In this document: one piece after another, positions 1-64,000 of the stretch | Layout of the letters: each line of letters begins with the position of its first letter | Position numbering within the stretch: the first letter of the stretch is position 1 | NCBI GenBank assembly: GCA_036172245.1 | Contig: JAYWIR010000005.1 | Span: forward strand, 2,356,001 to 2,420,000 | DNA from: Raillietiella orientalis | Lineage: Eukaryota | Direction: 5' to 3' | Length of the DNA: 64,000 nucleotides | Notes under the pieces: generated by a model | Database searches by the model: none | Told to the model about the DNA's origin: nothing | What the model saw: the letters and a program-made list of their open reading frames with translations, nothing else | Program-made: the position numbers and the translations under genes

Positions 1-3000
1 TTCGGGAGAAGCCTCACACGGGCTGATCGAAACGAGGCGGGAACGTCGCCTTCGTCTCGGATCAGCCCGGTCAACTGGAGCACAAGAGAGGCCAGCTCTG
101 TCGCGAAGCATTGAAAAAATTCCGCAGGCAGGCCGTCCTGCCCTGGCGCCTGACGTCTCTTGAGCCTTTTAATACCGGCGAGAATTTCACCGGTAGAAAA
201 AGGCTCGTCGAGGCTGATGCTCTCCTCCTCCCCTATTGCCTGGCCTCCGTCCGGAAGCAGGAGCCTCGAGGCGTCCCGCTCTGGGAATGCCCAAGCGTAG
301 AGGGAGGAATAATAGTGTTGCACGAGGTGCCTGATCGCGGGTGGGGAAGATCGCTCTCGGCCCTGGTCGTCCATCAAGCTGGCCTACCCGGATTGCCATT
401 GTTGGCGCTCGGCCCCGGCTCGATATTCGGCCAGCTGACGGACATTGGGGGTCCTCTCGTACAGGTGGTATTGTAAATAGGCCCTATGGTTCCGAGCACC
501 CTTTCCAAATCCGGGGGGCAGGCGGTGCAGGGGGAACTCCTCGCAGAACTCGCGGACCGAGGCCTTGAAGAGGTCCCAGTCTTTGAGACTGCGGAGGGTG
601 ACGCCTCTCAGGAATTCGCGAAGGTGTTCTTTCGCACCTGAGAGCCGCATCCAGTCTTCAGGCAATCGCCACGCCCTAACCGGTGGTCCTTTATCGCGCG
701 GGCATATCTCGGCGATTAACCTGGAATGGTCCGACAGCGTCGACGCAACTTTTCCTGGTTTGCGGACCCGCGAGCACAGGTCGACATCCAGAAAGAAGTG
801 GTCGATGCTGCGGTCCTTTCCCTCCGCGTGCTCCAACAAGTTGCGCGTGCGCATGGCAGCGCAAAACACGTTGGCCGTTCGTTCTTGTGCTTCGGGCTCA
901 CCTGACAGCAGACGGAGATTAAAGTCCCCAGCTATCAGGTGTGCCTTCCGCACGTTCGTATCGGCCAGCCAGTCGCGCTTCAGGGTTTCCAGCAGCCTGG
1001 TACGGTCGCTGTATCCCCCTTTTCCGCAAGGGGCGTACACGTTCGTGACGATCAGTTCGATCGAGTCGTACCAGCTGAGAATCAGCTGACCGACCCGACC
1101 GTCGTCATCGAAGCGTACGCCCTTCACGGCAGCGTCGATGGCCGGCTTCACGAAAAACGCGACTCCACAGGTGTTGCGGGCGCCGCATCGCCAATACAGT
1201 CGACCCCCCCGCGATCGTCTCGATCTCCTGGACGTCTGCCGAGGTTATCACGTGGATCTCCTGCAGCAGGGCCAGGTCGAACTCACGCAGGGTGTCGGCC
1301 GTATCGTCTGTTCCTGTCGTCGCGCAGCCCGTTGACGTTCCAACTGGCCACGCGTATTCGACGGCGACAGGCGAGCACAGGTTTTATTCCTGGGAAATCA
1401 ACTCTGCGGCGGGACGCTAGTTAGGGCAGGAGGGACAGGTGCCTCGAGCACCTGGTCCCCCTGCTCCATCGGTGACGAAGCGTCGGGCGGGTCACCCTCC
1501 GGTGGGTACGCGCCTACCTGTTGGCCCTCCTATATACGGGTGGGCTGTACAGGGTCCGCGCCGGCAGGGAGGACTTCGCCCCCCTGCTCACCCTCCTCCA
1601 TGGGGGTGGCCTGCTCGACGACTTCCGCGCGTGGGATTTCCCCCTCCGGGATTCCCACGCTGCCGTCAGCTTCCTACTTCTCCTCCTCGCTCGTGGAGAG
1701 GAGGCGCCTCCTCGGCTTTTGGGACTTGCGTCCCGACTTCCGGGGGGGTACCTCCGACGAGGAAAATGCACTTCCGGCCCCCAGGCCGCACTCACCTGCG
1801 GGCCTTCTTCGGCGGAGCCGGCCTTCGCACGGCCCTGCGTGAGGGGTTCTCACGCTCGGCCAGCGTGGCCGCGAGCTCCTCCTCCGCCTGCGCGAACGCC
1901 GCGTCCTCGCTTTCGGCGCGCGCTTCGCGCGGCTCACCCTCTGTGCAAACAGAGGGTTCGTCGTCGCGAACCTCGGGCGCGGCGGAAACGGCGAGGGGAG
2001 GCTCGTCGCCCCGGGTGGCAGCCTCGGGGACGGCAATCCGTTAGAGTGCCACCGTGCACTCGCAAAGGGTTTTCGAGCGCGGACCGGGTTTATTCGGTTT
2101 CGCTCTCTTTTCTCTCTTCGCTCTCGCGGGTTCCACGGGGGAACTTTTTTTTCTTTTCTGGCCTTTACCAGCTTCCATCCTTCTTCCTCTCACGCGTCTT
2201 CAGCGGGTTTTTCCTCCGACGTCTGGGTGGGAGGAACAGGAGATGGCGGCTGGGGCCGGCCAGTTTCGCTAGAAGGTCTTTCGACCTTTTTTCCTTTTTT
2301 GGCCTGCGTCTTTTTGGCAGCAGTTTGCACCGGGGTGGGGCGTTTGGGGCACACACGAGGTACGTGTCCCTTAACTCCGCACAAGTGGCACTCGATATTC
2401 GGGCACCGCTTGCGCAAGTGCCCTACTGCATCGCAGTATCCAAAATAGCAGTGTTTCCCCACGTAGCAGAGGTCGACGGATTCCTTTGCGACCTCCAGTT
2501 TGTGGGGCAAGCCACTGCCCTCATTAACTGTTACACGCGCAGCGGCCTGGCCTCCGAAATGGCTATTAAAGCCATCGAAAATGGTAGGCTTTGGCCACAA
2601 CGCGTGTATCTCACCGTACTTACTTAGTGCATTACTCACCGCAGATCGCGTCTTTTGGTTCGTAATGCCGGTTAGATGGACCACTACGGAGCGGTCCATG
2701 CAAACCGGAAGGATCTTCCGTCCATCCACATTCAGCGGGGTGTTAATGAGGCGCTGTGCTAACCCTACGTCTTTGCAGACGACCTCCACGCGCTGCCCCC
2801 CGCTGAGTACGCAGAGGCCGTCAAGATCCTCCTCGGGTACAGGGAAATCCTGTAGTGCCCTACTAAAAGCCCGGGCGGTGCGACCATCAAACAGGGGTTC
2901 TACCTTATAAACCAGAGATGGTTTATATCCGGAGGCCCTGTAGGCCGCTTGCTCTGCCAAGGTTTCCGCGCTCGGCGCGGAAACCATGGAGCTCCACGTC

Positions 3001-3207
3001 CTCGGCGTTGTCGGGGATGATTCCGGGGTGGACGCCCCTCATTCTGCAGGCTGTGGGGGTGGGCAAGCCTCCCCCACACCTACCTCCATCGTGGTGTCCT
3101 CAGGCATCGCTGCCATCGGACACCAACGATGTTCCACACGAACACACACAAAGAAAAAACCGCTTCCTGTCGACTCGCTCGGGAGCTCAGGAAAAGCACG
3201 TCCGCTC
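1..3207 (-). mobile_element. L1/Tx1-like non-LTR retrotransposon, subfamily B, 5' part (5' end, ORF1, APE, linker); runs off the left edge; disrupted
   Basis: 5' motif GAGCGGACGTGCTTTT (revcomp, ends ~3207). ORF 2190..2987 has two CCHC knuckles (CDAVGHLRKRC, CHLCGVKGHVPRVC). ORF 384..1151 has APE motifs NVYAP, GDFN, IDH, SDH. KAPGQDGLPAEFF is encoded near 120-160. Confidence 0.93.
1386..3116 (-). pseudogene. ORF1 (gag-like, zinc knuckle), frameshifted
   Basis: Pieces 2190..2987 and 1674..2036 are homologous to the intact ORF1 at 45275..47371; ends with ...SQE*. Confidence 0.85.
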
Positions 3208-6135
3208 GCCAAGGGATTTGGGGAAGGGCCGCGTGACGAAAGGTGCTATCTTCAGGCACGACGTTACGTGAGAACCCTCGACATGCGCAGGTTAGCAGAG
3301 TATCGAGCGGGAGCCGAGAGGCAAGCCTGGCAATCCGGGTCAACTAGCTTCCTGGACGACCATGGCCGGGAGCACTCGGCTCCTGCTCAGAAGCGCGGGA
3401 TTGTGAAGAAATTTTACTCCTCCCTGTACGCCAGGGCGCCTTCGGAGCAAGACGTCTCACGACTTCTGCTTCCGGAAGGTGCTCCAGCGATCGGGGAGGA
3501 GGAGAAAAGAAGCCTCGACGAGCCTTTCACAATGGACGAGATCCTCTCGGCCATCGGAAAGCTCAAGAGGCGGAAGGCTCCACGGGAGGACGGCCTGCCC
3601 GTGGAGTTTTACCAAACTTTTGCGGCTGAGCTTACCCCCCTGGTACAGCAACTCACCTTGCTGATTCGAGAGACAGGTGACGTTCCCACCTTGTTTCGTT
3701 CAGCAAAGGTGCGGCTCCTCCCGAAGGGAGGAGACCTAAGGAGCAAGAACAACTGGCGTCCCATCACAATAGTGAATGCGGACGCCAAGTTGATAGCCAA
3801 GATGTGGGCAGGGCGTCTGGGACGGGTTGCCAACATCTTGATCAGCCCGGAACAGCCTTATGCTGTTCCCGGGCGGAGCATGGCGGCGAACCTGATCCAC
3901 GCTTCCACATGGTTAGAGCTCCAACAAGGAAGGGGCTTATTAAGCAGCCGGAATTCCGGTGCGTCCGTTGGCGGGAGACGAAACGGTTGAGTGGGGAAGG
4001 GAGCCCTTGCGGTCGCTGTCGACTTGCGTAAAGCATTCGACAGCGTCGACCAGAATCTCCTGCTGGAGCTTCTGGAACGCTTGAGCTACCCGTCCTCTTT
4101 GTTGGCCTACCTGCGCTCCAGCTGGCGCGACGAGCTTATTAATGTTCTTGTCAGCGGGCCAACCGTGCACAGAGTACCGGTGCGTAGCGGCATACGGCAG
4201 GGAGACAGCCTGGGCCCCCTGCTCTTTAGCGCCTTTTTTGAATTGGTGCTGAGAGCGTACAGGGAGACTCTGACGCAGCTTATGCGCGATTGTCTTGGTA
4301 CGTGTGCGGTTTCGGCATAAGAGGACGATCTTCTGCTTCTGCTCCCTATGTCCACCCCGGCTGCGGCGGTCGAGGAGTTCTTCGACCTGCTGCATCGGGG
4401 AACCGGACTTACGGTGAACAGGGCGAAGTCGTCCGTGATGCCAGTTGGTGCGGCGTGGGCAGGGCAGCAGGACTGGGTCCATTTGGGGATCCCCACGGTG
4501 AGGTACTTCAAGTACCTTGGTGTGCCGTTGGGGGACTACTCCCCTGCGGAAGCGTGGTCCGGCTGCCTTCAAAAAGTAGAGACGGCGATCGGCCCGTTCC
4601 GAGGCGGCAGGTTTTTCCTGCCTGAACGGGCCGCGGTTTGGAACACGTTCGCGGCTCCTCTTCTCCGGCCCCTGCTTTCTGTTTGCCCCTCCACAGAGAG
4701 GATTAAAAAGCGGACAAAGGACCTCCTCCGTATCGCCCTTTGGGGCAACGGGAGGGCCCGAGTCCGCTCAAAGGACTTGTGCGCTCCTCGTCGGGATGGT
4801 GGTCTGGGCCTCCTGACGCTGGAGCGGCTGGAACTTCAGCTCCAGTTCCGCTTGTCGGCACTCGTTCCAGAGTTGTGGTGCACCTGTTGGTGCGTCCCTG
4901 CACGTCTCCTTCTCCAGCAAGCCACCGGCAAGACGGGACTGACGTCGTTTCTTGCACTCCGTCGCCGCGTCAACCGATGCGGACTCCAGCTACGGAGGGT
5001 GGCTGTGCTGTATTGGAAAAACCCAGGATTGGTCACCTGTCGCCCTCTGAACGGTTGTGCCTGGTTGCAGGAAACCGTTCGAACGTGGGGACAGTTCGGC
5101 ATGCAACACTCCCTACAGTAACGAAGGTTCCTGTTTGGGGGTTACAGAATTTGCACGCTCCGCGAGATTGTGGAGGATCCAAAGAAGAGAGCGTGGGTAG
5201 GAAGAACCCCCCTCGCTGCTGCGCTGCCCTCCCTGATGGAAGACCTGGACAGCGATGTTGCGGCGAAGTGGGTGGTTACAGTAACAATCTCCAGAAAGGA
5301 GAAGAATATAGGAGAGTGAAAGACGGGCCGGTTAACAGACGCTGCGACCCCGAGTACGCCTCCCAATGGACTTCTGCGCTGGGGCGCGCTGTTCGATGTT
5401 CCCATTGAACATCTGAAGTGGCCCCAGGTGCTCATGAACACTTCCGCCCTCCCCTTAAAATGGCAGGAGTCGGCTCTTTTGCTGCAGCACTGGGAACTCC
5501 CCTGCAACGCCCGCCGACTCCACTGGACCTGAGGAGCGGTGGACCCCAATTGCGTCAGGTGTGGGGAACGGGACTCACTCCCCCACCTGCTAGTGGATTG
5601 TGTTGCCCTTCGGCCCCTTTGGTTTCGCTTCGCCGCGGCCATCGGAATCCCCTGCGGCAACCCCAGGGACTCACTGAAAGCCCTCTTCGTTGCCGACGCC
5701 CTTCGGCCAGCGGCCATGTTAGCAGCTTTGTGCTGCCTACGCGGGATCGTTTCCGCTTGGAGCAAGGCTACGGCAGTACAACGCAACCAGGGTGCCATCC
5801 AGCCAGCCACCCAGTTCCAGAGGAGGGCGTCCCGATGGCCTCACCTGGATCTTTGAATACAGAAGGAGCTTGCCGGCATCCTGCAAAGGATGCAACGCCC
5901 CACCAGCAGCTGTGATCCCTTCCCTTACCCTCCCAACTTTTCTTTTCTTTTTTTGTTTGGTTTTTTGTTTTTCCCCTTCCCACTGCTGCCGTGGTGGACC
6001 GTACCGGTCTGCGAATCGGTAACCCGGCAGGCTCTGTGTTTCCTCGTGGGTGGCTGGAGCAATGGTCCAGCCACCGCACGTCTGTGTAAATGTTTATTTT
6101 ACAATAAACGCCCCGGCGAAATCCGGGTGAAAATC
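3208..6135 (+). mobile_element. L1/Tx1-like element, subfamily A, ORF2 linker-RT-CCHC plus 3' UTR (host remnant right of the 1-3207 insertion)
   Basis: KAPREDGLP, WRPITIVNADAK, DLRKAFD, GIRQGDSLGPLLF, *EDD (decayed YADD), KYLGV, CVRCGERDSLPHLLVDC. Terminal AATAAA-hairpin at 6103-6135. Confidence 0.93.
6103..6135 (+). terminator. Conserved 3'-terminal AATAAA + GC hairpin (representative copy)
   Basis: AATAAACGCCCCGG-CGAAAT-CCGGGTGAAAATC; 12 copies, each at an element 3' end. Function is inferred. Confidence 0.65.
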
Positions 6136-6666
6136 GAACGCCTTGTGGAGATCGACCGCGACCGCGAACGCACCTGCGTTCCTTCCTGCCGTAGGCGCCT
6201 GTTCTTTTTGCCTGCGGCAGTGACTTTTGCAGCAGCCTGGCTTTGCTGCGCCACAACTTCCTGCAGCTGCATCTATGTACGCGCGAAAAGGATGTTCGCC
6301 TCTATGGATCGTCCCTGAACCGCGTAGGTTTGTTTCGGGCTCACCACAGATTCCGCGATACTTCCTAACCGCGCGACCCACAGCTTGGAAAACAACTTGA
6401 CGTCCGAAGATCATGTCCGTGGCGGACATGATCTTCGCCATCGAGAAAGGCTCCTCGAGTTGATGTTTCTGCTCCTTCTGTAGCGCGGGGGCGTTTTTCG
6501 GAAGCAAGCGCTGCGCCACGGCGCGCTCTGTTGTTCTACGCGCGTACAAAAAGGAGTAAAAGTTCCAAAGAAAGCGGTTTATTTTCGCGGCAGCTGAGCA
6601 TTCCTGGCCTTGGGCGTCCAGCAAGCTCGCTGACCAGGATTGCCAGGTCTGTCGCTTAGCCCCAGC
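6136..6666 (-). mobile_element. Chimeric ORF2 fragment (subfamily D linker joined to subfamily E RT up to DLHKAFD)
   Basis: 6420-6666 matches 30975-31220; 6136-6405 matches 62750-63020. The join carries a palindrome at 6405-6437. Confidence 0.8.
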
Positions 6667-7844
6667 TCAGCCAGCATGTTGGACGAACTGGCCCGGAAAC
6701 GTTCGTCCCCGTCTGCGGTACGGAATCTCGTGCGGTGTTTTTATTTCTTTCTTTACGCCAAAACACCATCCGAACGGGACGCCTCACGGCGATTGCTCAT
6801 GAGTTTTTCCGTGGCGATAGGGGAGGAGGAGAGAGAAAGCCTCGATGAGCCTTTCACGACCGGTGAAATTCTCGCCGGTATCAGAAGGATCAAAAGGCGT
6901 AAGGCGCCAGGGGAAAATGGCTTGCCCGCAGAGTTCTTTCAGAGTTTCCCGGAAGATCTGGCCCCCCTGGTGCTCGAGTTGACAAGGCGAATCCGAGACG
7001 AATGCGATGTTCCCGCCTCGTTTCGGTCAACCAGGGTGAGGCTCCTCTCGAAGGGAGGAGACCTCAGGATACTTTGCAACTGGCGTCCGATCACGATTGT
7101 GAACACGGACGCCAAGTTCATCGCCGGGCTGCGGGCGTCGCGATTGGGGCAGCTGTCCAATTCCATAATTAGCCCGGAGCAGACTTACGCTGTTGCCGGA
7201 CGAAGTATGGAGGACAACCTCTTCTTCGCAAGCACACGGATGCACGCACAACGGAGTAGGAAAGAAGGGAAAGGGAAAATTTGCAACACAACTTTGGGTC
7301 CGCCAGTGGGATAGGGTAGTGACCCTCATGCGGGAAAGGAAGCCTTAGCAATCGCAGTCGACCTCCATAAAACATTCGACTGTGTTGACCAGGAACTCCT
7401 CTTGGATCTCCTGGATCGCATGGGCTTCCCACCCTCCTTGATTACCTACCTGCGCTCTTGCTGGCGGAACGCGATAATCTCGATTACTTCCAGTGGTCAA
7501 AAGGTGTAGGGCGTGCCGGTTCGGCGGGGCATAAGGCAGGGCGACAGCCTCAGCCCCCTGCTCTTTAGCATCTACGCTGAGTTGGTGCTGAGAGCGTACA
7601 GGGTGACTTTGGCCCCCTTGCCGAGCTCTTGCCCCGGCACGCCAGCCGTAGCAGCGTATGCCGACGATCTTCTGCTCCTCTTACCTATGTCCACTCTGGC
7701 AAAAGCAATCGGAGAATTCTTCGACCTGCTTAGCCACGGGGCCGCATTGCAAGTTAGCAGGGCAAAGTCGTCGGTGGTGCCATTTGGAGCGGCGTGGGCA
7801 GGGCAGCAGGACTATGTGTGTCTGGGGATCCCCACGGCGAGGTG

Positions 7845-7972
7845 ATTCTCAAGATCTTCTTGAGAATTGTATGTTTTCATGATTGTAGTCATTGCTTGAT
7901 GGTTTATTTGATGATTAGGTGGGGTAGGTAGTTATTATTTAAGAGGAAAATGATAGATAGGGATGGGAATGT
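7845..7972. other. ~130-bp AT-rich foreign insertion inside RT
   Basis: Interrupts the conserved GIPTAR-x-KYLGV stretch and is absent from all other copies in the window. Confidence 0.8.
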
Positions 7973-9409
7973 ATAAGTACCTTGGTGTGCCGTTGGGTGA
8001 CTACTCCCCTGCGGAAGCGTGGTCCAGCTGCCTCGAAAAAGTCGAGACGGCGATCGGCCCGTTCCTGGAAGGCAAGTTTCACTTGCCAGAACGGGCCGCG
8101 GTTTTTAACGCCTTCAAGGCCCCCATCCTCCGCCTCTTGCTTTTTGTTTGCCCCGCCCCGTGAAATCTAAAAAGCGGACGAAGGACCACTTCCGCATAGC
8201 CCTTTGGGGCAAGGGGAGGCCCCGCGTCCCTTTGAAGGACTTGTGCGCTCCGCGTCGGGACTGCGGTCTCAGCATCCTCACGCTGGAGCGTTTGGAAATC
8301 CAGCTGCGATGGCGAACCCTTGTCATCGCAGCGAAGATGTGGAGCACCGCTTGGTGCTTTCCAGCCCGCCTCCTGGCCAGGCGTGTGTCCCGATGCGAAG
8401 GAGTCGTGTCGTTTCTTCTGTGCCCAGGCCGGAAGATTCGAAGATGCGGTCTACTGCTCGGCCGCATGGCAACCACCCGGGAAGGAGAACGACTGAATGG
8501 TTTGTGGCCCCGTTAACTCCTCCGCTTGGCTGGAGGAAAATGCTAGCACCTCGGCCAAGCAGAACTAGATGTGCGAAGACCGGATGAACTGCCTGCGAGT
8601 CGGCTTTTACGCCCGCCGAACTCTCCGTGAAATTCTTGAATTTCCACTGAGTTGCACGTGAGCGGAAGGGACACTCCTTGCTACGGCGATGTCCTTCCTC
8701 CAAAAGGTGCTTAACGAAAGCCGGAAGCCGAGGTGGCAAGTCTGCTGCCGTATCGTAGACAGAGAGAAGATGATGAGCGGCTGGACCATGGGAGTTGACA
8801 GATGCGAGGACCCCTAGTCTCCAGCGTCGTAGATTAAGAAGATGAAGCGAGCTGCTCGGCATTCGATTGGATGACCTGAAGTGGCCCCCGGTTCTACTTG
8901 GATCCAGGATTCTTCCCCTGAAGTGGCAAGAATCGGCGCTTCTGTGGCTGCATTGGGGTCTACCCTGCAACGCGCGCCGCTTCCACTGGACGCGGGGAAG
9001 AGTAAATCCTGCGTGTGCCAGGTGTGGGGAGAGGGAGTCGCTCCCCCACCTCTTAGTTGAATGTCCTGCCGTCCAGATTCTTTGAGATCGTTTCAAATCG
9101 GCCCTTGGGATACCGGATGGTGGCAACGTTAGATTCGTTTACAGTCTTGTCTTCGTGCGGGACGCCCTCAGTCCAACCGCAGCCCTAAGAGCACATTGCT
9201 GCATTTGTGGTATCGTGGCAGCCTGGAGTGATGCCCAAGATGAAGACTGCATCGTAAGGGACGTCATCGAGTATGCTGTTCGCTTCCTGCAGAGAGCTAC
9301 TCGATGGCCCCATCTGGGAAAAATGAAAATGGAACTCGAAGGCATCCTGCAAAGGATGGGCCCTCCCAGCAGTTGTCTGTGATCCCTTCCCGGCCCTCCA
9401 AACTCCTTT

Positions 9410-9468
9410 TGTTGTTTTTTTGTTATTATTTTTATTATTATTATTATTATTTTATTTTATTTTTGTTT
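9410..9468 (+). repeat. (TTA)n / T-rich microsatellite expansion in a 3' UTR
   Basis: ttattatttttattattattattattattttatttt. Confidence 0.85.
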
Positions 9469-9631
9469 TCTTCCCCATCCCCTTCCACTGCCGAGGAGAG
9501 CCACACCGAACTACGAACCGGTGTCCCGGCAGGTCCGGTATTGCGTGGCCGTCAGTGAGGTCTTGTACCACGTTCTGTAATGACTGTAGACATGTTTTTT
9601 AATAAACGTTTCGGCGTACCCGAGTTGCATC

Positions 9632-10093
9632 GCCTAAACCTGAAGTGAGAAGGTTCAAGGGAAACTGGTCGCAGAACTCGCGGAGTGAGTTCTTCAAGTC
9701 GTCCCAGTCTGCGACTTACTGCAGATGGAAGCCTTGCAGGAACGAGCGAAGATGTTGCGCTGCTCCTGCGAGGCGCACCTAGTTCCTTGGCAAACGCCAC
9801 GCTGTGGAGGGTGGACCTCTACCGCGCGGGTCTATTTCTAGCACGAGCCGGGGATGGTCGGAAAGTACGGATGGTACTGCCCCTCGATTTCCCACCCGCG
9901 AACACAGGTGGTTGTCGAGCAACATGTGGTCGATCCTCGTCTCCGTCCCGGCGTCACCGGCCAACAAGTTGCGCGCGTGCATGGCGGCGCACATCTCGTT
10001 GACCAGCTGTGCGCGAATGTCGGGTGCGTTGAAGCAGGCGGACGTTAAAGTCCCCGGCAATGAGGTGCGCCTTTCGCATGTGTGCTTCGGTAA
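9632..10093 (-). mobile_element. APE C-terminal fragment, subfamily D
   Basis: KAHLIAGDFNVRLL..APDIRAQLVNE..RIDH..SDH..FPLNLLTSGLG; close to 53040-53491. Confidence 0.85.
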
Positions 10094-13000
10094 TGTTTTC
10101 GTGTAAGTGTAATGCTTGTGAAAGGCATCCACGATGTCCTCAGACGACTGTCGCTTTTGGCCGTCGTACTGGATGCAGAAGATATCTGTGACCAGATTTC
10201 TCTTCTCCAGCACGCCGACTTCCCCTTTTATGTTATTGAGGACGTACCGACTCTCGTACTGATCAAAGTACTTTGAGAGGAAGCGATCTTGGATGTTCAG
10301 CTCCCGGTACGCCTCTTGCCTCCAGCGCCTATCTCCGAACTGCATGTTCGCAAACAGGTGTATTTTGTGTTTCAGGATGTCCCAGTCGGCGACTCTTCGG
10401 ATTGTTGTTGCCCTCAGAATCGCCTCCAGGACAGCCTGATGTCCGGAATGGGTTTCGAACCAGGCGGGCATGCTGATGAGCGCCGCCCTGGTGCCTTGCC
10501 TCCGCCGAGGATTCTCCGTTCTTAGGGAAAACCGCACCAGGGGGTGATCGGACACCGTAGTCATAATGTCGCGAAACCCGTGGATGCGGTTCTTAAGTTC
10601 GGTGCTGTGCAGGACGTGATCGATCGGCTTGTGGCTTGCTGCTCGCCAGACCAGTCCGAACTCGTCGGATAGCCGTCGATACGCCGTCCTTCCTCTGGCG
10701 TCTTCTGAATGAATGATCTCATCCAAGATGTTGAGATCGCCAGCAACAATCACGACGTCCTTGGAAGCAACCTTTTCACGGAGTGCTGCATGCAGCGCCT
10801 CCGCACAACGATGTTTTAGACTGTGCGGCCCGTACACGTTCACCAGGATAAGGTGAACAGTTGCGGACCAGGCCAGTCGCACGCCGATGGTTCGTCCGGG
10901 TTGGGAGCAAAACACTTCCAGAATAGAGGGGACCAAGTGGTTCTTTATTAGCACCGCCACACCCCTGATCCATGTGTTCCGTGTTCGTGTTCCGTTCTCC
11001 TTCGCTGACGAACATCTGCCCGTTGAATCGCCGTTCCATTCGCTGGCTGATCTCGAGACCCATCCTGTGGGTCTCCTGCAGGCACACGATGTCTTGTTGT
11101 GCGATGATCCGCACAATCCTTCTTCTTTTTCCCTGGTCGACCACACCGTTTACGTTCCAAAAGGCGGTGTTCAGCCTCCTGGCGGTCGATAGGGAAAAGG
11201 TCATAGAAGGGGAAGACCTATTTCTTGGCCTTCCTGAGCTTCTTCTGTCTGGGAGAGCGTGCTCTTCAGACGTCGAAGAAGCAGCGGGCTTCTCGTTGCC
11301 GGCGTCACTCTCCGTACCTGTGAGGTCGGCAATTTCCGCCTCCTCCGTAGAGTGTTCCGCCCGCGCGATCAATTTTCGAGATAGCGCCTCTATCTCGACC
11401 TTGGCTTAGAAGTTCGCCTTCACGTCGAGAAGCTGTTCCTCTAACTTCTCGCGTTTAGCGACCTCCACAACCTGGTTGATGTTCTGTTGTGTGGTGCAGA
11501 TCTTCTGCAAGATTTTCTCTTGCTGAGGACCGCTCTGCACCTCCATGATCTCCTCCGCCAGTGTTGCCAACTCCTCCGTGGTCTGCAGAGCCTCCTGCGA
11601 CACTTTAGTGGCTTCCTCTCTCTCTTCCTTCGCGCCTTCCTGCGTTACCTCCATCTTCTCGCCTTCCTGCTCTGCTGCTTCTAGGATTTTAGGAATTCCT
11701 TGCTCCTTGACGAGCATCCTCCTCTTTCCTTTCTTTTCCACTTCTATGAAGGCGTTTGCGGACACCGGGACGGCTTCTTTTACCTTCTTCGGCCTTCCTG
11801 CCTTCTGAGGCTGTTCGGCCACCTTGATGTTTCTCTCTCTCACGGGAGAGAGACCTCGAATCCTTCTGCAGTTTTCAAACTTCGGACAGCTCCCTTCCGC
11901 ATGTCCGTGTTTCTTGCAGAAGGAGCACACCTCCGGCTGCGGGCAGTTTCGGACTTGATGTCCTACTTTGCCGCAGCGAAAGCAGCGGCAAGTTGGGCAA
12001 GCGCCGGCCCTGTGGCCGAACTGCTTGCACCCGGTGCAAAATACCGGTTGTTGCCGGTAACGCACATTCACTCCCTGGGATTGTTCGTCAATAACGGCCG
12101 ATCCAGGATCACCGCTCCCTCCTTCAACTTCATCTAGGCCATCATGTCGCCAGAAAATATGTTTCCAGAGAAGTTCTGGAAATCAAGGTCCAGAACTTCC
12201 CCAAACTGCTCCATGTAATTCCACACCGCTAGTTGCGGTGTAAGGATGGTGATGCCGTTTAAAAAGACGGTTGTGTATGGCATCTCGCCAATACCACAAA
12301 CCATCCGTCCTTGTATATTGATCCCCTTCTGGATCAATCGCTCTCTATTATTTTCACAGTCTGTAAAGACTGTGAACCCGTTGCTCGATGGAATGATCGC
12401 CTGAATGCGATCAAAGTCTATGTGCGTCTTTTCGAGAGACAAATAGACCTCCCTGATGTTATTAAATTTTATTAGCCCAGTCTTGAAGATAATGGGCGTC
12501 ACGTTGGGGTCTATTTCGGCTATTGGTCGGTCCACTTTTAGAACTTTTCCGCTAAGCGGCTTACAAAATTTCCTAGGTGGGTGGACACTCGCCTGTCCAG
12601 CCGCCACCGACGCATAAGAAAAGGGCTGCGACGCCGAAGCCGAACAAGATGGCGTCGCTCCCTGCACCGCGTGGACGGCCGCGGGTCTTGCCTGGGACGC
12701 CACCGCCGCGGGCGCAAACCTCGACGTTGCCGCCGTTACCGCCGCGGGCGGCACCCTCGGCATCGCCGCCGCAGGCGCGACCTTCCCCGCCGCGGGCACG
12801 ACCCTTGGCATCGCCGCCGCCGGTGCAGCAAAGCCCGCCGCGGGCGCGATTTTCGGCATGCCTGCCGCCACCTCGCCGTTGCCGCACGTTACCTCCATGG
12901 CTTCCATGGGGGACGATGGCCTCACCACTCCTCCAACTCCAGATGTGTGCATCCTGGCAGCTGTTCCGGCTGCTCGGAACGACTGCAGGACTTCCACCGT

Positions 13001-13180
13001 TTACTTCTCGGCGCTGCTGCTGCTGCTGATGATGGTCCCCGGTTGCACTCTTTCCACACTGGCGTTCACTCAAACACTTGCCCTCTCAGGGCACTCAAAA
13101 ATTGCCTTGGCAGTGGTTTTAAACACTGCCTTGGCGGGTTATTGGGTATAGTTTTAAACTAGCAATAATCACGCCTCCCT
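10094..13180 (-). mobile_element. Divergent L1-clade element: 5' UTR, ORF1 with three zinc knuckles, APE; 3' part missing
   Basis: ORFs 12134..12997 and 11406..12071 (CTGCKQFGHRAGAC, CFRCGKVGHQVRNC, CSFCKKHGHAEGSC). APE motifs WNVNG, LQETH, GVAVL, NVYGP, GDLN, IDH, SDH in 10776..11372 and 9779..11146. Lower GC than its neighbours. Confidence 0.88.
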
Positions 13181-16100
13181 TTCGTTCAGCGGCGGCGATA
13201 CCGCCCATGCGGAAGGCTCTTGCGAACGCTAGAGGAGTTGCTTACGCCTGCGTGTAGGCAGCACTCCAAGAGGTAGCCAAGGCTACGCCTCTTACATCCG
13301 TGCAAGCAGCGCCATCTCAGGATGGCAAAGATCACTGCGACACGAAGGAAGACGGCTGGATGCAGGTGAGAAAGATCATTAGAAAGAAACCATCGAGGTC
13401 GTCGCAGCTCTGTGTGAAGGTGAGTCGGCGAAAGAAACCCGCGAAACCTTCCCAGAAAAAGATTACGATTCTTTCCTCCTGCGCAGTCGTCCTCTCGCGG
13501 CTGGAGCGGGAAGCTGCTGCTGCGGCTAAAAGGACGAAAGTCCCAGCCGCAGTTGCAGAAAGCGCTAGGAAACAGGCAGCGAACGATTTCCCTAATTTCT
13601 GGAAACAGCAGCAGCGCCTGGCAAGCCCTTGACTGTCGGATTCACATCCAGAGTCCTACAGAAAGAGCACACAGCGCGACAATCGCCCGAAACCGCGCAA
13701 TCGCCTCCCGAAGACCCGCAAGCGCGTGGTTGCCGAGGAGGAACTGTTGCTGGGGAGCAAAGAGGAGGAAAAGGACCTCACCTCTGAGCTACCGGCAACA
13801 AGCAGTGCGGCTTCGAATGGAGATGTCCAGTCTCGGAGATCGACCGCTCAGTCTCGTGACCACTCGCCGGACAAGGCGAGAAATCTGTGCTCACCTTCCC
13901 AGCCTTAATGCAGGAAGTCGCCTCTTTTCCTCGATTCAGCGTAGCCTGTTGGAATGTCAATGGGCTGCGCGGGGACGGAAAGAGGCACGACGTGTTAGAC
14001 ACCCTGCGACATTTCGATTCGGCGATCCTTCAGGAGATGCATTACATCTCCGATGCGGAGGTTGCGGAAATCGAACAGCGCGCGGGTGGCACCCTGTACT
14101 GGCGAGAAGGTTCTGCACAATCGTGCGGAGTCGGTTTTCTCGTCAATAGTAGGATGGCAAGAGCGGTGCGCAGCGTTCGATTCGACCAGAAAGGGCGAAT
14201 GGGCCAACTTGTACTCAAGTGGTCAGATTCAATCGACCTCGTCGTAACGAACGTCTACGCGCCGGGCGGCATTCATCGGCGTGTCGAAAGAATCGACTTC
14301 TTCGACGTGCTGGAGAGCCAATGGCTTAGAAACTCAGGAGCCAGAGTGCCGCATCTCGTCGCAGGGGACTTCAACGTCCACCTGCTTTCCAACGAGACGC
14401 GGTCCCTGGCGGAACGGTCGCGGGTGGAAGAGGCATGATCGTCGGTGCACGCGCGTAACTTAGAAGCCGGCGAGCTTGGACTGGAAAGGTGCGTGGATCA
14501 CCTCTACCTCGATGAACACCTACTCTCGCGAGTGGGAAGGAGAGGCAGGGTGCCGTGCACGTTATCGGACCATGATAGGCTGGAGTTCGAGCTACTCCCG
14601 CCGGGCAAGGGTCCTCCAAACAATGTTTGGAGGATGCCATCGGATTGGCTGAGTCACCCGGAAGCGGCGGAGCATCTTCGCCAGTTCCTTCGCGGCTTTG
14701 CCATCAGGGAAATCGCAGACTGGGACCATCTTAAAAGATCGGTTCGCGAGTTTTGCGACCGGTTCCCCCTGCACTTGCTACCACGCGGTTTCGGGGAAGG
14801 CGTGGCCAATAGCAGAGCATTTCTGCAGGCGCGCATCTTCTCGAAACGTGCGGAAGTCCGGCAACTCGCAGAGTACAAGGCGAGGGTTGAGCGCCAGGTC
14901 TGGCAGTCTGGAGCGGCTATTCTGCTCGACGACCAAGGCCGGGAATGCACGGCTCCTGCCGAAGTGCGACGAGCACTAAAGCTTCAATTCTCCTCGCTCT
15001 ACGCTAAGGTCTTGTAAGGCGCTGCGCGATCCAGGGTTCGCCTCAAAGATTTGGTGGCGCCATGCCAGGACTCAGGCCTGGGCATCCTGACCATCCAGAA
15101 GATTGAAATGCAAGTGCAGTTCCGGCTTCTATCCCTATGTGGGAAATTGTGGTCTAGTCACTGGTGTGCTTCGGCTCGCCATATTCTCCAGCGATGTGTC
15201 GGCAGTGGAGGATTGCTTTCGTTGCCGCCGCGCAACCTTCGCCGGGTAACTGGATTTGGCTACCCACTGAGGCACTTGTCCTCGTTGCTGTTAGCCCATT
15301 CCTGGATTTCCTGCCGCCCCTCCAACCTGAATGCTTGGCAGCAGGAAGCTCTGAAGCACAGAACGTCCACTTTGGATGTGCGCTCAGAGCAACTGCGACC
15401 CTTACAGGGCCTCTTACGCAAGCCGCTAGGAGTGATCGTACAGGACTGGTCGCTTTGGTCCCGGATAGTCGTCTCACCCATTGCCGCAGCGCTGTCTGCT
15501 CTCAGGGCAAACAACGACATTAGCCAACCGGCAAGGTGGGAGTTCTTCTGCAGCATTTCAGGAGTGAGAAGACTGCTGAGCGGCTGGAGAACGAGCGTGT
15601 TGGTAGACGCTGCCACTCCTCGTTACCTGGCAAAGGGACTTCTTCGTTGAAGTGAGGTTCTTGGATTACTCCCCGAAGATCTCGTGGTTCCTTCCTTGTG
15701 TGTGGACATCTCCGTGTTCCCGCTTCGATGGAAACAGGATGTTCTTCTTTTTCTGCACTGGAGATTTCAGTGCAATAAGCGCAGAAACTTGGTTACAGGG
15801 GGAGTCGTCTCCACGAACTGCCTCAGGTGCGGGGCGATAGAAGCGCTTACGCACCTGCTCCTTGAGTGTAGTGACTTGAGGGAGTTATGGCGGAGACTTG
15901 CTTTGGCAATTCGTCGTCCTCAGGACACTGCCACAGACCTGCTTCGACGCTTCTTCAGCAAAGACGGACTGGATAAAGGCGCTGTTATCGCAACAATCTC
16001 TTGCATCCGCGCCAACGTGATCGCCCGCCGTAGACTAGAAGGAAGCTTGCAGCGAACGGAAGCCGCCAAAATCGCTGCGAACCTTATGAAAGCAGCTGTC

Positions 16101-16420
16101 AGGTGGCATCATCTGCCCAGAAAAGTCTCCAGGGAAGTCGCCATTGTCAAAGAGCGCTTCTAGAAAGATGAGGAATGTTTACTACCAAAGATCCGTGACC
16201 CCACCCTCCAGTGTTTTTTTTTGTTTGTTCCCTTATGTTTTGTTTATTCTGCAGACCTCTCCCTCCGTTCCTTTCTTTTGGAAGGCACCCTGCGTGCCGG
16301 TGAACTTTCGGAACTGAACTTACTGTATGGGCGTTTCTTGTGTCTCAAAAGGATGAATTTGCCTTGAAAATTGTACTTCGTTTTTACAAATAAACGTCCC
16401 GGCGCAACCGGGTTCAAAAC
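13181..16420 (+). mobile_element. L1/Tx1-like element, subfamily E-like: ORF1 tail, APE, RT core deleted, C-terminus and 3' end
   Basis: TAATG at 13906-13910. APE in 13887..14438 and 14445..15017. Sequence jumps from SSLYA to RVRLKDL at ~15010. CLRCGAIEALTHLLLEC. Terminal motif 16389-16420. Left boundary approximate. Confidence 0.87.
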
Positions 16421-19107
16421 ACATCAGCGAGGAAAGGCTTAGCACCAGAGGGACGAGCTCCGCCGCGAAGCACTGAAAGAAATCCGCGGGCAGGCCATCC
16501 TCCCAAGGCGCCTTACGCCTCTTCCGGCCCGCTATGGCAGAAGATACTTCTTCCGCCGTTAAGGGCCAATCCAATCTGGCGCGTTCCTCCTCGTCGATAG
16601 CAGGGTTGCCCTTCGGAAGAAGCAGCTCGGAGAGACTGCGTTCCGTGGGTTCCTCCGCGTACAACGAGGAGTAGTAGCGTTTGACTACGCGGTGTACTTC
16701 AGCTGCAGCCGAGCATTCCTGGCCAGCGTCATCGAGCAGACAAGCCGCTCCAGACTGCCAAACCTGGCGCTCGGCCCTTGCCTTGTACTCCGCCAGACGC
16801 CGCACGTCCGGGCATCGGGAAAAGGTACGCGCCTGCAGATAGGATCTGCTGTTCGCGACACCCTCCCCGAAGCCGCGGGGAAGCAGGTGCAAGAAGAATT
16901 GGCAGCAGAACTCGCGGACCGATCTTTTCAGATCGTCCCAGTCCTCCAGTTCACGGATGGCAAAGCCCCGGAGGTGTTGGCGGAGATGCTCCGCCGCCTC
17001 CGAATTGCTAAGCCAGTCGGCCGGCAACATCCAGACATTCATCGAAGGCCCTTTGCCAGGCGGGAGGAGCTCGAACTCCAGTCTAGGATGATCCCAAATC
17101 GCGGACAGCAGGTGCCCTCTCCGACCTACTCGTGAGAGCAGGTGTTCATCGAGGTACGCATGGTCCGGCAATCTTTCCATCCCGGACTCACCAGCAAGCA
17201 AGTTTTGCACGCGCACGGACGCGCATACCTCGCTCACCAGTTGCTCCTCCCTCAAGCGGGATCTCTCCTGTGTTAGCAGGTGGACGTTGAAGTCTCCTGC
17301 AAGGAGGTGCGTCACGTTAGGGCCGGAGTCAGCAAGCCAGCGGCTGCGCAGGCCACCCAGGAATGCAAGTTGCTGGGCGTAATGCCGGCCGCCGCTCGGC
17401 GCGTTGATGTTCGTAACGACCAGGTCGATCGAGTCGGACCACTTGAGGACAAGCTGGACCACACGACCTTCCTCGTCGAAACAAACGTTCCGCACCGCCT
17501 CCGCCACTCTTCCTCGGACGAGAAACGCGACTCCGTACGTGTGCGCGGAACCTTGCCGCCAGTGTAGCGTCCCGCCCGCGCGCTCTTCCAGATCCGATGC
17601 CTGCCGTACGGAGATGCTATGTATCTCCTGCCGCAGCACCAGATCGCACGCGCGCAAAGCGTTGGCTACCGTCCGCCTTTTGTCAGCATCACGTAGCCCG
17701 TTGACATTCCAACAGGCCACGCTGACGCGACGAGCGGACGCGAGTGCACGCATCGCTGCTGCGGACATGACGGCGTGCTCCTCGCCCCGTCCGGCGAGAA
17801 GTCAGCTGGTGGGAGAGCGGATTGGGAAGCGGAATCGCTCCCGTTCGCCGCCACATCGCGCTCAGCTGAGTCCTGGAAGCCGAGAATCATCGCCTCGGTC
17901 TTCGTGCCGGAGCCGGAACCGCCTCCGGCAACAGACTCCGGCAACTCCGCTGGACGAGTAAGCGGACGCGGACGGTTCAGCCGCCTTGATTAAGAGCGTG
18001 CCCGCACTCTTAGGCTGCTTCGAAGGGGGTGATTTGCCCTCAGGGCGACGTTGCATCTTTCCCGTCTGCGCGACTGTCTGGGATGGTGGCTTCCCTGAAG
18101 CAACCGCGCCCTTTTTTGCGGGACCGCCACTCGGAGATGCCCCGCCCTTCGCGCCCGATTTCTCACGTGGCACAACTGGGGACCTTTTCGGCGCGGACGG
18201 GGTCGATTGTTTGCGGCTTTTCGCCTGCCGCTTTCTCTTCAGCTCGGCGCACTCTTTGATGGAATGGCCGAGCTGTTTACAATAGCGGCAGTTGCGTGAA
18301 GGGCACGTCCACGGACGGTGGCCCTATGCACCGCAAATGCCGCAAGCCTGTCGCTTACAGGCAAATTTAAGGTGGACGATCGCATCGCCCACCTGCAAGT
18401 GCGGAGCCATTTGCCTCCTATCCGCCATGGTGACACGCGCCATGGCAAGTCCGCTGTGGAGAGATGTAAACCTTTTGATCGGATTGTCTGCTCTCCGCAG
18501 CGCGTGCACCGTGGCGAATGCACATAGTGCAGCGACGAGCACGCGATCGGGCGTGTCCACCTGGACGGCGGATAATCGGACCACGAACGACTGGTCCATG
18601 GCCGACAAGACGACCTCCTTCTTGCGGATATTTAGCAGGGTGCGAAGAAGGCGCTGGACTAGGGATGTCCCTTTGCAGTGCACCTCCCAGTGTCCGAGCG
18701 CGTTAACCGGCATGACGGCCAGGAGGTCGCCCTGTCGGACCCCGACGCGCAAAAGCTCGTCCAACAAATTTTCTCCGACCCCGTCGGAGATAGAAGCACT
18801 CACCGGATGGCAGAGCGCAGGCTTGTAGCCATGGGCTGCATATGCCTGCAGCTCTGCTTCGTCTGGCGGTGCTCCGTTGGCTGCCGCCGCCTTGACGACG
18901 GCGGCGAAGCTTCTCGCCGGTGGCGAGACACAAGAATAAGTGGCGGAACGGACATCGGGAGTAGAGTCTCCACTTCCAATAGCAGCCTTCACATCCTTCT
19001 TTTGCTGCAGGGGCTCCGTGGACATCCTAGTTGACGCACTAGGGCACACCACACGCAAGAAGACGGAAAGCAATCGCGCTCGAGGAGCAACACAGAACAC
19101 GTCCGTG
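16421..19107 (-). mobile_element. L1/Tx1-like element, subfamily E-like, 5' part (5' end, ORF1, APE, linker)
   Basis: 5' motif GCACGGACGTGTTCT. ORF1 18324..19100 is followed by knuckles. ORF 16320..17768 runs WNVNG/QE/GDFN to KAPWEDGLP and is cut at LSSLM. Confidence 0.92.
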
Positions 19108-20573
19108 CACCGTCGTCGTAGAGCGGATTCCCGCCATCGACGGATGCAGCGCTAAAAAAATCGCTGCTGCCCCTGCTCAACCCTCCTTTCACAAATTCAA
19201 CAAGGAGGGGAGCGAGGCGACGGCGTCCGTCATCGAGCCTACGCTCCATGCCGTCGCCTTCGAGCGCGCCGCGTTGGAAATAGCTGCCTCGTTGCAGCCG
19301 GCCGCCCCCAAGTCTGGCAAGAATGCCGTCAGGCGTCCGGCTTCCCATCACGAGTCTGCCACTCCCGACCCCGAAGTAAATGCCGGAAATAGCATCTATC
19401 TCCGCGGTACCCCGCAAAAAGGCAGGACGAAAGTTCACTATTTCCCGCAAAATCGTCTCCCCCGACGAAGGGGAAGACATGGCTTCCGGTTGCGAGGGTA
19501 CCATGAGCGTAGGAAACTCCCGGGACCCGCAGCCCGAGAGCATTCCACGCTAGGACACGGAGGGGATGGAGTCTGAACAGGTACCCCAGGTGCCTGAAGA
19601 CGTCTCCGTCCTGATTCCGATGGTCCTCGTACCGATGGACCTTTCCTACACCTGCCCCGCTGCAGGTGCCACGACGCCACTTTCCCAGCCATAATGCCGG
19701 GAATCGCCTCGTCTCCTGATCGCCTGTTGGAACGTGAACGGGCTAAGCGACGACGGCAAGAGGCGTGACGTGGCCGCCACCCTGGCATCCTTCGACCAGG
19801 TGCTGCTGCAGGAGATCTACGTGGTCTCCGCAAATCAAGCCCGGGAAATCGAACGGATCTTGAGTGGGCGGCTGTTGTGGCGCTGCGGTACCGCGAAATC
19901 TAGCGGTGTCGCCTTCCTGCTTCGGCCAGCCATCGAGACCGCAATAAAGGAGGTTCGGTTCGATGACGCAAGTCGCGTCGGTCAGCTGACTCTCAGCTGG
20001 TCCGACTCAATCGACCTGGTCGTCACCAACCTGTACGCTCCAAGCGGTAAGGACTCGATGAGGGCGAAAGCAAGAAGAGAATTCTACCTTGCCCTCGGAC
20101 GCGATTGGCTGATCGAAGCAAGTGTTCGCAAAGCGCACCTGATCGCAGGTGACTTCAACCTGCGCCTGCTTTCAGGTGCGCCGGATACACTGAACGACCG
20201 CGTCAACGAGTTGTGCGCGCAAATGCACACGTGGAACTTGCTGGCCGGAGATACGGACAGGGAACGGAGCATCGATCACGTGTACCTTGACCAGCACCTA
20301 TGCTCCCGCGTGGGCAGGCGCGGCAAGTGACCGTCCGAGCTGTTGGACCATGGCCGAATCGTGTTCGAAGTGCATCCGCACGACAACGGCCCACCCTCGT
20401 CAGCGTGGCGTCTGCCAGGGGACTGGCTGAAGTTCCCGGACGTGGCGGAACATCTCCGCGCGTTCATACGAAACTTCAGGATGCGGATGCTTCAGGACTG
20501 GGACCGCATCAAGCGGTCGGTCCAGGAGTTCTGCGACCTGTTCCCTTTGCATCGCCTACCTGCGAGATTTGGG
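19108..20573 (+). mobile_element. Subfamily A fragment: ORF1 tail and APE
   Basis: ORF1 tail homologous to 39445-39980. TAATG at ~19692. APE ORFs 19734..20330 and 20343... end at FPLHRLPARFG. Confidence 0.88.
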
Positions 20574-23500
20574 GTTGCCACCCGGGTACGCCCGGAACGT
20601 TTGATGTCAAAAACTCTACAAAACGTGGTACGAGGCCCCACTAACGGCCACACAACACAGGACCTGCCGGGACGCCGGGACGCAGCCCGGCGTGACGCTC
20701 CTCGGCAGTGGAGGGGGATAGGGATCAAAACAAAAAGAAAAATAAAGATATGAAAAGAAAAACAAAAAGAGTTTGGAGGGAGGGGAAGGAATCACAATCC
20801 ACTGGGAGGAGGGCCCATCCTTCGCAGGATGCCCTCCAGGTCCATCTTCATGCTTCCCAGATGGGGCCATCTCTCAGCTCTCCGCATGAAGCTGAATGCA
20901 TACGGGATGACATCCCTCGCGTTGGCATCCACTCCTTCGTCGCGAATGTCGCTCCAGGCCGCCACGATGCCCCGGATGCAGCAGAGGGCTGCGAGAACTG
21001 CGGCGGGCTGCAAGGCGTCACGCACGAAGAGGGGCCGAAGAACTTCTCTGGGCGCGCTGCCCATTGGGAGCCCGAGGGTCGTCCCGAACCGTTCCCACAG
21101 GGGTCGGATGGCAGCACAGTCAACAAGTAAGTGGAGGAGCAATTCCCGCTCCCCACACCTGGCACACTCAGGCCTTACACTTCCTAGCGTACAGTGGAAG
21201 CATCGCGCGTTGCAGGGTAGACCCCAGTGCAACAGTAGCAGCGCCGACTCTTGCCACTTAAGGGGGAAAAGCCTGGATCCGATTAATATTGGGTGCCACT
21301 TCAGGTCATCCTTCGGGATGCCGAGCAGCTTGCGCCATCTACGAAGTCCACGGGGGAGGGCACTCGGGGTTGTGGCATCTGCCAGTTCTCCCATGGTCCA
21401 ACCGCTCATCTTCTTTTCCTTGCCTGCGATTCGGCAGGAGACTTGCCACTTTGGCGTGCGGCCGCTGGTTGAAGCCCTTCGTAGGAAAGGCAGGGTCGAA
21501 GCTAGCGGGGTAGTCTCTGCCCCCGTGATCATGGCGGGACACTCTAGAGTAGTCCGCAGTGTGCAGTAGGGGTTAGGGCCGAATCGCAAGCGGTTCCAGT
21601 CCAGGGAAGTCTGGAGGTTCAGCTTGGCCCACGTCGCAACGGATTCCTCCAGCCAGGCGAAGGAGTTGGCGGGGCTGCATACCGTCCAGCCGTTGTCTCT
21701 CACCAGGGCTTCCATGCGCCCAAGGAGAAGGCCGCATCTTCTGACCTTCCTGCCAGAGCACAGAAGGTACGACGCGAGTCCTTGCGTCCTGGACACACGG
21801 CTGGCGAGGATGCGGGCCGGAACGCACCAAGGGGTGCTCCATGACTTTGTTGCGATGGCGAGGGTGCGCCATCGCAGCTGTATGTTCAGGCGCTCCAGCG
21901 TCAGGAGGCTGAAACCGCCGTCCCGACGAGGAGCGAGTAAGTCAACTAGAGGCACACGTGGCCTCCCGCTGCCCCAGAGGGCGATGCGGAGTAGGTCCTT
22001 TGTCCTCTTTTTAATGTCACGGGGGACGGTGCAAACAAAAAGCAGAGGGCGGAGGATGGGAGCCACGAACGCGTTCCACACCGCGGCCCGTGCCGGCAGA
22101 AGGAAGTTGCCTTCCAGGAACGGGCCGATTGCCAACTCTACCTTTTGGAGACGACCTGACCAGGCTTCTGCGAGGCAGAATTCCCCCAACGGGACACCCA
22201 GGTACTTCAGGTACCTCGCCGTGGGGATCCCCAAGCGGATCCAGTCAGGCCGTCCGACCCACGTCGCACCCACCGGTACGACCGACGACTTCGCCTTGTT
22301 TACCCGAAGTCCAGTCCCACGACTTAGAAGGTCGAAGAAATCGGCGACTGCGGCTGCCGGTGCGGACATGGGTAACATGAGCAAAAGGTCGTCGGCGTAT
22401 GCTGCTACGGCGGGCGTTCCGGGGCACGAGCTGGGCAGGGCAGCCATAGTCACCCTGTACGCTCTCATCACCAAATCAAAGTAGGTGCTAAAGAGCAGGG
22501 GACTAAGGCTATCTCCCTGCCGTATGCCCCGCCGCACCGGCACGCCGTACACCCGTTGGCTGGGAAAGCAGATGTTAAGAATGGCATTGCGCCAGCAGGA
22601 GCGCAGGAAGGAGAGAAGGGAGGGTGGGAAGCCCATGCGACCCAGGAGCTCCAACAGCAGCTCCTGGTCAACGCAGTCGAACGCCTTATGGAGATCGACC
22701 GCGATCGCGAGGGCCCCTTTTTAGCCCGGGTGTCCATTCCCAGCCCAGCTGGCGTCCCCAAAATGGGGTTGCCAATCTTTCCTCCAGTTTCATTTAGGCA
22801 GCGCTGCACATGGAACCATGTGCTCTCGAAGAACAGGTTGGCATCCATACTTCGCCCGGGAACAGCGTATGTCTGCTCTGGGCTAATTATGGAGTCTGCC
22901 ACCTGTCCTAGACGCGAAGCCCAGAGTCCAGCGACCATCTTGGCGTCCGTATTCACAATTGTGATCGGAAGCCAGTTGCCTAGGGATCTCAGGTCTCCTC
23001 CCTCCGGGAGGAGCCTCACACAGGCTGACCGAAACGAGGCGGGAACGTCGCCTTAGTTACGGATCAGCCCGGTCAACTAAAGCACCAGGGGGGCCAGCTC
23101 TGTCGCGGAACATTGAAAAAATTCCGCAGGCAGGCCGTCCTCCCCTAGCGCCTTACGCCTCTTAAGCCTCTTAATACCGGCGAGAATTTCACCGGTAGAA
23201 AAAGGCTCGTCGAAGCTGATCCTGTCCTCCTCCCCTATTGCCTGGCCTCCGTCCGGAAGCAGGAGCCTCGAGGCGTCCCGCTCTGGGAATGCCCAAGCGT
23301 AGAGGGAGGAATAATAGTGTTGCACGAGGTGCCTGATCGCGGGTTTGGCCGATCGCTCCCGGCCCGGGTCGTCCAGCAAGCTGGCCGACCCGGATTGCCA
23401 GGGTTGGCGCTCGGCCCCGGCTCGATATTCGGCTAGGCGACGGACATTGGGGGTCCTCTCTTACTGGCAAGCCTCCAAATAGGCCCTATGGTTCCAAGCC

Positions 23501-26359
23501 CCCTTTCCAAATCCAGGAGGCAGGCGGTGCAGGGGGAACTCCTCGCAGAACTCGCGGACCGAGACCTTCAAGAGGTCCCAATCTTTGAGACTGCGGAGGG
23601 TGACGCTTCTCAGTAATTCGCGAAGGTGTTCCTTCGCACCTGTGAGCTGCGTACAGTCCCCAGGCAACCGCCACGCCCTGGCCTGGGGTCCCTTATCGCG
23701 CGGGCATACCTCGGCGATTAACCTGGAATGGTCCGACAGCGTCGACGCAACTTTTCCCCGTTTGCCGACCCGCGAGCACAGGTCGACATCCAGGAAGAAG
23801 TGGTCGATCCAGCGGTCCATTCCCTCCGCGTCCGCCAACAAGTTGCGCGTGCGCATGGCAGCGCACAACTCGTTGGCCCTGCGTTCTTGTGCTTCGGGCT
23901 CACCTGACAGCAGACGGAGATTAAAGTCCCCAGCCATCAGGTGTGCCTTCCGCACGTTCGTATCGGCCAGCCAGTCGCGCTTCATGGTTTCCAGCAAGCT
24001 GGTACGGTCGCTGTATCCTTCTTTCCCGCTTAGGGCGTACACGTTCGTGACGATCAATTCGATCGAGTCTGACCAGCTGAGAATCAGCTGACCGACCCGA
24101 CCGTCGTCATCGAAGCGTACGCCTTTCACGGCAGCGTCGATGGCCGGCTTCACGAAAAATGCGACCCCACAGGTGTTGCGGGCAACGCATCGCCAATACA
24201 GTCGACCCCCTCGCGATCGTCTCGATCTCCTGGGCGTCTGCCGCTGTGATCACGTGGATCTCCTACAGCAGCGCCAGGTCGAGCTCACGCAGGGTGTCGG
24301 CCGTATCTCGCCTTTTGCCGTCGTCGCGGAGCCCGTTGACGTTCCAACAGGCCGCGCGAATCCGACGGCGACTGGCGAGTCCAGGTGGTAGTCCTGGGAA
24401 AACGGCGATGCGGCGTCCGCCACCTGCTGCGGCGGGACGCTAGGTGGAGGGGGAGGGGGGACAGGTACTCAAAGCACCTGTTCCTCCTCCTCCATCGGTG
24501 CCGGCGCGTCGGCCGGATCACCCGAAGGTGGAGTCGCGCCTACCTGTTCGCCTTCCTCCATTGGTTCGCGCTGCTCAGGTTTCGCGACTGCAGAGAGGAA
24601 TTCACCCCCCTGCTCACCCTCCTCCATGAGAGTGGCCGACTCGACGCTTCCGGGCATGGGTATTCCCCCTCCGGGATTCCCACGCTGCCGCTTCCTTCCG
24701 GCTTCTCCTCCTTGCTGGTGGAGGGGAGGCGCCTCCTGGGTTTCTGGGACTTGCGTCCCGACTTCCTGGGGGGTGCCTCCGAGGAGGAGGATCCGCTTCC
24801 AGCCCCCAGGTCGCACTCACCTGCGGGGGCCTTCTCCGTCGTAGCCGACCTGCGTACGCCCTTTCGCGACGGGGTTTCGCGCTCGGAGAGCGTTGCTGCG
24901 AGCTCCTCCGCCGTTTTCTCGAAGGCCGCGTCTTCGCCAGCGGCGACCGTTGCCGCGGGCCGCTCCGCGACCTTATCGAGCGGGCGTCATCGCTGACGGC
25001 GAACGTTGCCGCGGGCTCCTTCGCGACATTATCGAGCGCGGCGTCCTGGCTGTCGGCGCGCGAGTCTCGCGTCTCACCCTCTAAACGTAGATTGGGCTCG
25101 TCCACGCGAGTATTCATCGCGTCCGCATTAGCTGTTCCGCGAACATTGCCGCGGGCGTACGCGGCAGGAACGGCTAAGCGATCCAGTGCCACCGAGCATT
25201 CGCGGAGTTGTTTTTTTTTTGAAAGCTGCACGGCCTTTTTCTTGTTGCCGGCAGTTCTCTTCTCCGACTTTTCTTCTGGCATAAATTTCCTTTTTTTTTT
25301 TCTTTTCTTGCCTGAACCAGCTGCCAACCCTCCTCCATTTCTGGGTTCACGGGAGCTCTTTCCTCCGACGTCTGTACGGGAGGAAGGGAGGCTGGCAGTT
25401 GGGAACGGCAATTTTCCCGAGCTGGTCTTTCTACCAGCTTTCCACGTTTTCCCAGCGCCTTTTTGGCGGCAGGGGGAACCGGGGTGGGGCGGTTGGGGCA
25501 CACGCGCAGAACGTGACCCTTTTCGCCGCATAGGTGGCACACAATGTTCGGGCACCTTTTTCGTAGATGCCCTACTGCATTGCAGTAGCCACAAAATTGG
25601 CGTTTCCCCACGTACCAGAGGTCCACCGCTTCTTGTCAGACCTCCAGCTTGTGGGGAAGCGCACCACCCTCTTTTACGGTGATACGCGCCGCAGCTTGAC
25701 CTCCGAAAAGGCTATTGTCGCCTTGAAAAATCGTGGACTTCGGCCACAACGCGTGCACTTCTCCGTGCTTTTGTAACTGTTCGCGAACCGCTGACCTTGT
25801 CATGCGAATGGAGATCCCAGTAAGATGGACCACCACCGAGCGGTCCATCGTTATCAACAAGATCTTCCGACCATCAACGATCAGCGGGTCGGTGATCAGG
25901 TGTCAGGCCAAGGTGATATCCTTGCATACCACCTCGACCCGGTGCCTGCCGCTGAGGACGCAGAGGCCGTCCAGATCTATTTCGAAGATATTGGCGTTCT
26001 GCAGCGCCTTCGTAAAGGCGCGTGCAGTTCGCCCATCGAAAAGGTTGCCTACCTTGTAGACTAGTGACGGTTTATACCCCGCTTTCTTCTAGGCTTCCAT
26101 CTCAACCATGGCTTCCACACTAGGCGCGGCCACCATGGCGCTTCATGACCTCGGCGTCGCCGGGGACGATTCCGAGGCGAATGCCCCTGATCCAGTAGGC
26201 TGCGGAGACGAACAAGCCTCCATCACTCCTACTTCCATCGCGGTGTCCTCTGGCAACGCTGCCATCGGACACCGACGATGTGCACGCACAAATCACTCAA
26301 GAAGAAAAAACACTCGCTTTGCCACGCAGGCGGAGCGCAGGAAAAGCACGTCCGCTCTC
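20574..26359 (-). mobile_element. Near full-length (~5.8 kb) subfamily B element, decayed
   Basis: Both termini present (5' GAGCGGACGTGCTTTT; 3' hairpin-GGCAAC). ORF1 pieces 24390-26265, APE 23461..24153, RT/CCHC 20792..22654 (AYADD). Confidence 0.94.
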
Positions 26360-26376
26360 CACAGCGGGGATTCGGC

Positions 26377-29300
26377 GTTGCCACCCGGGTACGCCCGGGG
26401 CGTTTATTTATACAAAACTTTACAATCGCGGTACCAGGCCCCGCTCACGGCCTTATGCACGGGACCTACCGGGACGCTGGGACGCAGCCCGGCGTGGCAC
26501 TCCCCGGCAACGAAAGGGGATGGGGAAAAACAAAAATAAAAACAAAAAGGCAAACAAACAAATGAGGATGGACAGCAGGGAAGGGATCACTGTTCGCTGA
26601 GAGGAGGGCCCATCCGTTGAAGGAAGCCCTCGAGGTCCATCCGTAGATTCCCCAGTTGGGGCCATCCAGCAGCTCTCCGCAAGAAGCGTTGGGCATATGG
26701 GATGACATCCCTCGCGTGTTGACCCACTCCTTCCTTGTTGGTGTCGCTCCATGCCGCCACGATGCCTCGGACGCAGCACAAGGCTGCAACGGCTGCGGCT
26801 GGCTGCAGGGCGTCCTTCACGAAGAGGGGCCGAAGAACGTCTCTAGGGGAACTGCCCGTTGGGAGACCGAGGATCGTCCCAAACCGTTCCCAAAGGGGAC
26901 GAAGGGCAGCACAGTCCACAATAAGCTGGGAGAGCGATTCCCGCTCTCCGCACCTGACACACGCAGGATCCACAACTCCTCTTGTCCAGTGAGAGCGGCG
27001 TGCGTTGCAGGGTAAACCCGAATGCAACAGGAGCAACGCCGACTCTTTCCACTTAAGGGGCAGGATCCTGGATTCCTAAAGAAGCGGGGGCCACTTCAGC
27101 ACATCCATAGGGATGGCCAGCAGCTCGCCACATCTTCTTAGTCCTCGCGGCTGGGCGCTTGGGGTCGTGGCGTCCGCCAGTTGACCCATTGTCCAGCCGC
27201 TGATTCTCTTCTCATGTCCCTCGATGCAGCAGGAGACTTTCCACCTTGGCGTCCGACTGCTGTGAAGCGCCCTCCTAAAGGGGGGCAGCGCCGTAGCCAG
27301 GCAGGTAGTCTCTGCCTACGTGCTTCTTCCTGGATTCTCCAGGAGATTCCTCAGAGTGCAGCGGGCGTAGGGGCTGCGTCGGAGACGATTCCACGTTTCG
27401 TGGCTTTTCTGATTCACCACTGCCCACGTTTCGATGTCCTCCTCCAGCCAGGCGGGGGGTTGGCGGGGCAGCAAACCATCCAGCTGTTCTCCTTGGCCAA
27501 TGTTGCCATGTGCCCGAGCAGTAGGCCGCATGTTCGCAACTTCCGGCCACGGCTCAGAAGAAAAGACGCGAGTCCATCGCACCGGGACACACGGCTGGCC
27601 AGGAGGCGGGCCGGAGTGCACCAAGGGGTGCTCCACATCTTCGCTGCGATGGCGAGGGTTCGCCACCGCAGCTGCTTCTCCACGCGCTCCAGCGTCAGGA
27701 GGCCAAGACCGCCGTCCCGACGCGGAGCGCACAAGTCCTTCAGAGGGACTCGGGCACTCCCCTTGCCCCAAAGGGCGATACGGTGGAGGTCCTTTGTCCT
27801 CTTCTTCGATTCCACGGTGAGGGGGCAAACAAAAAGCAAGACGCGGAGGATGAGGGCCGCGCAGGCGTTCCAAACCGCAACCCTTTCCGGCAAGTGAAAC
27901 TTGCCTTCCAGGAACGGGCCGATCGCCGTCTCGACTTTTTGGAGGCAGCTGGACCACGCTTCCGCAGGGAAGAAGTCCCCCAACAGCAGACCCAGGTACT
28001 TGATGCACTTCACTGTGGGCATTCCTAGACGGACCCAGTCCTACTACCCTGCCCACGCCGCTCCAACTGGCACAACCGACGATTTCGCCCTGTTTACCTG
28101 TAATCCGACCCCACGGCTAAGCAGGTCGAAGAAATGTCCGACCGCCTTCGTCGGGGTCGACATAGGTAAGAGGAGCAGAAGGTCGTCGGCATGCGCCTCT
28201 CTGGCTGGCGTGCCGGGGCAGGAGCTCGGCAATGGGGCGAAAGTCACCCAGTACGCTCTCAGCACGAACTCAGCGTAGGTGCTAAAGAGCAGGGGGCTGA
28301 GGCTGTCGCCCTGCCTTATGCCCCGCCGCACCGGCACGCAATACACCTTTTGACCAATGTAAGTAATCGAAATAATTGCGTTCCGCCAGCAAGAGCGCAG
28401 CTAGGTAATCAGGGAGGGTGGGAAGCCCATGCGACACACGAGATCCAAGAGGAGTTCCTGGTCAACACAGTCGAATGCCTTATGAATGTTTACTGCGATC
28501 GCTAAGGCACCTTTCCCGCATGAGTGTATCTACCCTGTCCCACTAGGGGACCCAAAGTAGGGTTGTAAATTTTCCCTTTTTCTTCTTTCTTACTCCGCTG
28601 CGCGTACATGCATGTGCTCGCGAAGAAGAGGTTGTCCTCCATACTTCGCCCGGGAACAGCGTAAGTCGGCTCCGGGCTAATCATGGAATTGGACACCTGC
28701 CCCAATTGGGACGCCCACAGCCCGGCGATCAACTTGGCGTCCGTGTTTACAATCGTGATCGGACGCCAGTTGCAAAGTTTCCTGAGGTCTCCTCGCTCCG
28801 GGGGGAGCCTCACCCTGGGTGACCGAAAGGAGGCGGGAACATCGCCTTTGTCTCGGATTCGCCTTGTCAACTTGAGCGCCAGGGTGGCCAGCTCTTTCGC
28901 GAAACTCTGAAAGAACTCTGCGGGCAAGCCGTCCTCCCCTGGCGCCTTACGCCTCTTCAGCCTTTTGATACCGGCGACAATTTCACCGGTCGTGAAAGGC
29001 TCATCGAGGCTTTCTCTCTCCTCTTCTTCTATCGCCACGGAACCACTTATGAGTAATCGCATTGAGGCGTCTCGTTCGGGTGCTGTTTTGGCGTAAAGGG
29101 AGGAATAAAAACACCGCACGAGATTCCGAACCGCAGACGCAGACGAACGTTGCCGGCTAGGTCATCCAGCATGCTGGCTGACCCGGATTGCCAAGCTTGT
29201 AGCTCGGCTCCGGCGCGGTATTCGGCCAGGGGACGGATATTGGCGTTTCTCTCTTGGCGACGCGCGTGCAAATACGCGCGTTTGTTGCGAGCCCCTTTGC

Positions 29301-30876
29301 CGAATCTTCGAGGCAGACGTTGCACAGAGAGCTGTTCGCAGAACTCCCGGACCGAGTCCCTCAATAGGTTCCAATCCGCGAGAATCTGGAGAGTTACGCC
29401 TCGCAGGAATTCGCGAAGATGTTCTTTCGCTCCTGACAAGCGCGTCCAGTCCCTTGGCATACGCCAATCCCTGGATGGCGATCCCTTCTCGCGCGGGCGC
29501 GTCTCGAATGATAAGCCGGAATGGTCCGACAGCGTCGATCCAAGTGTCCCTCGTTTTACGATCCGTGTGCACAGGTCTTCGTCAAGGAAGACGTGGTCCA
29601 CGCTGCTGACCATCCCGTGTATTTCTGTCGACAAGTTGCGCGCGCGCATGGCGGCGCACAACTCGTTGATCGTGTTTCCCTATGCTCCGGGCTGATCTGA
29701 GAGCAGGCGGACGTTGAAATCCTTTGCTAGCAGATGCGCCATTCGCACGTCCGTGTCCACCAGCCATCCGCGCTTCAAGGTTTCCAGTTTCGCGTTTCGC
29801 TGTTGGTATCCCTGTTTACCGATAGGACCGTACACATTGGTGACGATGAGGTCGATCGATTCAGACCATCTGAGAGTCAGTTGGCCGATCCGTCTTTCGT
29901 CCCCAAAGCGCACGCACTTCACGGCCGCGTTGATGGCTGGCTTTAGAAAAAAGACGACACCACAGGTGATGCGGGTGCCGTATCTCCAGTACAACCGCCC
30001 CTCCTCGATCGTTCCGATCTCCGGGGCGTCTTTTGCGGTGATCACGTGGATCTCCTGCAAAAGCACCAGGTCGAAATCTCGCAAGGTGGCGGCTGTGTAC
30101 CGTCTGTTTCCGTCGTCGCGCAGCCCGTTGACATTCCAACTGGCCACGCGGATCCGACGGCGACAGCCGAGTCCAGGTGTTATTCCTGGGAACCTGGCGG
30201 TGGGGCTTCCGCCACCTTTTGGGGCGGGTCCTTGGACGGGGCTGGCGTCTTGCTTACCAACTCCCTATCCTTCTTACGTGCCTACGTCTCCGGCTTCTTG
30301 TGCTAAGGTGTTGCTCGTACCTGTTGGCCCACATATATTGGTGCGGGTGGTTCAGGTTCGGCGGATTCAGGGGGCATTGCTGACCCCTTCTTACCCTCCT
30401 CCATTGGAGTCGCCTCCTCGTCGGCTTCCGCACTTGGCTGATGCCCGACTTGGGCTTCCACGCTGCTGTCCATTGGTTCCTGGTCCATTGCATCCCCCTT
30501 GCGCGGAGGCGGAATGCACCTTCGGGGTTGCTGGGATTTTCGCTCCGCTTTCCTTGGTGGTGCTTCCGCAGAGGAAGATGCACTTCCGGATTCTCGTTCC
30601 GACTCAGCTGCGGGGGCCATTTTAGCCGCTGACGGCCTACGCATCACCTTCCGCGAGGGGTTTTTGCGTTCGGCAAGCGTCGCCTCAAGCTTCTCCGTGG
30701 CCTTCTCGGAGGCTAGGTCCTCGGTTTCGGCGAGTTTGTCCCCCTCTGACCCTCTTTGCAAGCAGGTGGTGGGTTTTTGCGCGCAACCGTCGCAAAGGGA
30801 AAATTGATTGAAGACGTATCGCCTGCGGTGGTGTCGGCTGGAACGTCAATGCGCTCCAGCGTAACGTCCGCTCGCC
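26377..30876 (-). mobile_element. Subfamily B' element with both termini but an internal deletion of 5' UTR and ORF1 N-terminus; decayed
   Basis: 3' motif 26377-26408, RT pieces 27414-29119, APE 29680..30147, ORF1 tail 30303..30761, 5' motif GAGCGGACGT at 30864-30873. Confidence 0.9.
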
Positions 30877-33826
30877 ACAGGTTCCGTCGACGGGCTGAGG
30901 AACGACCGGGCATACCATCACGCCCGTCTTTACTCTAGGATTTCCGACGTTTGACGCCTGGCGGAGTATAAAGCTGTGGCTGAGCGACAGATTTGGCAAT
31001 CCGGGTCAGAATGCTTGCTGGACGCCCTCGGCCAGGAATACTCAGCTCCAGCGAAAATGAACCGCATCCTGCGTAACTTTTACTCCTTCTTGTACGCGCG
31101 TAGGACAACAGAGCACGCCGTGGCGCAGCGGTTGCTCTCGCAAGGCGCTGCCGCGTTACGGGAGTAGCAGAAACATCAACTCGAGGAGCCTTTCTCGATG
31201 GCGGAGATCATCTTCGCCATCGGAAAGCTCAGAAAGAGGAAAGCACCAGGGGAAGACGGTCTTCCCGCGGAGTTCTACTGAGGCTTCGTGGCGGAGCTGG
31301 CCTTCCTGGTGCATCGGCTTTGCATGCTGATCCGAGAACAAGGGGACGTCCCCAAATCGTTCCGGTCAACTATAGTACGTCTCTTTTTGAAAGAAGAAGA
31401 CAATCGCAACGTAGGTAACTGGCGTCTCATAACAGCAGTGAATGCGGATGCGAAGTTGCTTGCCAAGCTTTGGGCTGAGAGACTGAGACGAGTGGCGGAA
31501 TCCGTGGTGAGTCCTGAGCAGACATACGCTGTTTCCGGACGAAGAAGCATGGTGGTCAACTTGTTCCTCGCCAGTACATGGTGGCAGTTGCCACAAAGCG
31601 AAGACCAGGGAGGTCAAGAGAATCCTGGATTCTTCTCTCACCAGGGAGGGGACGCCCTCCATGGAAGAGCCGAACCCGGTGCTCTTGCGGTCGCAGTCGA
31701 TTTGCATAAAGCATTCGACTGTGTCGACCAGAGGCTCCTGCTTGAGCTCCTGCAGCGCTTGGGCTTCCGGGTCTCATTGCTGATCTACTTGCGATCCTGC
31801 TGGCGCGACGGGCTTATCCAGATCTTTCTCAGTGGACACAGCGTGCACAGCGTACCGGTACGACGCGGCATACGGCAGGGAGACAGCCTGAGTCCCTTGC
31901 TCTTCAGTACATACTTCGAGTTCGTACTGAGAGCGTACAGGGAAACTCTAGCGAACCTGCCGCGCGACTATCCCGGTACGCCCGCGGTGTCAGCATGTGC
32001 GGACGTCCTACTGCTGCTGCTTCCTATGTCCACCTCGGCTTCGGCGGTCGAGCAGTTCTTCGACCTGCTAAGTCGGGGAACCGGGCTTGAGGTGAACAGG
32101 GCGAATTCGTCCGTCATGCCAATCGGTACGGCGTGGGCAGGGCAGCCGGACTGGGTCCATTTGGAAGTCCCCAGGGTACGGTACTTCAAGTACCTCGGTG
32201 TACCGATGGGTGATTATCTCCCTTCGGATGCGTGGTCCAGCTGCCTTGAAAAGGTAGAGACGGCGATCGGCCCGTTCCAAGGCCGCAGGTTTTTCCTGCC
32301 GGAACGGGCCGCGGTGTCGAACGCATTCGCGGCGCCCCTCCTCCGTTCCCTGCTTTTTGTTTGTCCCCCCACCACAGAGACTAAAAAGCGGACGAAGGAC
32401 CTCCTAAGGATTGCCCTGTGGGGTAATGGAACGGCCCGAGTCCGGCTTGAGGACTTGAGCGCTCCGCGTCCGGACGGCGGTCTTGGCCTCCTGACGCTAG
32501 AGCGACTGGAGCTCCAGCTCCAGTTTTGGTTACTCGCCCTAGTGGCGAAATATTGGAATAGCAGTTGGTGCGAGCTTGCGCGTCTCCTCGTCGAGCAGGC
32601 TATAGGCAAGGTGGGGCTGTCATCCTTCCTTGCGCTCCGTTGTCGCCGCCAAGTCGGTCACTGCGGGTTGCAGCTACGGAGAGTGGCTGAACTGATGAGC
32701 AAGAACGCAGGATGGCTCTGCTGTCGCCTTGTTAACGGACCTGCATGGCTGCAGGAATCGGTTCAGACGTGGGCAAAGAGCAACCAGCAACGCACCCAAG
32801 GAGGGCAGAGACAATTCTTCGCCCGTAATAACCGCCTGACGCTCCGGGAGCTCCTGGAAAACTCCCAAAAACGAGCGTGGGCAAGAAGAACTCCCCTCCC
32901 TGCAATGCTGTTTCCGCTAGCGGAACATTTAAAGGGCAACACTGCTACGAAATGGGATGCTTACGTCAAAATATCCGGTACGGACAAAGAGATCGGGGAA
33001 TCAAAAACCGGAATTCCCTGCGATACTGCGACCCGGACTACCAACCCTATTGGACATCTGCGTTGGGGCGAGCTGCTTAATGTTCCACGGGAACAATTTA
33101 AGTGGCCCCCGGTGCTGATGAACACCTCCACCCTCCCCTTAAAATGGCAGGAGTCGGCGCTATTGTTGCTGCATTGGGGACTCCCCTGCAACGCCCACCG
33201 ACACCATTGGACCTGGGGAGCGGTGAGCCCTAATTGTGCGAGGTGTGAAGAACTGAAGTCTCTCACTCACCTCCTTTTGGATTGTGTGGCCCTTCGGCCC
33301 CTTTGGAACCGTTTTGCCGCGGCAATCGGTAACCCCTGTGGCAACCTCAGAGACGCAATTAGATCTCTCTTCGTTTGCGACGCCCTTCGGCCCTCGTCCG
33401 CGTTAGCAGCTCTGTGCTGCTTTCGCGGGATCGTCTCTGCATGGAGCAAAGCAACAGGAGGACCTCGCGATAAGGGTGCCGTCCAGTGCGCAGCCGAATT
33501 TATGCAAACGGCGACACGATGGACCCATCTGGATTCAAACATCCAAAAACAGCTTGCCGGCATTCTGCAAAGGATGTAACGGCCCCACTGCAGACTGTGA
33601 TCCCTCCCCTTCCCCCCAGATCTTGATTTTATTTATTTCTTTATTTTGTTTTATTTTCTCTTTTGTCCTTGGCCCCTTTGCTGTCGTGGTGGACCGTACT
33701 GGAATGCGAACCGGTGACCCGGCAGGCTTCATATTGCATACTAGTGCGTGGCCGGACCACCTGGTCAGCCACCAACTTTTGTTTTATTCCAAACAATAAA
33801 CGCCCCAGCGCAACCGGGTGAAAAAC
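30877..33826 (+). mobile_element. Subfamily D element, linker-RT-CCHC-3' UTR
   Basis: 763-aa ORF 31288..33579; terminal motif 33795-33826. Confidence 0.93.
31288..33579 (+). pseudogene. ORF2 RT + C-terminal CCHC, long open stretch but catalytic YADD changed to CADV
   Basis: DLHKAFD, GIRQGDSLSPLLF, VSACADVLLLL, CARCEELKSLTHLLLDC; upstream stops at ~31166 and ~31278. Confidence 0.88.
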
Positions 33827-35992
33827 GAGCTCTCGAACGGCCAAGGTCCGGAGATGCTGGCGGAGGCTCTCCGTAGCCACCGGATTTCTCAATCAGTCGG
33901 CCGGCAACCTCCAGACGTGCATCGGAGGGCACTTGGAAGGCGGGAATAGCTCAAACTCCAGCCTGTAGTGGTCGGAAAGCTCGGACGGAACGGGACCTCT
34001 TCGACCCACCCGACAATGCAGGTGATCGTCGAGGAACACATGGTCCGGCAAAGCACGCATCCCGGGATCGTCGGCCAGCAAATTCAAGGCGGGCACGGAC
34101 GCGCACACGTCGTTCACCACCCGTTTCTCCCGGAGACGGTGAGACTCCTCCGATAGCGCGTGAACGTTGAAATCCCCAGCTACGAGGTGAGCCACGTCGG
34201 GGCCGGAGTTGCTGAGCCAGCGGTCGCGCAGTCTCTTGAGAAACTCCAGTTTTTCGGTACGACGCGCGGAGCCGCTCGGCGCGTACACGTTCGTGACGAC
34301 AAGGTTGATCGATTCGGACCACTTGAGAACAAGTTGTCCCACACGACCTTCCTCGTCAAAACAAACGCTCCGCACCGCTCCCGCCACCCTGCCCCGGACA
34401 AGGAATGCGACTCCGCAGGTATTCTGGGAGCCTGACCTCCAATGGAGCGTCCCGCCTGCGCGAACTTGCAGATCGGCCGCTTGCTGCTCGGAGAGTGCGT
34501 GAATCTCCTGCAGCAGGGCCAGATCGAAGTCGCGCAAGACGTTGACAACCAATCGCCTCTTCACGTTGTCCTGCAGCCCGTTGACGTTTCAACAGGCCAC
34601 TCGGACGCGACGGGAAGAAGCGAGACGGCGCATTGCTGCTACGGACATGGAGGTGCGTTCCTCGCCCCGTCCGGCGAGGCATCAGCCGGGAGCACGGCGG
34701 ATGAGGTAGCGCGAGCGCTTCCTGTCCCCGCCGCGCCGCTCGCGGCCGGCTCGGTGGAGTCGAGGACCATTGCCTCGGGCTCCGAGGAGCATCGGGAACC
34801 GTTCCCGGCATCAGGCTCTTGCCTGGCAAGTTTTGGCTTGCGCGCAGCCCTGGCCTTGACCGGGGCTTGGCGTGCCTTAGAGCTGCCCTTGGACTCCAGC
34901 TCGGAGGCCGAATTGCGCGTGCGCGCCGGGCGTTTTGCCTGCCTCTTTTTTTGCTGGCAGCCCCATGCTGGTCCAGCACTCTTAGAGGGTGCCTTCGTCG
35001 CCGATCTCCCTTTCGGGGTCACGGCTTCGGCGGCTCCCCTCTCGCCGCGGGTGTTTGCGACGGCGCGCGCGGCGGCAGCAGAGGCTTTTCCTTGCGCCTT
35101 TCTGGGCGCGCGGGGTTGCCTCTTCACCCTGCCTACCTTTTTGATCGGGAAGTGGGAAGGATCGCGCGATTTGCGCTCCTTCTTTCCCCCGACGAAGGTC
35201 CAGTTATCCTCGCCGCCTTCCTATTTGCCTCGGTTGGGCGCGAGGGCTTCCAGCGTCCTTCGCATCCTTTCCAAGGCCTCGGATACGGCGATGGAGGCCA
35301 GTGTCTCCTTCACCACGTCTGCCTTTTGCACCTCCTTACCGGAAGGCTTGGGCAGAGTGGCGGGATTCTCGGGGGTCGCGCGAGGCTTTTCAGCCTTTGC
35401 TCGCGTTCGGCCCGCCGTGGCCGGCTTGCCTGTCGCGGGCAAAGGGGCGCGCGACCCCTTTTTTGTAGCTCCGGTGTACTTCCCGGGCGTGCCACCGCTA
35501 TTTCTCTCCGGAGCGAGAGCGGACGGAAGCGGCGGTTTTGCAGTCTGCCCGAGGTTTTTTCCAGACTGCTTTGCTCGGGGCTTGTTTTTAGCAGCTTGGA
35601 GAAGCTTTTTGTCGTTTTGCGCGGGCTTTTGAAGAGCATTGCTCCCAGACACGCCCGCGCAATCGGACTTTTTGCTTGTCCGCTGCGGAACCTCGTTCGC
35701 GCCGGATTTCTGCCCCGACGACGGGGCGGATGGAGTCAGCGCGGACGGCGATGTTGCGGGGATGTTTCTCGCCCTCCTCTTTCGTTTTAGCTAGGCGCAC
35801 TCGTTAATCGAGTGGCCGAGCAGCTTACAGTATCGGCAACTGCGTGTTGGGCACTTCCGTGGACGGTGGCCCTCCTTCCCGCAGTTGCCGCAAGCTGGGG
35901 TTTGCCCGGCAAACCGGTGATAGACGACGACGTCACCAAGGGGGATCTGCGAAGGCATGAGCCTCCGGTCGTCCATGGTGACGCGCGCCGTC
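33827..35992 (-). mobile_element. Subfamily E-like fragment: ORF1 C-terminal half and APE
   Basis: CGNCGKEGHRPRKC and CRYCKLLGHSINEC (35791..35976); APE ORF 33893..34564. Confidence 0.88.
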
Positions 35993-38113
35993 GCAATTCA
36001 CACCCGGGTGTGCCGGGGCATTTATTTCTTCGAAATAAAAATACATGAAATATCGCGTGGCGAACTCGAAGGTTCACCACTCCAAAACAGCTTGCTGGTT
36101 ACCAGCTCCATGCCGGAGAGGTCCTTCCGATGCGCGGGGATGGGGAATAAAGAAAAACAAAAAGAAACAAAAAGTTCAAATGTGGGGGGGAACAAATGTT
36201 GTAGGGGTGGGAGGGCCGGGAAGGGATCACGGTGCGCGTGGAAAGGTCCTCTAGATCCTATTCAGGATCCGCACAAGCTGAGTCCTTTCAGCGCCCAAGT
36301 GGCGCCACTTGCAGACACTGCGCGCGAAAAGGCGAGTCCAGTGTAAGGCGTTGCCGGTTGGCTGACGCCTTCTTCTGGTGGCGTTCCAAGCCGCCACTAT
36401 TCCTCTGATGCAGCAGAGGACTGCTACACTAGCGGGCGGGGACAAGGCGTCATTACAGAAGAGGCGGCTGGAAACGTCCTTTGGGCCGCATCCGCGCAAG
36501 TCCAGGATCGCCGCGAGACGATCCCACAAAGGACGGAGGGCGCTACACTCAAGGAGAAGGTGGGGGAATGTTTCGTTTTCCTCACACCGGTCACAATTGG
36601 GATCCACAGCCCCCCGGGTGGTGTGGTGCAGGCGTGCTTTGAATGGTAATCCCCAGAGTACCACAAGCAACGCCACATCCTGCCATTTCAGGGGGAGGGA
36701 TGCACTGTTCCAGGACGCTGGGGGCCACTTCATCTCCTCCGGAGATAGTCCGAGTAGCTCACCCCAGCGTCGAATTCCGTTGGGCGGGACACTCGGCGTC
36801 GCAGCGTCAGCTAGCTGCCGAGATGTCCACGCCTTTATCGATTGTGTCCTGCCGCCTATAGTGCAGGACACGGTCCATTTCCCCTGCTCGCTACTGTCCC
36901 TGGCATTCACAAGGAAGGGCAGCACTGGGGCGAGGGGGGTTATCAAGGCCCACAGAAGCTTGTCGTGGGACTGCACGATCTCCTGCAGCGTCCAGCGGGC
37001 GGGCGTTTTCAGGCAAGTGTTCCTTGTGCCCTTGTAAACATGGATCTTTTCTTAGGTGGAGACTGACTCGTGCAACCAGGCAGAGTAGTTCCCAAGGAAG
37101 CAGGAGATCCAGGCGTTCTCCCGAACCGCAACGGTCATGCGTCGCAGGTGAGAGCCTCAGTGTGCTCTTCTGCCGACGCGCGCAGACAGAAGCGAAAAAA
37201 GTCTGCCGGATACAGAGGCTCGTTTTGCCAATAGGCGTGCTGGGATGCACCAGAGCGTGTCCCACATTTCTGCCGCAAGGGCGAGAGTCCTGAATCTAAG
37301 TTGTAGTTCCATGCGCTCCAGCGTAAGTACGCCAAGTCCACCGTCCTCACGTGGAGTGCACAAGTATTTGAGCCTCACACGAGACCTCCCTTTGCCCCAA
37401 AGGACTGTCCTCAGGAGGCCCGCTGCTCGTTTTCTACTAAAATAAGGGGTGGGGCAAACTAAAAGTAGGGAGCGAAGGAGTGAGTCCTCAAACGCGTTCC
37501 ACACCGCGACCCGTTCCTGCAAGTAGAACTTGCCTTCTTGGAACGGACCGATCGCCAACTCCACCCTTTGGAAACGGTCGGACCAGGCTTCTGCAGCGCA
37601 GAAGTCCCCCAACGGAACGCCCAGGTACTTGAAGTACCCGTCCGTGGGGATCCCCAAGCGGATCCAGTCTCACCGTCCTGACCGCGACGAGTCCGGAGAA
37701 ATGATTGACGACTTCGCCCTGTTTACGTCGAAGCCCGTCCCACGGTTCAGCAACTCAAAGAAATCTTCGAGCGCCGATGCCGGGGTGGACCCGGGAATCA
37801 GAAGCAGAAGGTCGTCGGCATTGCCCGACACGGTAGGCGTGCCGGGACATGAGCTCGGCAGGGTTGCGAAATTCTCTCTGTTAGCTCTCACCACCAACTC
37901 AAAGTAGATGCTGAAGAGCAGGGGACTCAGGCTGTCACCCTGCCGGATGCTGCGACGAACTGGCACACCGTACACGTGCCGGCCGCTTAAATTGATGTTA
38001 ATTAGCGCGAAGCGCCAGCAAGAGCGCAGGTACGCCAGGAAGACGGCCTTAAATTCCAAGCGCTCCAGGAGCTCCAGGAGGAGCTCCTGGTCGACGGAAT
38101 CGAAAGCTTTACG
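35993..38113 (-). mobile_element. Subfamily C element, RT (from RKAFD) to 3' end
   Basis: RKAFDSVD, IRQGDSLSPLLF, NADD, KYLGV, CDRCEENETFPHLLLEC. Terminal motif ~35993-36026. Confidence 0.9.
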
Positions 38114-38258
38114 TCGGAACGGACGTGTTTCCTCAGTGCTCCTCGTGCCGGGAACCGTCCCTAGGTGTAGGCTTCGTGTGTGATGGTGGTCGATCAGGCA
38201 GCAATGCCTGACACGACCACCAGTGCGTGTAAGAGAGCGGTAGCAACGTCGCATAATA

Positions 38259-38421
38259 AAGAAATGGACTGCCAGGTGTCGGCGGCAACGTCGCCTCCAG
38301 AAAAGCTCGAGTGCCAGGGGGCGGCGGCAACGTCGCCACCCGAAAAGTTAGAGTGCCAGGGGGCGGCGGCAACGTCGCCACCCGAAAAGTTAGAGTGCCA
38401 GGGGGCGGCGGCAACGTCGCC
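38259..38421 (+). repeat. 42-bp tandem repeat x~4 in ORF1 N-terminus (ECQGAAATSPPEKL)
   Basis: Repeated gagtgccagggggcggcggcaacgtcgccacccgaaaagtta; translation in ORF 38180..38971. Confidence 0.9.
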
Positions 38422-41400
38422 TTTACTGGCGAAGGAGGTGAGGGCGTCCGCCCTCACAAAACCGGTCCCCGCTGCAGCGCGGGCGTGGAGCGCCGTCGTG
38501 TCGGCGCCATCGCCTGCAGCCGCGGCGGAATTATCTGCCTATGTGGAAGAAGTGTATAACTCATCACTATTCTACAAGGTAGGAAATTTGTATTCTGCTG
38601 AGAGTGCGCGCGCCTTTTCGAAGGGGATGCGCGCTCTCGATGTTAAAGAGGAGGAGCTCTGCACTATGACCATTCGTAGCGGGGGGCAGTACGAAGAGGT
38701 GATCTGCAAACACGCAGATCTGGCCCAACGTCTGCTCAAAACCCCCGTGGAGATAAGGACACGCAAACTCCTTCCCATTATGGCGGACCACAGTATGGTG
38801 GTCCACCTTTTAGGAGTTACCGCGCGGTTGCGGAAAGAGCAATTACATGGGAAAAGAAGAAAGAAAGGAAAGCGTTGGGAAAAGAAGGCACAGTCCATGC
38901 AGTATGGATTAAGCATAGTACTTTCAAGAACTATACCACAGTTCAGTGCGCTCTCACAAGTGCCCGTATAACCGTTCGGAAGAGCTCTACCCTTCCCTAC
39001 GTACTAATGGTCAGCGGAGAAAGCGTCGATATCTGGTAGGTGGGGAAGTCCAAATACTGTGGCTTCTGCAACACGTCGGGACACCTCAAAAGGAGGTGCC
39101 CCAACGTACAGTGCCTGGTATGCGGGACAATGGGCCACACGAAGGAAGTGTTTCCACAATCCGCTGTGCGCGTGGTTTCCGCGAGGAACCTAAAAAAACG
39201 CGCGCGGCTGCTACAGAAAACGCTGGCGTCGAAGGCTGCCGCTCAAGCTGTGCCACCCACGCCCGTGGTCCACGCCGCAGCCGACACTTGGCAGCGAATG
39301 CGGAAACGATCGACAAAAGCGGTGAGGGGCCGGAATGGCAAGAAGCAACAGCGAAAAAGTAAAAGTCGAAGAAAGAACGACGAATTGAAAAAAACCTCGC
39401 CCACCTAAATAAAAAACAGCAGGTTAGCAAGAATTTAAAAGAATACAGCGTCGTCGTGGAACGCGTTCCCACCGAACGCCGCAAGGTAGAAATAGCTGCT
39501 ACTGATGAGCAACCCACTTTTGAGAATGTCAACAGCGTGGGGAGCGAACCTGCGGAAGCGTCCGTCATCGAGTCCGTGATCGATGACGCCGCCTTCGAGC
39601 GTGCGGCGGAAGGGCTGGCTGCATCGTTGCAGCCAGACCCCTACAAGGCTGGCAAAAAGGCAGTCAGGCGTCCGGCCTCCATCGAGAAGTCGGTAACTTT
39701 CAACCCCGAAGCGCAGGCCGGAAACGAAATTTCCATCTCCGCGGCACGCCGCCGGAAGGCTGGAAGGAAGTCTAGCAAACCCCGGAAAGCCTTTCTCCAG
39801 GCCGAAGGCGTGGAGATGACTTCGGACTGCGAGGGTGCCATGAGCGTGAGAGAATACCGAGAATCGTCACCCGAGAGACCACCACGCACAGACACGGAGG
39901 AGATGGAAGGTGTTGAAGCCGGAAAGGTACCCAAGGTGCCTGAAGAGGCCGAAACCCTAATGGTCATCTCACCCTCCTAGGAAGAGGCGGGTTCTCCCAC
40001 ACCGTCATCTTGCCGACAATAATGCCGGGAAGCTCCTCTTGCCGTCGTCTGCGCATCGCCGTATGAAACGTAAACGGCATGACAGACGCCGGCAGGAGAC
40101 GAGACATGGCCGCCATTCTAGGATCGTTCGACCTCGCGCTGCTGCAGGAGATCCATGTGATCTCTGCCGAAGAAGCGCAGGAGATCAAACGCATCTCTGG
40201 AGAGCGGCTGTGGTATCGGTGTGGAAAATCGAGAAGTTGTAGTGTCGCCTACCTGCTTCGTCCCGCCGTCGAGGCCGCGGCCCGTGGCGTTCGGTTGGAC
40301 GATCACGGTCGTGTCGGCCTGCTGACTCTCAGCTGGTCCGACTAGATCGACCTGATCGTCACGAACGTTTAGCCCCGAGCGGAGCGGACCTGACGAAGAG
40401 GAGGGTCAGGAAAGAATTTTTCCTCGCCCTGCGTCGCGACTGGTTGACCGAGGCAGGCGTACGGAATGCATATCTGGTTTCAGGCGATCTTAACGTTCTC
40501 CTGAAACCGGATGGGCCGAATCACGAGCGGGACCTGGTCAACAAGGTGTGCACGGCGGTGCACACTTGTAATTTGTTGGCCAGTGTACCAGGGATGGAGG
40601 ACAACATCGATCACGTGTTCCTTGACGAGCACCTGTGCACTCGTGTGGGCAAGCCCTTCAAGTTACCGTGCGAGTTGTCGCACCATCGATCAATCGTGGT
40701 TGAAATCCATCCGCGCGACAGGGGCCCCCGCTCGTCAGCGTGGCGTTTGCCAGGGGACTGGATGAAGCCTTCGGACGCGACGGAACATCTTCGCACGTTT
40801 ATACGGAGCTTCCGAATGCAGACACCACAGGATTGGGACCGCTTCAAGCGGTCGGTGCAGGAGTTTTGAGACCAGTTCCCTCTGCACCGCCTACCTACAA
40901 GTTTTGGGACCAGGTATTCTAACGAACGAGCCTATCTCCAGTCTCGCCGTTACGCCAGGACCCCCGACATCCGTAGGTTGGCGGAATACAAAGCGGGAGC
41001 AGAGCGGCAAGCATGGCAGTCAGGATCGGCCAGCTTAATGGACGATCAAGGCCAGGAGCATTCGGCACCCGCTAAGATCCGAGGTCTGCTGCTGCGCTTT
41101 TACTCCTCCCTGTACGCAACAGCGCCTCCCGAGCGGGATTTCTCTCGAATCCTGATTCCGGAAGGCGCTTCCTCGATCGGGGAGGAGGAGAAAAAGTCCC
41201 TCGACGAGCCTTTCACGATGGGCGAGATTATCACGGCCATCGGAAAGCTCTAGAGGTGCAAGGCTCCAGGGAAGGACGGCCTGCCCGCGGAGTTTTACCA
41301 AAACTTTTGCGGCTGAGCTTAACCCCTGGTAAGTCATTCCACCTTGCTGATACCCGACACAGGTGACGTTCCCGCCTCGTTTCGTTCGGCAAAGGTGCGG

Positions 41401-41688
41401 CTCCTACCTATGGGAGGAGATCTCAGGAGCATGAACTTTTGGCGTCCCATCACAACAGTGAATGCGGATGCCAAGGTGATAGTTGCCACCCGGTCACGCC
41501 GGGGCGTTTATTCAAAATTCTCTTGGGTTCGTGGTACGAGGCCCCACTACGGCCAACTCAACTGGACCTGCCGGGTCGCCGGTACGCAGACCGGCGCGAC
41601 TCTCCTCGGCAGCGGAAGGGGGTGGGGGAAAAAACAAAAAGAAAAATAAAACATAAAAACAAAAAGATTTGGGAGGGTTGGGGAGGGA

Positions 41689-44600
41689 TCACTGACCACT
41701 GGGAGTAGGGTCCATCCTTCGCAGGATGCCCTCGAGGTCCGTCCGTATAATTCCCAGGTGGGGCCATCTGGTCACAATCCGCAGGTAGCGGACTGCAAGT
41801 ACGACGGCATCCCTGTCGTGATTCGGTCTTCCGACGTTGCTCCAGCACGTCACAATCCCGCGTACGCAGCAAAGTGCAGCCAGGGCAGCGGCTGGACGCA
41901 CGGCATCATGCACGAACAAAAGCCGAAAAACGTCTCTGGGCTAGCTGCCGTCCTGGATCCGTAGGGAGGCACGAAGACGTTCCCACAGGGGTCGGAGGGC
42001 AGCACAATCAACAAGGAGGTGGGGGAGGGTTTCCCGTTCCCCACACCTGATGCAGGTAGGATCTACTCGACCCCTGGTCCAGTGGTGGCGGCGTGCGTTG
42101 CAGGGTAGACCCCAATGCAACAACAGAAGCGCCGACTCCTGCCACTTCAGGGGGAGGATCCTAGATCCAATTAATACCGGGAGCCACTTCAGGTCATCCG
42201 GCTGGATGCCGAGTAGCTCGCCCCATCTCTGCAGCCCTCTCGGCTGGACACTAGGGGTACTGGCGTCCGCCAGTTCACCCGTGGACCAGCCGCTGATCAA
42301 CTTCTCCTTGTCTGCGATGCGGCAGGAGACTTGCCACCTAGACTTGCGGCTGCTGGAGAGCGCCCTCCTCAGGAAGGGCAACGCCGTAGCTAGGGGGGAT
42401 GTCTCTGCCCACGTGCTTCTCGCGGGACACTGAAGTATCTTCCGCAGAGTGCAGCGGGAATAGGCGCCGCGTCGCAGGCAGTTCCACATCTCTTCATTTT
42501 TTTCAATTATCTTCGCCCACGTGCCAGCTGTCTCCTCCAGCCATGCGGAGGAGTTGGCGGGGCTGCATACCATCCAGCCGTTTTCCTTAGCCAGAGTTGC
42601 CATGCGTCCCAGGAGAAGTCCGCATCTCTTGATCTTCCTGCCACGGCACAGAAGATAGGACGAGAGACCCTCCGTTCCGGATACACGGCTGGCAAGGAGT
42701 CGGGCCGGAACGCACCAAGAAGTGCTCCATAGCTTCGCTGCGATGGCGAGGGTTCGCCACCGCAGCTGAATCTCTAATCGCTCCATCGTCAAGAGGCCGA
42801 GACCGACATCCCGACGTGGAGCACACAAGTCCTTCAACGGGACTCGCGGCCTCCCTCTTCCCCAAAGGGAAATTCTCAGGAGGTCCTTTGTCCGTTTTTT
42901 CAACTCTCTGGGGACGGGGCAAACAAAAAGCAGGGGGCGGAGGATAGGAGCCGCGAACGCGTTCCATACAGCGGCCCGTTCCGGAAGGAGAAATTTGTCT
43001 TCCAAGAACGGGCCGATCGCCGTTTCCACTTTTTGGAGGCAGCCAGACCACGCTTCCGCAGGGGAGTAGTCCCCCAACGGCACACCAAGGTACTTCAAGC
43101 ACCTCGCCGTGGGGATCCCCAAGCGGTCCCAGTCCTGCTGCCCAGCCCACGCCGCACCGACTGGAACCACCGTCGACTTCGCCCTGTTCACCGTCAGTCC
43201 GGTCCCGCGGCTAAGAAGATCGAAGAAATTCCCGATCGCCTTCTCCGGGGTGGACATCGGCAACAGAAGCAAAAGATCGTCGGCGTACGCTGCTACGGCG
43301 GGCGTGCCGGGGCACAAGCTCGGCAAGGGGGCCAAAGTCACCCTGTACGCTCTCAGCACCAACTCAAAGTAGGTGCTAAAGATCAGGGGACTGAGGCTGT
43401 CGCCCTGCCTATGCCCCGCCGTACCGGCACGCCGTACGCCATTTGACCTCTGAAAGAGATATTCATCAGCGCGCCGCGCCAGCAAGAGCGCAGGTAGGTC
43501 AGTAGGAAGGGAGGGAAGCCCATGCGTCCCAGGAGCTCCAGCAGGAGATCCTGCTCCACGCAGTCAAACGATTTATGCAGATCGACTGCGATCGCTAGGG
43601 CTCCCTTCCCCACCTGGGAGTCCTGTCCCTGCCCGGCTGACGCCCCCAAAGCGGGGCTGCCAATCCTTCTCTCTTCCTTTTCTTTACTACTCTGCACATG
43701 GAACCATGTGCTCGCGAAGAAGAGGTTGGCCTCCATACTTCGCCCGGGAACAGGGTAAGTCTGCTCCGGGCTAATTATGGAATTGGCCACCTGCCCCAGA
43801 GGCGAAGCGCACAGTCCGGCGATCAGCTTGGCGTCCGTGTTCCAAATTGTGATCGGATGCCAGTTGCTGAGTTTCCTGAGGTCTCCTCCTTTCGGAAGGA
43901 GCCTCACTCTGGCTGACCGAAACGAGGCGGGTACATCGCCTTCATCTCGGATCAGCCTTGTCAACTCAAGCACCAGGGGTGCCAACTCTGCCGCGAAGCA
44001 TTGAAAAAACTCCGCAGGCAGGCCGTCCTCCACTGGTGCTTTCCGCCTCTTGAGCCTTTTGATACCGGCGAGAATTTCGCCGGTGGTTAAAGGCTCGTCG
44101 AGGCTTTCCTTCTCCTCCTCCCCTATTGCCGGGGCACCGTTCGGAAGCAAGCGCCGAGAGGCATCTTGGTCCGGGGGCGCCCTGGCGTAAAGGGAGGAAT
44201 AAAAAGGCCGCACGAGGTGCCGTATTCTAGCCGGAGCCGAGTGCTCCCGGCCCTGGTCGTCCAGCAAGCTGGCCGATCCGGATTGCCAGGCTTGACGTTC
44301 GGCCCCGGCTCGGTACTCTGCCAGGCGACGGACATTGGGGGTCCTCGCGTAACGACGGGCATACAAGTACGCTCGTTCGTTACGGATGCCCTCCCCAAAT
44401 CCCCGGAACAGGAGGTGCAAGGGGAACTCCTCGCAAAACTCGCGGACCGAGGCCTTAAAAAGGTCCCAATCATTAAGATTGCGGAGGGTGACGCCTCTCA
44501 GGAATTCCCGAAGGTGTTCCTTCGCACCTGAGAGTCGCGTCCAGTCCCCAGGCAGACGCCACGCCCTGGATGTGGGGCCCTTGTCGCGCGGGCACACCTC

Positions 44601-45275
44601 GAATATCAACCGGAAATGGTCAGACAGCTCCGACGCAACTTTCCCCCGTTTGCCGACCCGTAAACACAGGTCGACATCCAGGAAGACGTGGTCGATGCTG
44701 CTGACCATTTCCGAAAGATCCCCTAACAAGTTGCGCGTGCGCATGGCGGCGCACAACTCGTTAGCCGTCCGTTCCTGTGCGTGTGGCTCACCTGTTAGCA
44801 GGCGGAGATTAAAGTCTCCCGCTATCAGGTGAGCCACGCACACGTTTGCTTCCGCCAGCCAGTCGTGCTCCAGGGTTTCCAGGAACTCCTTACGTTCCTG
44901 GTACCTGGTAGGACCGCTCGGAGCGTACACATTTGTTACGACGAGGTCGATCGTGTCGGACCACCTGAGAATCAGCTGGCCGACACGACCGGCTTCGTCG
45001 AAGCGCACGCCCTTCACGGCTGCGTCGACTGCCGGCTACATAAAAAACGCAACGCCGCAGGTGTATCGGGTGCCGCATTGCCACATCAACCGTCCCCCTG
45101 CGATCCTTTCGATCTCCTGGGCGTTCTCCGCGGTGATCACGTGGATCTCCTGCAGGAGTGCCAGGTCGAAGTCACGCAGGGTGGCGGCCGTGTCCCGTCT
45201 GTTGCCGTCGTCTCGCAGCCCATTGACGTTCCAGCAGGCCACGCGTAATCGACGGCGACAGGCGAGCCCAGATGT
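41689..45275 (-). pseudogene. ORF2 APE-RT-CCHC, frameshifted
   Basis: ORFs 45036..45242, 43383..45017, 41941..43485 and 41689..41919 are consecutive pieces with all motifs, including AYADD. Confidence 0.92.
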
Positions 45276-47371
45276 TACTCCTGGGAAAGTGGCAATGGGG
45301 CTCCCGCCACCTGGTCGGGCGGGACGGATGGAGGAACGGGATCACCGCGCACCGGTTCTCCCTCCTCCATGGGGGCCGATTCCTCGGCGGACAGCAATGG
45401 TTGAAGGGGGCGGGTTTCACGCACCTGCTCCCCCTCTTCCATGGGGGCCGATTCGTCGGCTGCGTTGGACGGCAGGGGGGAGCGGTTGTCAGCTGTCTGC
45501 TCCCCCTCCTCCATGGCTATCTCCTGGACAGGTTCCACCGTTGTGAGGGGGCGACAATCACTCACCTTATCCCCCTCCTCCATGGGGGTCTCCAGTTGCT
45601 CGGTAGCGGAGGGTGGGAAAATCCCTCCCTCCGTTCCCACGCTGCCGGCTTCCCCCTCGGATGCCGGTGCGTCCCCCTCCTTCTTTGTCGGGATGCGCCT
45701 TTTGGGATTCTTGGACTTCCGTCCAGTCTTCTTCGGAGGCGCCTCCGCGGAGGAGGACGCACTTCCGGCATCCGATTCGTGGTCACCTGTCCGAGGTGCC
45801 TTACTCGCGGCCGGCCTTTGCAAGGCCTTTCGCGCGCCGTTCTCACGCTCCGCGAGTTCGGCCGCGAGCTCTTCCGCCGCCTGCTGGAAGGCGGCGTCCT
45901 CGATTGCGGCGAGCGCGTCGCTCGGCTCCCCCTCTGTTTGCACAGAGGGTTCGCCTTTTTCGATCGCGGCTTCGGCGTCAACGAGGCGGGAGATATCTCC
46001 CCCGGTGGAGGTCTCGGGGATCTCCACTCGCTCCAAAGCGACCGAACATTCGCGGAGCAACGCGCGGCGTTGTCTCCTATTTAAAGAAGATGTCGCGGGT
46101 TCCGCTGTCGGTTCTTCGGTTTTCTTTAATTTTTTACTTTTAGGCTTCGCCTTATGCCAGTCCTCGCTCTCTCCAGCGTCGTCGGGAGTACCCTCGACCG
46201 ACGCTTGCTGCACGGGTTCGGGCTCTGGCTGTGGGTTCCGCCTCTCGGGTGCCTCCTTAGGCTTGTCCGATCGCCCTGCGCGTTTCCCTTTGGCTTTTTT
46301 CAAAGCAGGGGGAGCCGGGGTTTCGCGTTTAGGACACACCTTCCGCAGGTGGCCCTTTTCGCCGCAGTGGAAGCACTGGATGTGGGGGCACCGTTTTTTC
46401 AGGTGCCCTGTTGCATCACAGTGCCCACAGTACTTGGGCTTGCCCACGTACCAGACGTCGACGACCTCGTTGCCGACGTCGAGTTTGTGGGGCAGCCCAC
46501 CGTTTTCGTGGACCGTCACACGCGCTGCAGCCATGCCACTGAACAGTCTTCCGTATGTTTGGAAGACGTTGGGCTTGTTCCAGAGCGCGTGCACCGTACC
46601 ATGTTTTTGTAACTCTTCCTGCACGCCAGCTTTGGTCATGCAAAGAGTTACACCCGTAAGGTGGGCAACAATGGAGCGGTCCTCCGTTACAGGGAAGACC
46701 TTTCGGCCTTCCAGAGTGATGGGAGTGTTCAGCAGGCGTTGAGCCAGACTTGCATTTTTGCACGTCAGCTCCACCCGCTGGCCCCCACTCATCACGGAGA
46801 GACCTTCCAGGTCTTCCTCTTTAACATCCAACCGCTGTAACTCCCTTTCAAAGTTACGAGCGGTGTTCCCTATAAACAGGTTTCCTACCTTGTAAATCAA
46901 GGACGGCTTGTATCCTTGTTCCAGGTAGGCCCGTTGTTCTGCTAAGGCAGCAGGAGATGGCGCTGCAGCCACGGAGCTCCAGGTCTTCGTGCATGGAGCA
47001 GGTGGATCCAAGGACGCGGTTGCCCTCTTTTTCAAGGAGGCGTTTGCGCCCTTTTCCAAGGCGGCGGTTGTCCCCTTTTTCAAGGGGGCGGTTGCGACCT
47101 TTTCCAAGGCGGCGGTTGTCCCCTTTTTCAAGGGGGCGGTTGCGGCCTTTTGCACGAGGACGGTTGCTCCCTTTTTCAAGGTGGCAGTAGCCCTCGTTTC
47201 CGGAGAGGCAATTGCCCCCTTTTTCAAGGGAGCGGTTGCTCTCTCCTCCGTGAGAGCAATTGCCCCCACCTCAATAGGTTGGGGAGAGGAGCAATCCTCT
47301 TCCCCGCCTCCTTCCATCGCGGTGTCCTCAGGCATTTCTGCCATTGGACACCGCAGATGCTCCACACACAA
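45275..47371 (-). CDS. ORF1 gag-like nucleic-acid-binding protein (two CCHC knuckles, long low-complexity tail); real start probably the ATG near 47344
   Basis: 698-aa open frame; CGHCDATGHLKKRC, CFHCGEKGHLRKVC. Confidence 0.9.
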   Translation of the reverse strand: MCVEHLRCPMAEMPEDTAMEGGGEEDCSSPQPIEVGAIALTEERATAPLKKGAIASPETRATATLKKGATVLVQKAATAPLKKGTTAALEKVATAPLKKGTTAALEKGANASLKKRATASLDPPAPCTKTWSSVAAAPSPAALAEQRAYLEQGYKPSLIYKVGNLFIGNTARNFERELQRLDVKEEDLEGLSVMSGGQRVELTCKNASLAQRLLNTPITLEGRKVFPVTEDRSIVAHLTGVTLCMTKAGVQEELQKHGTVHALWNKPNVFQTYGRLFSGMAAARVTVHENGGLPHKLDVGNEVVDVWYVGKPKYCGHCDATGHLKKRCPHIQCFHCGEKGHLRKVCPKRETPAPPALKKAKGKRAGRSDKPKEAPERRNPQPEPEPVQQASVEGTPDDAGESEDWHKAKPKSKKLKKTEEPTAEPATSSLNRRQRRALLRECSVALERVEIPETSTGGDISRLVDAEAAIEKGEPSVQTEGEPSDALAAIEDAAFQQAAEELAAELAERENGARKALQRPAASKAPRTGDHESDAGSASSSAEAPPKKTGRKSKNPKRRIPTKKEGDAPASEGEAGSVGTEGGIFPPSATEQLETPMEEGDKVSDCRPLTTVEPVQEIAMEEGEQTADNRSPLPSNAADESAPMEEGEQVRETRPLQPLLSAEESAPMEEGEPVRGDPVPPSVPPDQVAGAPLPLSQE
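47010..47245 (-). repeat. ~24-bp/48-bp degenerate tandem repeat in ORF1 (ATAPLKKG / TTAALEKG)
   Basis: Repeated ccctttttcaagg...gcggttg units; visible in the ORF1 translation. Confidence 0.85.
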
Positions 47372-47689
47372 ACACTACCGAAAAAGAACGCTTTACAACA
47401 GGCGCAGAGAAGCGCGGAAAAAACACGTCCGCACGCCAAGTTGATAGCTAAGGTTTCGGCTGAGAGTTTGGGACGGGTTGCAAACGCCTCCATCAGCCCG
47501 GAACAGACGTATGCTGTTCCGGGGCGAAGCATGGAGGCGAACCTGTTCCACGCTTTCACCTGGCTAGAGCTCCAACACGAAAGGGGCTTGATGCGCACCG
47601 GGAATTCCGGTGAGTTTGTTAGCCATGCGACGGATGGTCGGATGGGGGAGGGAGCACTTGCGATCGCTGTGGACTTGCGTAAAGCATTC

Positions 47690-49119
47690 GATTTTTGCCC
47701 TGATTTCCCTGGGCGTTTATTGTTTAATAAACAATCACGAAGACGTGCATTGGCTGGACCTTTGCTCCAGCCACGCACGAAGAAACACAGAGCCTGCCGG
47801 GTCACCGGTTCGCAGACCGGTACGGTCCACCACGGCAGCAGGGAGAAGGGGGAAAAACAAAAAACAAAACAAAAAAGAAAAGAAAAGTTGGGAGGGTACT
47901 CGAAGGGATCACAGTTGCTGGTGGGGCCGTTGCATCCTTTGCAGGATGCCGGCAAGCTCTTGCTGCATGCCTGGATCCAGGTGAGGCCATCTGGACGCCC
48001 TCCTCAGGAAATGGGAGGCTAGCCGGATAGCACTCTGGTCTTGTTGTCCTCCCGTAGCCTTGCTCTAGGCGGTGACCATCCCGCAAAGGCAGCACAGGGC
48101 TGCTAACGAGGCCCCTGGCCGAAGGGCGTCGGCAACGAAGAGGGCTTTCAGAACGTCCCAGGGGTTGTTGCACGGGATTTCGATGGCCGCGGCAAAGCGA
48201 AACCAAAGGAGCCGAAGGGCAACACAATCCACTAGCAGGTGGGGGAGGGACTCCCGTTTTCCACACCTGACGCAATTGGGGTCCACCTCTCTCCAGGTCT
48301 TGTTGTGTCGACGGACGTTGCAGGGGAGTCCCCAGTGCTACAACAGGAGATCCGACTCCTGCCATTTCAAGGAAAGGGTGGAGGTGTTCATTAGTACCGG
48401 GGGCCACTTCGAACTTTCAATGGGAACGTTGAGCAGCGCGCCCCAGCGAAGTAGTCCATGGGGAGGCGAACTCGGGGTGGCAGCGTCTGTTAACTGGCCC
48501 GTCTTCCACTCTCCTATCTTCTTCTCCTTCCCGGAAATTGTTACTGTAACCTCGCACTTCGCCGCAACATCGCTGTGCAGATCTTAAATCAGGGAGGGCA
48601 GCGCAGCAGCGAGGGGGGTTCTTCCTGCCTACGCTCTCTTCTTTGGATCCTCCAGGATCTCGCGGAGCGTGCAGCTCCTGTAACCCTTAAACAGGAACCT
48701 TCGTTTTTATTGTGAGCGTTGCATGCCGAACTGTCCCCACGTTCGAACGGTTTCCTGCAACCAGGCACTACCGTTCAAAGGGCGACAGGTGACCAATCCT
48801 GGGTTTTTCCGGTACAGCGCAGCCACCATCCGTAGCTGGAGTCTGCATCGGTTGACGCGGCGACAAAGTGCAAGAAACGACGTCAGTCCCGTTTTGCCGG
48901 TGGCTTGCTGGAGAAGAAGACGTGCAGGGCTTCCCCAACAGTTCTCCACAACTCTGGAACAAGTGCCGATATTCGGAACTGGAGCTGAAGCTCCAGCCGC
49001 TCCACCGTCAGGAGGCCCCGACCACCGTCCCGACGACGAGCGCACAAGTTTTTCAAGCGGACTCGGGCCCTCCCGTTGCCTTAAAGTGCAATACGGAGGA
49101 GGTCCTTTCTCCGCTTTTT
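47690..49119 (-). mobile_element. Subfamily A element, 3' 1.4 kb
   Basis: Inverted close homologue of 4703-6135, including 3' UTR and terminal motif ending AAAATC. Confidence 0.92.
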
Positions 49120-50869
49120 AGTTTGACAAAGGACAAGGGGCCTCATTAGAAGAGCCCTCTGGGGCAATCGGAGGCCCCGCGTCCGTCTTAAAGACCTGTG
49201 CGCTCCACGCAGGGACGGTGGACTTGGTCTCCTGACGCTGAAGCGCATGAAGCGACAGCTCCAATTCCGTAAACTTGCCCTTGTGGCAAAGTACTGGACC
49301 TCACCCTGGTGTGCACCTTCACGACTGCTGGCTCACAGGGCAACCGGCTGCCATGGATTGACCTCAATCCTAGTATCCAACGACCGCAGCCTTAACCACT
49401 GTTGTTTTCAGCTTCGAAAATTGGTTGCCCTGTTGAGAGACAATCCGTGGATCTCCTGCATCCCAGCGGACTGGACTACCTGGCTACAGGAATCCGTTTC
49501 CGCATGGGCTACAATCAACGGCTCCAGCGATGAGGACTTCTCCTGACTCCGTAGAGGCAGGCACGCTGGTCAGTCACTGCAGGAGATCGTCAGCAGCCCA
49601 CGGAAGCTTCTGTGTTCCTCCTTTACCCCCCTTGCCCCAGTGCTGCCCTCCCTCAGGGAAGTTCGTGACAGCCGCCAGGAGGCATCGTGGGAAGTGTGCT
49701 GCTTCATCGGAGGCAGGAAAAAATTATTGAAGGCGTGGACGTCTCGGGAACTAGCGGACGCTAGTACCCCGAGTGTCCCGCCGAATGGACTTTCACGCTG
49801 GGGCGCGCTGCTCGAAGTACCTCCGGAGGAAATGAAGTGGCCCCCGGCGTCGTAAGATAACGGCACCCTTCCCCTGCAGTGGCAGGAGACGGCTTGCTTC
49901 TGCTCCATTGGGGACTGTTAAGAAGAGCGCGCTTGTCTCTCTGGACACACGGGAGTTTGCACCCGGTCACGCCGGGGCGTTTATTCCTAAACACTTTGTT
50001 TTCGCGGTACGAGGCCCCGCTACGGCCAATAGTTCTTTAGACCTGCCGAGAAGCTGGCTCGCAGGCCGGCTTGACTCTCCTCCGCGACGGAGGGGTTAGA
50101 GGGTAAAAACGAAAAGAAAAATAAAAGAAATAAACGAAAAGAAACTATTTGGACGGCCGGGAAGAGATCAGAACCCGCTGGAGGAAGAGACCATCCTTTC
50201 GAGGTTGGTCACAGGACACACGGGAGTGTGGATGCTTATTGCCCAGACTGTGAAGAACGAGAAACCTTTCCTCACTTTATTGTTGAGTGCGTTGCCCTAC
50301 GCGATATCTGGGACCGACTCTCGTCGATATTGAACATTCCGCGGGGCAATCCGAAGAACATTTTTCGACTCCTGATGCGGGACGCCTTGCCAGCTTCCGG
50401 GTGTGTAGCGGTGCTTTGTTGCATACGCGGAATACTGGACAAGTAGACCGCGTCAAGGAGAGGACATGCCAGTCGGAATGCCATCCACTGGGCAACCATC
50501 TCCTTGGAGAAGGCCTGCCGTTGGCGCCGACTTGGGAAACACTTACAGGCACTCGTGCGCATACGTGACCGGATGCAGAGGCCTTCTCACGGGGTACCGT
50601 GATTCCTACCCTTTCCTCTTCTTCCCGAAGAACATTGCCCCCCAGACGTTTTCTTTTTTTTTTTTCCTCTATTTTTGTTTTTCCCCGCCCCATCGCCAGT
50701 GTTGAAGACCATATCGGCCTTCGGATCGGTAAGGACAAGTGCCTCAATACAGTCTGGCAAAGTTTCCAGACTGAAGAAAACTTAATTGAAGAAATATGAC
50801 TTTATTATAGAATTTTGTGCACTTGAAAAATTTTAGTAATAAAAGCCCCGGCTCACCCGGGTGAAAAAC
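49120..50869 (+). mobile_element. Subfamily C-like element, ORF2 C-terminus and 3' end
   Basis: RVRLKDLCAPRRDGGLG, EEMKWPPAS, CPDCEERETFPHFIVEC. Terminal motif 50838-50869. Confidence 0.88.
49955..50213 (-). mobile_element. ~260-bp 3'-UTR-only insertion with TSD
   Basis: ggacacacggga(gt) at 49943 and 50214. The insert has the 3' UTR layout and terminal motif of subfamily B. Confidence 0.9.
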
Positions 50870-50900
50870 CCACTGTTGGACGATGCGGCCCACCTTCGCC

Positions 50901-53491
50901 GTGGTCGCACGCGTTTTTGGTGAGCTCCCGCGAGCGTAACCAAAAGCACTTTTTGTGAGTGTGGAAGTGCGGCCGTTGGAAGGCAGAAATGCCTGAAGAC
51001 GCCGTAGTACCTGCGACGGGAGACGTGAGGCCCATGTCTCCCCAACCCATGGAGGTGGGGTCATGCCCCACCACAAAATCAGCCCCAGCCACCCCGGCAA
51101 GGGCGTGGAACAAGGTGGCCGCGGCGGCTCCGCAGCTGCAGAAGTGCAGGCCTACATAAAGGAGGGCTACAACCCTGCCCTCCTTTACAAGGTAGGAAAT
51201 CTTTATTCTTCGCTAACTACGCGGAAATTTGGTAACGCCATCCGTAGGATGGGCATTACAGAGGAAGACATTCTGTGCTTCTCGGAACGGAGCGGAGGGC
51301 AGTTCGCGGAGCTCATTTGCAGAGATGCAGCGCTCACGCACAAACTGCTCTGCACGCCCGTTCCGTTCGAAGAACGGAATCTTCTCCCACACACGGTGGA
51401 TCACTCCATGGTAATCCACCTAACCGGTACAACGGTGCGGATGAGCGACGAAGCCATTCTCACTGAAATCAACAAGTTCGCGGAGATATACGCGATGTGG
51501 TCGAAACCCAACGCCTTTACTTATCGAGGCGCATTCAGTGGGCAAGTTACCGCACACGTAACTCTCCGCGAAAACAAAGAACTTCCCCACAATCTGGAAG
51601 TCAACGACGAGCTCGTTGACCTCTGGTACGTAGGGAAGGAAAAATACTGTGGGCTGTGCAACACGTTTGGTCACCTCAAAGAGAGATGCCCGGACGCCAC
51701 ATGCCGAACGTGCGGCGCTAAGGGTCACACTACTGCTGTGTGCCCGAAAAACGCCGCGACAACGCCTTCAGCCCCTTCGACAAACGAGGGGAAGAAGGCA
51801 GAATTTAAAGCAAAGAGCGATGGAAAGCCGACTTCAGAAGAAGTCGTGCACAAGGAGCAGGAGCCTCAAAAGGAGACTTCTGATCCAAATGCCGACGAGG
51901 AAGGCTGGAAAGTCGTATCAAACAAAAAACCTAAGGAAACACAAAATAAACCAAAAATGCCTACAAAAAATTATAAAAATCAGAACGCGAGCGTTCCGAA
52001 AAAACCCGCGAACGGCCAACCGAAAATTTCGCCGCGCGAGTCGATAAAGGAATGCCGCGTTACAATCGAGCGCGTTCCGTCAATCGAGCGTCGATCGGCG
52101 AACGCGACTCCCGGAACCGTCGCGAACGCCGCGGAACCGCCGCAGGAATCCTGCGACAAACACGCGAGCAGCAGCGACGAGAAAAACTTCGCGAAGGCGG
52201 CGGAGGAACTCGCGGCCACCATTATGCAGCCGCCTAAGACTGCAAAGAAGGCCGTGAGACGTCCGGAGGAAGCCAAAGGACCGAAAACTTTCGAGGCCGA
52301 GGCGGAAGCCGGAAACGCTCCCACCGTCGCCCTCCCGAAAAGAAAGGCGGGCCGGAAGTACCGCAACCCTATGTGCGTCGCTCCCCCTCAGGCTGAGGAG
52401 GAGGAAATGCGCTCGAGTAGCGGGGAGGCGATGTCCGCGAGGTCGCGGGATCCCTCCAAGGAAACCGCCCGGTCCGATCTTCCGATCGACCTCGGTCCGG
52501 CTGCCGACGTTCCGGTCGCTGCGGAAACGCCGTCCATGCAGGTGAACATCGACCAGCCGCCTCCCGAACAGGAGGCGGCTACACAATCGCCACCACCATT
52601 ATTAGCATGATGTGCGGAATCGCGTCTTGCCGGCAGCTGCGTATAGCCTGTTGGAATGTCAACGGGCTGCGTAACGAAAGCAAGAGGCGTAGCGTGGCCG
52701 ACACCCTGCGACCTTTCGACCTGCCTCTTCTCCAAGAGGATCACGCCCTCAGGGGAGAGGACGTCCAGGAGATCGAGAGGCTTACAGGAGGAAGCCTACT
52801 TTGGCGATCCGGTGGAGACCACTCCCGCGGAGTGGCCTTCCTGCTGAAGCCAGCCATCGCCAAGGCAGTGCGCAGTATTCAGTTCGACGAGGAAGGTCGA
52901 GTTGGGCAACTTGTCCTCAAGTGGTCCGGATCGATCGACCTCGTGGACACGAACGTATACGCGCCCTGCAGCAGCCACAGGCGCGGAGAACGCACTGCGT
53001 TCTTCGAAGCCCTGCGGCGAGACTGGTTGGCCGAAACAGGCGTGCGGCGAACACACATGATAGCGGGAGACTTCAACGTCCGCCTGCTGTCGGAAGCGCC
53101 CGACATAAGAGCACAACTGGTCAACGAGTTGTGTGCGTCGGTGAACGCGCGCAACTTGTTGGCCGATGAAGCCGACGTGAATCGCAGAATCGACCACGTG
53201 TTCCTCGATAAACAGCTGTGCACGCGGGTGGGTACTCGAGGCGCACTTGCGTCGGAGCTGTCCGATCAGCCTCGGCTAGTGCTCACCATCCATCCGCGCG
53301 ACAGAGGTCCACCCACCGAAGCGTGGCGCCTGCCGGGAGACTGGTTGCGACTCGCAGGAGCGCGCGAACATCTGCGTGCATTCCTGCGTGGTTGCGAACT
53401 GCAGACTCTCGCTGACTGGGACAAAATAAAACGCTCACTCCGAGAGTTCTGCGACCAGTTTCCCCTCCATCAACTTCCTTCAGGTTTCGGC
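50901..53491 (+). mobile_element. Subfamily D element, 5' part (ORF1 with early frameshift, APE)
   Basis: ORF 51063..52610 has CGLCNTFGHLKERC and CRTCGAKGHTTAVC. APE ORF starts at 52607 and is cut at FPLHQLPSGFG. Confidence 0.92.
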
Positions 53492-55610
53492 GATGTTACC
53501 CGGATACGCCAAGACGTTTATTAAAAACATTTCAACAGTCAATACAGAACGTGGTACAAGGCCACACTGACGGCCACGCTATACCGGAACTGCCGGAACA
53601 CCGGGACGCAGCTCGGTGTGGCTCTCCTCGGCAGTGGAGGAGGATTGGGGAGAAAAAAAAATAAAAGAAAAGAGAAAAACAAACCACAAAAAAAAGTTTG
53701 GAGGGCCGGGAGGGGATCACAGAAAACTGCTGGGAGGGCCCATCCTTTGCAGGATGCCTTCAAGTTCCATTTTCAGTTTTGCTCGATGGGGCCATCGGAT
53801 AGCTCTCTGCAGGAAGCGAGAAGCATACTCGATCACGTTCCTCACGATGCAGTCTTCATCTTCGGCATCACTCCAGTCCGCCACGATACCACGAATGCAG
53901 CAAAGTGCTGCCAGGGCTGCGGCTGGACTGATCGCGTCCCGCGCGAACACAAGACTGTAGACACATCCAACATTGCGAGCATCCGGTATCCCAAGGGCCG
54001 TTTTAAGACGATCCCAAAGAATCCGGACGGCAGGGCATTCCACTAAGAGGTGGGGGAGCGACTCCCGCTCCCCATACTTGGCACACGCAGGATTTACTCT
54101 TCTTTGCGTCCAGTGGAAGCGGCGCGCGTTGCAGGGTAGACCGCAATGCAGCCACAGAAGCGCTGATTCTTGCCACTTCAGGGAAAGAATCCTGGATCCA
54201 AGTAGAACCGGGGGCCACTTCAGGTCATCAAATCGGATGCTGAGCAGCTCGCCTAATTTTCTTAATCCACGCGGCTGGAGACTAAGGGTCGTTGCTTCTG
54301 TCAACTCCCCCATGGTCCAGCCGCTCATCATCTTCTCTCTGCCTGCGATACGGCAGCAGACTTGCCACCTTGGCTTCCAACTTTTGTGGAGCTCCCTTTG
54401 GAGGAAGGGCATCGCCGTAACAAGGGGTGTGCCTTCCGCCCACGTGTACCTCGGTGGAAATTCAAGAATTTCACGAAGAGTTCGGCGGAAGTAAAAGCCG
54501 ACTCGCAGGCAGTTCATCCGGTCTTCGCACCTCTAGTTCTGCTTAGCACAGGTGCCAGCAGTCTCTTCCAGCCAAGCGGAGAAGTTGGCGGGCCCACAAA
54601 CCATCCAGTCGTTCTCCTTTGCCAGGGTTGCCATGCGGCCGAACAGTAGACCGCATCCTCGAATCTTCCGGCCAGGGCACAGAAGAAACGATGCGAGTCC
54701 TTCGCAGCGGGACACATGCCTGGCCAGGAGGCGGGCCGGAATGCACCAAGCGGTGCTCCACATCTTCGCTGCGATGGCGAAGGTTCGCCATCGCAACTGG
54801 ATTTCCACGCGCTCCAGCGTCAGGATGCTCAGATCGCCGTCCCGACGCGGAGCGCACAAGTCCTTCAAAGGGAAACGGGGCCTCCCCTTGCCCCAAAAGG
54901 GCTATGCTAAGGAGGTCCTTCGTCCTCTTTTTAACAACTCCTGGGGCGGGGCAAACAAAAAGCAAGAAGCGGAGGATAAGGGCCGCAAAGGCGTTCAAAA
55001 CCACGGCCCGTTCTGGCAAGTGAAACTTGCCTTCCAGGAACGGGCCGATCGCCGTCTCCACTTTTTGGAGGCAGCTGGACCACGCTTCCGCAGATGAGAA
55101 GTTTGCGAACGGCACACCGAAGTTCTTGATGCACCTTACCGTGCGAATTCCCAGATGGACCCAGCCCTGCTGCCCTGCCCACGTCGCTCCAACTAGGAAC
55201 ACCGACGACTTCGCCCTGTTAACCTGTAATCCGGCCCCACGGCTAAGCAGGTCGAAGAAATCTCCGAACGCCTTCGTCCGGGTGGACATAGGTAAGAGGA
55301 GCAGAAGATCGTCGTCATACGCCTCTTTGGCTGGCGTGCCGAGGCACGAGCTCGGCAATGGGGCGAAAGTCACCCTGTACGCTCTCAGCACCAACTCAGC
55401 GTAGGTGCTAAAGGGCAGAAGGATTAGGCTGTCGCCCTGCTTCATGCCCCGCCGCACCGGCACGCCATACACCTTTTGTCCACTGAAAGTAATCGAGATT
55501 ATCGCGTTTCGCCAGCAAGAGCGCAGGTAGGAAATCAAGGAGGGTGGGAAGCCCATACGACCCAGGATCTCCAAGAGGAGTTCCTAGTCAACACAGTCGA
55601 ATGCCTTGTG
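53492..55610 (-). mobile_element. Subfamily B' element, RT (from HKAFD) to 3' end
   Basis: Inverted homologue of 7365-9631; ORFs 54543..55574 and 53717..54517. Confidence 0.92.
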
Positions 55611-56996
55611 CGCTCTAGGGCGGACGTGTTTTCTCGGTGCTTCTCGTGCCAGGAAGTCTCCTCCAGTGCAAGCGTCGTGTGTTTCGGTGGTCAATCAGGC
55701 AGCGATGCCTGACGCGACCACCAGGGATGGCCAGGGGGCAGCGGCAACGCCGCCCCAGAAGCGATGGAGAGCCAGGGGGCGGCGGCAACGTCGCTTCCAG
55801 AGGCGATGGAGGTGGGGGCGTCCGCCCTCACAGAAGCGATCGCCGCTGGAGCGCGGGCGTGGAGCGCCGTTGTGTCGGCGCCATCGCCTGCAGCCGCGGC
55901 GGAATTGTCGGCCTATGTAGAGGAGGGGTATAACCCCTCATTGTTCTACAAGGTAGGCAATTTATATTCTTTGGAGACCGCGCGCGCCTTCTCGAAGGGC
56001 ATGCGCGCTCTTGATGTGAAAGAGGAGGAGCTCAGCGCTATGACCATGCGCAGCGGGGGTCAGTACGTTGAGGTCATCTGCAAACATGCAGAGCTGGCCC
56101 AACGACTACTTAAAACCCCCGTTGTGATGAAGACGCGCAGGCTCCTCCCCACTACGGCGGACCGCACCATGGTGGTCCACCTGTTAGGCGTAACCGCGCG
56201 AATGCGCAAAGAACAGGTTCGCGCCGCTTTGGAACAGTTCGGAACGGTCCACGCGCAGTGGACGAAAGTAAGTCCTTTCTAGGACTACACGGGACTGCAA
56301 CACGGCCTCACTGCTGCGCGCGTGATCGTTCGGGAGGGCTACACACTTCCCCACAAACTGGTGGTCGAAGGCGGAACCTCCGACCTCTGGTATGTGGGGA
56401 AGCCGAAATACTGTGGCTTCTGCAATACGTCGGGCCACCTCAAAAAGAGGTGTCCCAACGTGCAGTGCCAAGTATGGAAAACCATAAGAAACACGACGGA
56501 GGTGTGCCCTAAAGCAGCAGTGCGGGTGGTTTCCAAGAGAAACCTTAAAAAACGTGCCCGGCTTCTGCCGAAAAGGCTGGCGGCGAAAGCTGCCGCGAAG
56601 ACTGTGCCACCCGCGCCCATGGTCCAGGCCGCACCCGAGACCCTGGCGAACAACGCCAAACAAGTCGAGGGAACATGCCAGGAGCCTCGGTCGCAGGTGG
56701 CTACGGCCAAAAAATTAAGAAGGAGAGGAGGATGGAGAAAAAGCTCGCGTACCTTTAGAAAAAACAGCAGGCAAACGAGCAAATTAAAGAATGCAGCGTT
56801 GTCGTCGAGCGTATTCTCGACCGCTGCAAAAAACAACTTGCCGCTACCGACGACCACCCCTCTGTTGACTCTGTCAACAGCGAGGGGAGCGAGCCGGCGG
56901 CGGCGTCCGTCATCGACACCACCATCGATGACGTAGCCTCCGCGAGAGCCGCGGAGGAGCTGGCAGCCTCGTTGCAGCCAGAACCCTCCGCGGCCA
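55611..56996 (+). mobile_element. Subfamily A element, 5' end and most of ORF1
   Basis: 5' motif GGGCGGACGTGTTTTC; ORFs 55764..56282 and 56322..56936 are homologous to 38180-39640. Confidence 0.9.
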
Positions 56997-59306
56997 GTAG
57001 GAGGACATGTTTTTCCTTCACTCCCCAAAGAGTAGTAGGAAAGCGCTTTTTCTTGTGTGTGGTGTTTTGTGTACATCGTCGGTGTCCAATGGCCACGACG
57101 CCAGAGGACACCGCGATGGAGGTGGGAGTGGGGGAGGCTAGTTCGCCCCCACAGCCTACTGGAGCAGGAGCAGCCGCCCCGGAATCATCCCCGGCCACGC
57201 CGAGGACATGGAGCGCCATGGTGGCCGCGCCCAGCGCAGAAGCCATGGCGGAGATGGCCGCATACAAGGCCTGAGGGTACAAGCCTTCGCTTGTGTACCA
57301 GGTAGGCAACTTGTTCGACGGCCGGACAGCGCGCGCCTTCCGCAAAGCGTTGAAGGACGCGAATGTCACAGAGAAGGATCTGGACGGCCTCTCCGTCCTC
57401 AGCGGCGGGCAGCGGGTCGAGGTGGTCTGCAAAGATGTCACCTTGGCTCACCGCCTTATCCATGCGCCGCTGAACGTAGACGGCCGCAAGATCCTGCCAG
57501 TATCTATGGACCGCTCCGTGGTGGTCCACATGACTGGCATCACCAGCCGCATGACGCGGTCAGCGGTTGGTGAGGAATTACGGAAGTACGGTAAGGTGCA
57601 CGCACTGTGGCCGAAACCCTCCATTTTCGACGGCTTCGATAGCCTTTTTGGTGGGCAGGCTGCAGCGCGGGTCACCGTACGGGAGAATTGTGGGCTTCCC
57701 CACAAACTACAGGTGGCGCAAGAAAACGTCGACCTATGGTATGTAGGGAAGCCCCGGTATTGCGGGCATTGTGATACCGTGGGACACCTACGTAAAAGGT
57801 GTCCCAATATACAATGCCATTTGTGCGGGGAGCGGGGCCACGTTCGGCGCGTGTGTCCCAAACGCCCCACCCCGGTTCCCCCTGCCGCGAAAAAAGCGCA
57901 GGGGAAACGCGCTTCAAAGGTCTCTAGACCTAAAGTAGAAAAGGGCCAGCACAAGCTGCCAACACCTCAACCTTCAACGCGTAAGCCGGAGGATAAACCT
58001 TCTGAAACGGTGGAAGGCGAAGAGGGATGGCAGCTTGTAGAGGCCAGAAAGCCGAGGAAACTCCCACCCGCGGAGAGCAAAGAGCGCAAGACGGCCGGTA
58101 AGCCGAAAAAACCCGGTCCGCGCTCGAAAACTCTGCGCGAGTGCACGGTGGCACTGGAACGAATCGTCGTTCCCGAGATTGCGACCCGGAGCGTCGATCC
58201 TCCCCTTGCCGTTTCCGCTGCGCCCGAGGCTCGCGACGGCGAACCCTCTGTTTACACAGAGGGTGAGCCGCGCGACATAGCGGCGGTCGAAGCCGCGGAC
58301 GCCGCGTTCGCGCAGGCGGCGGAGGAGCTCGCGGTCACGCTGGCCGAGCGTGAGAACCCCTCGCGCAAGGCCGTGCGAAGGCCGGCTCCGGCGAGGAAGG
58401 CCCCCAAAGGTGAGTCAGACCTGCGGGCCGGAAGCACATCCTCCTCCTCGGAGGCACCCCCCAGGAAGTCGAGACGCAAGTCCCAGAAGCCCAGGAGGCG
58501 CCTCCCCTCCACCAGCGAGGAGGAGAAGACGGAAGCCGTCGCCAGTGTGGGAAATTCGGAGGAGGAATTCCCACGCTCGGAAGCCGTCGATGCGGCCACC
58601 CCCATGGAGGAGGGTGAACAGGGGGGTGAAGTCCCCCCTGCAGGCGCCGACCCTGAACAGCCCGCCCCCATGGAGGAGGGCGAACAGGTAGGCGCGACTC
58701 CACCTGCGGGTGATCCGGCCGACGCGCCGGCACCGATGGAGGAGGGCGACCAGGTGCCTTCAGCACCTGACCCCCCTGCTCCACCTAGCGTCCCGCCCCA
58801 GCAGGTGGCGGACGCCGCACTGCCATCTTCCCAGGAGTAACACCTGGGCTCGCCAGTCGCCGTCGGATTCGCGCGCCCTGTTGGAATGTCAACGGGCTGC
58901 GCGACGACGGTAACAGGCGAGATACAGCCGACACCCTGCGGGAGTTCGACCTTACCCTGTTGCAGGAGATCCACGTGATCACCGCGGCAGACGTCCAGGA
59001 GATCGAGACGATCGCGGGGGGTCGGCTGTACTGGCAATGCGGCATCCGCAACACCTGCGGGGTCGCGTTCTTCGTGAAGCCGGCCATCGACGCTGCCGTG
59101 AAGGGCGTGCGCTTCGATGACGACGGTCGGGTCGGTCAGCTGACTCTCGGCTGGTCGGACTCGATCGATCTGATCGTCACGAATGTGTACGCCCCAACCG
59201 GTCAAAGGGATACAGCAACCGTACCAGGCTGCTTGAATCCTTGAAGCGCGACTGGCTGGCGAACACGAGCGTGCGGAAGGCTCACCTGATAGCGGGAGAT
59301 TTCAAT
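56997..59306 (+). mobile_element. Subfamily B element, 5' end, ORF1 (one premature stop ~57272) and APE up to GDFN
   Basis: 5' motif GGAGGACATGTTTTTCC; ORF 57293..58840 ends SQE*; APE follows. Confidence 0.92.
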
Positions 59307-59326
59307 CGAGTGCGGACGTGTTTTTC
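59307..59326 (+). promoter_or_regulatory. Conserved 5'-terminal motif GCGGACGTG(T/C)TTT (representative copy); candidate internal promoter/initiator
   Basis: Recurs at element starts ~3207(-), 19107(-), 26359(-), 30873(-), 38119, 47434(-), 55619, 57001, 59311; variant at ~50906. Function is inferred. Confidence 0.6.
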
Positions 59327-61306
59327 TTCGCTCTCGTCTCCGTGCTTTCATCCGCTTCATCTTGGCGTCGTACATTTTGACGACGATGTCGACCCAACTT
59401 GAAGCTACTGAAGTTGGAGGAGCAGCATATGGATCTGCAATCGCGGAACCGACGGCCGCCTCCACTTCGTCATTCTCGCTAATGGAGAGGAGTTTTGCTG
59501 ACGTTGCTGCCACAGCAGTAGTCGAAGGGAAGCCACTCGACGAGTCGGAGTTGCGGGCATACGTAGCCGAAGGCTATAGACCTGCTCTCCGATATAAGGT
59601 GAGTGGTTTTCTTTCTGCGCGCGACGGGAATCAGTTCAACGATTAACTGACCCGTGTTGGCGTGCGGGAGGAGGACCTTCTCGCCATTATGCCCGTAAAA
59701 GACATGGGCTATTCCAAGGTGCGTTGCAAAGACGCTGCACTTGTGCAACGCTTGCTGCGCACCCCGTTGTCGATCCGTGGCCAGAAGGTCTTCCCGGCAT
59801 CCATGGACGACTCATTTGTGGCAGAGATTTTCGACATCGAGTCGGAAGTCTCCGATACTGATATTCGGAACGCGTTGGCGAAATTCGCCACGGTCCATGC
59901 GCTGTGGAGGGTGCGTAGCAACCTCAAGGACTTCCCGTCCATACACAGCGGAGTCGCTGGAGTCCGGCTTACAATGCCGGACCGCCGTCTGCTGCCCACC
60001 CAACTACAGGTGAAAGACACGGTCGTTCACCTGTGGTTCGTGGGCAAAGTAAGAACGTGCGAGCAATGCGAAAAGGAGGGGCATTGTTTGGATAAATGCC
60101 CCTCTGGAAAATGCCGTTATTGCAAACTATCCGGGCACCAATTGAAAAATTGCCCGGATCTTTTGCGAAAAAAGGCAGCCGCGGAGCTCCATCTTAGAAA
60201 ACAAAGCGCGGATAAAAAGAAAAAATCTGCGAAAAACCTGGAGATTCACGGCAGAAATTCCGAAAAAACGCGAGGCGGAATGTCGCCCCAAAGCAGCAGG
60301 AAACCTCGCACGCGAAGCCCTGCGCGTCCCCTCTCGCGGCAGGGGAGCCGCAAAAGAAAGGGTGCGGGGAATCCGGGGCAATGCTAAGTCCCCCTAGGCG
60401 CAATAGCTGTCCTTCGCAAGCACGCCCGGCTCTTTCGGAGTTCGAGCAACCGGCGGGGACGCCAATGGACAACAACGGTAAGGAGAATTCCAGTACCGTC
60501 AGATCCATTCCTTCACTTCCTGCAGTGGCTGAGAAGCCCAAATCGGGTAAGAAGGGTTGTGCCGTGTCGACTTCGAAAGTCGGCAAAAAAAAATCCGCGT
60601 CGCCACCCAACACCGGGAAAGCGGAGAAAACTCTCACGCCGTCGCAGTCGGAGAGCAAGCTCTCGACTGGCGCGGATGCCATGCCAACGAAGGGATTAAA
60701 AGCCCTTCCGAAGGCAGCGTCCATGACGAGCGTGTCGGAGCCATCGAAAGTGCTCCCGTCCAAAGACGCGGACGGCTTCAAAGATGGCAATGGAACACAA
60801 TCTCCATTTACGGCGCCACGCGAAGTGAGGAACCGTAATGAAGTAAAGAAGACTTCAGCAAAGGTCCCTCGCGCAACTGCGCGTGAGCACGCTGAAAACG
60901 CGCGCGCCGGGAAAGCAGCCGTCACCAAAAGCGATGCTCTGGAGACGGAAAAAGACAACAGGACAGCTGTCAATCCGGAAGAACCTGTCACTACTTCGCG
61001 GAAGGCCGAAACTCGATCGAACATGCGCCGGTCGGACTCCGAAATGGATGCCGTTCCGATCACCGAGACGAGGACAACTCGTTCGAAAGCGTGTGCGCAC
61101 CGATTAATAGTAGGCAGCCAGGCAACGCTCGCCGCGAAGCCACGCGAAGTCTCCACGAAACCCGACGGGGTTAAGCCTGGCGTGGAGGCAGTACATGCAT
61201 GCAGCACGACAAAAGACGGTGGCGACCGTCCCCTCCAGCCAGTCGTGCTGCTCGCCGTCTGCTCGCCGGATAAAGCGAGTAAAAAGCCGCCACCTTCCCA
61301 GCAGTA

Positions 61307-64000
61307 ATGCGGGGAATCGCGTCTTCTCGTTGTCTGTCCGTAACGTGTTGGAACGTGAACGGACTACAGAACGACGAGAAGAGGCGATTAGTAGCCAACG
61401 CCCTGCGCCCCTTCGACCTCGCGCTCCTGCAGGAGATTCACGTAATCTCCGACGAGCAGGCGGCCGAAATCGAGGAGCACGCAGGCGGAACGCTACATTG
61501 GCGGTGCGGCGGCGCACACACGTGCGGCGTCGCGTTCCTCATAAGAGGAAAAATGGCGGAAGCGGTGCGTGGTGTTCGTTTCGATGACGACGGACGGATA
61601 GGCCAGCTTGTCATCAAGTGGTCCGAGTCCATCGATCTCGTCGTTACGAACGTCTACGCGCCGAGTGGCTCTCGCTACCTCGAAGAAAGAGTAGCTTTCT
61701 TTGGTGAGGTGCAGAGCCACTGGCTCAACAACTCCGGCTTCAAAGTGGCGCACCTCGTCGCTTGGGACTTCAACGTCCGCCTGCTCTCCGACGATTGGAG
61801 CCGCCCGAGGGAGCGCGCGCTGCCCATCGAGATGTGCGCGTCCGTGCACGCCGCCAACTTGATGGTCAGCGAACCTGGAATGGAAAGATCGCTCGATCAC
61901 GTTTTCCTCGATAAAAACCTGCATTCGCGTGTGGGTAGGAGAGGAAGATTGTTGACTAGGCTTTCTGACCACCACAGGTTGGAGTTTGAGATCCTTCCGC
62001 CAGGCAGGGGGCCTCCGTTGCAAAACTGGAGGATGCAGGCGGATTGGCTTAGCCAACCGGAGGCTGCGGAGCATCTACGTGGATACCTCCGAGGCTTTGC
62101 CATTCAGGAACTTGCGGACTGGGACGATGTCAAAAGATCTGTCCGCGAGTTCTGCTGCCAATTCCCCTTGCACCGGCTTCCATGCGGTTTCGGAGAGGGC
62201 GTGGCCAACAGTAGAGACTTTCTGCAGGCCCGCACGTTTTCGAGACTCGCGGATGTCGGGCGTCTCGCAGAGTACAAGGCGAGGGCCGAGCGCCAGGTCT
62301 GGCAGTCCGGAGCAGCATGCCTGTTGGACGACAAGGGCCAGGAATGTTCGGCCCCAGCCGAAGTACGCCGCATTGTGAGACGCTACTACTCCTCGCTCTA
62401 CGCGGAATCCCCGACGGAGGATATTCTTTCTGAGATACTCCTATCTCAGGATGCTCGTGTTGTCGGCGAGGAGGAACGAGAACGTCTCGACGAGCCCTTC
62501 ACGGCGGATGAATTTTCATCCGCCATCGCTGGGCTGAAGAGACGAAAGGCGCCAGGCGAGGATGGGCTCCCTGCAGAGTTTTATCAGTGCTTTGCAGTGG
62601 AGCTCATTCCCTTGATGCTGAAACTCGCGACGCTGATGAGTGAATCCGGGAATGTCCCAGATTCCTTCCGCTCAGCGAAGGTGCGTCTCCTGCCGAAAGG
62701 CGAAGACTCGCGCCAACTTAACAACTGGCGTCCGATCACCTTGGTGAACTCGGACGTCAACTTGTTTTCCAAGCTGTGGGTCGCGCGGTTAGGAAGTATC
62801 GCGGAATCTGTGGTGAGCCCGGAACAAACCTACGCGGTTCCGGGACGATCCATGGAGGCGAACATCCTTTTCGCGCGTACATGGATGCAGCTGCAGGAAG
62901 TTGTGGCGCAGCAAAGCCAGGCTGCTGCGAAAGTCACTGCCGCAGGCAAAAAGAACAGGCGCCGACGGCAGGAGGGAACGCCAGGTGCCTTGGCGGTCGC
63001 GGTCGATCTTCACAAGGCGTTCGACTGCGTAAACCAGAAGCTCCTCTTGGAGCTTATGGAACGCCTTGGGTTCCCGGCGCAACTCCTGCTGTATTTGCGC
63101 GCGTGCTGGCGCCACGCGCTAACCTGCATCACTTTTAGCGGCTGCCGCGTGTATGGTATTCCCGTTCGTAGGGGCATCCGACAGGGCGACAGCTTAAGCC
63201 CGTTGCTCTTCAGCATCTTCTTTAAGTTGGTGCTAAGAGCATACAGGCTGACGCTGTCTCACTTGCCAAGCTCCTGCCCGGGAACGCCTGCCGTGGCCGC
63301 CTACGCTGATGACCTGCTTCTTCTGCTCCCCATGTCCACCCCGGCGTACAGTGTCGAGGATTTCTTCGACCTGATTCGTCGGGGAGCGGGCGTGAGCGTG
63401 AACAGAGAGAAGAGCGTGGTCGTTCCTGTGGGTACGTCGTGGGAGGGGCAGTCCGACTGGATCCGCCTGGGGATCCCCACGGGCGGGTACTTTAAGTACC
63501 TTGGCGTTCCGTGGGGCGCTTTCGGCGCAGCCGAAGCGTGGGCGGACTGTCTTCAGAAAGCAGAGTTGGCCATCAGCCCGTTCTTTAACGGCAAGTTTAC
63601 CTTGCAGGAACGGGCGACTATTTGGAACACCTTTGTGGCCCCCCTCCTCCGTCCCCTGTTTTTTGTTTTGGACCCCCCCTATGCGGCGAAACAGCGGGCT
63701 AAGCGCCTGCTCAGGAACGCTCTCTGGGGTCTGGCGAGATCCAGGATCCGCCTTAAAGATTTGTCAGCTCCGCGTCGGGATGCTGGTTTGGGTATCCTGA
63801 CAATGGAGCGAATCGGACTGCAGGTGCAGTTCCGACTGCTGGCACTGTGTGCCCAGCTATGGACATCCCCCCTGTGTGTGCCAGCTCGCATTCTCCTGCG
63901 AAGATGCGCCGGCAGCGGAGGATTTCTCTCGCTTTTGCCGGGCACTCAATACAGAAAGCGGGGTTTCGGGTTTCCATTGCGGCAGTTGACCGCACTTCTA
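61307..64000 (+). CDS. ORF2 APE-RT, apparently uninterrupted for 898 codons to the window edge (not in the ORF track because it has no stop)
   Basis: Starts MRGIASSRCLSVTCWNVNG. AYADD at 63299-63313 and the last codons are in the same frame, and the track lists no terminated ORF in this frame. GDFN reads WDFN. Confidence 0.85.
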   Translation, partial: MRGIASSRCLSVTCWNVNGLQNDEKRRLVANALRPFDLALLQEIHVISDEQAAEIEEHAGGTLHWRCGGAHTCGVAFLIRGKMAEAVRGVRFDDDGRIGQLVIKWSESIDLVVTNVYAPSGSRYLEERVAFFGEVQSHWLNNSGFKVAHLVAWDFNVRLLSDDWSRPRERALPIEMCASVHAANLMVSEPGMERSLDHVFLDKNLHSRVGRRGRLLTRLSDHHRLEFEILPPGRGPPLQNWRMQADWLSQPEAAEHLRGYLRGFAIQELADWDDVKRSVREFCCQFPLHRLPCGFGEGVANSRDFLQARTFSRLADVGRLAEYKARAERQVWQSGAACLLDDKGQECSAPAEVRRIVRRYYSSLYAESPTEDILSEILLSQDARVVGEEERERLDEPFTADEFSSAIAGLKRRKAPGEDGLPAEFYQCFAVELIPLMLKLATLMSESGNVPDSFRSAKVRLLPKGEDSRQLNNWRPITLVNSDVNLFSKLWVARLGSIAESVVSPEQTYAVPGRSMEANILFARTWMQLQEVVAQQSQAAAKVTAAGKKNRRRRQEGTPGALAVAVDLHKAFDCVNQKLLLELMERLGFPAQLLLYLRACWRHALTCITFSGCRVYGIPVRRGIRQGDSLSPLLFSIFFKLVLRAYRLTLSHLPSSCPGTPAVAAYADDLLLLLPMSTPAYSVEDFFDLIRRGAGVSVNREKSVVVPVGTSWEGQSDWIRLGIPTGGYFKYLGVPWGAFGAAEAWADCLQKAELAISPFFNGKFTLQERATIWNTFVAPLLRPLFFVLDPPYAAKQRAKRLLRNALWGLARSRIRLKDLSAPRRDAGLGILTMERIGLQVQFRLLALCAQLWTSPLCVPARILLRRCAGSGGFLSLLPGTQYRKRGFGFPLRQLTALL

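Follow-up and report, generated by a model that had tools for sequence, protein, structure and literature searches.

The question raised by this locus is why LINEs should lie packed one inside another over a stretch of 64,000 nucleotides (the window, that is, the whole of the DNA analysed here), and why so many of their ends should face element sequence running in the opposite direction. The preliminary description of the window proposed that L1/Tx1-like families use one another as targets and that they do so with a general preference for the antisense strand. It further suggested that the cluster may be a centromere or heterochromatin block and would give rise to dsRNA. Mutual targeting is upheld by our analysis, in which LINE families were found inserted into each other and into themselves at junctions that are mostly antisense; the general strand preference is examined below.

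Element identity, composition and termini

Approximately 90% of the window matches another copy within it (blastn/tblastx, at least 40-50 bits), a higher self-similarity figure of 98.8% being inflated by weak HSPs. Stretches without a match to another copy lie in ORF1 and 5' regions, and positions 12093-13752, which include a U4 snRNA, were given no assignment. The description of all 64 kb as L1/Tx1-like is thus close to correct. The assignment to L1 agrees with the layout of ORF2 in segment y, which runs open from 61307 to the window end (64000) for 898 aa and contains an Exo_endo_phos (APE) domain at aa 15-222, an RVT_1 (RT) domain at aa 466-725 and a KAFD motif at aa 570, and whose best solved relative in the PDB is human L1 ORF2p (E = 1.2e-45; R2, E = 5e-15). 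Zinc knuckles of the zf-CCHC family were detected in 45275-47371 (21.7 bits; cut-off 20.8) and in 11406-12182 (22.8 bits), and a zf-RVT match reached 20.7 bits, under its cut-off of 27.5. The protein search returned 18 matches, the best of them with 59% identity to a metagenome contig of 2.9 kb and the others with at most 29%, including the named ones from Closterium, Tanacetum and Gossypium (22-29%). No Zepp or ZeppL protein is among these 18 matches, which carry no family names. Searching the Atlas gave generic APE/RT clusters only, and a metagenome scan for ORF2 gave two short loci of 38-40% identity.

Profile HMMs built from 45-nt element ends recovered 12 3' termini at E <= 3e-6, with no further match below E = 4 in the whole window. 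These are located at 6135, 9631, 16419, 33826 and 50869 on the plus strand and at 20574, 26377, 35994, 41482, 47691, 49955 and 53492 on the minus strand, and all 12 share the form AATAAACGCCCCGG-loop-CCGGGTG..(A/T)C without poly(A). In the hairpin 95% of the cells are paired, with one compensatory pair, which 81 of 500 shuffles equal. The conserved element start, (G)AGCGGACGTGYTTTT, gave ten HMM matches across the whole window, at 3207, 19106, 26359, 30876 and 47434 on the minus strand, at 38114, 55611, 57002 and 59308 on the plus strand, and near 50905/50909 (plus strand), the last (E = 0.0065) and that at 30876 (E = 0.13) being weak. The termini listed in the preliminary description are thus the same ones, to within 1 nt for the 12 3' ends and within 5 nt for the ten 5' ends, and its orientation counts were reproduced: 10 of the 12 3' ends adjoin antisense sequence, one (35994) adjoins sense sequence and one (50869) has an ambiguous flank, while for the 5' ends the numbers are seven antisense, two sense (57002 and 59308) and one ambiguous. 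At 26377 and 26359 the antisense sequence is only a 17-bp spacer copied from the target, the elements on its two sides, i and j, lying head to tail on the same strand.

Two insertion sites in ORF2

We divided the window into segments lettered a to y, and we use element o (5953 bp, full length) as the reference for the coordinates of all other copies (refA). Two positions in host ORF2 account for nine of the insertions, all antisense to their host, with five clade A events at the first (site A) and four clade B events at the second (site B), the sites and clades having been grouped after seeing the data of this one window.

Site A falls within LPxGFGEG codons, some 70 aa beyond the endonuclease domain. 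Three hosts are interrupted there at an identical nucleotide, each by the 3' end of its insert: host piece h (19107-20573, +), ending in ..GAGATTTGGG at 20573, by i (20574-26359, -, full length); u (50905-53491, +, clade D), ending in ..GGTTTCGGC at 53491, by v (53492-55610, -); and e1 (9632-10089, -, a clade D piece with 76% identity to u) at 9632 by d (6667-9631, +), which is 5'-truncated at refA ~3150 and carries an AT-rich insertion of 131 bp (7844-7974) unique to it. The two remaining events are read from the 5' ends of a (1-3207, -, with its canonical 5' end at 3207 and its 3' part beyond the window) and of j (26377-30876, -, retaining both termini and lacking most of ORF1), which adjoin b at 3208 and k at 30877, the hosts resuming 10-17 nt upstream of the nick. 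Elements i and j stand in tandem, separated by the 17-bp site-A-like sequence CACAGCGGGGATTCGGC (26360-26376, +). Trees and identities place a, i, j, d and v in clade A.

Site B lies in the codons HKAFD of RT motif A, and its inserts b, q, n and w belong by the same analyses to clade B. The 3' ends of b (3208-6135, +, extending from site A at refA ~3025 to the 3' end) and of q (47691-49126, -) come after ..GC(G/A)TTCGA in c2 (at 6136) and in p (at 47690), respectively. Here c2 (6136-6407, -) is a clade C fragment with 95.6% identity to y 62750-63022 that ends at the site in ..AAGGCGTTCGA, and p (47435-47690, +) is the continuation of n (refA 3603-3872), so that the targets in the window include copies of the inserting lineage itself (q into n/p). 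The 5' parts n (38114-41481, +) and w (55611-57001, +) adjoin m (35994-38113, -, clade M) at 38113 and v at 55610, both hosts resuming at C(A/G)(C/T)AA(A/G)GC.TTCGA. The 11-mer AARGCNTTYGA occurs nine times in the window, always at KAFD codons, four times at junctions and five times free, and none of the 11 other GCNTTCGA 8-mers in the window is occupied by an insertion. A metagenome scan for the site-B junction pattern gave no match. Element k (30877-33826, +), a distant relative of clade B that starts at site A, has its 3' end antisense in l (33827-35993, -, clade C, refA ~2960 down to ~900) at refA ~2960, after ..GCCGTTCGAGAGCTC, that is, at another place containing TTCGA with a different offset.

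Since the region is wholly repetitive, and since the junctions d/e1 and v/u are colinear over ~2.1 kb at 84.8% identity, the repeated junctions could be copies of one or two composites, made by segmental duplication, gene conversion or retrotransposition of a composite transcript, or else they could come from misassembly. We consider such an origin very improbable. The inserts are close to one another and their hosts are not, with dS values of 0.23 for d and v against 0.75 for e1 and u, of 0.11 for b and q against saturation for c2 and p (pS 0.77), and of 0.51 for n and w against 0.89 for m and v, these values being computed on codons selected by tblastx (59-338 per pair), a choice that weights them towards conserved stretches. 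Moreover, the 5' extents of the inserts are unequal, i being full length, d truncated at ~3150 and v cut at site B, and chimeras of assembly would join like to like in the same orientation rather than a 3' terminus to a fixed target with duplications of 12 bp. Given the close inserts and the distant hosts, we take the insertions to be independent.

Insertions away from the two sites complete the map. Clade A does not keep strictly to its site, as o, s and x, three of its eight events, lie elsewhere, x in sense orientation. Element o (41482-47434, -), a nearly intact copy, lies antisense within n/p between the two copies of a 12-bp duplication, GCCAAG(G/T)TGATA, with one mismatch, in the codons DAK(V/L)I; s (49955-50204, -, 250 bp) is flanked by a perfect 12-bp duplication, GGACACACGGGA, both being footprints of target-primed reverse transcription (TPRT). 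The host of s is the 5'-truncated clade M element r/t (49127-50869, +), split by s and ending in the 3' terminus at 50869. In x (57002-59307, +) the 5' end has the same sense as the adjoining w, and x is in its turn broken at the APE codons ..AGDFN by y (59308-64000, +, clade C). This copy is the innermost and the best preserved, and both its site A (62186) and its site B (63014) are free. The 3' end of m has the same sense as the adjoining l. Two further clade C elements, f (13845-16419, +), with an internal deletion of refA ~3254-4520, and g (16420-19106, -), meet where the 3' end of f lies antisense to g at refA ~3515, and the 5' end of g at 19106 is antisense to h.

Some junctions go beyond simple insertion, and they indicate that rearrangement has also shaped the block. 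Between c2 and c1 (6416-6666, -, 85% identity to k, refA ~3103-3375) there is a filler (6402-6432) with a 27-nt palindrome, AGATCATGTCCG CCA CGGACATGATCT, which is a rearrangement and no plain insertion junction. The others are the head-to-head junction of q and r at refA ~4535, the junction of e1 with e2, and the 35-bp spacer (50870-50904) that follows the 3' end of t and precedes the 5' end of u, for which an origin as an ORF2 fragment was dropped, its sole support being one 11-mer match where 0.9 are expected by chance. Twin priming or fold-back duplication was rejected for c1/d and q/r, where the two arms come from different clades (dS 1.39 and 1.24) and the coordinates do not match the layout of twin priming. 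The view of c (6136-6666) as one host with e was likewise rejected, c being a mosaic of 85% k-like and 96% y-like sequence. Segment e2 (10090-13080, -) is the 5' part of a divergent LINE with a CCHC ORF1 and its own APE C-terminus and without a canonical 5' terminus. Directly upstream of it on the same strand lies a full-length U4 snRNA (13081-13218, -), the sole Rfam match in the window (within the stretch 12093-13752), the search having found no ribozyme and no other family. The two probably make up an snRNA-LINE chimeric retrocopy, resembling the U6 snRNA-L1 chimeras that human L1 makes by template switching.

Strand bias and its origin

The 22 termini belong to 19 elements, i, j and o having been taken twice in the terminus counts. 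Counted by element, leaving out r/t and u, 17 have a flank that can be read, and 14 of these are antisense (two-sided P = 0.013), and an alternative classification of the elements gives 14 of 19 (P = 0.064). Such a bias would be expected if LINEs recognised LINE DNA or chromatin generally and preferred its antisense strand without reading any particular sequence, and outside the two sites the antisense insertions are still in excess (5:3, or 6:3 if r/t is scored by its 5' flank). The excess there is not significant, however (5 of 8; P = 0.73), and nine of the 14 antisense events fall at two nucleotide-exact positions with one clade at each, so that counting each hot spot only once gives 7 of 10 (P = 0.34). 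Nor does a general preference predict shared nick positions, as a cluster of at least five on one strand within 20 bp arose about once in 1,000,000 simulations of 19 random insertions (~1e-6). The general strand preference advanced in the preliminary description is hence not supported, the bias being carried by the two exact sites, and we regard recognition of LINE DNA at large as unlikely.

A second possibility is that orientation was filtered after insertion, nests of the same sense forming direct repeats, which unequal exchange or single-strand annealing would remove, while antisense nests survive preferentially. The rearranged junctions of the block are in keeping with it, as are the ZeppL arrays of Chlamydomonas, which expand and contract through unequal exchange (PMC9977147). 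Such losses cannot, however, produce common junctions exact to the nucleotide or the link between clade and site; identity between host and insert is usually only 65-75%, a poor substrate for homologous exchange; and the sense nests m, x and y persist, y being the most intact copy of all. Filtering as the source of the bias therefore seems quite improbable to us.

We consider it likely that sequence-specific L1-group LINEs target conserved LINE coding sequence and have in this way produced a LINE-only island of the Zepp kind. What we observe directly is that the shared junctions are exact, that each site goes with one clade, that the events are independent and that o and s are flanked by duplications. 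The island consists almost solely of L1-group LINEs of at least five diverged lineages. Their plan would comprise a CCHC ORF1 and an ORF2 with APE endonuclease and RT, between a 5' start that is conserved and a 3' end that forms a hairpin and has no poly(A), and the island would grow by target-primed reverse transcription into resident copies. Clade A would nick the sense strand of host ORF2 after ..GG(A/T)TT(T/C)GG(G/C) in the codons LPxGFGEG, and clade B after ..AA(G/A)GC(G/A)TTCGA within the motif-A codons HKAFD; the encoded endonuclease may well be what reads the site. The 3'-OH freed on the host sense strand would prime the cDNA through pairing of 1-2 nt with the terminal (A/U)C of the RNA. 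Because priming would be from the sense strand of the host, the newcomer would always come to lie antisense to it, and the antisense orientation would thus result from sequence-specific cleavage of one strand. Fixed orientation from one-strand cleavage is, to our knowledge, seen in every site-specific LINE. We rejected guidance of the targeting by the RNA through pairing of its 3' end with the target, given that only 1-2 nt of complementarity were seen.

A staggered second nick would then give a target duplication of 10-17 bp. For sites A and B this length is pieced together from different events and is best read as a putative one, no single insertion at either site having a clean duplication at both of its own ends, and the three site-A copies around i and j (the end of h, the spacer and the start of k) diverge far beyond what a young duplication would show.

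Comparison with known LINEs and wider meaning

Zepp of Coccomyxa subellipsoidea C-169 (formerly Chlorella vulgaris) and ZeppL-1_cRei/L1-1_CR of Chlamydomonas are L1-group LINEs of green algae that insert into their own copies, and each chromosome carries one of the LINE-dominated clusters built in this way, at a putative or CENH3-bound centromere (PMC3446292, PMC8226300, 10.1101/2025.03.28.645958). The window elements resemble them in being L1-group LINEs that nest in their own copies, and the comparison with Zepp made in the preliminary description is apt for this habit, the segment map and the ~90% self-match describing a LINE-only cluster formed by nesting into resident copies. It does not extend to the 3' end, for which Zepp and L1-1_CR are listed with poly(A), (A)n (PMC3472496, Table 1), whereas all 12 3' ends of the window have a hairpin followed by TG..(A/T)C with no A-run. 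In Zepp, nesting reportedly produces 3' ends arrayed in tandem (PMC8226300, citing Higashiyama 1997); in the window, most nests are antisense and occupy fixed codons of ORF2. ZeppL can also place a copy in a genic region, which indicates that ZeppL is not strictly bound to a sequence. How self-nesting algal LINEs find one another, whether through a hot spot or chromatin mark or through a sequence target, was left open in PMC3446292.

Recorded targets of target-specific APE LINEs include genes for rRNA, snRNA and tRNA as well as microsatellites, telomeric repeats and also 'transposons' (PMC4640811). Such LINEs in the clades Tx1 and R1 (Tx1L, Keno, R1, TRAS/SART) share with the window elements an APE, a multicopy target hit at a single nucleotide and a fixed orientation. 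Tx1L is paired specifically with the Tx1D DNA transposon as its target. The Tx1 label may be kept for the window elements as a functional analogy only, resting on fixed-orientation, sequence-specific insertion into a multicopy target as found at both sites, and the target itself differs, being the coding sequence of LINE ORF2 (RT motif A and a linker). In human L1 (ORF2p structures 8sxt, 8uw3 and 8c8j) the TTTT/A target is loose and copies end in a poly(A) tail; we know of no self-targeting by it. With the window elements it has in common APE and RT, 5' truncation and target duplications of at least 12 bp. Our literature searches found no description of LINE insertion at fixed sites in the RT gene of a LINE; site preferences may be reported in the original Zepp papers (Higashiyama 1997, Noutoshi 1998, Yamamoto 2003).

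Conserved LINE codons as a target may amount to a safe harbour. A bolder proposal, which we put forward tentatively and regard as possible rather than probable, is that these are hyperparasitic LINEs whose targeting reads the most conserved codons of ORF2, and that warfare between lineages, and not centromeric chromatin, builds and confines LINE islands, possibly centromeric ones, in green algae. Clade B would read HKAFD of the RT active site and clade A LPxGFGEG, with DAK(L/V)I and GDFN as possible further targets; such codons could not be mutated away without killing the host element, and each insertion would inactivate one resident LINE. Of the copies in clades A and C none of seven has site A occupied, against five of six in clades B, K and D (Fisher P = 0.005, with the grouping made post hoc), and clade A seems to leave its own copies and those of clade C untouched.

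Self-nesting LINE clusters mark centromeres in several green algae. Cutting at fixed nucleotides by two lineages offers, for one such block, a testable answer that would by itself explain both the confinement of the elements and their orientation. If true, the reverse-transcriptase gene of other LINEs would be a new class of target for site-specific retrotransposons, and the two sites would provide natural targets of 11-20 nt for testing how APE-type endonucleases acquire their specificity.

Composition of the block and ends of its elements

The GC content lies between 52 and 63% along the whole length of the window, and a domain search found Exo_endo_phos, RVT_1 and CCHC knuckles encoded in its ORFs. 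Among solved structures human L1 ORF2p was the top match of the open ORF2 at 61307-64000 (E = 1e-45; R2, E = 5e-15), and relatives in the protein databases are remote: one metagenome protein reaches 59% identity, all others 29% or less, with the named ones coming from Closterium and flowering plants. Parsing by blastn and tblastx against refA (the full-length copy o, 41482-47434, minus strand, 5953 bp) yielded about 25 segments of alternating strand, lettered here from left to right. Significant similarity to another copy within the window covers about 90% of it, a figure that excludes the weak HSPs that inflate coverage to 98.8%; the remainder consists of fast-evolving ORF1 and 5' regions and of the unassigned positions 12093-13752.

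The motif AATAAACGCCCCGG-loop-CCGGGTG..(A/T)C is common to all 3' ends, none of which carries poly(A) in this window, and an HMM of the 3' end identified exactly 12 sites in the whole window. In the 3' hairpin 95% of cells are pairable; because compensatory change affects one pair only and 81 of 500 shuffles equal it, we consider the hairpin conserved, which falls short of proof by covariation. Ten 5' ends were located, two of them weak; their common start is (G)AGCGGACGTGYTTTT, with 2-9 variable nucleotides in front of it. The coordinates and strands of the termini and their neighbours in the preliminary description (12 3' and 10 5' ends) agree with the HMM and the alignments; as these 22 termini belong to 19 elements, i, j and o had entered its totals twice.

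Tandem repeats of 24-56 bp occur in the ORF1/5' regions of several copies (38270-38421, 47007-47267, 55730-55811, 12702-12868 and 24941-25058), and in n (period 42) and w (period 41) the consensus units look alike and lie at comparable distances from the 5' ends of the two copies. A sequence matching the U4 spliceosomal snRNA over its full length (Rfam RF00015, 89.5 bits, model positions 1-138 of 138) occupies positions 13081-13218 (minus strand), immediately upstream of LINE copy e2 and on its strand. No TATA-like box was seen about 30 nt upstream of it, its flanks (12093-13752) have no other match anywhere in the window, and e2 lacks the canonical 5' terminus. U4 and e2 together have the look of a chimeric snRNA-LINE retrocopy that arose when the RT switched templates.

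Two insertion sites within ORF2

For the analysis of clades, INDEPENDENCE and chance, clades were taken from trees of three ORF2 regions and an identity matrix. Clade A comprises a, i, o, j, d and v, with x and s placed by identity; clade B b, q, n/p and w, to which k and h attach loosely; clade C y, g, l, f and c2; clade D u and e1; and clade M m and r.

Alignment of all copies over refA ~2900-3250 located site A, where the host copies h, u and e1 are broken after ..GG(A/T)TT(T/C)GG(G/C) by i, v and d, whose 3' ends follow in reverse complement, and hosts b and k adjoin a and j at the 5' ends of these inserts, the host sequence restarting 10-17 nt upstream of the nick. All five inserts belong to clade A. 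The site corresponds in intact y to codons LPCGFGEG (amino acids ~291-298), downstream of the endonuclease (APE) domain. Elements i and j stand head to tail with a 17-bp copy of site A between them, and the three site-A copies around them are too different for fresh target-site duplications, which is at odds with the model. Site A is occupied in none of seven clade A and C copies versus five of six copies of clades B, K (the group of k) and D (Fisher p = 0.005; p = 0.010 with h and k as one host, the grouping being post hoc), which is only a hint that clade A may avoid its own clade as a target. The cut hosts h, u and e1 read TGCGACC(A/T)GTT some 40 nt upstream of the nick, where unoccupied clade-A copies have TGCGAGGAG or TGCGAACAG and the clade-C copies g and y have TGCTGCCAA; GACC is also found there in unoccupied n (clade B) and f (clade C). 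The cut-host motif is a possible, weak candidate for a recognition determinant.

At site B, aligned over refA ~3800-3950, ..AA(G/A)GC(G/A)TTCGA in c2 and p directly precedes b and q at their 3' ends, and m and v adjoin n and w at the 5' ends of these inserts, the host restarting at C(A/G)(C/T)AA(A/G)GC.TTCGA; the positions of these 3' and 5' junctions imply a duplication of 12-14 bp. Here all four inserts are of clade B. The site encodes HKAFD, RT motif A (amino acids 569-573 of y), and its 11-mer occurs nine times in the window, solely at this codon position, four times at junctions and five times free, while none of the 11 other GCNTTCGA 8-mers in the window is hit by an insertion.

All nine events at the two sites are antisense to their hosts. 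The host sense strand is the primer source in each, and from our reading of the junctions the 1-2 nt at its end (G, GA or GT) can pair with the terminal (A/U)C of the RNA.

Independence of the events and strand bias

Divergence of inserts and hosts was compared on tblastx-chosen codons, a caveat for all dS and dN/dS values. Synonymous divergence was 0.23 for inserts d-v against 0.75 for hosts e1-u, 0.11 for b-q against saturation for c2-p, and 0.51 for n-w against 0.89 for m-v. Because insert and flank divergence are so unequal, the junctions are not copies of a single event; the 5' extent also differs from event to event. Between clades dN/dS ranged from 0.25 to 0.55, indicating that they diverged while the elements functioned, and the value close to 1 for the pair b-q fits neutral decay after insertion.

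When 19 random insertions were simulated 1,000,000 times, at least five fell inside 20 bp on one strand in about one run. Antisense insertions amounted to 14 of 17 per element (p = 0.013), 7 of 10 with each hot spot counted once (p = 0.34) and 5 of 8 beyond the hot spots (p = 0.73). The strand bias is therefore carried by sites A and B. The interpretation in the preliminary description is partly supported: the self-targeting that it proposed is real, and the strand preference follows from two target sites, each specific to one family.

Elsewhere, o (clade A) entered n/p (38114-41481 and 47435-47690) at codons DAK(V/L)I with a 12-bp duplication bearing one mismatch, and c2 has its upstream edge no more than ~10 nt from this place; a perfect 12-bp duplication flanks s (clade A, 250 bp). 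Antisense nests at other positions are f in g, k in l and g in h, and the nests of m in l, x in w and y in x are in sense, the last at the APE codons AGDFN. With five of eight clade-A events at site A, the targeting of this clade is preferential, not strict.

Rearrangement and relation to known systems

Rearrangement has clearly also acted on the block, as is reported for ZeppL arrays (PMC9977147). Copy c is a mosaic of c2 and c1, same-strand fragments of unlike clade (96% like y and 85% like k, respectively) joined by a 27-nt near-perfect palindrome at 6402-6432 (AGATCATGTCCG CCA CGGACATGATCT), with ~225 bp of ORF2 absent between them; the palindrome looks like a hairpin-type repair footprint. 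Elements q and r, of different clades, meet head to head within ~10 nt of one ORF2 coordinate (refA ~4535 and ~4538; 49126/49127), and the d/c1 junction at 6666/6667 is nearly alike (head to head, refA ~3150 and ~3103, different clades). In both, a minus-strand element meets a plus-strand one. Twin priming or a fold-back copy was ruled out for them by dS of 1.2-1.4; one idea is that homology could have guided 5' joining via a three-way RNA/DNA junction. Copy e is composite, with a clade-D piece at 9632-10089 and, from the breakpoint near 10090 to 13080, a divergent 5' part of a LINE that holds another C-terminal half of APE; a 455-aa ORF spans the joint. The unassigned t-u spacer, like the mosaic c, the head-to-head junctions and the composite e, is among the features outside the fit of the model. 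In the RT region of d, just before the KYLG codons, lies a unique AT-rich insertion of 131 bp (7844-7974) that opens with the short palindrome TTCTCAAGATCTTCTTGAGAA and is missing from v, a copy sharing 87% identity with d.

Self-nesting clusters and a centromere link are established for Zepp and ZeppL (PMC3446292, PMC8226300, 10.1101/2025.03.28.645958, PMC11005252), and site-specific APE LINEs with multicopy targets, 'transposons' among them, are already known (PMC4640811). The literature searched, which was available in part and lay outside the original Zepp papers, contained no report of a LINE with the ORF2 coding sequence of LINEs as its fixed target, nor of an antisense rule for Zepp-like nests. 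The poly(A) tail is one trait of Zepp that the elements of the window lack, and we therefore file them as L1-group LINEs of Zepp-like habit and Tx1/R1-like targeting.

Follow-up and report, generated by a model that had tools for sequence, protein, structure and literature searches.

Recurrent antisense insertion of an L1-like retrotransposon lineage at one ORF2 site of its relatives in a nest from Raillietiella orientalis

Most B-type retrotransposon copies (5/8) found in a nest of related elements of Raillietiella orientalis share the same nucleotide and the same strand of a repeated target, which lies in ORF2 of the elements into which they have inserted. These copies represent several independent insertion events in diverged hosts, and the B lineage probably integrates by target-primed reverse transcription (TPRT) at this strongly preferred ORF2 site of its relatives. 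All the evidence comes from one 64-kb window, the whole stretch of DNA analysed, which corresponds to positions 2,356,001-2,420,000 of contig JAYWIR010000005.1 (GCA_036172245.1).

The window consists of nested L1-like non-LTR retrotransposons, each stretch examined being part of the nest, and its element-in-element junctions comprise 13 in antisense and at most four on the same strand. The elements are APE-type non-LTR retrotransposons (LINE) and are L1-like: Pfam analysis of region 61283-63999 detected Exo_endo_phos (E 3e-11) and RVT_1 (E 3e-19), indicating APE and RT domains in ORF2, and among solved structures human L1 ORF2p matches best (E 1e-45), the best R2-type chain reaching only 5e-15. 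The 32 matches of a search included no named homologue. None of the 12 3' ends examined carries the poly(A) tail typical of L1; all 12 display AATAAA and a 5-bp GC hairpin before a short tail, which is GGGTGGCAAC in B elements (with variants in the B' type) and GGGTGAAAA in those of the A clade. The 3' terminus is precise at six of six B ends. Hallmarks of TPRT were also detected, namely a perfect 12-nt target-site duplication (TSD) at 49943/50214, an 11/12 TSD for the element ref41 (see below) and the occurrence of 5'-truncated copies. At least three diverged lineages serve as hosts, and insertion occurs in both directions between A and B elements.

Seven junctions that a sequence-only reading of the window had assigned to a single antisense site are all located there, as confirmed by the junction sequences and by a codon alignment. 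At this site, referred to here as GFG and located between the APE and RT domains of ORF2, the host sense strand ends with ...GG(A/T)TT(C/T/A)GG(C/G) at the last (second) Gly codon of the motif FPLHxLPxGFG. A B-type element in antisense follows directly with its precise 3' end, which reads G(T/A)TGCCACCCGG..ACGCC.. in host orientation. The four 3' junctions are located at 20574 (after host ...CCTGCGAGATTTGGG, ARFG), 26377 (...CAGCGGGGATTCGGC, RGFG), 53492 (...TCAGGTTTCGGC, SGFG) and, with the host on the minus strand, 9631 (...TCAGGTTTAGGC, SGLG). The three 5' junctions, each preceded by the conserved insert 5' terminus ...CACGTCCGCTC, are found at 3207 (followed by GCCAAGGGATTTGGGGAAGGG, AKGFGEG), 26359 (followed by CACAGCGGGGATTCGGC) and 30876 (followed by ACAGGTTCCGTCGACGGG, TGSVDG). 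When codons were aligned, hosts H9, H2 (left part) and H53 ended at the same column while H1 and H2 (right part) began 12-15 nt before it, so that all visible junctions (4/4 3' and 3/3 5') fall at one alignment column or 12-15 nt upstream. TSDs at the GFG site are of ca. 12 nt, and the stretch of that length previously noticed between the junctions is the duplication itself.

The seven junctions correspond to five insertions. In the first case, the B-type element X1 (1..3207, minus strand) runs off the left edge of the window and its 5' end adjoins, at GFG, the A-clade host H1 (3208..6132, plus strand), which extends from the GFG TSD copy GCCAAGGGATTTGGG to its own 3' end and is itself an antisense insert at the KAFD codons (see below) of an E61-like element (6133-6410, minus strand). 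The second and third insertions are in tandem in a single host, H2, whose left part comprising the APE region (19700..20573, plus strand) ends with ...AGATTTGGG and is followed by the full-length B1 (20574..26359, minus strand), by a 17-nt host remnant (26360..26376, plus strand, CACAGCGGGGATTCGGC) that represents a shared GFG TSD copy, and by B2 (26377..30876, minus strand), in which both termini are present and ORF1 has undergone an internal deletion. The right part of H2 (30877..33825, plus strand) begins with a decayed GFG copy (ACAGGTTCCGTC GACGGG), and its own 3' end lies antisense in E34, after ...RELV. The fourth insert is the 5'-truncated B'a (6667..9631, plus strand), with its 3' end at 9631; its host H9 (9632..10100, minus strand) ends with ...TCAGGTTTAGGC at 9632 and probably continues, beyond a deletion of ca. 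28 codons, at 6416-6666 (minus strand). B'a also contains an extra AT-rich segment of 128 bp (7848-7974). Finally, H53 (50906..53491, plus strand), which covers the 5' region, ORF1 and APE, ends with ...TCAGGTTTCGGC and is followed by B'b (53492..55620, minus strand), in turn interrupted at HKAFD codons of its own, where the 5' end of E55 is found (55621, plus strand).

When the last 120 nt of each B-type 3' end served as query against the whole window, six such ends were detected, 4/6 of them at the GFG site. Considering seven resolved events, a target of ca. 6 kb and two strands, simple arithmetic gives a probability of ca. 1e-15 for a coincidence at the same nucleotide. Non-independence of the insertions, the one serious alternative, was rejected by the tests described below. 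Of the 22 occurrences of the 9-mer RGWTTHGGS in the window, nine are in GFG codon context and five of these are at a B junction, versus none of the 13 located elsewhere (hypergeometric p ca. 0.005). Among elements that retain the GFG site, 4/12 are occupied, and empty sites are much like occupied ones. GFG is a preference and not an absolute rule, as had been proposed, since B-type copies also have 3' ends at 41482 and 49955, both off-site and both with 12-nt TSDs. The former, ref41 (41482..47429, minus strand), is young and full-length and interrupts, in antisense, the NADAK(L/V)I codons of H40 (40005-41481 and 47430-47692, plus strand), with the TSD GCCAAG(G/T)TGATA; the latter is a 259-bp 5'-truncated insert (49955..50213, minus strand) flanked by a perfect TSD, GGACACACGGGA, at 49943-49954 and 50214-50225. 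The remaining copy, E58, is off-site as judged from its 5' junction only. The targets of these two to three off-site copies, out of eight, bear no obvious likeness to the GFG site.

A second hot spot concerns the A clade. Four events, involving H1, E48, H40 and E55, have taken place at the RT motif-A codons ...KAFD, immediately after TTCGAT; E48 (47693..49121, minus strand) has its 3' end antisense after ...AAAGCATTCGAT of H40, and H40 (38120..41481, plus strand) has its 5' end at 38120 next to E36 (minus strand), at the KAFD of the latter. The GFG site of H40 itself, at 40900, is unoccupied. Overall, 4/5 resolved A-clade events are at KAFD and none at GFG, whereas the B clade was never found at KAFD; the GFG:KAFD counts are 5:0 for B and 0:4 for A (Fisher p 0.008), and all hot-spot events (9/9) are antisense to the host. 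The suggestion in the sequence-only reading that sister lineages partition their target sites is supported by these counts. The single shared host element that it also assumed does not exist, as the hosts belong to at least three diverged lineages. The weak core that it had noticed was recovered as TTCG(G/A)N on the host strand, just before the junction, at 2/5 junction-adjacent GFG copies (six copies when the decayed one of H2 is included) and at 4/4 KAFD sites. Comparison of the APE domains of A and B, which it had also proposed, revealed 15 B-diagnostic residues scattered among 285 positions and did not single out a specificity loop.

The positions and strand of the junctions and the duplications are best accounted for if target-primed integration, specific to lineage and strand, takes place at conserved codons in the ORF2 of relatives. 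The first nick is predicted on the sense strand of the relative's ORF2, directly after GG(A/T)TTYGG(C/G), and the 3'-OH released would prime cDNA synthesis from the precise, non-polyadenylated 3' end of the element (...AATAAA, 5-bp GC hairpin, GGGTGGCAAC). Since priming would occur from the nicked sense strand, a new copy would always lie antisense to its host. Cutting of the second strand ca. 12 nt upstream would then generate the 12-nt duplication spanning the xGFG codons, and reuse of one duplicated copy would explain the B1-B2 tandem with its 17-nt spacing. The site would be read by the element's own endonuclease, possibly together with neighbouring parts of ORF2, and the sister A lineage would follow the same process after TTCGAT in the KAFD codons. 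We infer that specificity resides in the endonuclease protein and not in RNA pairing, and that the recognised site exceeds 9 nt.

A choice of site made mainly by nucleic-acid pairing, in place of protein recognition, appears rather unlikely. Pairing could take two forms. Read-through transcripts of copies resident at GFG would bear a tail able to pair with the nicked strand at this site, as has been proposed for R1, R2 and SART1; however, on-site and off-site copies have the same mature 3' terminus, with no visible tail derived from the target. Alternatively, homology to the host would allow the insert RNA to open the host duplex and expose its sense strand. The insert cDNA is indeed complementary to the host sense strand, because the insert lies antisense in a homologous host, and two foldback junctions (ca. 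6650 and 49121), where a 5'-truncated insert meets its host at nearly the same homologous coordinate, fit annealing during resolution; that specificity reaches beyond the 9-mer also agrees with pairing. Yet the hosts are only 62-73% identical to B elements, which is poor for an R-loop, and homology alone does not explain the choice of one nucleotide.

The independence of the insertions is supported by several sequence comparisons. In 4/4 pairs tested, inserts are 2-3 times less diverged than hosts (p 3e-9 to 8e-44): B'a and B'b differ by 10.7% versus 22% for H9 and H53 (p 3e-9), B2 and B'b by 13% versus 36% for the left part of H2 and H53 (p 2e-30), and X1 and B1 by 9% versus 28% for H1 and the right part of H2 (p 8e-44). 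Differences between B1 and B2 amount to 21%, 16% and 38% at codon positions 1, 2 and 3 (chi-square p 1e-20) and those between H9 and H53 to 26%, 13% and 43% (p 2e-6); this third-position bias indicates that the divergence was acquired under selection, before insertion. Identity is also mosaic along the elements, both for B' versus B2 and for X1 versus B1, where identity reaches 90-93% over the 5' portion of ORF2 and drops to 63-77% across ORF1 and the 5'UTR. Placement of the five GFG inserts in one clade was rejected by an AU test (p 0.00018), a result due to the grouping of E58, the site of which is placed by its 5' junction only, with B1 and X1. In a tree of the 3' region alone, B1, B2, ref41 and B' form a polytomy, and monophyly of the GFG inserts is therefore compatible with that tree.

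Inserts that are more alike than their hosts and share an identical junction could also arise if an occupied host copy served as template for an empty one, the insert spreading by ectopic gene conversion or homing-like repair. This is very improbable, as identity between H9 and H53 is 0.82 in the 60 nt beside the junction and 0.65-0.79 beyond, a value that does not exceed the general conservation of unrelated pairs (0.87 for E61 versus E16) and is below the 0.89 of the inserts; no rise in host identity beside the junction was detected beyond the conservation seen in all pairs. Moreover, the mosaic and codon-position tests show X1/B1, B2 and B' to be separate active lineages. Conversion could at most link B'a with B'b. 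For these two, whose differences are almost uniform and nearly neutral, the contrast with their hosts is the sole support for independence.

The least probable explanation, by a small further step, is that one or two original insertions were copied together with their hosts, as compound units, by segmental duplication or by retro-mobilisation of an interrupted host, and that the junction was inherited: it draws on a BLAST alignment of 7981-10056 with 55122-53064 that runs through the junction at 85% identity, on the uniform B'a/B'b differences and on the monophyly left unbroken by the 3'-region tree, but it is largely refuted by the unequal divergence, the codon-position bias, the mosaic identity profiles and the AU test, and by the tandem B1 and B2, which lie in a single host and are nonetheless 25% diverged with a signature of selection. 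Descent of all GFG junctions from one compound insertion of equal divergence, which the sequence-only reading had named as its refutation, is thereby rejected, and the pair that it had singled out (9631 and 53492) does not represent one duplicated unit.

Beyond target-primed integration by the B lineage, the data tentatively point to a guild of sibling L1-like lineages for which the most conserved ORF2 codons of the other lineages serve as dedicated, strand-specific landing pads (the GFG linker for B and KAFD for A), a reading to which we give slightly less than even weight. Under such a guild, each new copy would disable a competitor and create fresh targets, so that the nest would renew itself while the remaining genome is spared, and the change of target between sisters (after TTCGAT versus after TTYGGS) would reflect a recent switch of endonuclease specificity. 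It would further provide a nucleotide-level mechanism for self-building clusters of the Zepp type, for instance at algal centromeres. If valid genome-wide, the pattern would provide two naturally occurring, closely related endonucleases that differ in target specificity, a model of targeting to a safe haven where transposition itself restores the target, and a case of transposons disabling competitors.

Self-nesting LINEs are already known in a few algae and fungi (Zepp, Cnl1), with clusters that mark putative centromeres in green algae and are subtelomeric in Cryptococcus; the portions of the accounts consulted do not say how new copies locate old ones. The window gives a single-nucleotide view of this step, for two sister lineages and two defined ORF2 sites. 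Like the elements described here, Zepp and ZeppL of Coccomyxa, Chlorella and Chlamydomonas are L1-type LINEs forming clusters of nested copies; the likeness concerns nested architecture and is based on descriptions, not on sequence homology. In the available text of the Zepp accounts, a nested insertion mechanism targets existing copies (PMC8226300), the clusters are GC-richer than the remaining genome (PMC3446292), and no nucleotide-precise site, fixed antisense orientation or lineage partition is described, although the original description may hold site details. Zepp arrays, as presented in that text, consist mostly of 3' ends, whereas several inserts of the window are full length. Cnl1 of Cryptococcus inserts into itself in tandem, with sense orientation, within subtelomeric arrays; the hot-spot insertions of the window are antisense, at defined ORF2 codons and in several sibling lineages, and none of the nine is of the tandem same-strand type.

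Target-specific LINEs include R1 and R2 in 28S rDNA, TRAS and SART in telomeric repeats, and the Tx1 group, in which Tx1L occupies the Tx1D transposon and illustrates that another transposon can serve as target; related lineages take different positions or strands of one target. The window elements resemble them in their nucleotide-precise and strand-specific insertion into a conserved multicopy target, a resemblance that does not imply membership of their clades. They differ in that they insert into coding sequence of their own relatives, in the case of A elements at the RT active-site motif, and in that the specificity of B is a strong preference (5/8) rather than absolute. Compared with the self-nesting LINEs already known, what is new here is a sharper version, with insertion at one exact nucleotide and in antisense.

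GC content is high throughout the 64 kb, at 52-63% per 2 kb, and the sequence is made up of interleaved copies of one non-LTR retrotransposon superfamily, with a mutual likeness of 65-96%. A full-length element is about 6 kb long, with a CCHC knuckle in ORF1 and, in ORF2, an Exo_endo_phos endonuclease (APE), an RVT_1 reverse transcriptase (RT) and a weak zf-RVT match. Two copies served as coordinate references, namely ref41 (reverse complement of 41482-47500) and E61 (open ORF2 at 61283-63999).

Antisense B-type elements join their hosts at the FPLHxLPxGFG codons located between the APE and RT domains of ORF2 (the GFG site). In host orientation, the host ends with ...AGATTTGGG at 20574, ...GGATTCGGC at 26377, ...GGTTTCGGC at 53492 and, for a minus-strand host, ...GGTTTAGGC at 9631; in all four cases the 3' terminus of the antisense insert, G(T/A)TGCCACCCGG..ACGCC.., follows directly. 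At the three 5' junctions, the conserved B 5' terminus ...CACGTCCGCTC precedes the host, which resumes with GCCAAGGGATTTGGG GAAGGG at 3207, CACAGCGGGGATTCGGC at 26359 and ACAGGTTCCGTC GACGGG at 30876. In the codon alignment, three left-hand host fragments all end in one column, which holds the final base of the second Gly codon in FPLHxLPxGFG, and two right-hand fragments start 12-15 nt upstream of it. This bears out the sequence-only reading that all seven junctions belong to one site. They correspond to five insertions: X1 (1-3207) in H1 (3208-6132), B1 (20574-26359) and B2 (26377-30876) in tandem in H2 (19700-20573 and 30877-33825) with 17 nt of host between them, B'a (6667-9631) in H9 (9632-10100) and B'b (53492-55620) in H53 (50906-53491). 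Four host copies received these insertions, and the copies represent three diverged lineages (H1, H2 and H9/H53). When the terminal 120 nt were used as a query, six 3' ends of B-type elements were detected across the window, four of which lie at the GFG site. The insertions at 41482 and 49955, previously read as using other sites, are indeed off-site and have duplications of their own: GCCAAG(G/T)TGATA stands on either side of ref41, a young full-length copy, and the 259-bp copy at 49955-50213 lies between perfect 12-nt duplications, GGACACACGGGA.

Two further features were observed around H9 and its insert. H9 directly adjoins a far more divergent APE-RT element (10100-13800, minus strand) with its own ORF1 and 24-28% identity to E61 ORF2, a different LINE family inside the same nest. 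B'a is interrupted by an AT-rich 128-bp stretch (7848-7974) that opens with a short palindrome (TTCTCAAGATCTTCTTGAGAA), is missing from B'b and has no match anywhere else in the window.

Duplication of one compound unit, which would make the GFG junctions copies of a single event, predicts equal divergence of hosts and inserts. B'a and B'b differ at 171/1601 positions (10.7%) versus 99/451 (22%) for their hosts H9 and H53 (p 3e-9). The same imbalance is found for B2/B'b versus the left part of H2 (H2L)/H53 (13% versus 36%, p 2e-30), B2/B'a versus H2L/H9 (12% versus 35%, p 2e-25) and X1/B1 versus H1 and the right part of H2 (H2R) (9% versus 28%, p 8e-44). Differences by codon position are 0.21/0.16/0.38 for B1 versus B2, the third being highest (p 1e-20), and 0.26/0.13/0.43 for H9 versus H53 (p 2e-6), and H1 versus H2R shows a third-position bias as well (p 3e-11); the divergence of these copies therefore predates insertion and was acquired while they were functioning elements. 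The one pair close to neutral is B'a/B'b (p 0.46 in the second half, 0.014 in the first).

Identity between otherwise close B-type copies also drops sharply, from about 90% to about 65-70%. X1 and B1 (1-3207 versus 23003-26361) share 90-93% identity along 1.4 kb of ORF2 and 63-77% along ORF1 and the 5'UTR; the two B' copies (6667-9631 and 53492-55620) match B2 (26377-29185) at 83-91% (about 88% overall) over ca. 1.5 kb and at only 62-79% over the 3' 1.2-1.4 kb, while identity between B'a and B'b is uniform (85-91%). Such mosaic switches suggest recombination or template switching between active lineages.

In the ORF2 tree, B-type elements group as ref41, (E58,(B1,X1)) and (B2,(B'a,B'b)) with every sub-clade at 100/100, and an AU test rejects a single clade of the five GFG inserts (p 0.00018), a result that depends on E58, the 5' end of which sits in E55 ORF1, off the GFG site; a tree of the 3' region by itself leaves B as a polytomy and does not discriminate. 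Unequal divergence, codon bias, mosaics and the AU test largely rule out one duplicated compound unit, and the equal divergence by which the sequence-only reading would have recognised it was not found, including for 9631 versus 53492. No conversion tract shows at the H9/H53 junction, where the identity of 0.82 in the adjacent 60 nt (0.65-0.79 farther away) matches the general conservation seen in unrelated pairs. On statistical grounds, this one window holds four or more independent insertions, with five as the most probable number.

As to the specificity of the site, the 9-mer RGWTTHGGS occurs 22 times in the window (15.1 expected), nine of them in the GFG codon context. Five of these nine are at a B junction and none of the 13 outside the context is used (hypergeometric p ~0.005), which suggests that recognition reaches beyond the 9-mer. 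Twelve elements have kept the GFG site, which is occupied in four (H1, H2, H9, H53) and empty in eight (X1, B1, B2, ref41, H40, E14, E16, E61), and empty and occupied sites look alike. B1, X1 and B2 carry an A in place of G directly after the nick position, resulting in GFGKG, in counts too small for this variant to be called immunity. Comparing the two off-site B targets with the GFG site revealed no convincing similarity. The target would be read by the endonuclease protein or by RNA pairing. In the APE domain, 15 residues diagnostic of B versus non-B are scattered across 285 positions, and aa ~193-203, a possible specificity hairpin, varies even among B elements.

A second hot spot is used by the A clade, the sister lineage of B. 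Its elements H1, E48, H40 and E55 have inserted antisense in the RT motif-A codons (DLxKAFD) in four events, each immediately following ...(A/G)GC(N)TTCGA(T/C). The 3' end of H1 (6133) follows ...AAGGCGTTCGAT of an E61-like element and that of E48 (47692/47693) follows ...AAAGCATTCGAT of H40, while the 5' ends of H40 (38120) and E55 (55621) adjoin KAFD of E36 and HKAFD of B'b, respectively. A fifth A-clade event placed H2 antisense in E34, after ...RELV. H1 is sister to H40 in the ORF2 tree (100/99) and to E48 in the 3'-region tree (100/100), with H2R next to the pair in both; E55 was assigned to the clade by 84.5% similarity with H40 ORF1. Use of the GFG and KAFD sites is 5:0 in B versus 0:4 in A (Fisher p 0.008). 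The four hosts of the KAFD events each represent a different lineage, B' and A itself among them. A and B thus enter one another as well as third parties. The proposal that sister lineages partition target sites within a shared host is supported as to the partition but not as to a single host, as hosts span several diverged lineages; the weak common core also noted at that time is recovered as TTCG(G/A)N at both nick sites, in two of the five GFG copies next to a junction and in all four KAFD copies. The small E61-like fragment hosting H1 (6134-6407) and 62750-63024 form the most similar pair of the window (95.6% identity), and this near-identity to the open E61 ORF2 indicates that the E61-like lineage was recently active.

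Of the 13 antisense element-in-element junctions, the two hot spots account for nine; the others are E14 in E16, H2 in E34, ref41 in H40 and the 49955 copy in E49. Up to four junctions are same-strand, giving 4 to 4 once the hot spots are excluded, so that the antisense layout belongs to the sites and is no general rule. The same-strand junctions are head-to-tail and located at 55621-59313, 35998 and 50870-50906: the 5' end of E58 (57003) comes after E55 ORF1, that of E61 (~59308) after ...AGDFN of E58, E34 ORF1 adjoins the 3' end of E36 (35998), and 35 nt separate the 3' end of E49 from the 5' region of H53 (50870-50906). They could result from sense-strand insertion or from truncation.

Host ...GG(C/G) followed by the insert complement on one strand is the product left by target-primed reverse transcription, for which the nicked sense strand of the host would provide the primer and cDNA synthesis would begin at the exact 3' end of the element RNA. 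The ca. 12 nt already seen to be bracketed at GFG junctions match the off-site target-site duplications in length, which places a second nick ca. 12 nt upstream of the first. Twin priming or inversion is ruled out as the origin of the antisense layout since the host joins an intact insert 3' terminus and target-site duplications flank the insert. All 12 3' ends examined carry AATAAA, a 5-bp GC hairpin (CCCGG, loop, CCGGG) and a short tail of 6-7 nt (e.g. 20574-20618, 41482-41526 and 6100-6132), and none has poly(A). The hairpin is fully paired in ten, including B'a, where U-A replaces C-G in a compensatory change; each of the other two has one broken pair. The tail is lineage-specific (GGGTGGCAAC in B, GGGTGAAAA in A), and 5' termini share CGGACGTG(T/C)TTT across lineages. 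Several elements carry, in their 5'UTR or the 5' portion of ORF1, tandem repeats with a period of 24-56 nt (38270-38421, 47007-47267, 55730-55811, 24941-25058 and 12702-12868), with copy numbers differing between copies.

Two foldback junctions were also found, at ~6650 (arms 6441-6486 / 6814-6859) and ~49121 (arms 48945-49112 / 49131-49298). In both, a 5'-truncated antisense insert joins host-strand sequence at an almost identical homologous ORF2 coordinate and the host is missing between the target site and the joining point, which would fit annealing of the cDNA to the complementary host sense strand during resolution of the integration.

Among solved structures, human L1 ORF2p is the best relative (E 1e-45; best R2-type chain, 5e-15). 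Only one of 32 database homologues exceeds 30% identity, Protein Atlas matches are to generic APE-RT clusters only and carry no informative taxonomy, and the single close protein, P0001 (59% identity), begins downstream of the GFG site. The related-locus search returned two short loci (38-40% identity), and scanning for the shared 3'-end motif gave no locus in metagenome or genome contigs. From a sequencing run with 0.06 of the sampled words, 820 contigs, mostly less than 90% alike, were placed on 36000-55999, where the listed "opposite strand" joints link homologous coordinates of paralogous copies (e.g. 44835 with 53046).

The whole evidence comes from one 64-kb window. Sequence-specific LINEs that divide a conserved target are known from R1/R2, TRAS/SART and Tx1L in Tx1D. 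In the literature searched, to which the original Zepp papers may add, we found no LINE with a codon-precise antisense target in sibling ORF2s and no pair of sister LINEs with different sites of this kind. Nested clusters of self-targeting LINEs have been described (PMC3446292).

Follow-up and report, generated by a model that had tools for sequence, protein, structure and literature searches.

Known target-specific LINEs insert into rDNA, telomeric repeats, genes for snRNA and tRNA, microsatellites and, in one case, a DNA transposon. Known LINE targets are also stated to include "transposons" in the available part of a published account (PMC4640811). Tx1L of Xenopus laevis (Tx1 group, L1 clade) is an APE-type element whose target lies inside the transposon Tx1D and whose endonuclease is, according to the accessible text, sequence-specific (PMC1919474). 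The same text describes R1 (R1Bm), likewise APE-type, with a 14-bp target region of which both strands are cut by its endonuclease (PMC1919474). The accessible portions of further publications describe two nesting systems, namely the L1-like Zepp and ZeppL of green algae, which form LINE-only islands by "insertion into existing copies", and the non-LTR element Cnl1 of Cryptococcus, which inserts into itself by preference and builds nested arrays (PMC9942834).

The 64-kb stretch of DNA analysed here (the window) consists of diverged L1-like non-LTR retrotransposons (APE and RT, CCHC ORF1) nested in each other. Several lineages at 50-65% amino acid identity coexist in this LINE-only cluster, arranged mainly antisense. 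One of them, lineage A, probably inserts by sequence-specific TPRT into the RT motif A ("DL-x-KAFD") codons of related elements, its own lineage included. It resembles Tx1L as an APE-type, L1-related LINE aimed at a sequence within another transposon, but the target of Tx1L is a DNA transposon and that of lineage A the catalytic-motif coding sequence of sibling LINEs. Lineage A shares with R1 the fixed orientation, the precision of the 3' junction and the 14-bp length of the target. The R1 target, however, is a multicopy host gene (28S rDNA), and the window ORF2 matches human L1 ORF2p (E = 1.3e-45) and L1-EN as closest solved structures instead; the R1Bm and TRAS1 endonucleases were absent at E <= 0.001 from the solved-structure matches to it. 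As far as their available descriptions go, Zepp clusters are tandem arrays of mostly 3' ends, whereas the window nest, though LINE-only as well, is mainly antisense, and ZeppL of Chlamydomonas measures about 8.3 kb compared to 5.9 kb for the window element. Cnl1 is described there in tandem (same) orientation near telomeres, in contrast to the antisense insertions into defined coding motifs found here, where several lineages have their own sites. Neither a defined target motif nor an antisense rule was found in the available part of the published description of Zepp, nor a defined target motif for self-nesting LINEs (Zepp, Cnl1) in the parts of the literature accessible to us. The literature searched likewise yielded no report of a LINE targeting RT codons of other LINEs. 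The target class is best read as new and its kind as already known from Tx1L, R1, Zepp and Cnl1.

The elements belong to the L1 superfamily of APE-type non-LTR retrotransposons, as their ORF2 carries an APE-like endonuclease at the N-terminus and an RT in its central part. A 906-aa ORF at 61283-64000 matches Pfam Exo_endo_phos (E = 3.3e-11) and RVT_1 (E = 2.8e-19), and YADD and KAFD of the window ORF2 align with the L1 motifs. Window elements show the anatomy of TPRT, i.e. TSDs, 5' truncation (copies A2, P5 and S9) and A-rich 3' ends, which close with 2-5 A behind a conserved hairpin; long poly(A) is absent. The 3' signature, AATAAACGCC followed by a 5-bp hairpin and the A-rich tail, is common to other lineages, as is the 5' start GGACGTGTTT of lineage A. 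Because they match these signatures, the A ends are true element ends. A polyadenylation-type signal, AATAAA, is located about 22 nt ahead of the lineage-A 3' end. All A copies have broken reading frames and therefore give no sign of present activity.

Lineage A is represented in the window by four termini, of which two are 3' ends and two are complete 5' ends. All lie at hot spot 1 (ORF2 aa 577-581), antisense to the host (4/4), and each junction was located by comparison with an intact paralogous site. A1 (3213..6133, + strand) contains ORF2 from aa ~302 through its stop codon, and the 3' UTR. On its 5' side, the 5' end of element X1 cuts into it at a second hot spot (hot spot 2); its 3' terminus, ...AATAAACGCC-hairpin-TGAAAA, meets the host at 6133|6134. 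This host is an E-like fragment (6134..6407, - strand; ORF2 aa ~489-580), which shares 95.6% identity with positions 62750-63024 of the intact E copy and ends in the target CACAAGGCGTTCGA (14-mer at 6134-6147, - strand). The other 3' end belongs to A2 (47692..49126, - strand), a 5'-truncated copy covering ORF2 from aa ~786 to the end and the 3' UTR with 88% identity to A1. At 47691|47692 it joins the second part of A3 (47430..47691, + strand; ORF2 aa ~492-581), which ends in the target CGTAAAGCATTCGA (47678-47691, + strand). The truncated 5' end of A2 adjoins the unrelated element M (49127) and not the downstream half of A3, which presupposes rearrangement at a later time or an unusual mode of joining.

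The first part of A3 (38114..41482, + strand) starts with 7 extra nucleotides, followed by the 5' start GGACGTGTTT (38121), ORF1 and aa 5-495 of ORF2 with the APE domain of lineage A (region 40010-40730, frame broken), and is interrupted by element D. At 38113|38114 it adjoins its host C (35997..38113, - strand), which runs from the target CGTAAAGCTTTCGA (38100-38113, - strand) through to its own 3' end. A4 (55611..57002, + strand), with 11 extra nucleotides, the same 5' start (55622) and the N-terminal part of ORF1, is cut at 57003 by the 5' end of element O. Its host B' (53495..55610, - strand) meets it at 55610|55611 and extends from the target CACAAGGCATTCGA (55597-55610, - strand) through to its own 3' end, which lies at hot spot 2 of element N. 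Extra nucleotides occur at the 5' junctions only. The initial annotation had reported these four junctions within 1-2 nt of the positions found here, and the antisense orientation that it ascribed to all of them is seen at each.

In E-ORF2 protein coordinates the host breaks at aa 580 (A1), 580 (A2), 578 (A3) and 577 (A4). Read in host sense, the target is 5'-(CGT/CAC)AARGCNTTCGA^, codons of RT motif A; the site aligns with IDAEKAFD of human L1 ORF2p, in agreement with the motif first proposed. At both 3' junctions the A-run of the element adjoins ...TTCGA; in the intact E copy, at 96% identity, this continues as ...TTCGAc (63011-63025), so that the "(ga)" that had been bracketed is part of the host. 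The same 14 nt are kept at both junction types, which implies a TSD of 14 nt instead of the 12 nt given originally. Since no A copy in the window preserves both ends, this length is derived across different events. The 14-mer beside the E-like host equals the intact E site, and that of A3 is identical to A1's own site. Varying with the host lineage, the 14-mers are host sequence and not carried by the element; a terminal repeat, i.e. a 14-mer forming part of the element, was ruled out by this co-variation.

Trees unite A1 and A2 at the 3' end and A3 and A4 at the 5' end (support 100/100 each). The link between both sets is A3, the only copy overlapping A1, which groups as A1's sister (92/95 and 100/98) at 81% identity compared to 74% for the next best. 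The 5' and 3' ends thus form one lineage, as had been suggested for a tree to confirm. The label "subfamily A" for all four ends holds in so far as the trees join them, but "subfamily" is loose at divergences of 12% (A1/A2), 19% (A1/A3) and about 24% (A3/A4). At the 3' end F is the sister of A1/A2 and has its insertion site elsewhere (aa 277), indicating that the specificity of lineage A is narrow. The hosts fall into separate clades, the E-like host with E (100/100), the second part of A3 with A1 (100/98), C with M and B' with P5, as expected from the four subfamilies named before. For the 3' pair, identity is 88% on the element side (1231/1396) and 62% on the host side (158/254); for the 5' pair the values are about 72-85% and 67-70%, respectively. 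The shift is abrupt and lies exactly at the element terminus. These drops and the different host lineages indicate four independent events, as initially argued, and not one duplicated junction.

The window contains the 11-nt core AARGCNTTCGA 9 times, with 0.43 copies expected (largest number in 100 shuffles: 2). All nine copies lie at RT motif A, and four adjoin an A terminus. Conversely, 4/4 lineage-A termini but 0/16 others examined are located at hot spot 1 (Fisher one-sided p = 2.1e-4). Five of the nine perfect cores carry no insertion. The intact E copy (63011..63024, + strand) provides, by paralogue comparison, the "empty site" for the E-host junction, and a motif scan found unoccupied perfect cores at 4030 (A1), 31708 (F), 28481 (H, - strand) and 22687 (G, - strand). 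As regards the initial suggestion that a host could hardly mutate the site, two uninterrupted lineages do have variant sites, KSFD in D (~43575, - strand) and KTFD in P5 (~7369, + strand), but the five perfect cores are free of insertions too. With one sequence, one orientation, a precise 3' junction and independent insertions, lineage A behaves as a target-specific LINE in a sample of four junctions, all from this one 64-kb window.

Target-primed, site-specific nesting is general in the window, as seen at hot spot 2 and in D. The G/H/P5/B'/X1 clade inserts at hot spot 2 (ORF2 aa 302-305) with TSDs of 20-24 nt. All events with a readable flank are antisense there, and head-to-tail nesting was seen only for H->G and M->N. 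The P5/B' pair shows 88.9% identity on the element side compared to 76.5% in the flank. Element D (41483..47429, - strand), full-length with 5947 bp and of another clade than its host, is inserted antisense in A3 at ORF2 aa 492-495. It has ordinary TPRT anatomy with an 18-bp TSD (15/18 positions still matching) and served as coordinate ruler for the breakpoints. D falls within the hot-spot-2 clade, yet uses a different site, so the target cannot simply be read from clade membership.

From these junctions the following order of events may be proposed. The lineage-A ORF2 protein would nick the host sense strand at 5'-(CGT/CAC)AARGCNTTCGA^(C/T), and reverse transcription would start from the freed 3'-OH at the 3' end of the A RNA (...GAAAA), which fixes the insert antisense to its host. 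A cut of the second strand 14 bp upstream (in host-sense coordinates) would create the 14-bp target-site duplication, and joining of the 5' end would add the 7-11 extra nucleotides. Each hit parts motif A from motifs B-E and thereby inactivates the host RT; repeated hits produce antisense LINE-within-LINE nests.

The specificity presumably resides in the endonuclease rather than in pairing between RNA and target. Alternatively, a weakly specific endonuclease might be combined with RNA-guided homing, in which transcripts of copies already inserted at KAFD sites extend into the adjoining TCGAAYGCYTT... and this read-through tail pairs with KAFD sites of other copies that are nicked or broken, directing priming to them. 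The 3' flank of each inserted A copy would indeed supply a tail complementary to the target, and the resemblance of the cores of hot spot 1 (TTCGA^) and hot spot 2 (TT(T/C)GG(G/C)G(A)^) could reflect a loose nick preference shared by both. Moreover, 3'-terminal RNA structures reportedly matter for precise initiation in other target-specific LINEs, as Anzai et al. are said to have found in 2005, and a guiding role would fit with this. We nevertheless consider RNA guidance unlikely. Both 5' junctions have the same stagger of 14 nt and exactly the same position on the second strand, suggesting protein-directed cleavage of both strands, and the AATAAA about 22 nt before the 3' end means that read-through may be rare. 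In addition, sequence specificity is, according to the accessible text, a property of the endonucleases themselves in known target-specific APE LINEs (PMC1919474).

Segmental duplication of one or two ancestral junctions, followed by gene conversion with other subfamilies that homogenised or replaced the flanks, could also have multiplied the joints, and distant shared blocks do exist, e.g. 7975-10067 and 55127-53054 (84.8% identity, across a junction). This is very improbable given host flanks far more diverged than the inserts (62% vs 88%) and placed in different well-supported clades, the abrupt change at the terminus and 14-mers that match each host's own lineage. The 3' and 5' junctions are not halves of one event either, since their hosts differ (C and B' have 58-59% amino acid identity to E). 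Chimeric assembly joins might be suspected in a dense repeat nest whose most conserved stretch is motif A. From one sequencing run (X1, share 0.04), 620 short contigs were placed on 37001-57000, 11 of them at >=99%; among its contigs of 300-500 nt the family is abundant, and the joints listed are cross-mappings between RT regions. However, misjoins would run sense-to-sense in homologous sequence and not from the motif to an exact antisense terminus, extra nucleotides appear at the 5' junctions only, and hot spot 2 and, with a TSD, D display the same anatomy, which makes an artefact extremely unlikely. Random insertion into a tolerated "graveyard", with coincidence or retention bias, would account for nesting in general by survival only in junk. 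It is effectively refuted for hot spot 1, as retention bias cannot put four termini on the same phosphodiester bonds and random placement next to one of the nine core copies has p ~7e-5 per terminus.

The target of lineage A is defined to the nucleotide here: it consists of RT catalytic-motif codons in related LINEs, into which the elements insert antisense with duplication of 14 bp, and a second lineage-specific site is found in the same gene. The specificity may extend genome-wide. If so, this would clearly exemplify the targeting of transposons by transposons, the target being kept from escape by its own function, and would explain the self-assembly of LINE-only islands, possibly centromere-like. 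It would also provide APE-type endonucleases with long recognition sequences, useful to understand how LINEs choose their targets and perhaps to redirect that choice. It might even be, although we put this forward only tentatively, that LINE lineages are mutual "homing" parasites, each endonuclease having evolved towards its own conserved motif in sibling ORF2s, KAFD in the case of A and, in that of the G/H/P5/B'/X1 clade, "GFG(D/E)" at aa 302-305. A motif needed by an active competitor could then not easily drift away, and each hit would kill a rival or a dead copy and spare host genes. The self-assembling LINE-only island would be a by-product, offering a sequence-level mechanism for the Zepp-type "insertion into existing copies", and the natural APE endonucleases involved would have recognition sites of 11-14 nt or more.

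Two head-to-head junctions, at 49126|49127 and 6666|6667, have arms that are 75.6% identical, come from different lineages and possess their own 3' end each. Twin priming, a hairpin or a fold-back were rejected for them on account of these different lineages and separate 3' ends.

Beyond the window, a metagenome scan with the 14-nt 3' signature AATAAACGCCCCGG gave at least 120 loci. None of the 120 listed was related by tblastn with five ORF1/ORF2 proteins (E <= 1e-8), and those listed were rejected as chance matches. A junction-spanning ORF (host RT plus antisense A 3' end) had no match among protein representatives, revealing no further junction copies in protein space; its only homologous protein was P0001, matching the RT part. 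The search with the E ORF2 protein yielded 26 matches, of which only P0001, from a 2.9-kb contig, is close, with 59% identity to E and 69% to A1 by tblastn. The distant database matches bear zf-RVT (PF13966), a domain present in many L1-clade elements.

All four lineage-A termini that the initial annotation had placed at the RT motif A codons (KAFD) in ORF2 of sibling LINEs, termed hot spot 1 here, are real. Each insertion is antisense to its host, as had been stated, and the host breakpoints lie at ORF2 aa 580, 580, 578 and 577 (positions of the E-ORF2 protein). The 3' end of copy A1 (between 6133 and 6134) adjoins an E-like host fragment, and the junction reads, in host sense, GTCGATCTCCACAAGGCGTTCGA before and TTTTCACCC after the break; for the 3' end of A2 in host A3 (between 47691 and 47692) these are GTGGACTTGCGTAAAGCATTCGA and TTTTTGCCC. 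At the antisense 5' ends of A3, left of host C (between 38113 and 38114), and of A4, left of host B' (between 55610 and 55611), the sequences in host sense are CCGTTCCGA and CGTAAAGCTTTCGATTCCGTC, and CCCTAGAGCG and CACAAGGCATTCGACTGTG, respectively. The E-like fragment is 95.6% identical to the intact E copy, which has CACAAGGCGTTCGAc at the target, indicating that the host extends through ...TTCGA and that the element's A-run begins right after it. Since the same 14 nt are retained at both junction types, the implied target-site duplication (TSD) has a length of 14 nt, instead of the 12 nt first proposed. These 14-mers co-vary with the host lineage and are therefore not part of the element. 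Between host and the conserved GGACGTGTTT start, the two 5' junctions contain 7 and 11 extra nucleotides, which is usual for LINE 5' junctions. The assignment of the target to RT motif A was correct, too: in the alignment with human L1 ORF2p, the motif falls on IDAEKAFD and the YADD downstream of it on FADD. The first Asp of the motif is catalytic.

AARGCNTTCGA, the 11-nt core of the target, was counted 9 times in the window, both strands included (0.43 expected; maximum of 2 in 100 shuffles). All 9 copies are located at RT motif A, with 4 of them adjoining a lineage-A terminus. Together with two uninterrupted variant sites, in D (AAATCGTTTGA, KSFD) and P5 (AAAACATTCGA, KTFD), this gives 11 motif-A sites in the window, of which 4 are occupied. 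A1's own site has a perfect core and is unoccupied. In a census of 20 termini (12 3' ends and 8 complete 5' ends, omitting the not sharply defined start of element N), hot spot 1 holds 4/4 lineage-A termini and 0/16 of the others (Fisher one-sided p = 2.1e-4).

The trees support one lineage for the 5' and 3' ends, as the initial annotation had supposed. A1 and A2 are sisters in the 3'-end tree (100/100), followed by F, and A3 and A4 are sisters in the 5'-end tree (100/100). A3 forms the bridge: it runs from 38114 to 41482, is interrupted by element D and continues from 47430 to 47691. The nearest relative of both parts is A1 (81% identity, next best 74%; tree support 92/95 and 100/98), and thus 5' and 3' ends belong to one lineage. 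In A1 coordinates the two parts of A3 share 18 nt, corresponding to the TSD of D. This complete copy of 5947 bp (41483-47429, minus strand), which served as coordinate ruler for the elements, is inserted antisense in A3 at ORF2 aa 492-495 and flanked by an 18-bp TSD with 15/18 positions still matching. D shows that the elements here are ordinary TPRT products. A short D-like 3' UTR fragment lies antisense within element M (49956-50198, minus strand). Lineage A is old and loose (divergence A1/A2 12%, A1/A3 19%, A3/A4 about 24%). All its copies have broken frames and none has kept both ends. As A3 hosts A2, lineage A hits itself.

Concerning INDEPENDENCE of the four lineage-A events, the inserts of the 3' pair are 88.2% identical (1231/1396) and the host sides 62.2% (158/254). 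For the 5' pair, insert identity is 72-85%, varying with the compared length and in some values lowered by indels from a 5' UTR tandem duplication, and host-side identity is 67-70%. This duplication in A3 has a period of 84 nt (38267-38337 and 38351-38421, 90% identical); its A4 counterpart aligns with indels. The hosts indeed belong to different subfamilies: the E-like host joins E (100/100), the second part of A3 joins A1 (100/98), and C joins M and B' joins P5, both with 100 and at least 99. C and B' each show about 59% protein identity to E. A3 sits in C, and the mid-ORF2 tree places it with A1, not with P5. Because the hosts differ, the 3' and 5' junctions cannot be halves of one event.

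A second hot spot was detected at host ORF2 aa 302-305. Three elements adjoin it with their 3' ends, P5 (9629), G (20575) and B' (53495), and X1 with its 5' end (about 3207), again all antisense. The host-sense sequence of the site is ...GG(A/T)TT(T/C)GG(G/C)G(A)^, where ^ marks the presumed nick; duplications here span 20-24 nt. The 3' end of H (26378) and the 5' end of G (26353) are arranged head-to-tail with 24 nt resembling this target between them; this is a tandem double hit at hot spot 2. P5 and B' are 88.9% identical on the element side and 76.5% in the flank. P5, G, H, B' and D form one well-supported clade apart from A, and X1 joins G in the 5'-end and mid-ORF2 trees. D sits elsewhere, and F, the sister of A, is inserted at aa 277. 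The second hot spot indicates that lineage-specific, site-specific and orientation-fixed insertion is a property of the family, which adds much credibility to the above interpretation of hot spot 1.

The window (G+C 52-63% in 2-kb bins) consists almost entirely of full copies and fragments of one non-LTR retrotransposon superfamily, about 30 pieces by tblastn and blastn, whose lineages are 35-50% apart in protein. On the two strands together, 74 stop-to-stop frames reach 200 aa or more. A CCHC knuckle is encoded in ORF1, and the Exo_endo_phos (APE) and RVT_1 domains in ORF2. Among solved structures, human L1 ORF2p (E = 1.3e-45) and the L1 endonuclease were the top matches, and neither R1Bm nor TRAS1 endonuclease was matched at E <= 0.001. 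The lineages have in common a 3' signature of AATAAACGCC, a 5-bp CCCGG/CCGGG hairpin and a short A-rich tail (12 motif matches, 2.5 expected). The lineages also share the 5' start GGACGTGTTT (10 matches, 3.7 expected). In diverged lineages it reads GGACGTG(T/C)TT, mostly preceded by ..GC, at 3203, 19104, 26353, 38121, 47430, 55622, 57003 and 59314. A role of this start as internal promoter or initiation element is conceivable; it appears similar to the RGWCGTG-type downstream promoter motif. A far more distant relative is embedded in the same nest (10352-12493, minus strand; ORF2 N-terminus 25-29% identical to E, ORF1 26-37% to that of D).

Sequence-specific TPRT is the most economical explanation of hot spot 1, and the core of the original interpretation is supported. 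The junction geometry is directly observed. The host-sense strand would be nicked after TTCGA and the ...GAAAA end of the A RNA primed at the nick, giving the antisense orientation; the second strand would then be cut 14 bp upstream and the 5' end joined untidily. The succession of these events and the probable role of the endonuclease in setting the specificity are inferred by analogy with Tx1L, R1Bm and TRAS1; according to the excerpts of PMC1919474, the APE domains of these three are specific themselves. A variant in which priming is guided by read-through RNA tails seems improbable. Specific results contradict each of the other explanations, namely segmental duplication, misassembly and chance. 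The evidence comprises 4 junctions and about 6 at the second site in a single window; a search for more junction copies outside it gave nothing usable.

In the excerpted text of PMC4640811, APE-type specific families are members of the Tx1 and R1 clades. Excerpts of PMC1919474 name the DNA transposon Tx1D as target of Tx1L and a 14-bp region used by R1Bm, and Cnl1 inserts into itself in tandem orientation (PMC9942834, in excerpt). Unlike in the known systems, the target here is nucleotide-defined and lies in catalytic-motif codons of the RT of sibling LINEs, the antisense orientation is obligatory, and several lineages coexist with one site each. In the literature searched, we found no description of LINEs targeting sibling RT codons.

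The truncated 5' end of A2 meets an unrelated element head-to-head, the ORF2 coordinates of the two being almost equal. Two such junctions of a minus-strand with a plus-strand piece of different lineages were observed, between 49126 and 49127 (aa about 786 and 804) and between 6666 and 6667 (aa about 333 and 344). At 49126 the two arms can be aligned as an imperfect palindrome with an offset of 10 nt and 75.6% identity over 135 nt. Neither junction fits a model of twin priming, fold-back or recombination. An inverted repeat of 14 nt without mismatches, GAAGATCATGTCCG-tgg-CGGACATGATCTTC (6407-6437), lies exactly at the boundary of the E-like host (6134-6407) and a fragment resembling F (6416-6667; 85% identity to 30972-31224). 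These two are on the minus strand, and about 73 codons are missing between them. Nesting is not always antisense: the 5' region of N follows the M 3' end head-to-tail (50869-50905), O (57003) and Q (59314) adjoin A4 and O, respectively, with complete 5' ends and in the same orientation (56999-59314), and the C 3' end (35997) adjoins an ORF1 fragment in sense.

Follow-up and report, generated by a model that had tools for sequence, protein, structure and literature searches.

How does an L1-type retrotransposon that stops just past a hairpin, with no poly(A) tail, begin to copy its RNA? Priming of L1 is regarded as depending centrally on poly(A), and one study describes the stringent or relaxed nature of ancestral L1 elements as an open question (PMC3747384). 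The matter arose from a 64,000-nt stretch of the Raillietiella orientalis genome (the window), in which the original prediction saw twelve L1-type 3′ ends with a shared AATAAA-hairpin terminus that switches precisely to target DNA. The feature is real and more exact than first described, the end having been placed 1–2 nt off.

A nest of related L1-type elements

Related repeats lie nested in the window, which gives 204 self-alignments (Table 1). The hairpin-terminus motif is present at 6103 and recurs: its first 14 bases, with at most two mismatches, have 10 matches against 0.51 expected. The count of twelve 3′ ends also holds, 11 being recovered by script and the twelfth, a degenerate copy, lying on the minus strand.

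Table 1. Termini, elements and target-site features in the 64,000-nt window
Feature	Position	Strand	Remarks
3′ terminus, L1/Tx1-type copy	6103..6133	+	AATAAA, 3 nt, 5-bp stem, 6-nt loop, T, tail GAAAA
Target of the 6103 copy: RT coding fragment of a relative	6134..6407	-	Antisense break at KAFD; 95.6% identical to 62750-63024
3′ terminus, decayed, tail TGCAT	9601..9630	+	Antisense, just past the endonuclease domain of a relative
3′ terminus, tail TCAAA	16389..16418	+	Antisense within a relative's RT region
3′ terminus (twelfth), degenerate hexamer, tail GGCAA	20575..20605	-	
3′ terminus, 6-nt loop, tail GGCAA	26378..26408	-	Followed by ~14 nt of target and the next element's 5′ end; inferred tandem insertion at one site
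3′ terminus, tail GAAAA	33795..33824	+	
3′ terminus, tail GTGAA	35997..36026	-	Sense insertion in a relative's ORF1
Full-length copy, ~5.95 kb	41483..47434	-	Shared 5′ motif at 47432, terminus 41483-41512; antisense in a related RT's NADAK motif
Full-length copy's ORF1 with CCHC knuckle	45278-47374	-	
Full-length copy's ORF2 (endonuclease, RT, zf-RVT), in pieces	43386-45035, 41944-43563	-	
Full-length copy's 13-bp target-site duplication, 3′ copy	41470..41482	-	One mismatch between copies
Full-length copy's 13-bp target-site duplication, 5′ copy	47435..47447	-	
Decayed 3′ terminus, same family as 6103	47692..47721	-	KAFD site of another copy; A.A stem mismatch
5′-truncated copy, 258 bp	49956..50213	-	Terminus 49956-49985, tail GCAAA
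Truncated copy's 13-bp duplication	49943-49955 + 50214-50226		
3′ terminus, tail GAAAA	50838..50867	+	
3′ terminus, decayed, tail AACAT	53493..53522	-	Target site same as 9601
Longest open ORF2 stretch, endonuclease + RT	61283..64000	+	Classification sequence; contains the uninterrupted KAFD site

Domain content and similarity place the elements in the L1 clade, taken broadly to include Tx1, and the L1-type identity first given to them stands. Pfam searches of the window ORFs identified Exo_endo_phos, RVT_1 and zf-CCHC, with zf-RVT weak and below the cut-off. A phmmer search against the PDB, in which L1 and R2 were the only reverse transcriptases among the matches, returned human L1 ORF2p at E 1e-45 and R2 at E 5e-15 or worse. 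RRM-type ORF1 similarity appeared only as an Atlas lead, at 0.89–0.92; ORF1 types are treated in PMC5203782. ORF2 fragments of different window families are ~50–73% identical over their main alignments, and database homologues are 21–28% identical, except for one hit at 59%.

A 5′ end motif, GCGGACGTGYTTTT, is common to divergent families; it lies at 3205 (-), 26355 (-), 47432 (-), 55620 (+) and 59312 (+) and is a candidate internal promoter or start element. A more divergent element occupies 9782-13000 (-), with a second endonuclease-like stretch 23–28% identical to the others and a CCHC ORF at 11409-12182.

The elements end five bases past the hairpin

To locate the end of the element, positions were numbered from the base after CCGGGT and the 3′ flank was compared with the 5′ flank. 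The window and 324 loci yielded 301 well-formed termini; because tail pattern guided the choice of most loci, the tail composition of this set is partly by construction. Duplications (score ≥11) occur at 83 of the 301 termini, versus 3 of 301 in a reversed-flank control. Between the flanks of these 83, identity is 11/83 at position 4, 31/83 at position 5 and 74/83 at position 6, and 78–83 of 83 at positions 7–16. Because agreement starts at position 6, the element ends 5 nt past CCGGGT, with a tail of the form G-N-N-A-A/T. The duplicated run stops after 13 or 14 bases in 45/83 cases, a stagger of 13–14 bp, and after 11–16 in 77/83. In a strict check, family homology begins at the duplication in 61 of the 83, and in most of the failures the target is itself a related element. 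Inserts range from 63 bp upward, so 5′ truncation is seen. The inserts at L048, L010, L020 and L148 are very short (~63–80 bp): they hold little beyond the terminal module, and all four are flanked by a duplication.

These junctions bear on several details of the original prediction. That the end is fixed relative to the hairpin is upheld by the flank agreement in the 83 duplications, among which an end varying freely around the hairpin was not found. The terminal A(A/T)C first proposed runs too far: the duplications put the last base at 6133 rather than 6135, and the uninterrupted homologue at 63024 reads GCAG|TCGAA, so the TC belongs to target DNA. Nor are there always 2–5 A's followed by C or TC. 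Only one A precedes the final T in the termini at 9601 and 53522, and TTG follows 36026.

The tail itself is constrained outside the selected set, with G at position 1 in 29 of 30 unselected loci, A at position 4 in 29 and A at position 5 in 28. The distance from AATAAA to the end is 24 nt with 5-nt loops (253/301) and 25 nt with 6-nt loops (45/301). In all 13 duplications of the main 6-nt-loop family, G or C precedes the nick, so the last A is element-borne and the end tracks the 3′ arm, not the hexamer. A further family, of 116 copies, ends in GGCAT; among its 29 duplications, 12 have a target without T at position 5 (6/21 in the strict set). Since so many of these targets offer no T, position 5 must be copied from RNA, and that RNA is not poly(A). 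No terminal tandem repeat that could serve as a start for reverse transcription was present; the duplication begins directly after the non-repeated 5-nt tail.

Poly(A) tails are nearly absent genome-wide

The exact motif has 1,214 matches in the 210-Mb genome, against 0 for a reversed control, and a slightly wider pattern finds 1,766 intact termini. The absence of poly(A) noted in the window extends to this scale: at least six A's fall within 6 nt of the stem in 1 of the 1,214 exact matches, and at least seven adjoin the stem in 2 of the 1,766. An A7 run lies within 30 nt of the stem at 11 distinct sites among the 1,766. Nine of these were inspected; the A-run is inside the duplication in one, adjoins the stem in another (6–7 A's) and follows target-like sequence in the rest. 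A looser search, for poly(A) before or inside the hairpin, gave 17 matches versus 11 in the control, and the 10 inspected are old decayed copies with 7–10 A's and no duplication within ~450 bp. The single exact match, the few A7 sites and the near-control yield of the looser search together place tails below about 1%. Poly(A) of variable length on other copies, which the original prediction had marked for checking, was thus not encountered as a genome-wide pattern.

Searches for other kinds of 3′ end were negative within their scope. Seven candidates for longer 3′ transductions included none that was convincing. Alternative termini were sought after ORF2 or 3′ UTR homology in a biased sample of motif-centred loci, which showed nothing but the same motif in decayed or interrupted form. 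In metagenomes, the motif gave one match, an unrelated chance hit.

The terminal hairpin

Both arms, CCCGG and CCGGG, hardly vary, whereas the loops of 78 representatives comprise at least 30 sequences. In context, the stem pairs have a median probability of 0.85 (68 representatives), and folding z-scores are weak, from −2.3 to +0.6 for 11 short window termini. A covarying version of the stem had been proposed at 47721, where we find an A.A mismatch, which is decay with no compensation. Covariation was likewise absent at the single stem pair tested genome-wide, where 109 copies are changed on the 5′ side and 109 on the 3′ side only. Six double changes at this pair occur among the first 100 copies listed, and five of them are T-A, as two transitions would give. 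A covarying stem is therefore rejected at both places. Because double changes occur at the rate that decay predicts, the sequence may be recognised instead of the fold. A hairpin fold is nonetheless likely, given invariant complementary arms around a variable loop, and two flanking positions with C/T variation may belong to a lower stem with a bulge.

Rfam searches found no histone stem-loop or other family matching the termini. The sole Rfam match in the window is a full-length U4 snRNA, which may be a gene or a retrocopy, at 13081-13218 (-), with 89.5 bits, amid the retrotransposon nest.

Families insert at their own short targets, often in relatives

The termini fall into 78 clusters by 3′ UTR similarity; many are singletons or short inserts, so not all of them are families. 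Target preferences differ strongly between clusters, with the caveat that the motifs were read from the same data as tested. TCGA follows the nick in 29/35 insertions of its own cluster versus 4/266 elsewhere, YCAG in 18/25 versus 6/276, CNCC in 76/105 versus 16/196, ACAR in 12/21 versus 3/280 and CTYC in 10/12 versus 16/289. The preference continues upstream of the nick: in the GGCAT cluster, 26/29 have a pyrimidine at −2, and in the TCGA cluster, 11/13 have G at −4. As the RNA has no matching bases 5′ of the nick, this points to the endonuclease. Guidance of targeting by the tail was considered and rejected: the score over 78 representatives was 3.08 versus 3.02 when permuted (p 0.13), and one family keeps its target despite different tails.

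The targets are not A-rich. A makes up 52 of 260 first-four bases, and only 1 of 65 targets starts with AA, so there is no A-rich primer. Taken with the element-borne T of the GGCAT family, this excludes poly(A):T annealing as the normal priming route. Ordinary L1 priming on poly(A) could otherwise be imagined with a start always in the first one or two A's, in keeping with AA at positions 4–5 in ~28/30 unselected copies and with AATAAA 24–25 nt upstream. It would have to accommodate both the T and these targets, and human ORF2p requires ~20 A's and has variable starts (PMC10830416). We consider such priming very improbable.

Many insertions lie in other members of the group. Flanks run straight into a relative's coding sequence in 86 of 284 cases (66 antisense) and in 13 of 30 in an unselected set (10 antisense), counts that are not normalised to the elements' share of the genome. 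There are hot spots: 17 of 89 insertions of one cluster lie just past the endonuclease domain and 13 of 35 of another at KAFD. The KAFD-type sites carry inserts of 174, 180, 493, 689 and 888 bp and thus represent independent events. The antisense bias is attributable to motif distribution, as the window ORFs contain TCGAA 4 times in sense and 21 times in antisense orientation.

Two further arrangements were observed. Tandem insertions with a single duplication between them occur at L002, L012, L063, L202, L215, L225 and L226, with up to three elements (L226), and several full-length copies are arranged in this way. In the GTCAA family (L007, L030, L070, L086 and related loci), targets are alike over ~20 nt and mostly do not code for L1 proteins, which suggests a specific site in another repeat.

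Possible RNA beyond the end

Whether the RNA stops at the end of the element or extends past it can be approached from the DNA around the terminus. The AATAAA, itself demanded by the search patterns, has U-rich surroundings, with 44% T in a stretch of 25 nt, and TGTA occurs upstream in 34 of 78 cluster representatives versus 5 and 9 in control windows. UGUA elements belong to poly(A) signals, and 24–25 nt is a usual distance from AATAAA to the cleavage site. The U-rich stretch, TGTA and AATAAA together fit a putative working poly(A) signal. One copy, L152, ends in GT and 15 A's, with an 11-bp duplication 1,953 bp upstream, exactly at the start of family homology, and is 96% identical to a tail-less relative, L091. 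An A15 tail with a duplication indicates that the element RNA can be adenylated at this end; the tail is a single case, which could be an A-run expansion instead.

These observations bear on the possibility that cleavage or trimming gives the RNA a defined end without poly(A), 5 nt past a protein-protected hairpin, with reverse transcription starting at its last base without pairing. Histone mRNAs likewise stop a few bases beyond their stem-loop. Trimming would account for single-base precision tied to the 3′ arm and for the element-borne T at position 5 in the GGCAT family, and an occasional sixth base would be incomplete trimming. It gives no place to an AATAAA, U-rich sequence and TGTA kept across the sampled families or to the true A15 tail of L152, and the termini resemble neither the histone stem-loop nor any other Rfam family. 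Of the two mechanisms offered by the original prediction, a start at a fixed distance from the hairpin is thus the one we favour, and a defined non-adenylated RNA end is retained as an unlikely rival.

The RNA may also run into the donor flank. Position 6 is mismatched in 9 of the 83 junctions; in eight, the base is the family's usual target base (non-A in six), and the ninth is a slipped tail. At L100 and L307, the replaced bases span positions 6–8. The comparison of position 6 with inner positions is biased by the scoring, and false duplications, of which there may be up to three, push the same way; 5/9 of the mismatched junctions pass the strict homology check. With these limits, the position-6 bases hint that the RNA sometimes carries donor flank.

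If it does, priming could resemble that proposed for R1, in which RNA from the donor flank anneals to the nicked primer, fixes the register and helps transmit the target preference. R1 shows the same precise 3′ junction and a 14-bp duplication (PMC2718515), and the target-like bases at position 6, six of them non-A, and at positions 6–8 are what such annealing would leave behind. Against this reading, the mismatches are few, and the target consensus continues upstream of the nick. Target bases of nearest relatives in the GGCAT family (82 copies; 82 pairs, median 94% identical) are no more alike than those of shuffled pairs (0.463 versus 0.462). At L244 and L251, off-consensus primers are unchanged. 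Annealing of read-through RNA as the determinant of the register is, in our estimate, as unlikely as the trimmed end, although it and a start positioned by the hairpin are compatible with each other and not exclusive.

A proposed start anchored by the hairpin

The reading that we prefer, at a probability of roughly 0.55, is a radiation of L1/Tx1-type non-LTR retrotransposons with a stringent start of target-primed reverse transcription that is anchored by the hairpin and skips any RNA beyond its fixed base, a process proposed from DNA junctions. Each family's endonuclease would set the nick at its own short, non-T-rich consensus. ORF2p would bind the invariant AAUAAA-hairpin module and thereby place the fifth base after the 3′ arm in the RT active site. 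The RNA would usually extend past this base, either with poly(A) at or just past the end or with a few flank bases. This extra RNA would be skipped, so that no poly(A):T pairing takes place and no tail is copied. Endonuclease specificity, no longer tied to T-rich primers, could then differ from family to family, and families with a consensus matching a conserved ORF2 motif would pile into their relatives to give nested clusters like the window. There are precedents for positioning by a hairpin in eel UnaL2 (PMC1636434) and in the Alu stem-loop on human ORF2p (PMC10830416).

A broader proposal falls a little short of an even chance. A lineage of the L1 clade may have abandoned poly(A):T priming for a five-base hairpin ruler that needs no pairing, after which dozens of families, with ORF2 ~50–73% identical, diverged in their targets but retained one terminus, and for several of them conserved coding motifs of relatives came to serve as safe sites.

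These elements provide a large natural set of base-exact, tail-less ends with a shared 30-nt cis element, which makes the proposal testable with short RNAs. The families, which combine one terminus with differing targets, also offer a natural panel on which to map the specificity of APE endonucleases. Precision at the 3′ junction is, moreover, much desired in retrotransposon-based gene insertion.

Comparison with known elements

The elements share with human and vertebrate L1 the two ORFs, an APE endonuclease, RT and a C-terminal zinc domain, as well as duplications, 5′ truncation and an AATAAA near the end. They lack two defining features of relaxed L1, the variable poly(A) tail and the TTTT/AA nick. 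Vertebrate L1 ends in AATAAA and poly(A) (PMC5381506), whereas here a hairpin follows AATAAA and the end is exact and tail-less; the L1 endonuclease nicks 5′-TTTT/AA (PMC1950540), whereas targets here are C-rich. By analogy, the elements would work like stringent LINEs, with R1-like precision.

In the Tx1 group (Tx1L, Keno, Kibi, Koshi and Tx1-Mar), targets are also family-specific and often lie in other repeats (PMC4494074). ORF1 here likewise carries a CCHC knuckle. Unlike the Tx1 group, the elements here use consensus sites of 4–8 bp and have hot spots inside the ORF2 motifs of relatives. Xenopus Tx1L may lack poly(A), in which case the shared hairpin ruler is more of a novelty than the missing tail.

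Hairpins at the 3′ end are known from several lineages. L1 elements of green algae and maize (L1-1_CR and the ME1 lineage) belong to the same clade and have a conserved 3′ hairpin, but the algal elements carry poly(A) at their ends and compensatory changes occur in the hairpin from maize (PMC3747384), whereas the present termini combine invariant arms with the lack of a tail. Eel UnaL2 and zebrafish ZfL2-2 have a terminal stem with a 5-nt loop and a bulge that positions the RT start, but they are of the L2 clade and start, with slippage, in a terminal UGUAA repeat (PMC1636434) that has no counterpart here. Drosophila R1 is similar in its invariant 3′ junction, 14-bp duplication and proposed read-through annealing (PMC2718515) and in its tandem copies at one site. 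R1 occupies a single 28S rDNA site, whereas the present elements are dispersed through the genome at many short targets.

In the literature searched, with most subscription papers outside its scope, we found no description of a tail-less L1 lineage with such a terminus. The available parts of PMC5135761 and PMC4746887 hold nothing on tail-less L1 families; further literature includes a review (PMC12503042) and PMC7265360.

Genomic distribution

The termini are dispersed, yet bunched locally on contigs C1, C4, C9, C11 and C13, with several near contig ends; the bunches are possibly centromere-like nests. At L153 (C20 near 2,925,925-2,926,140), four 62-bp units, each made up of the terminus and 7 target bases, are arranged head to tail, an array that probably arose by slippage after insertion.
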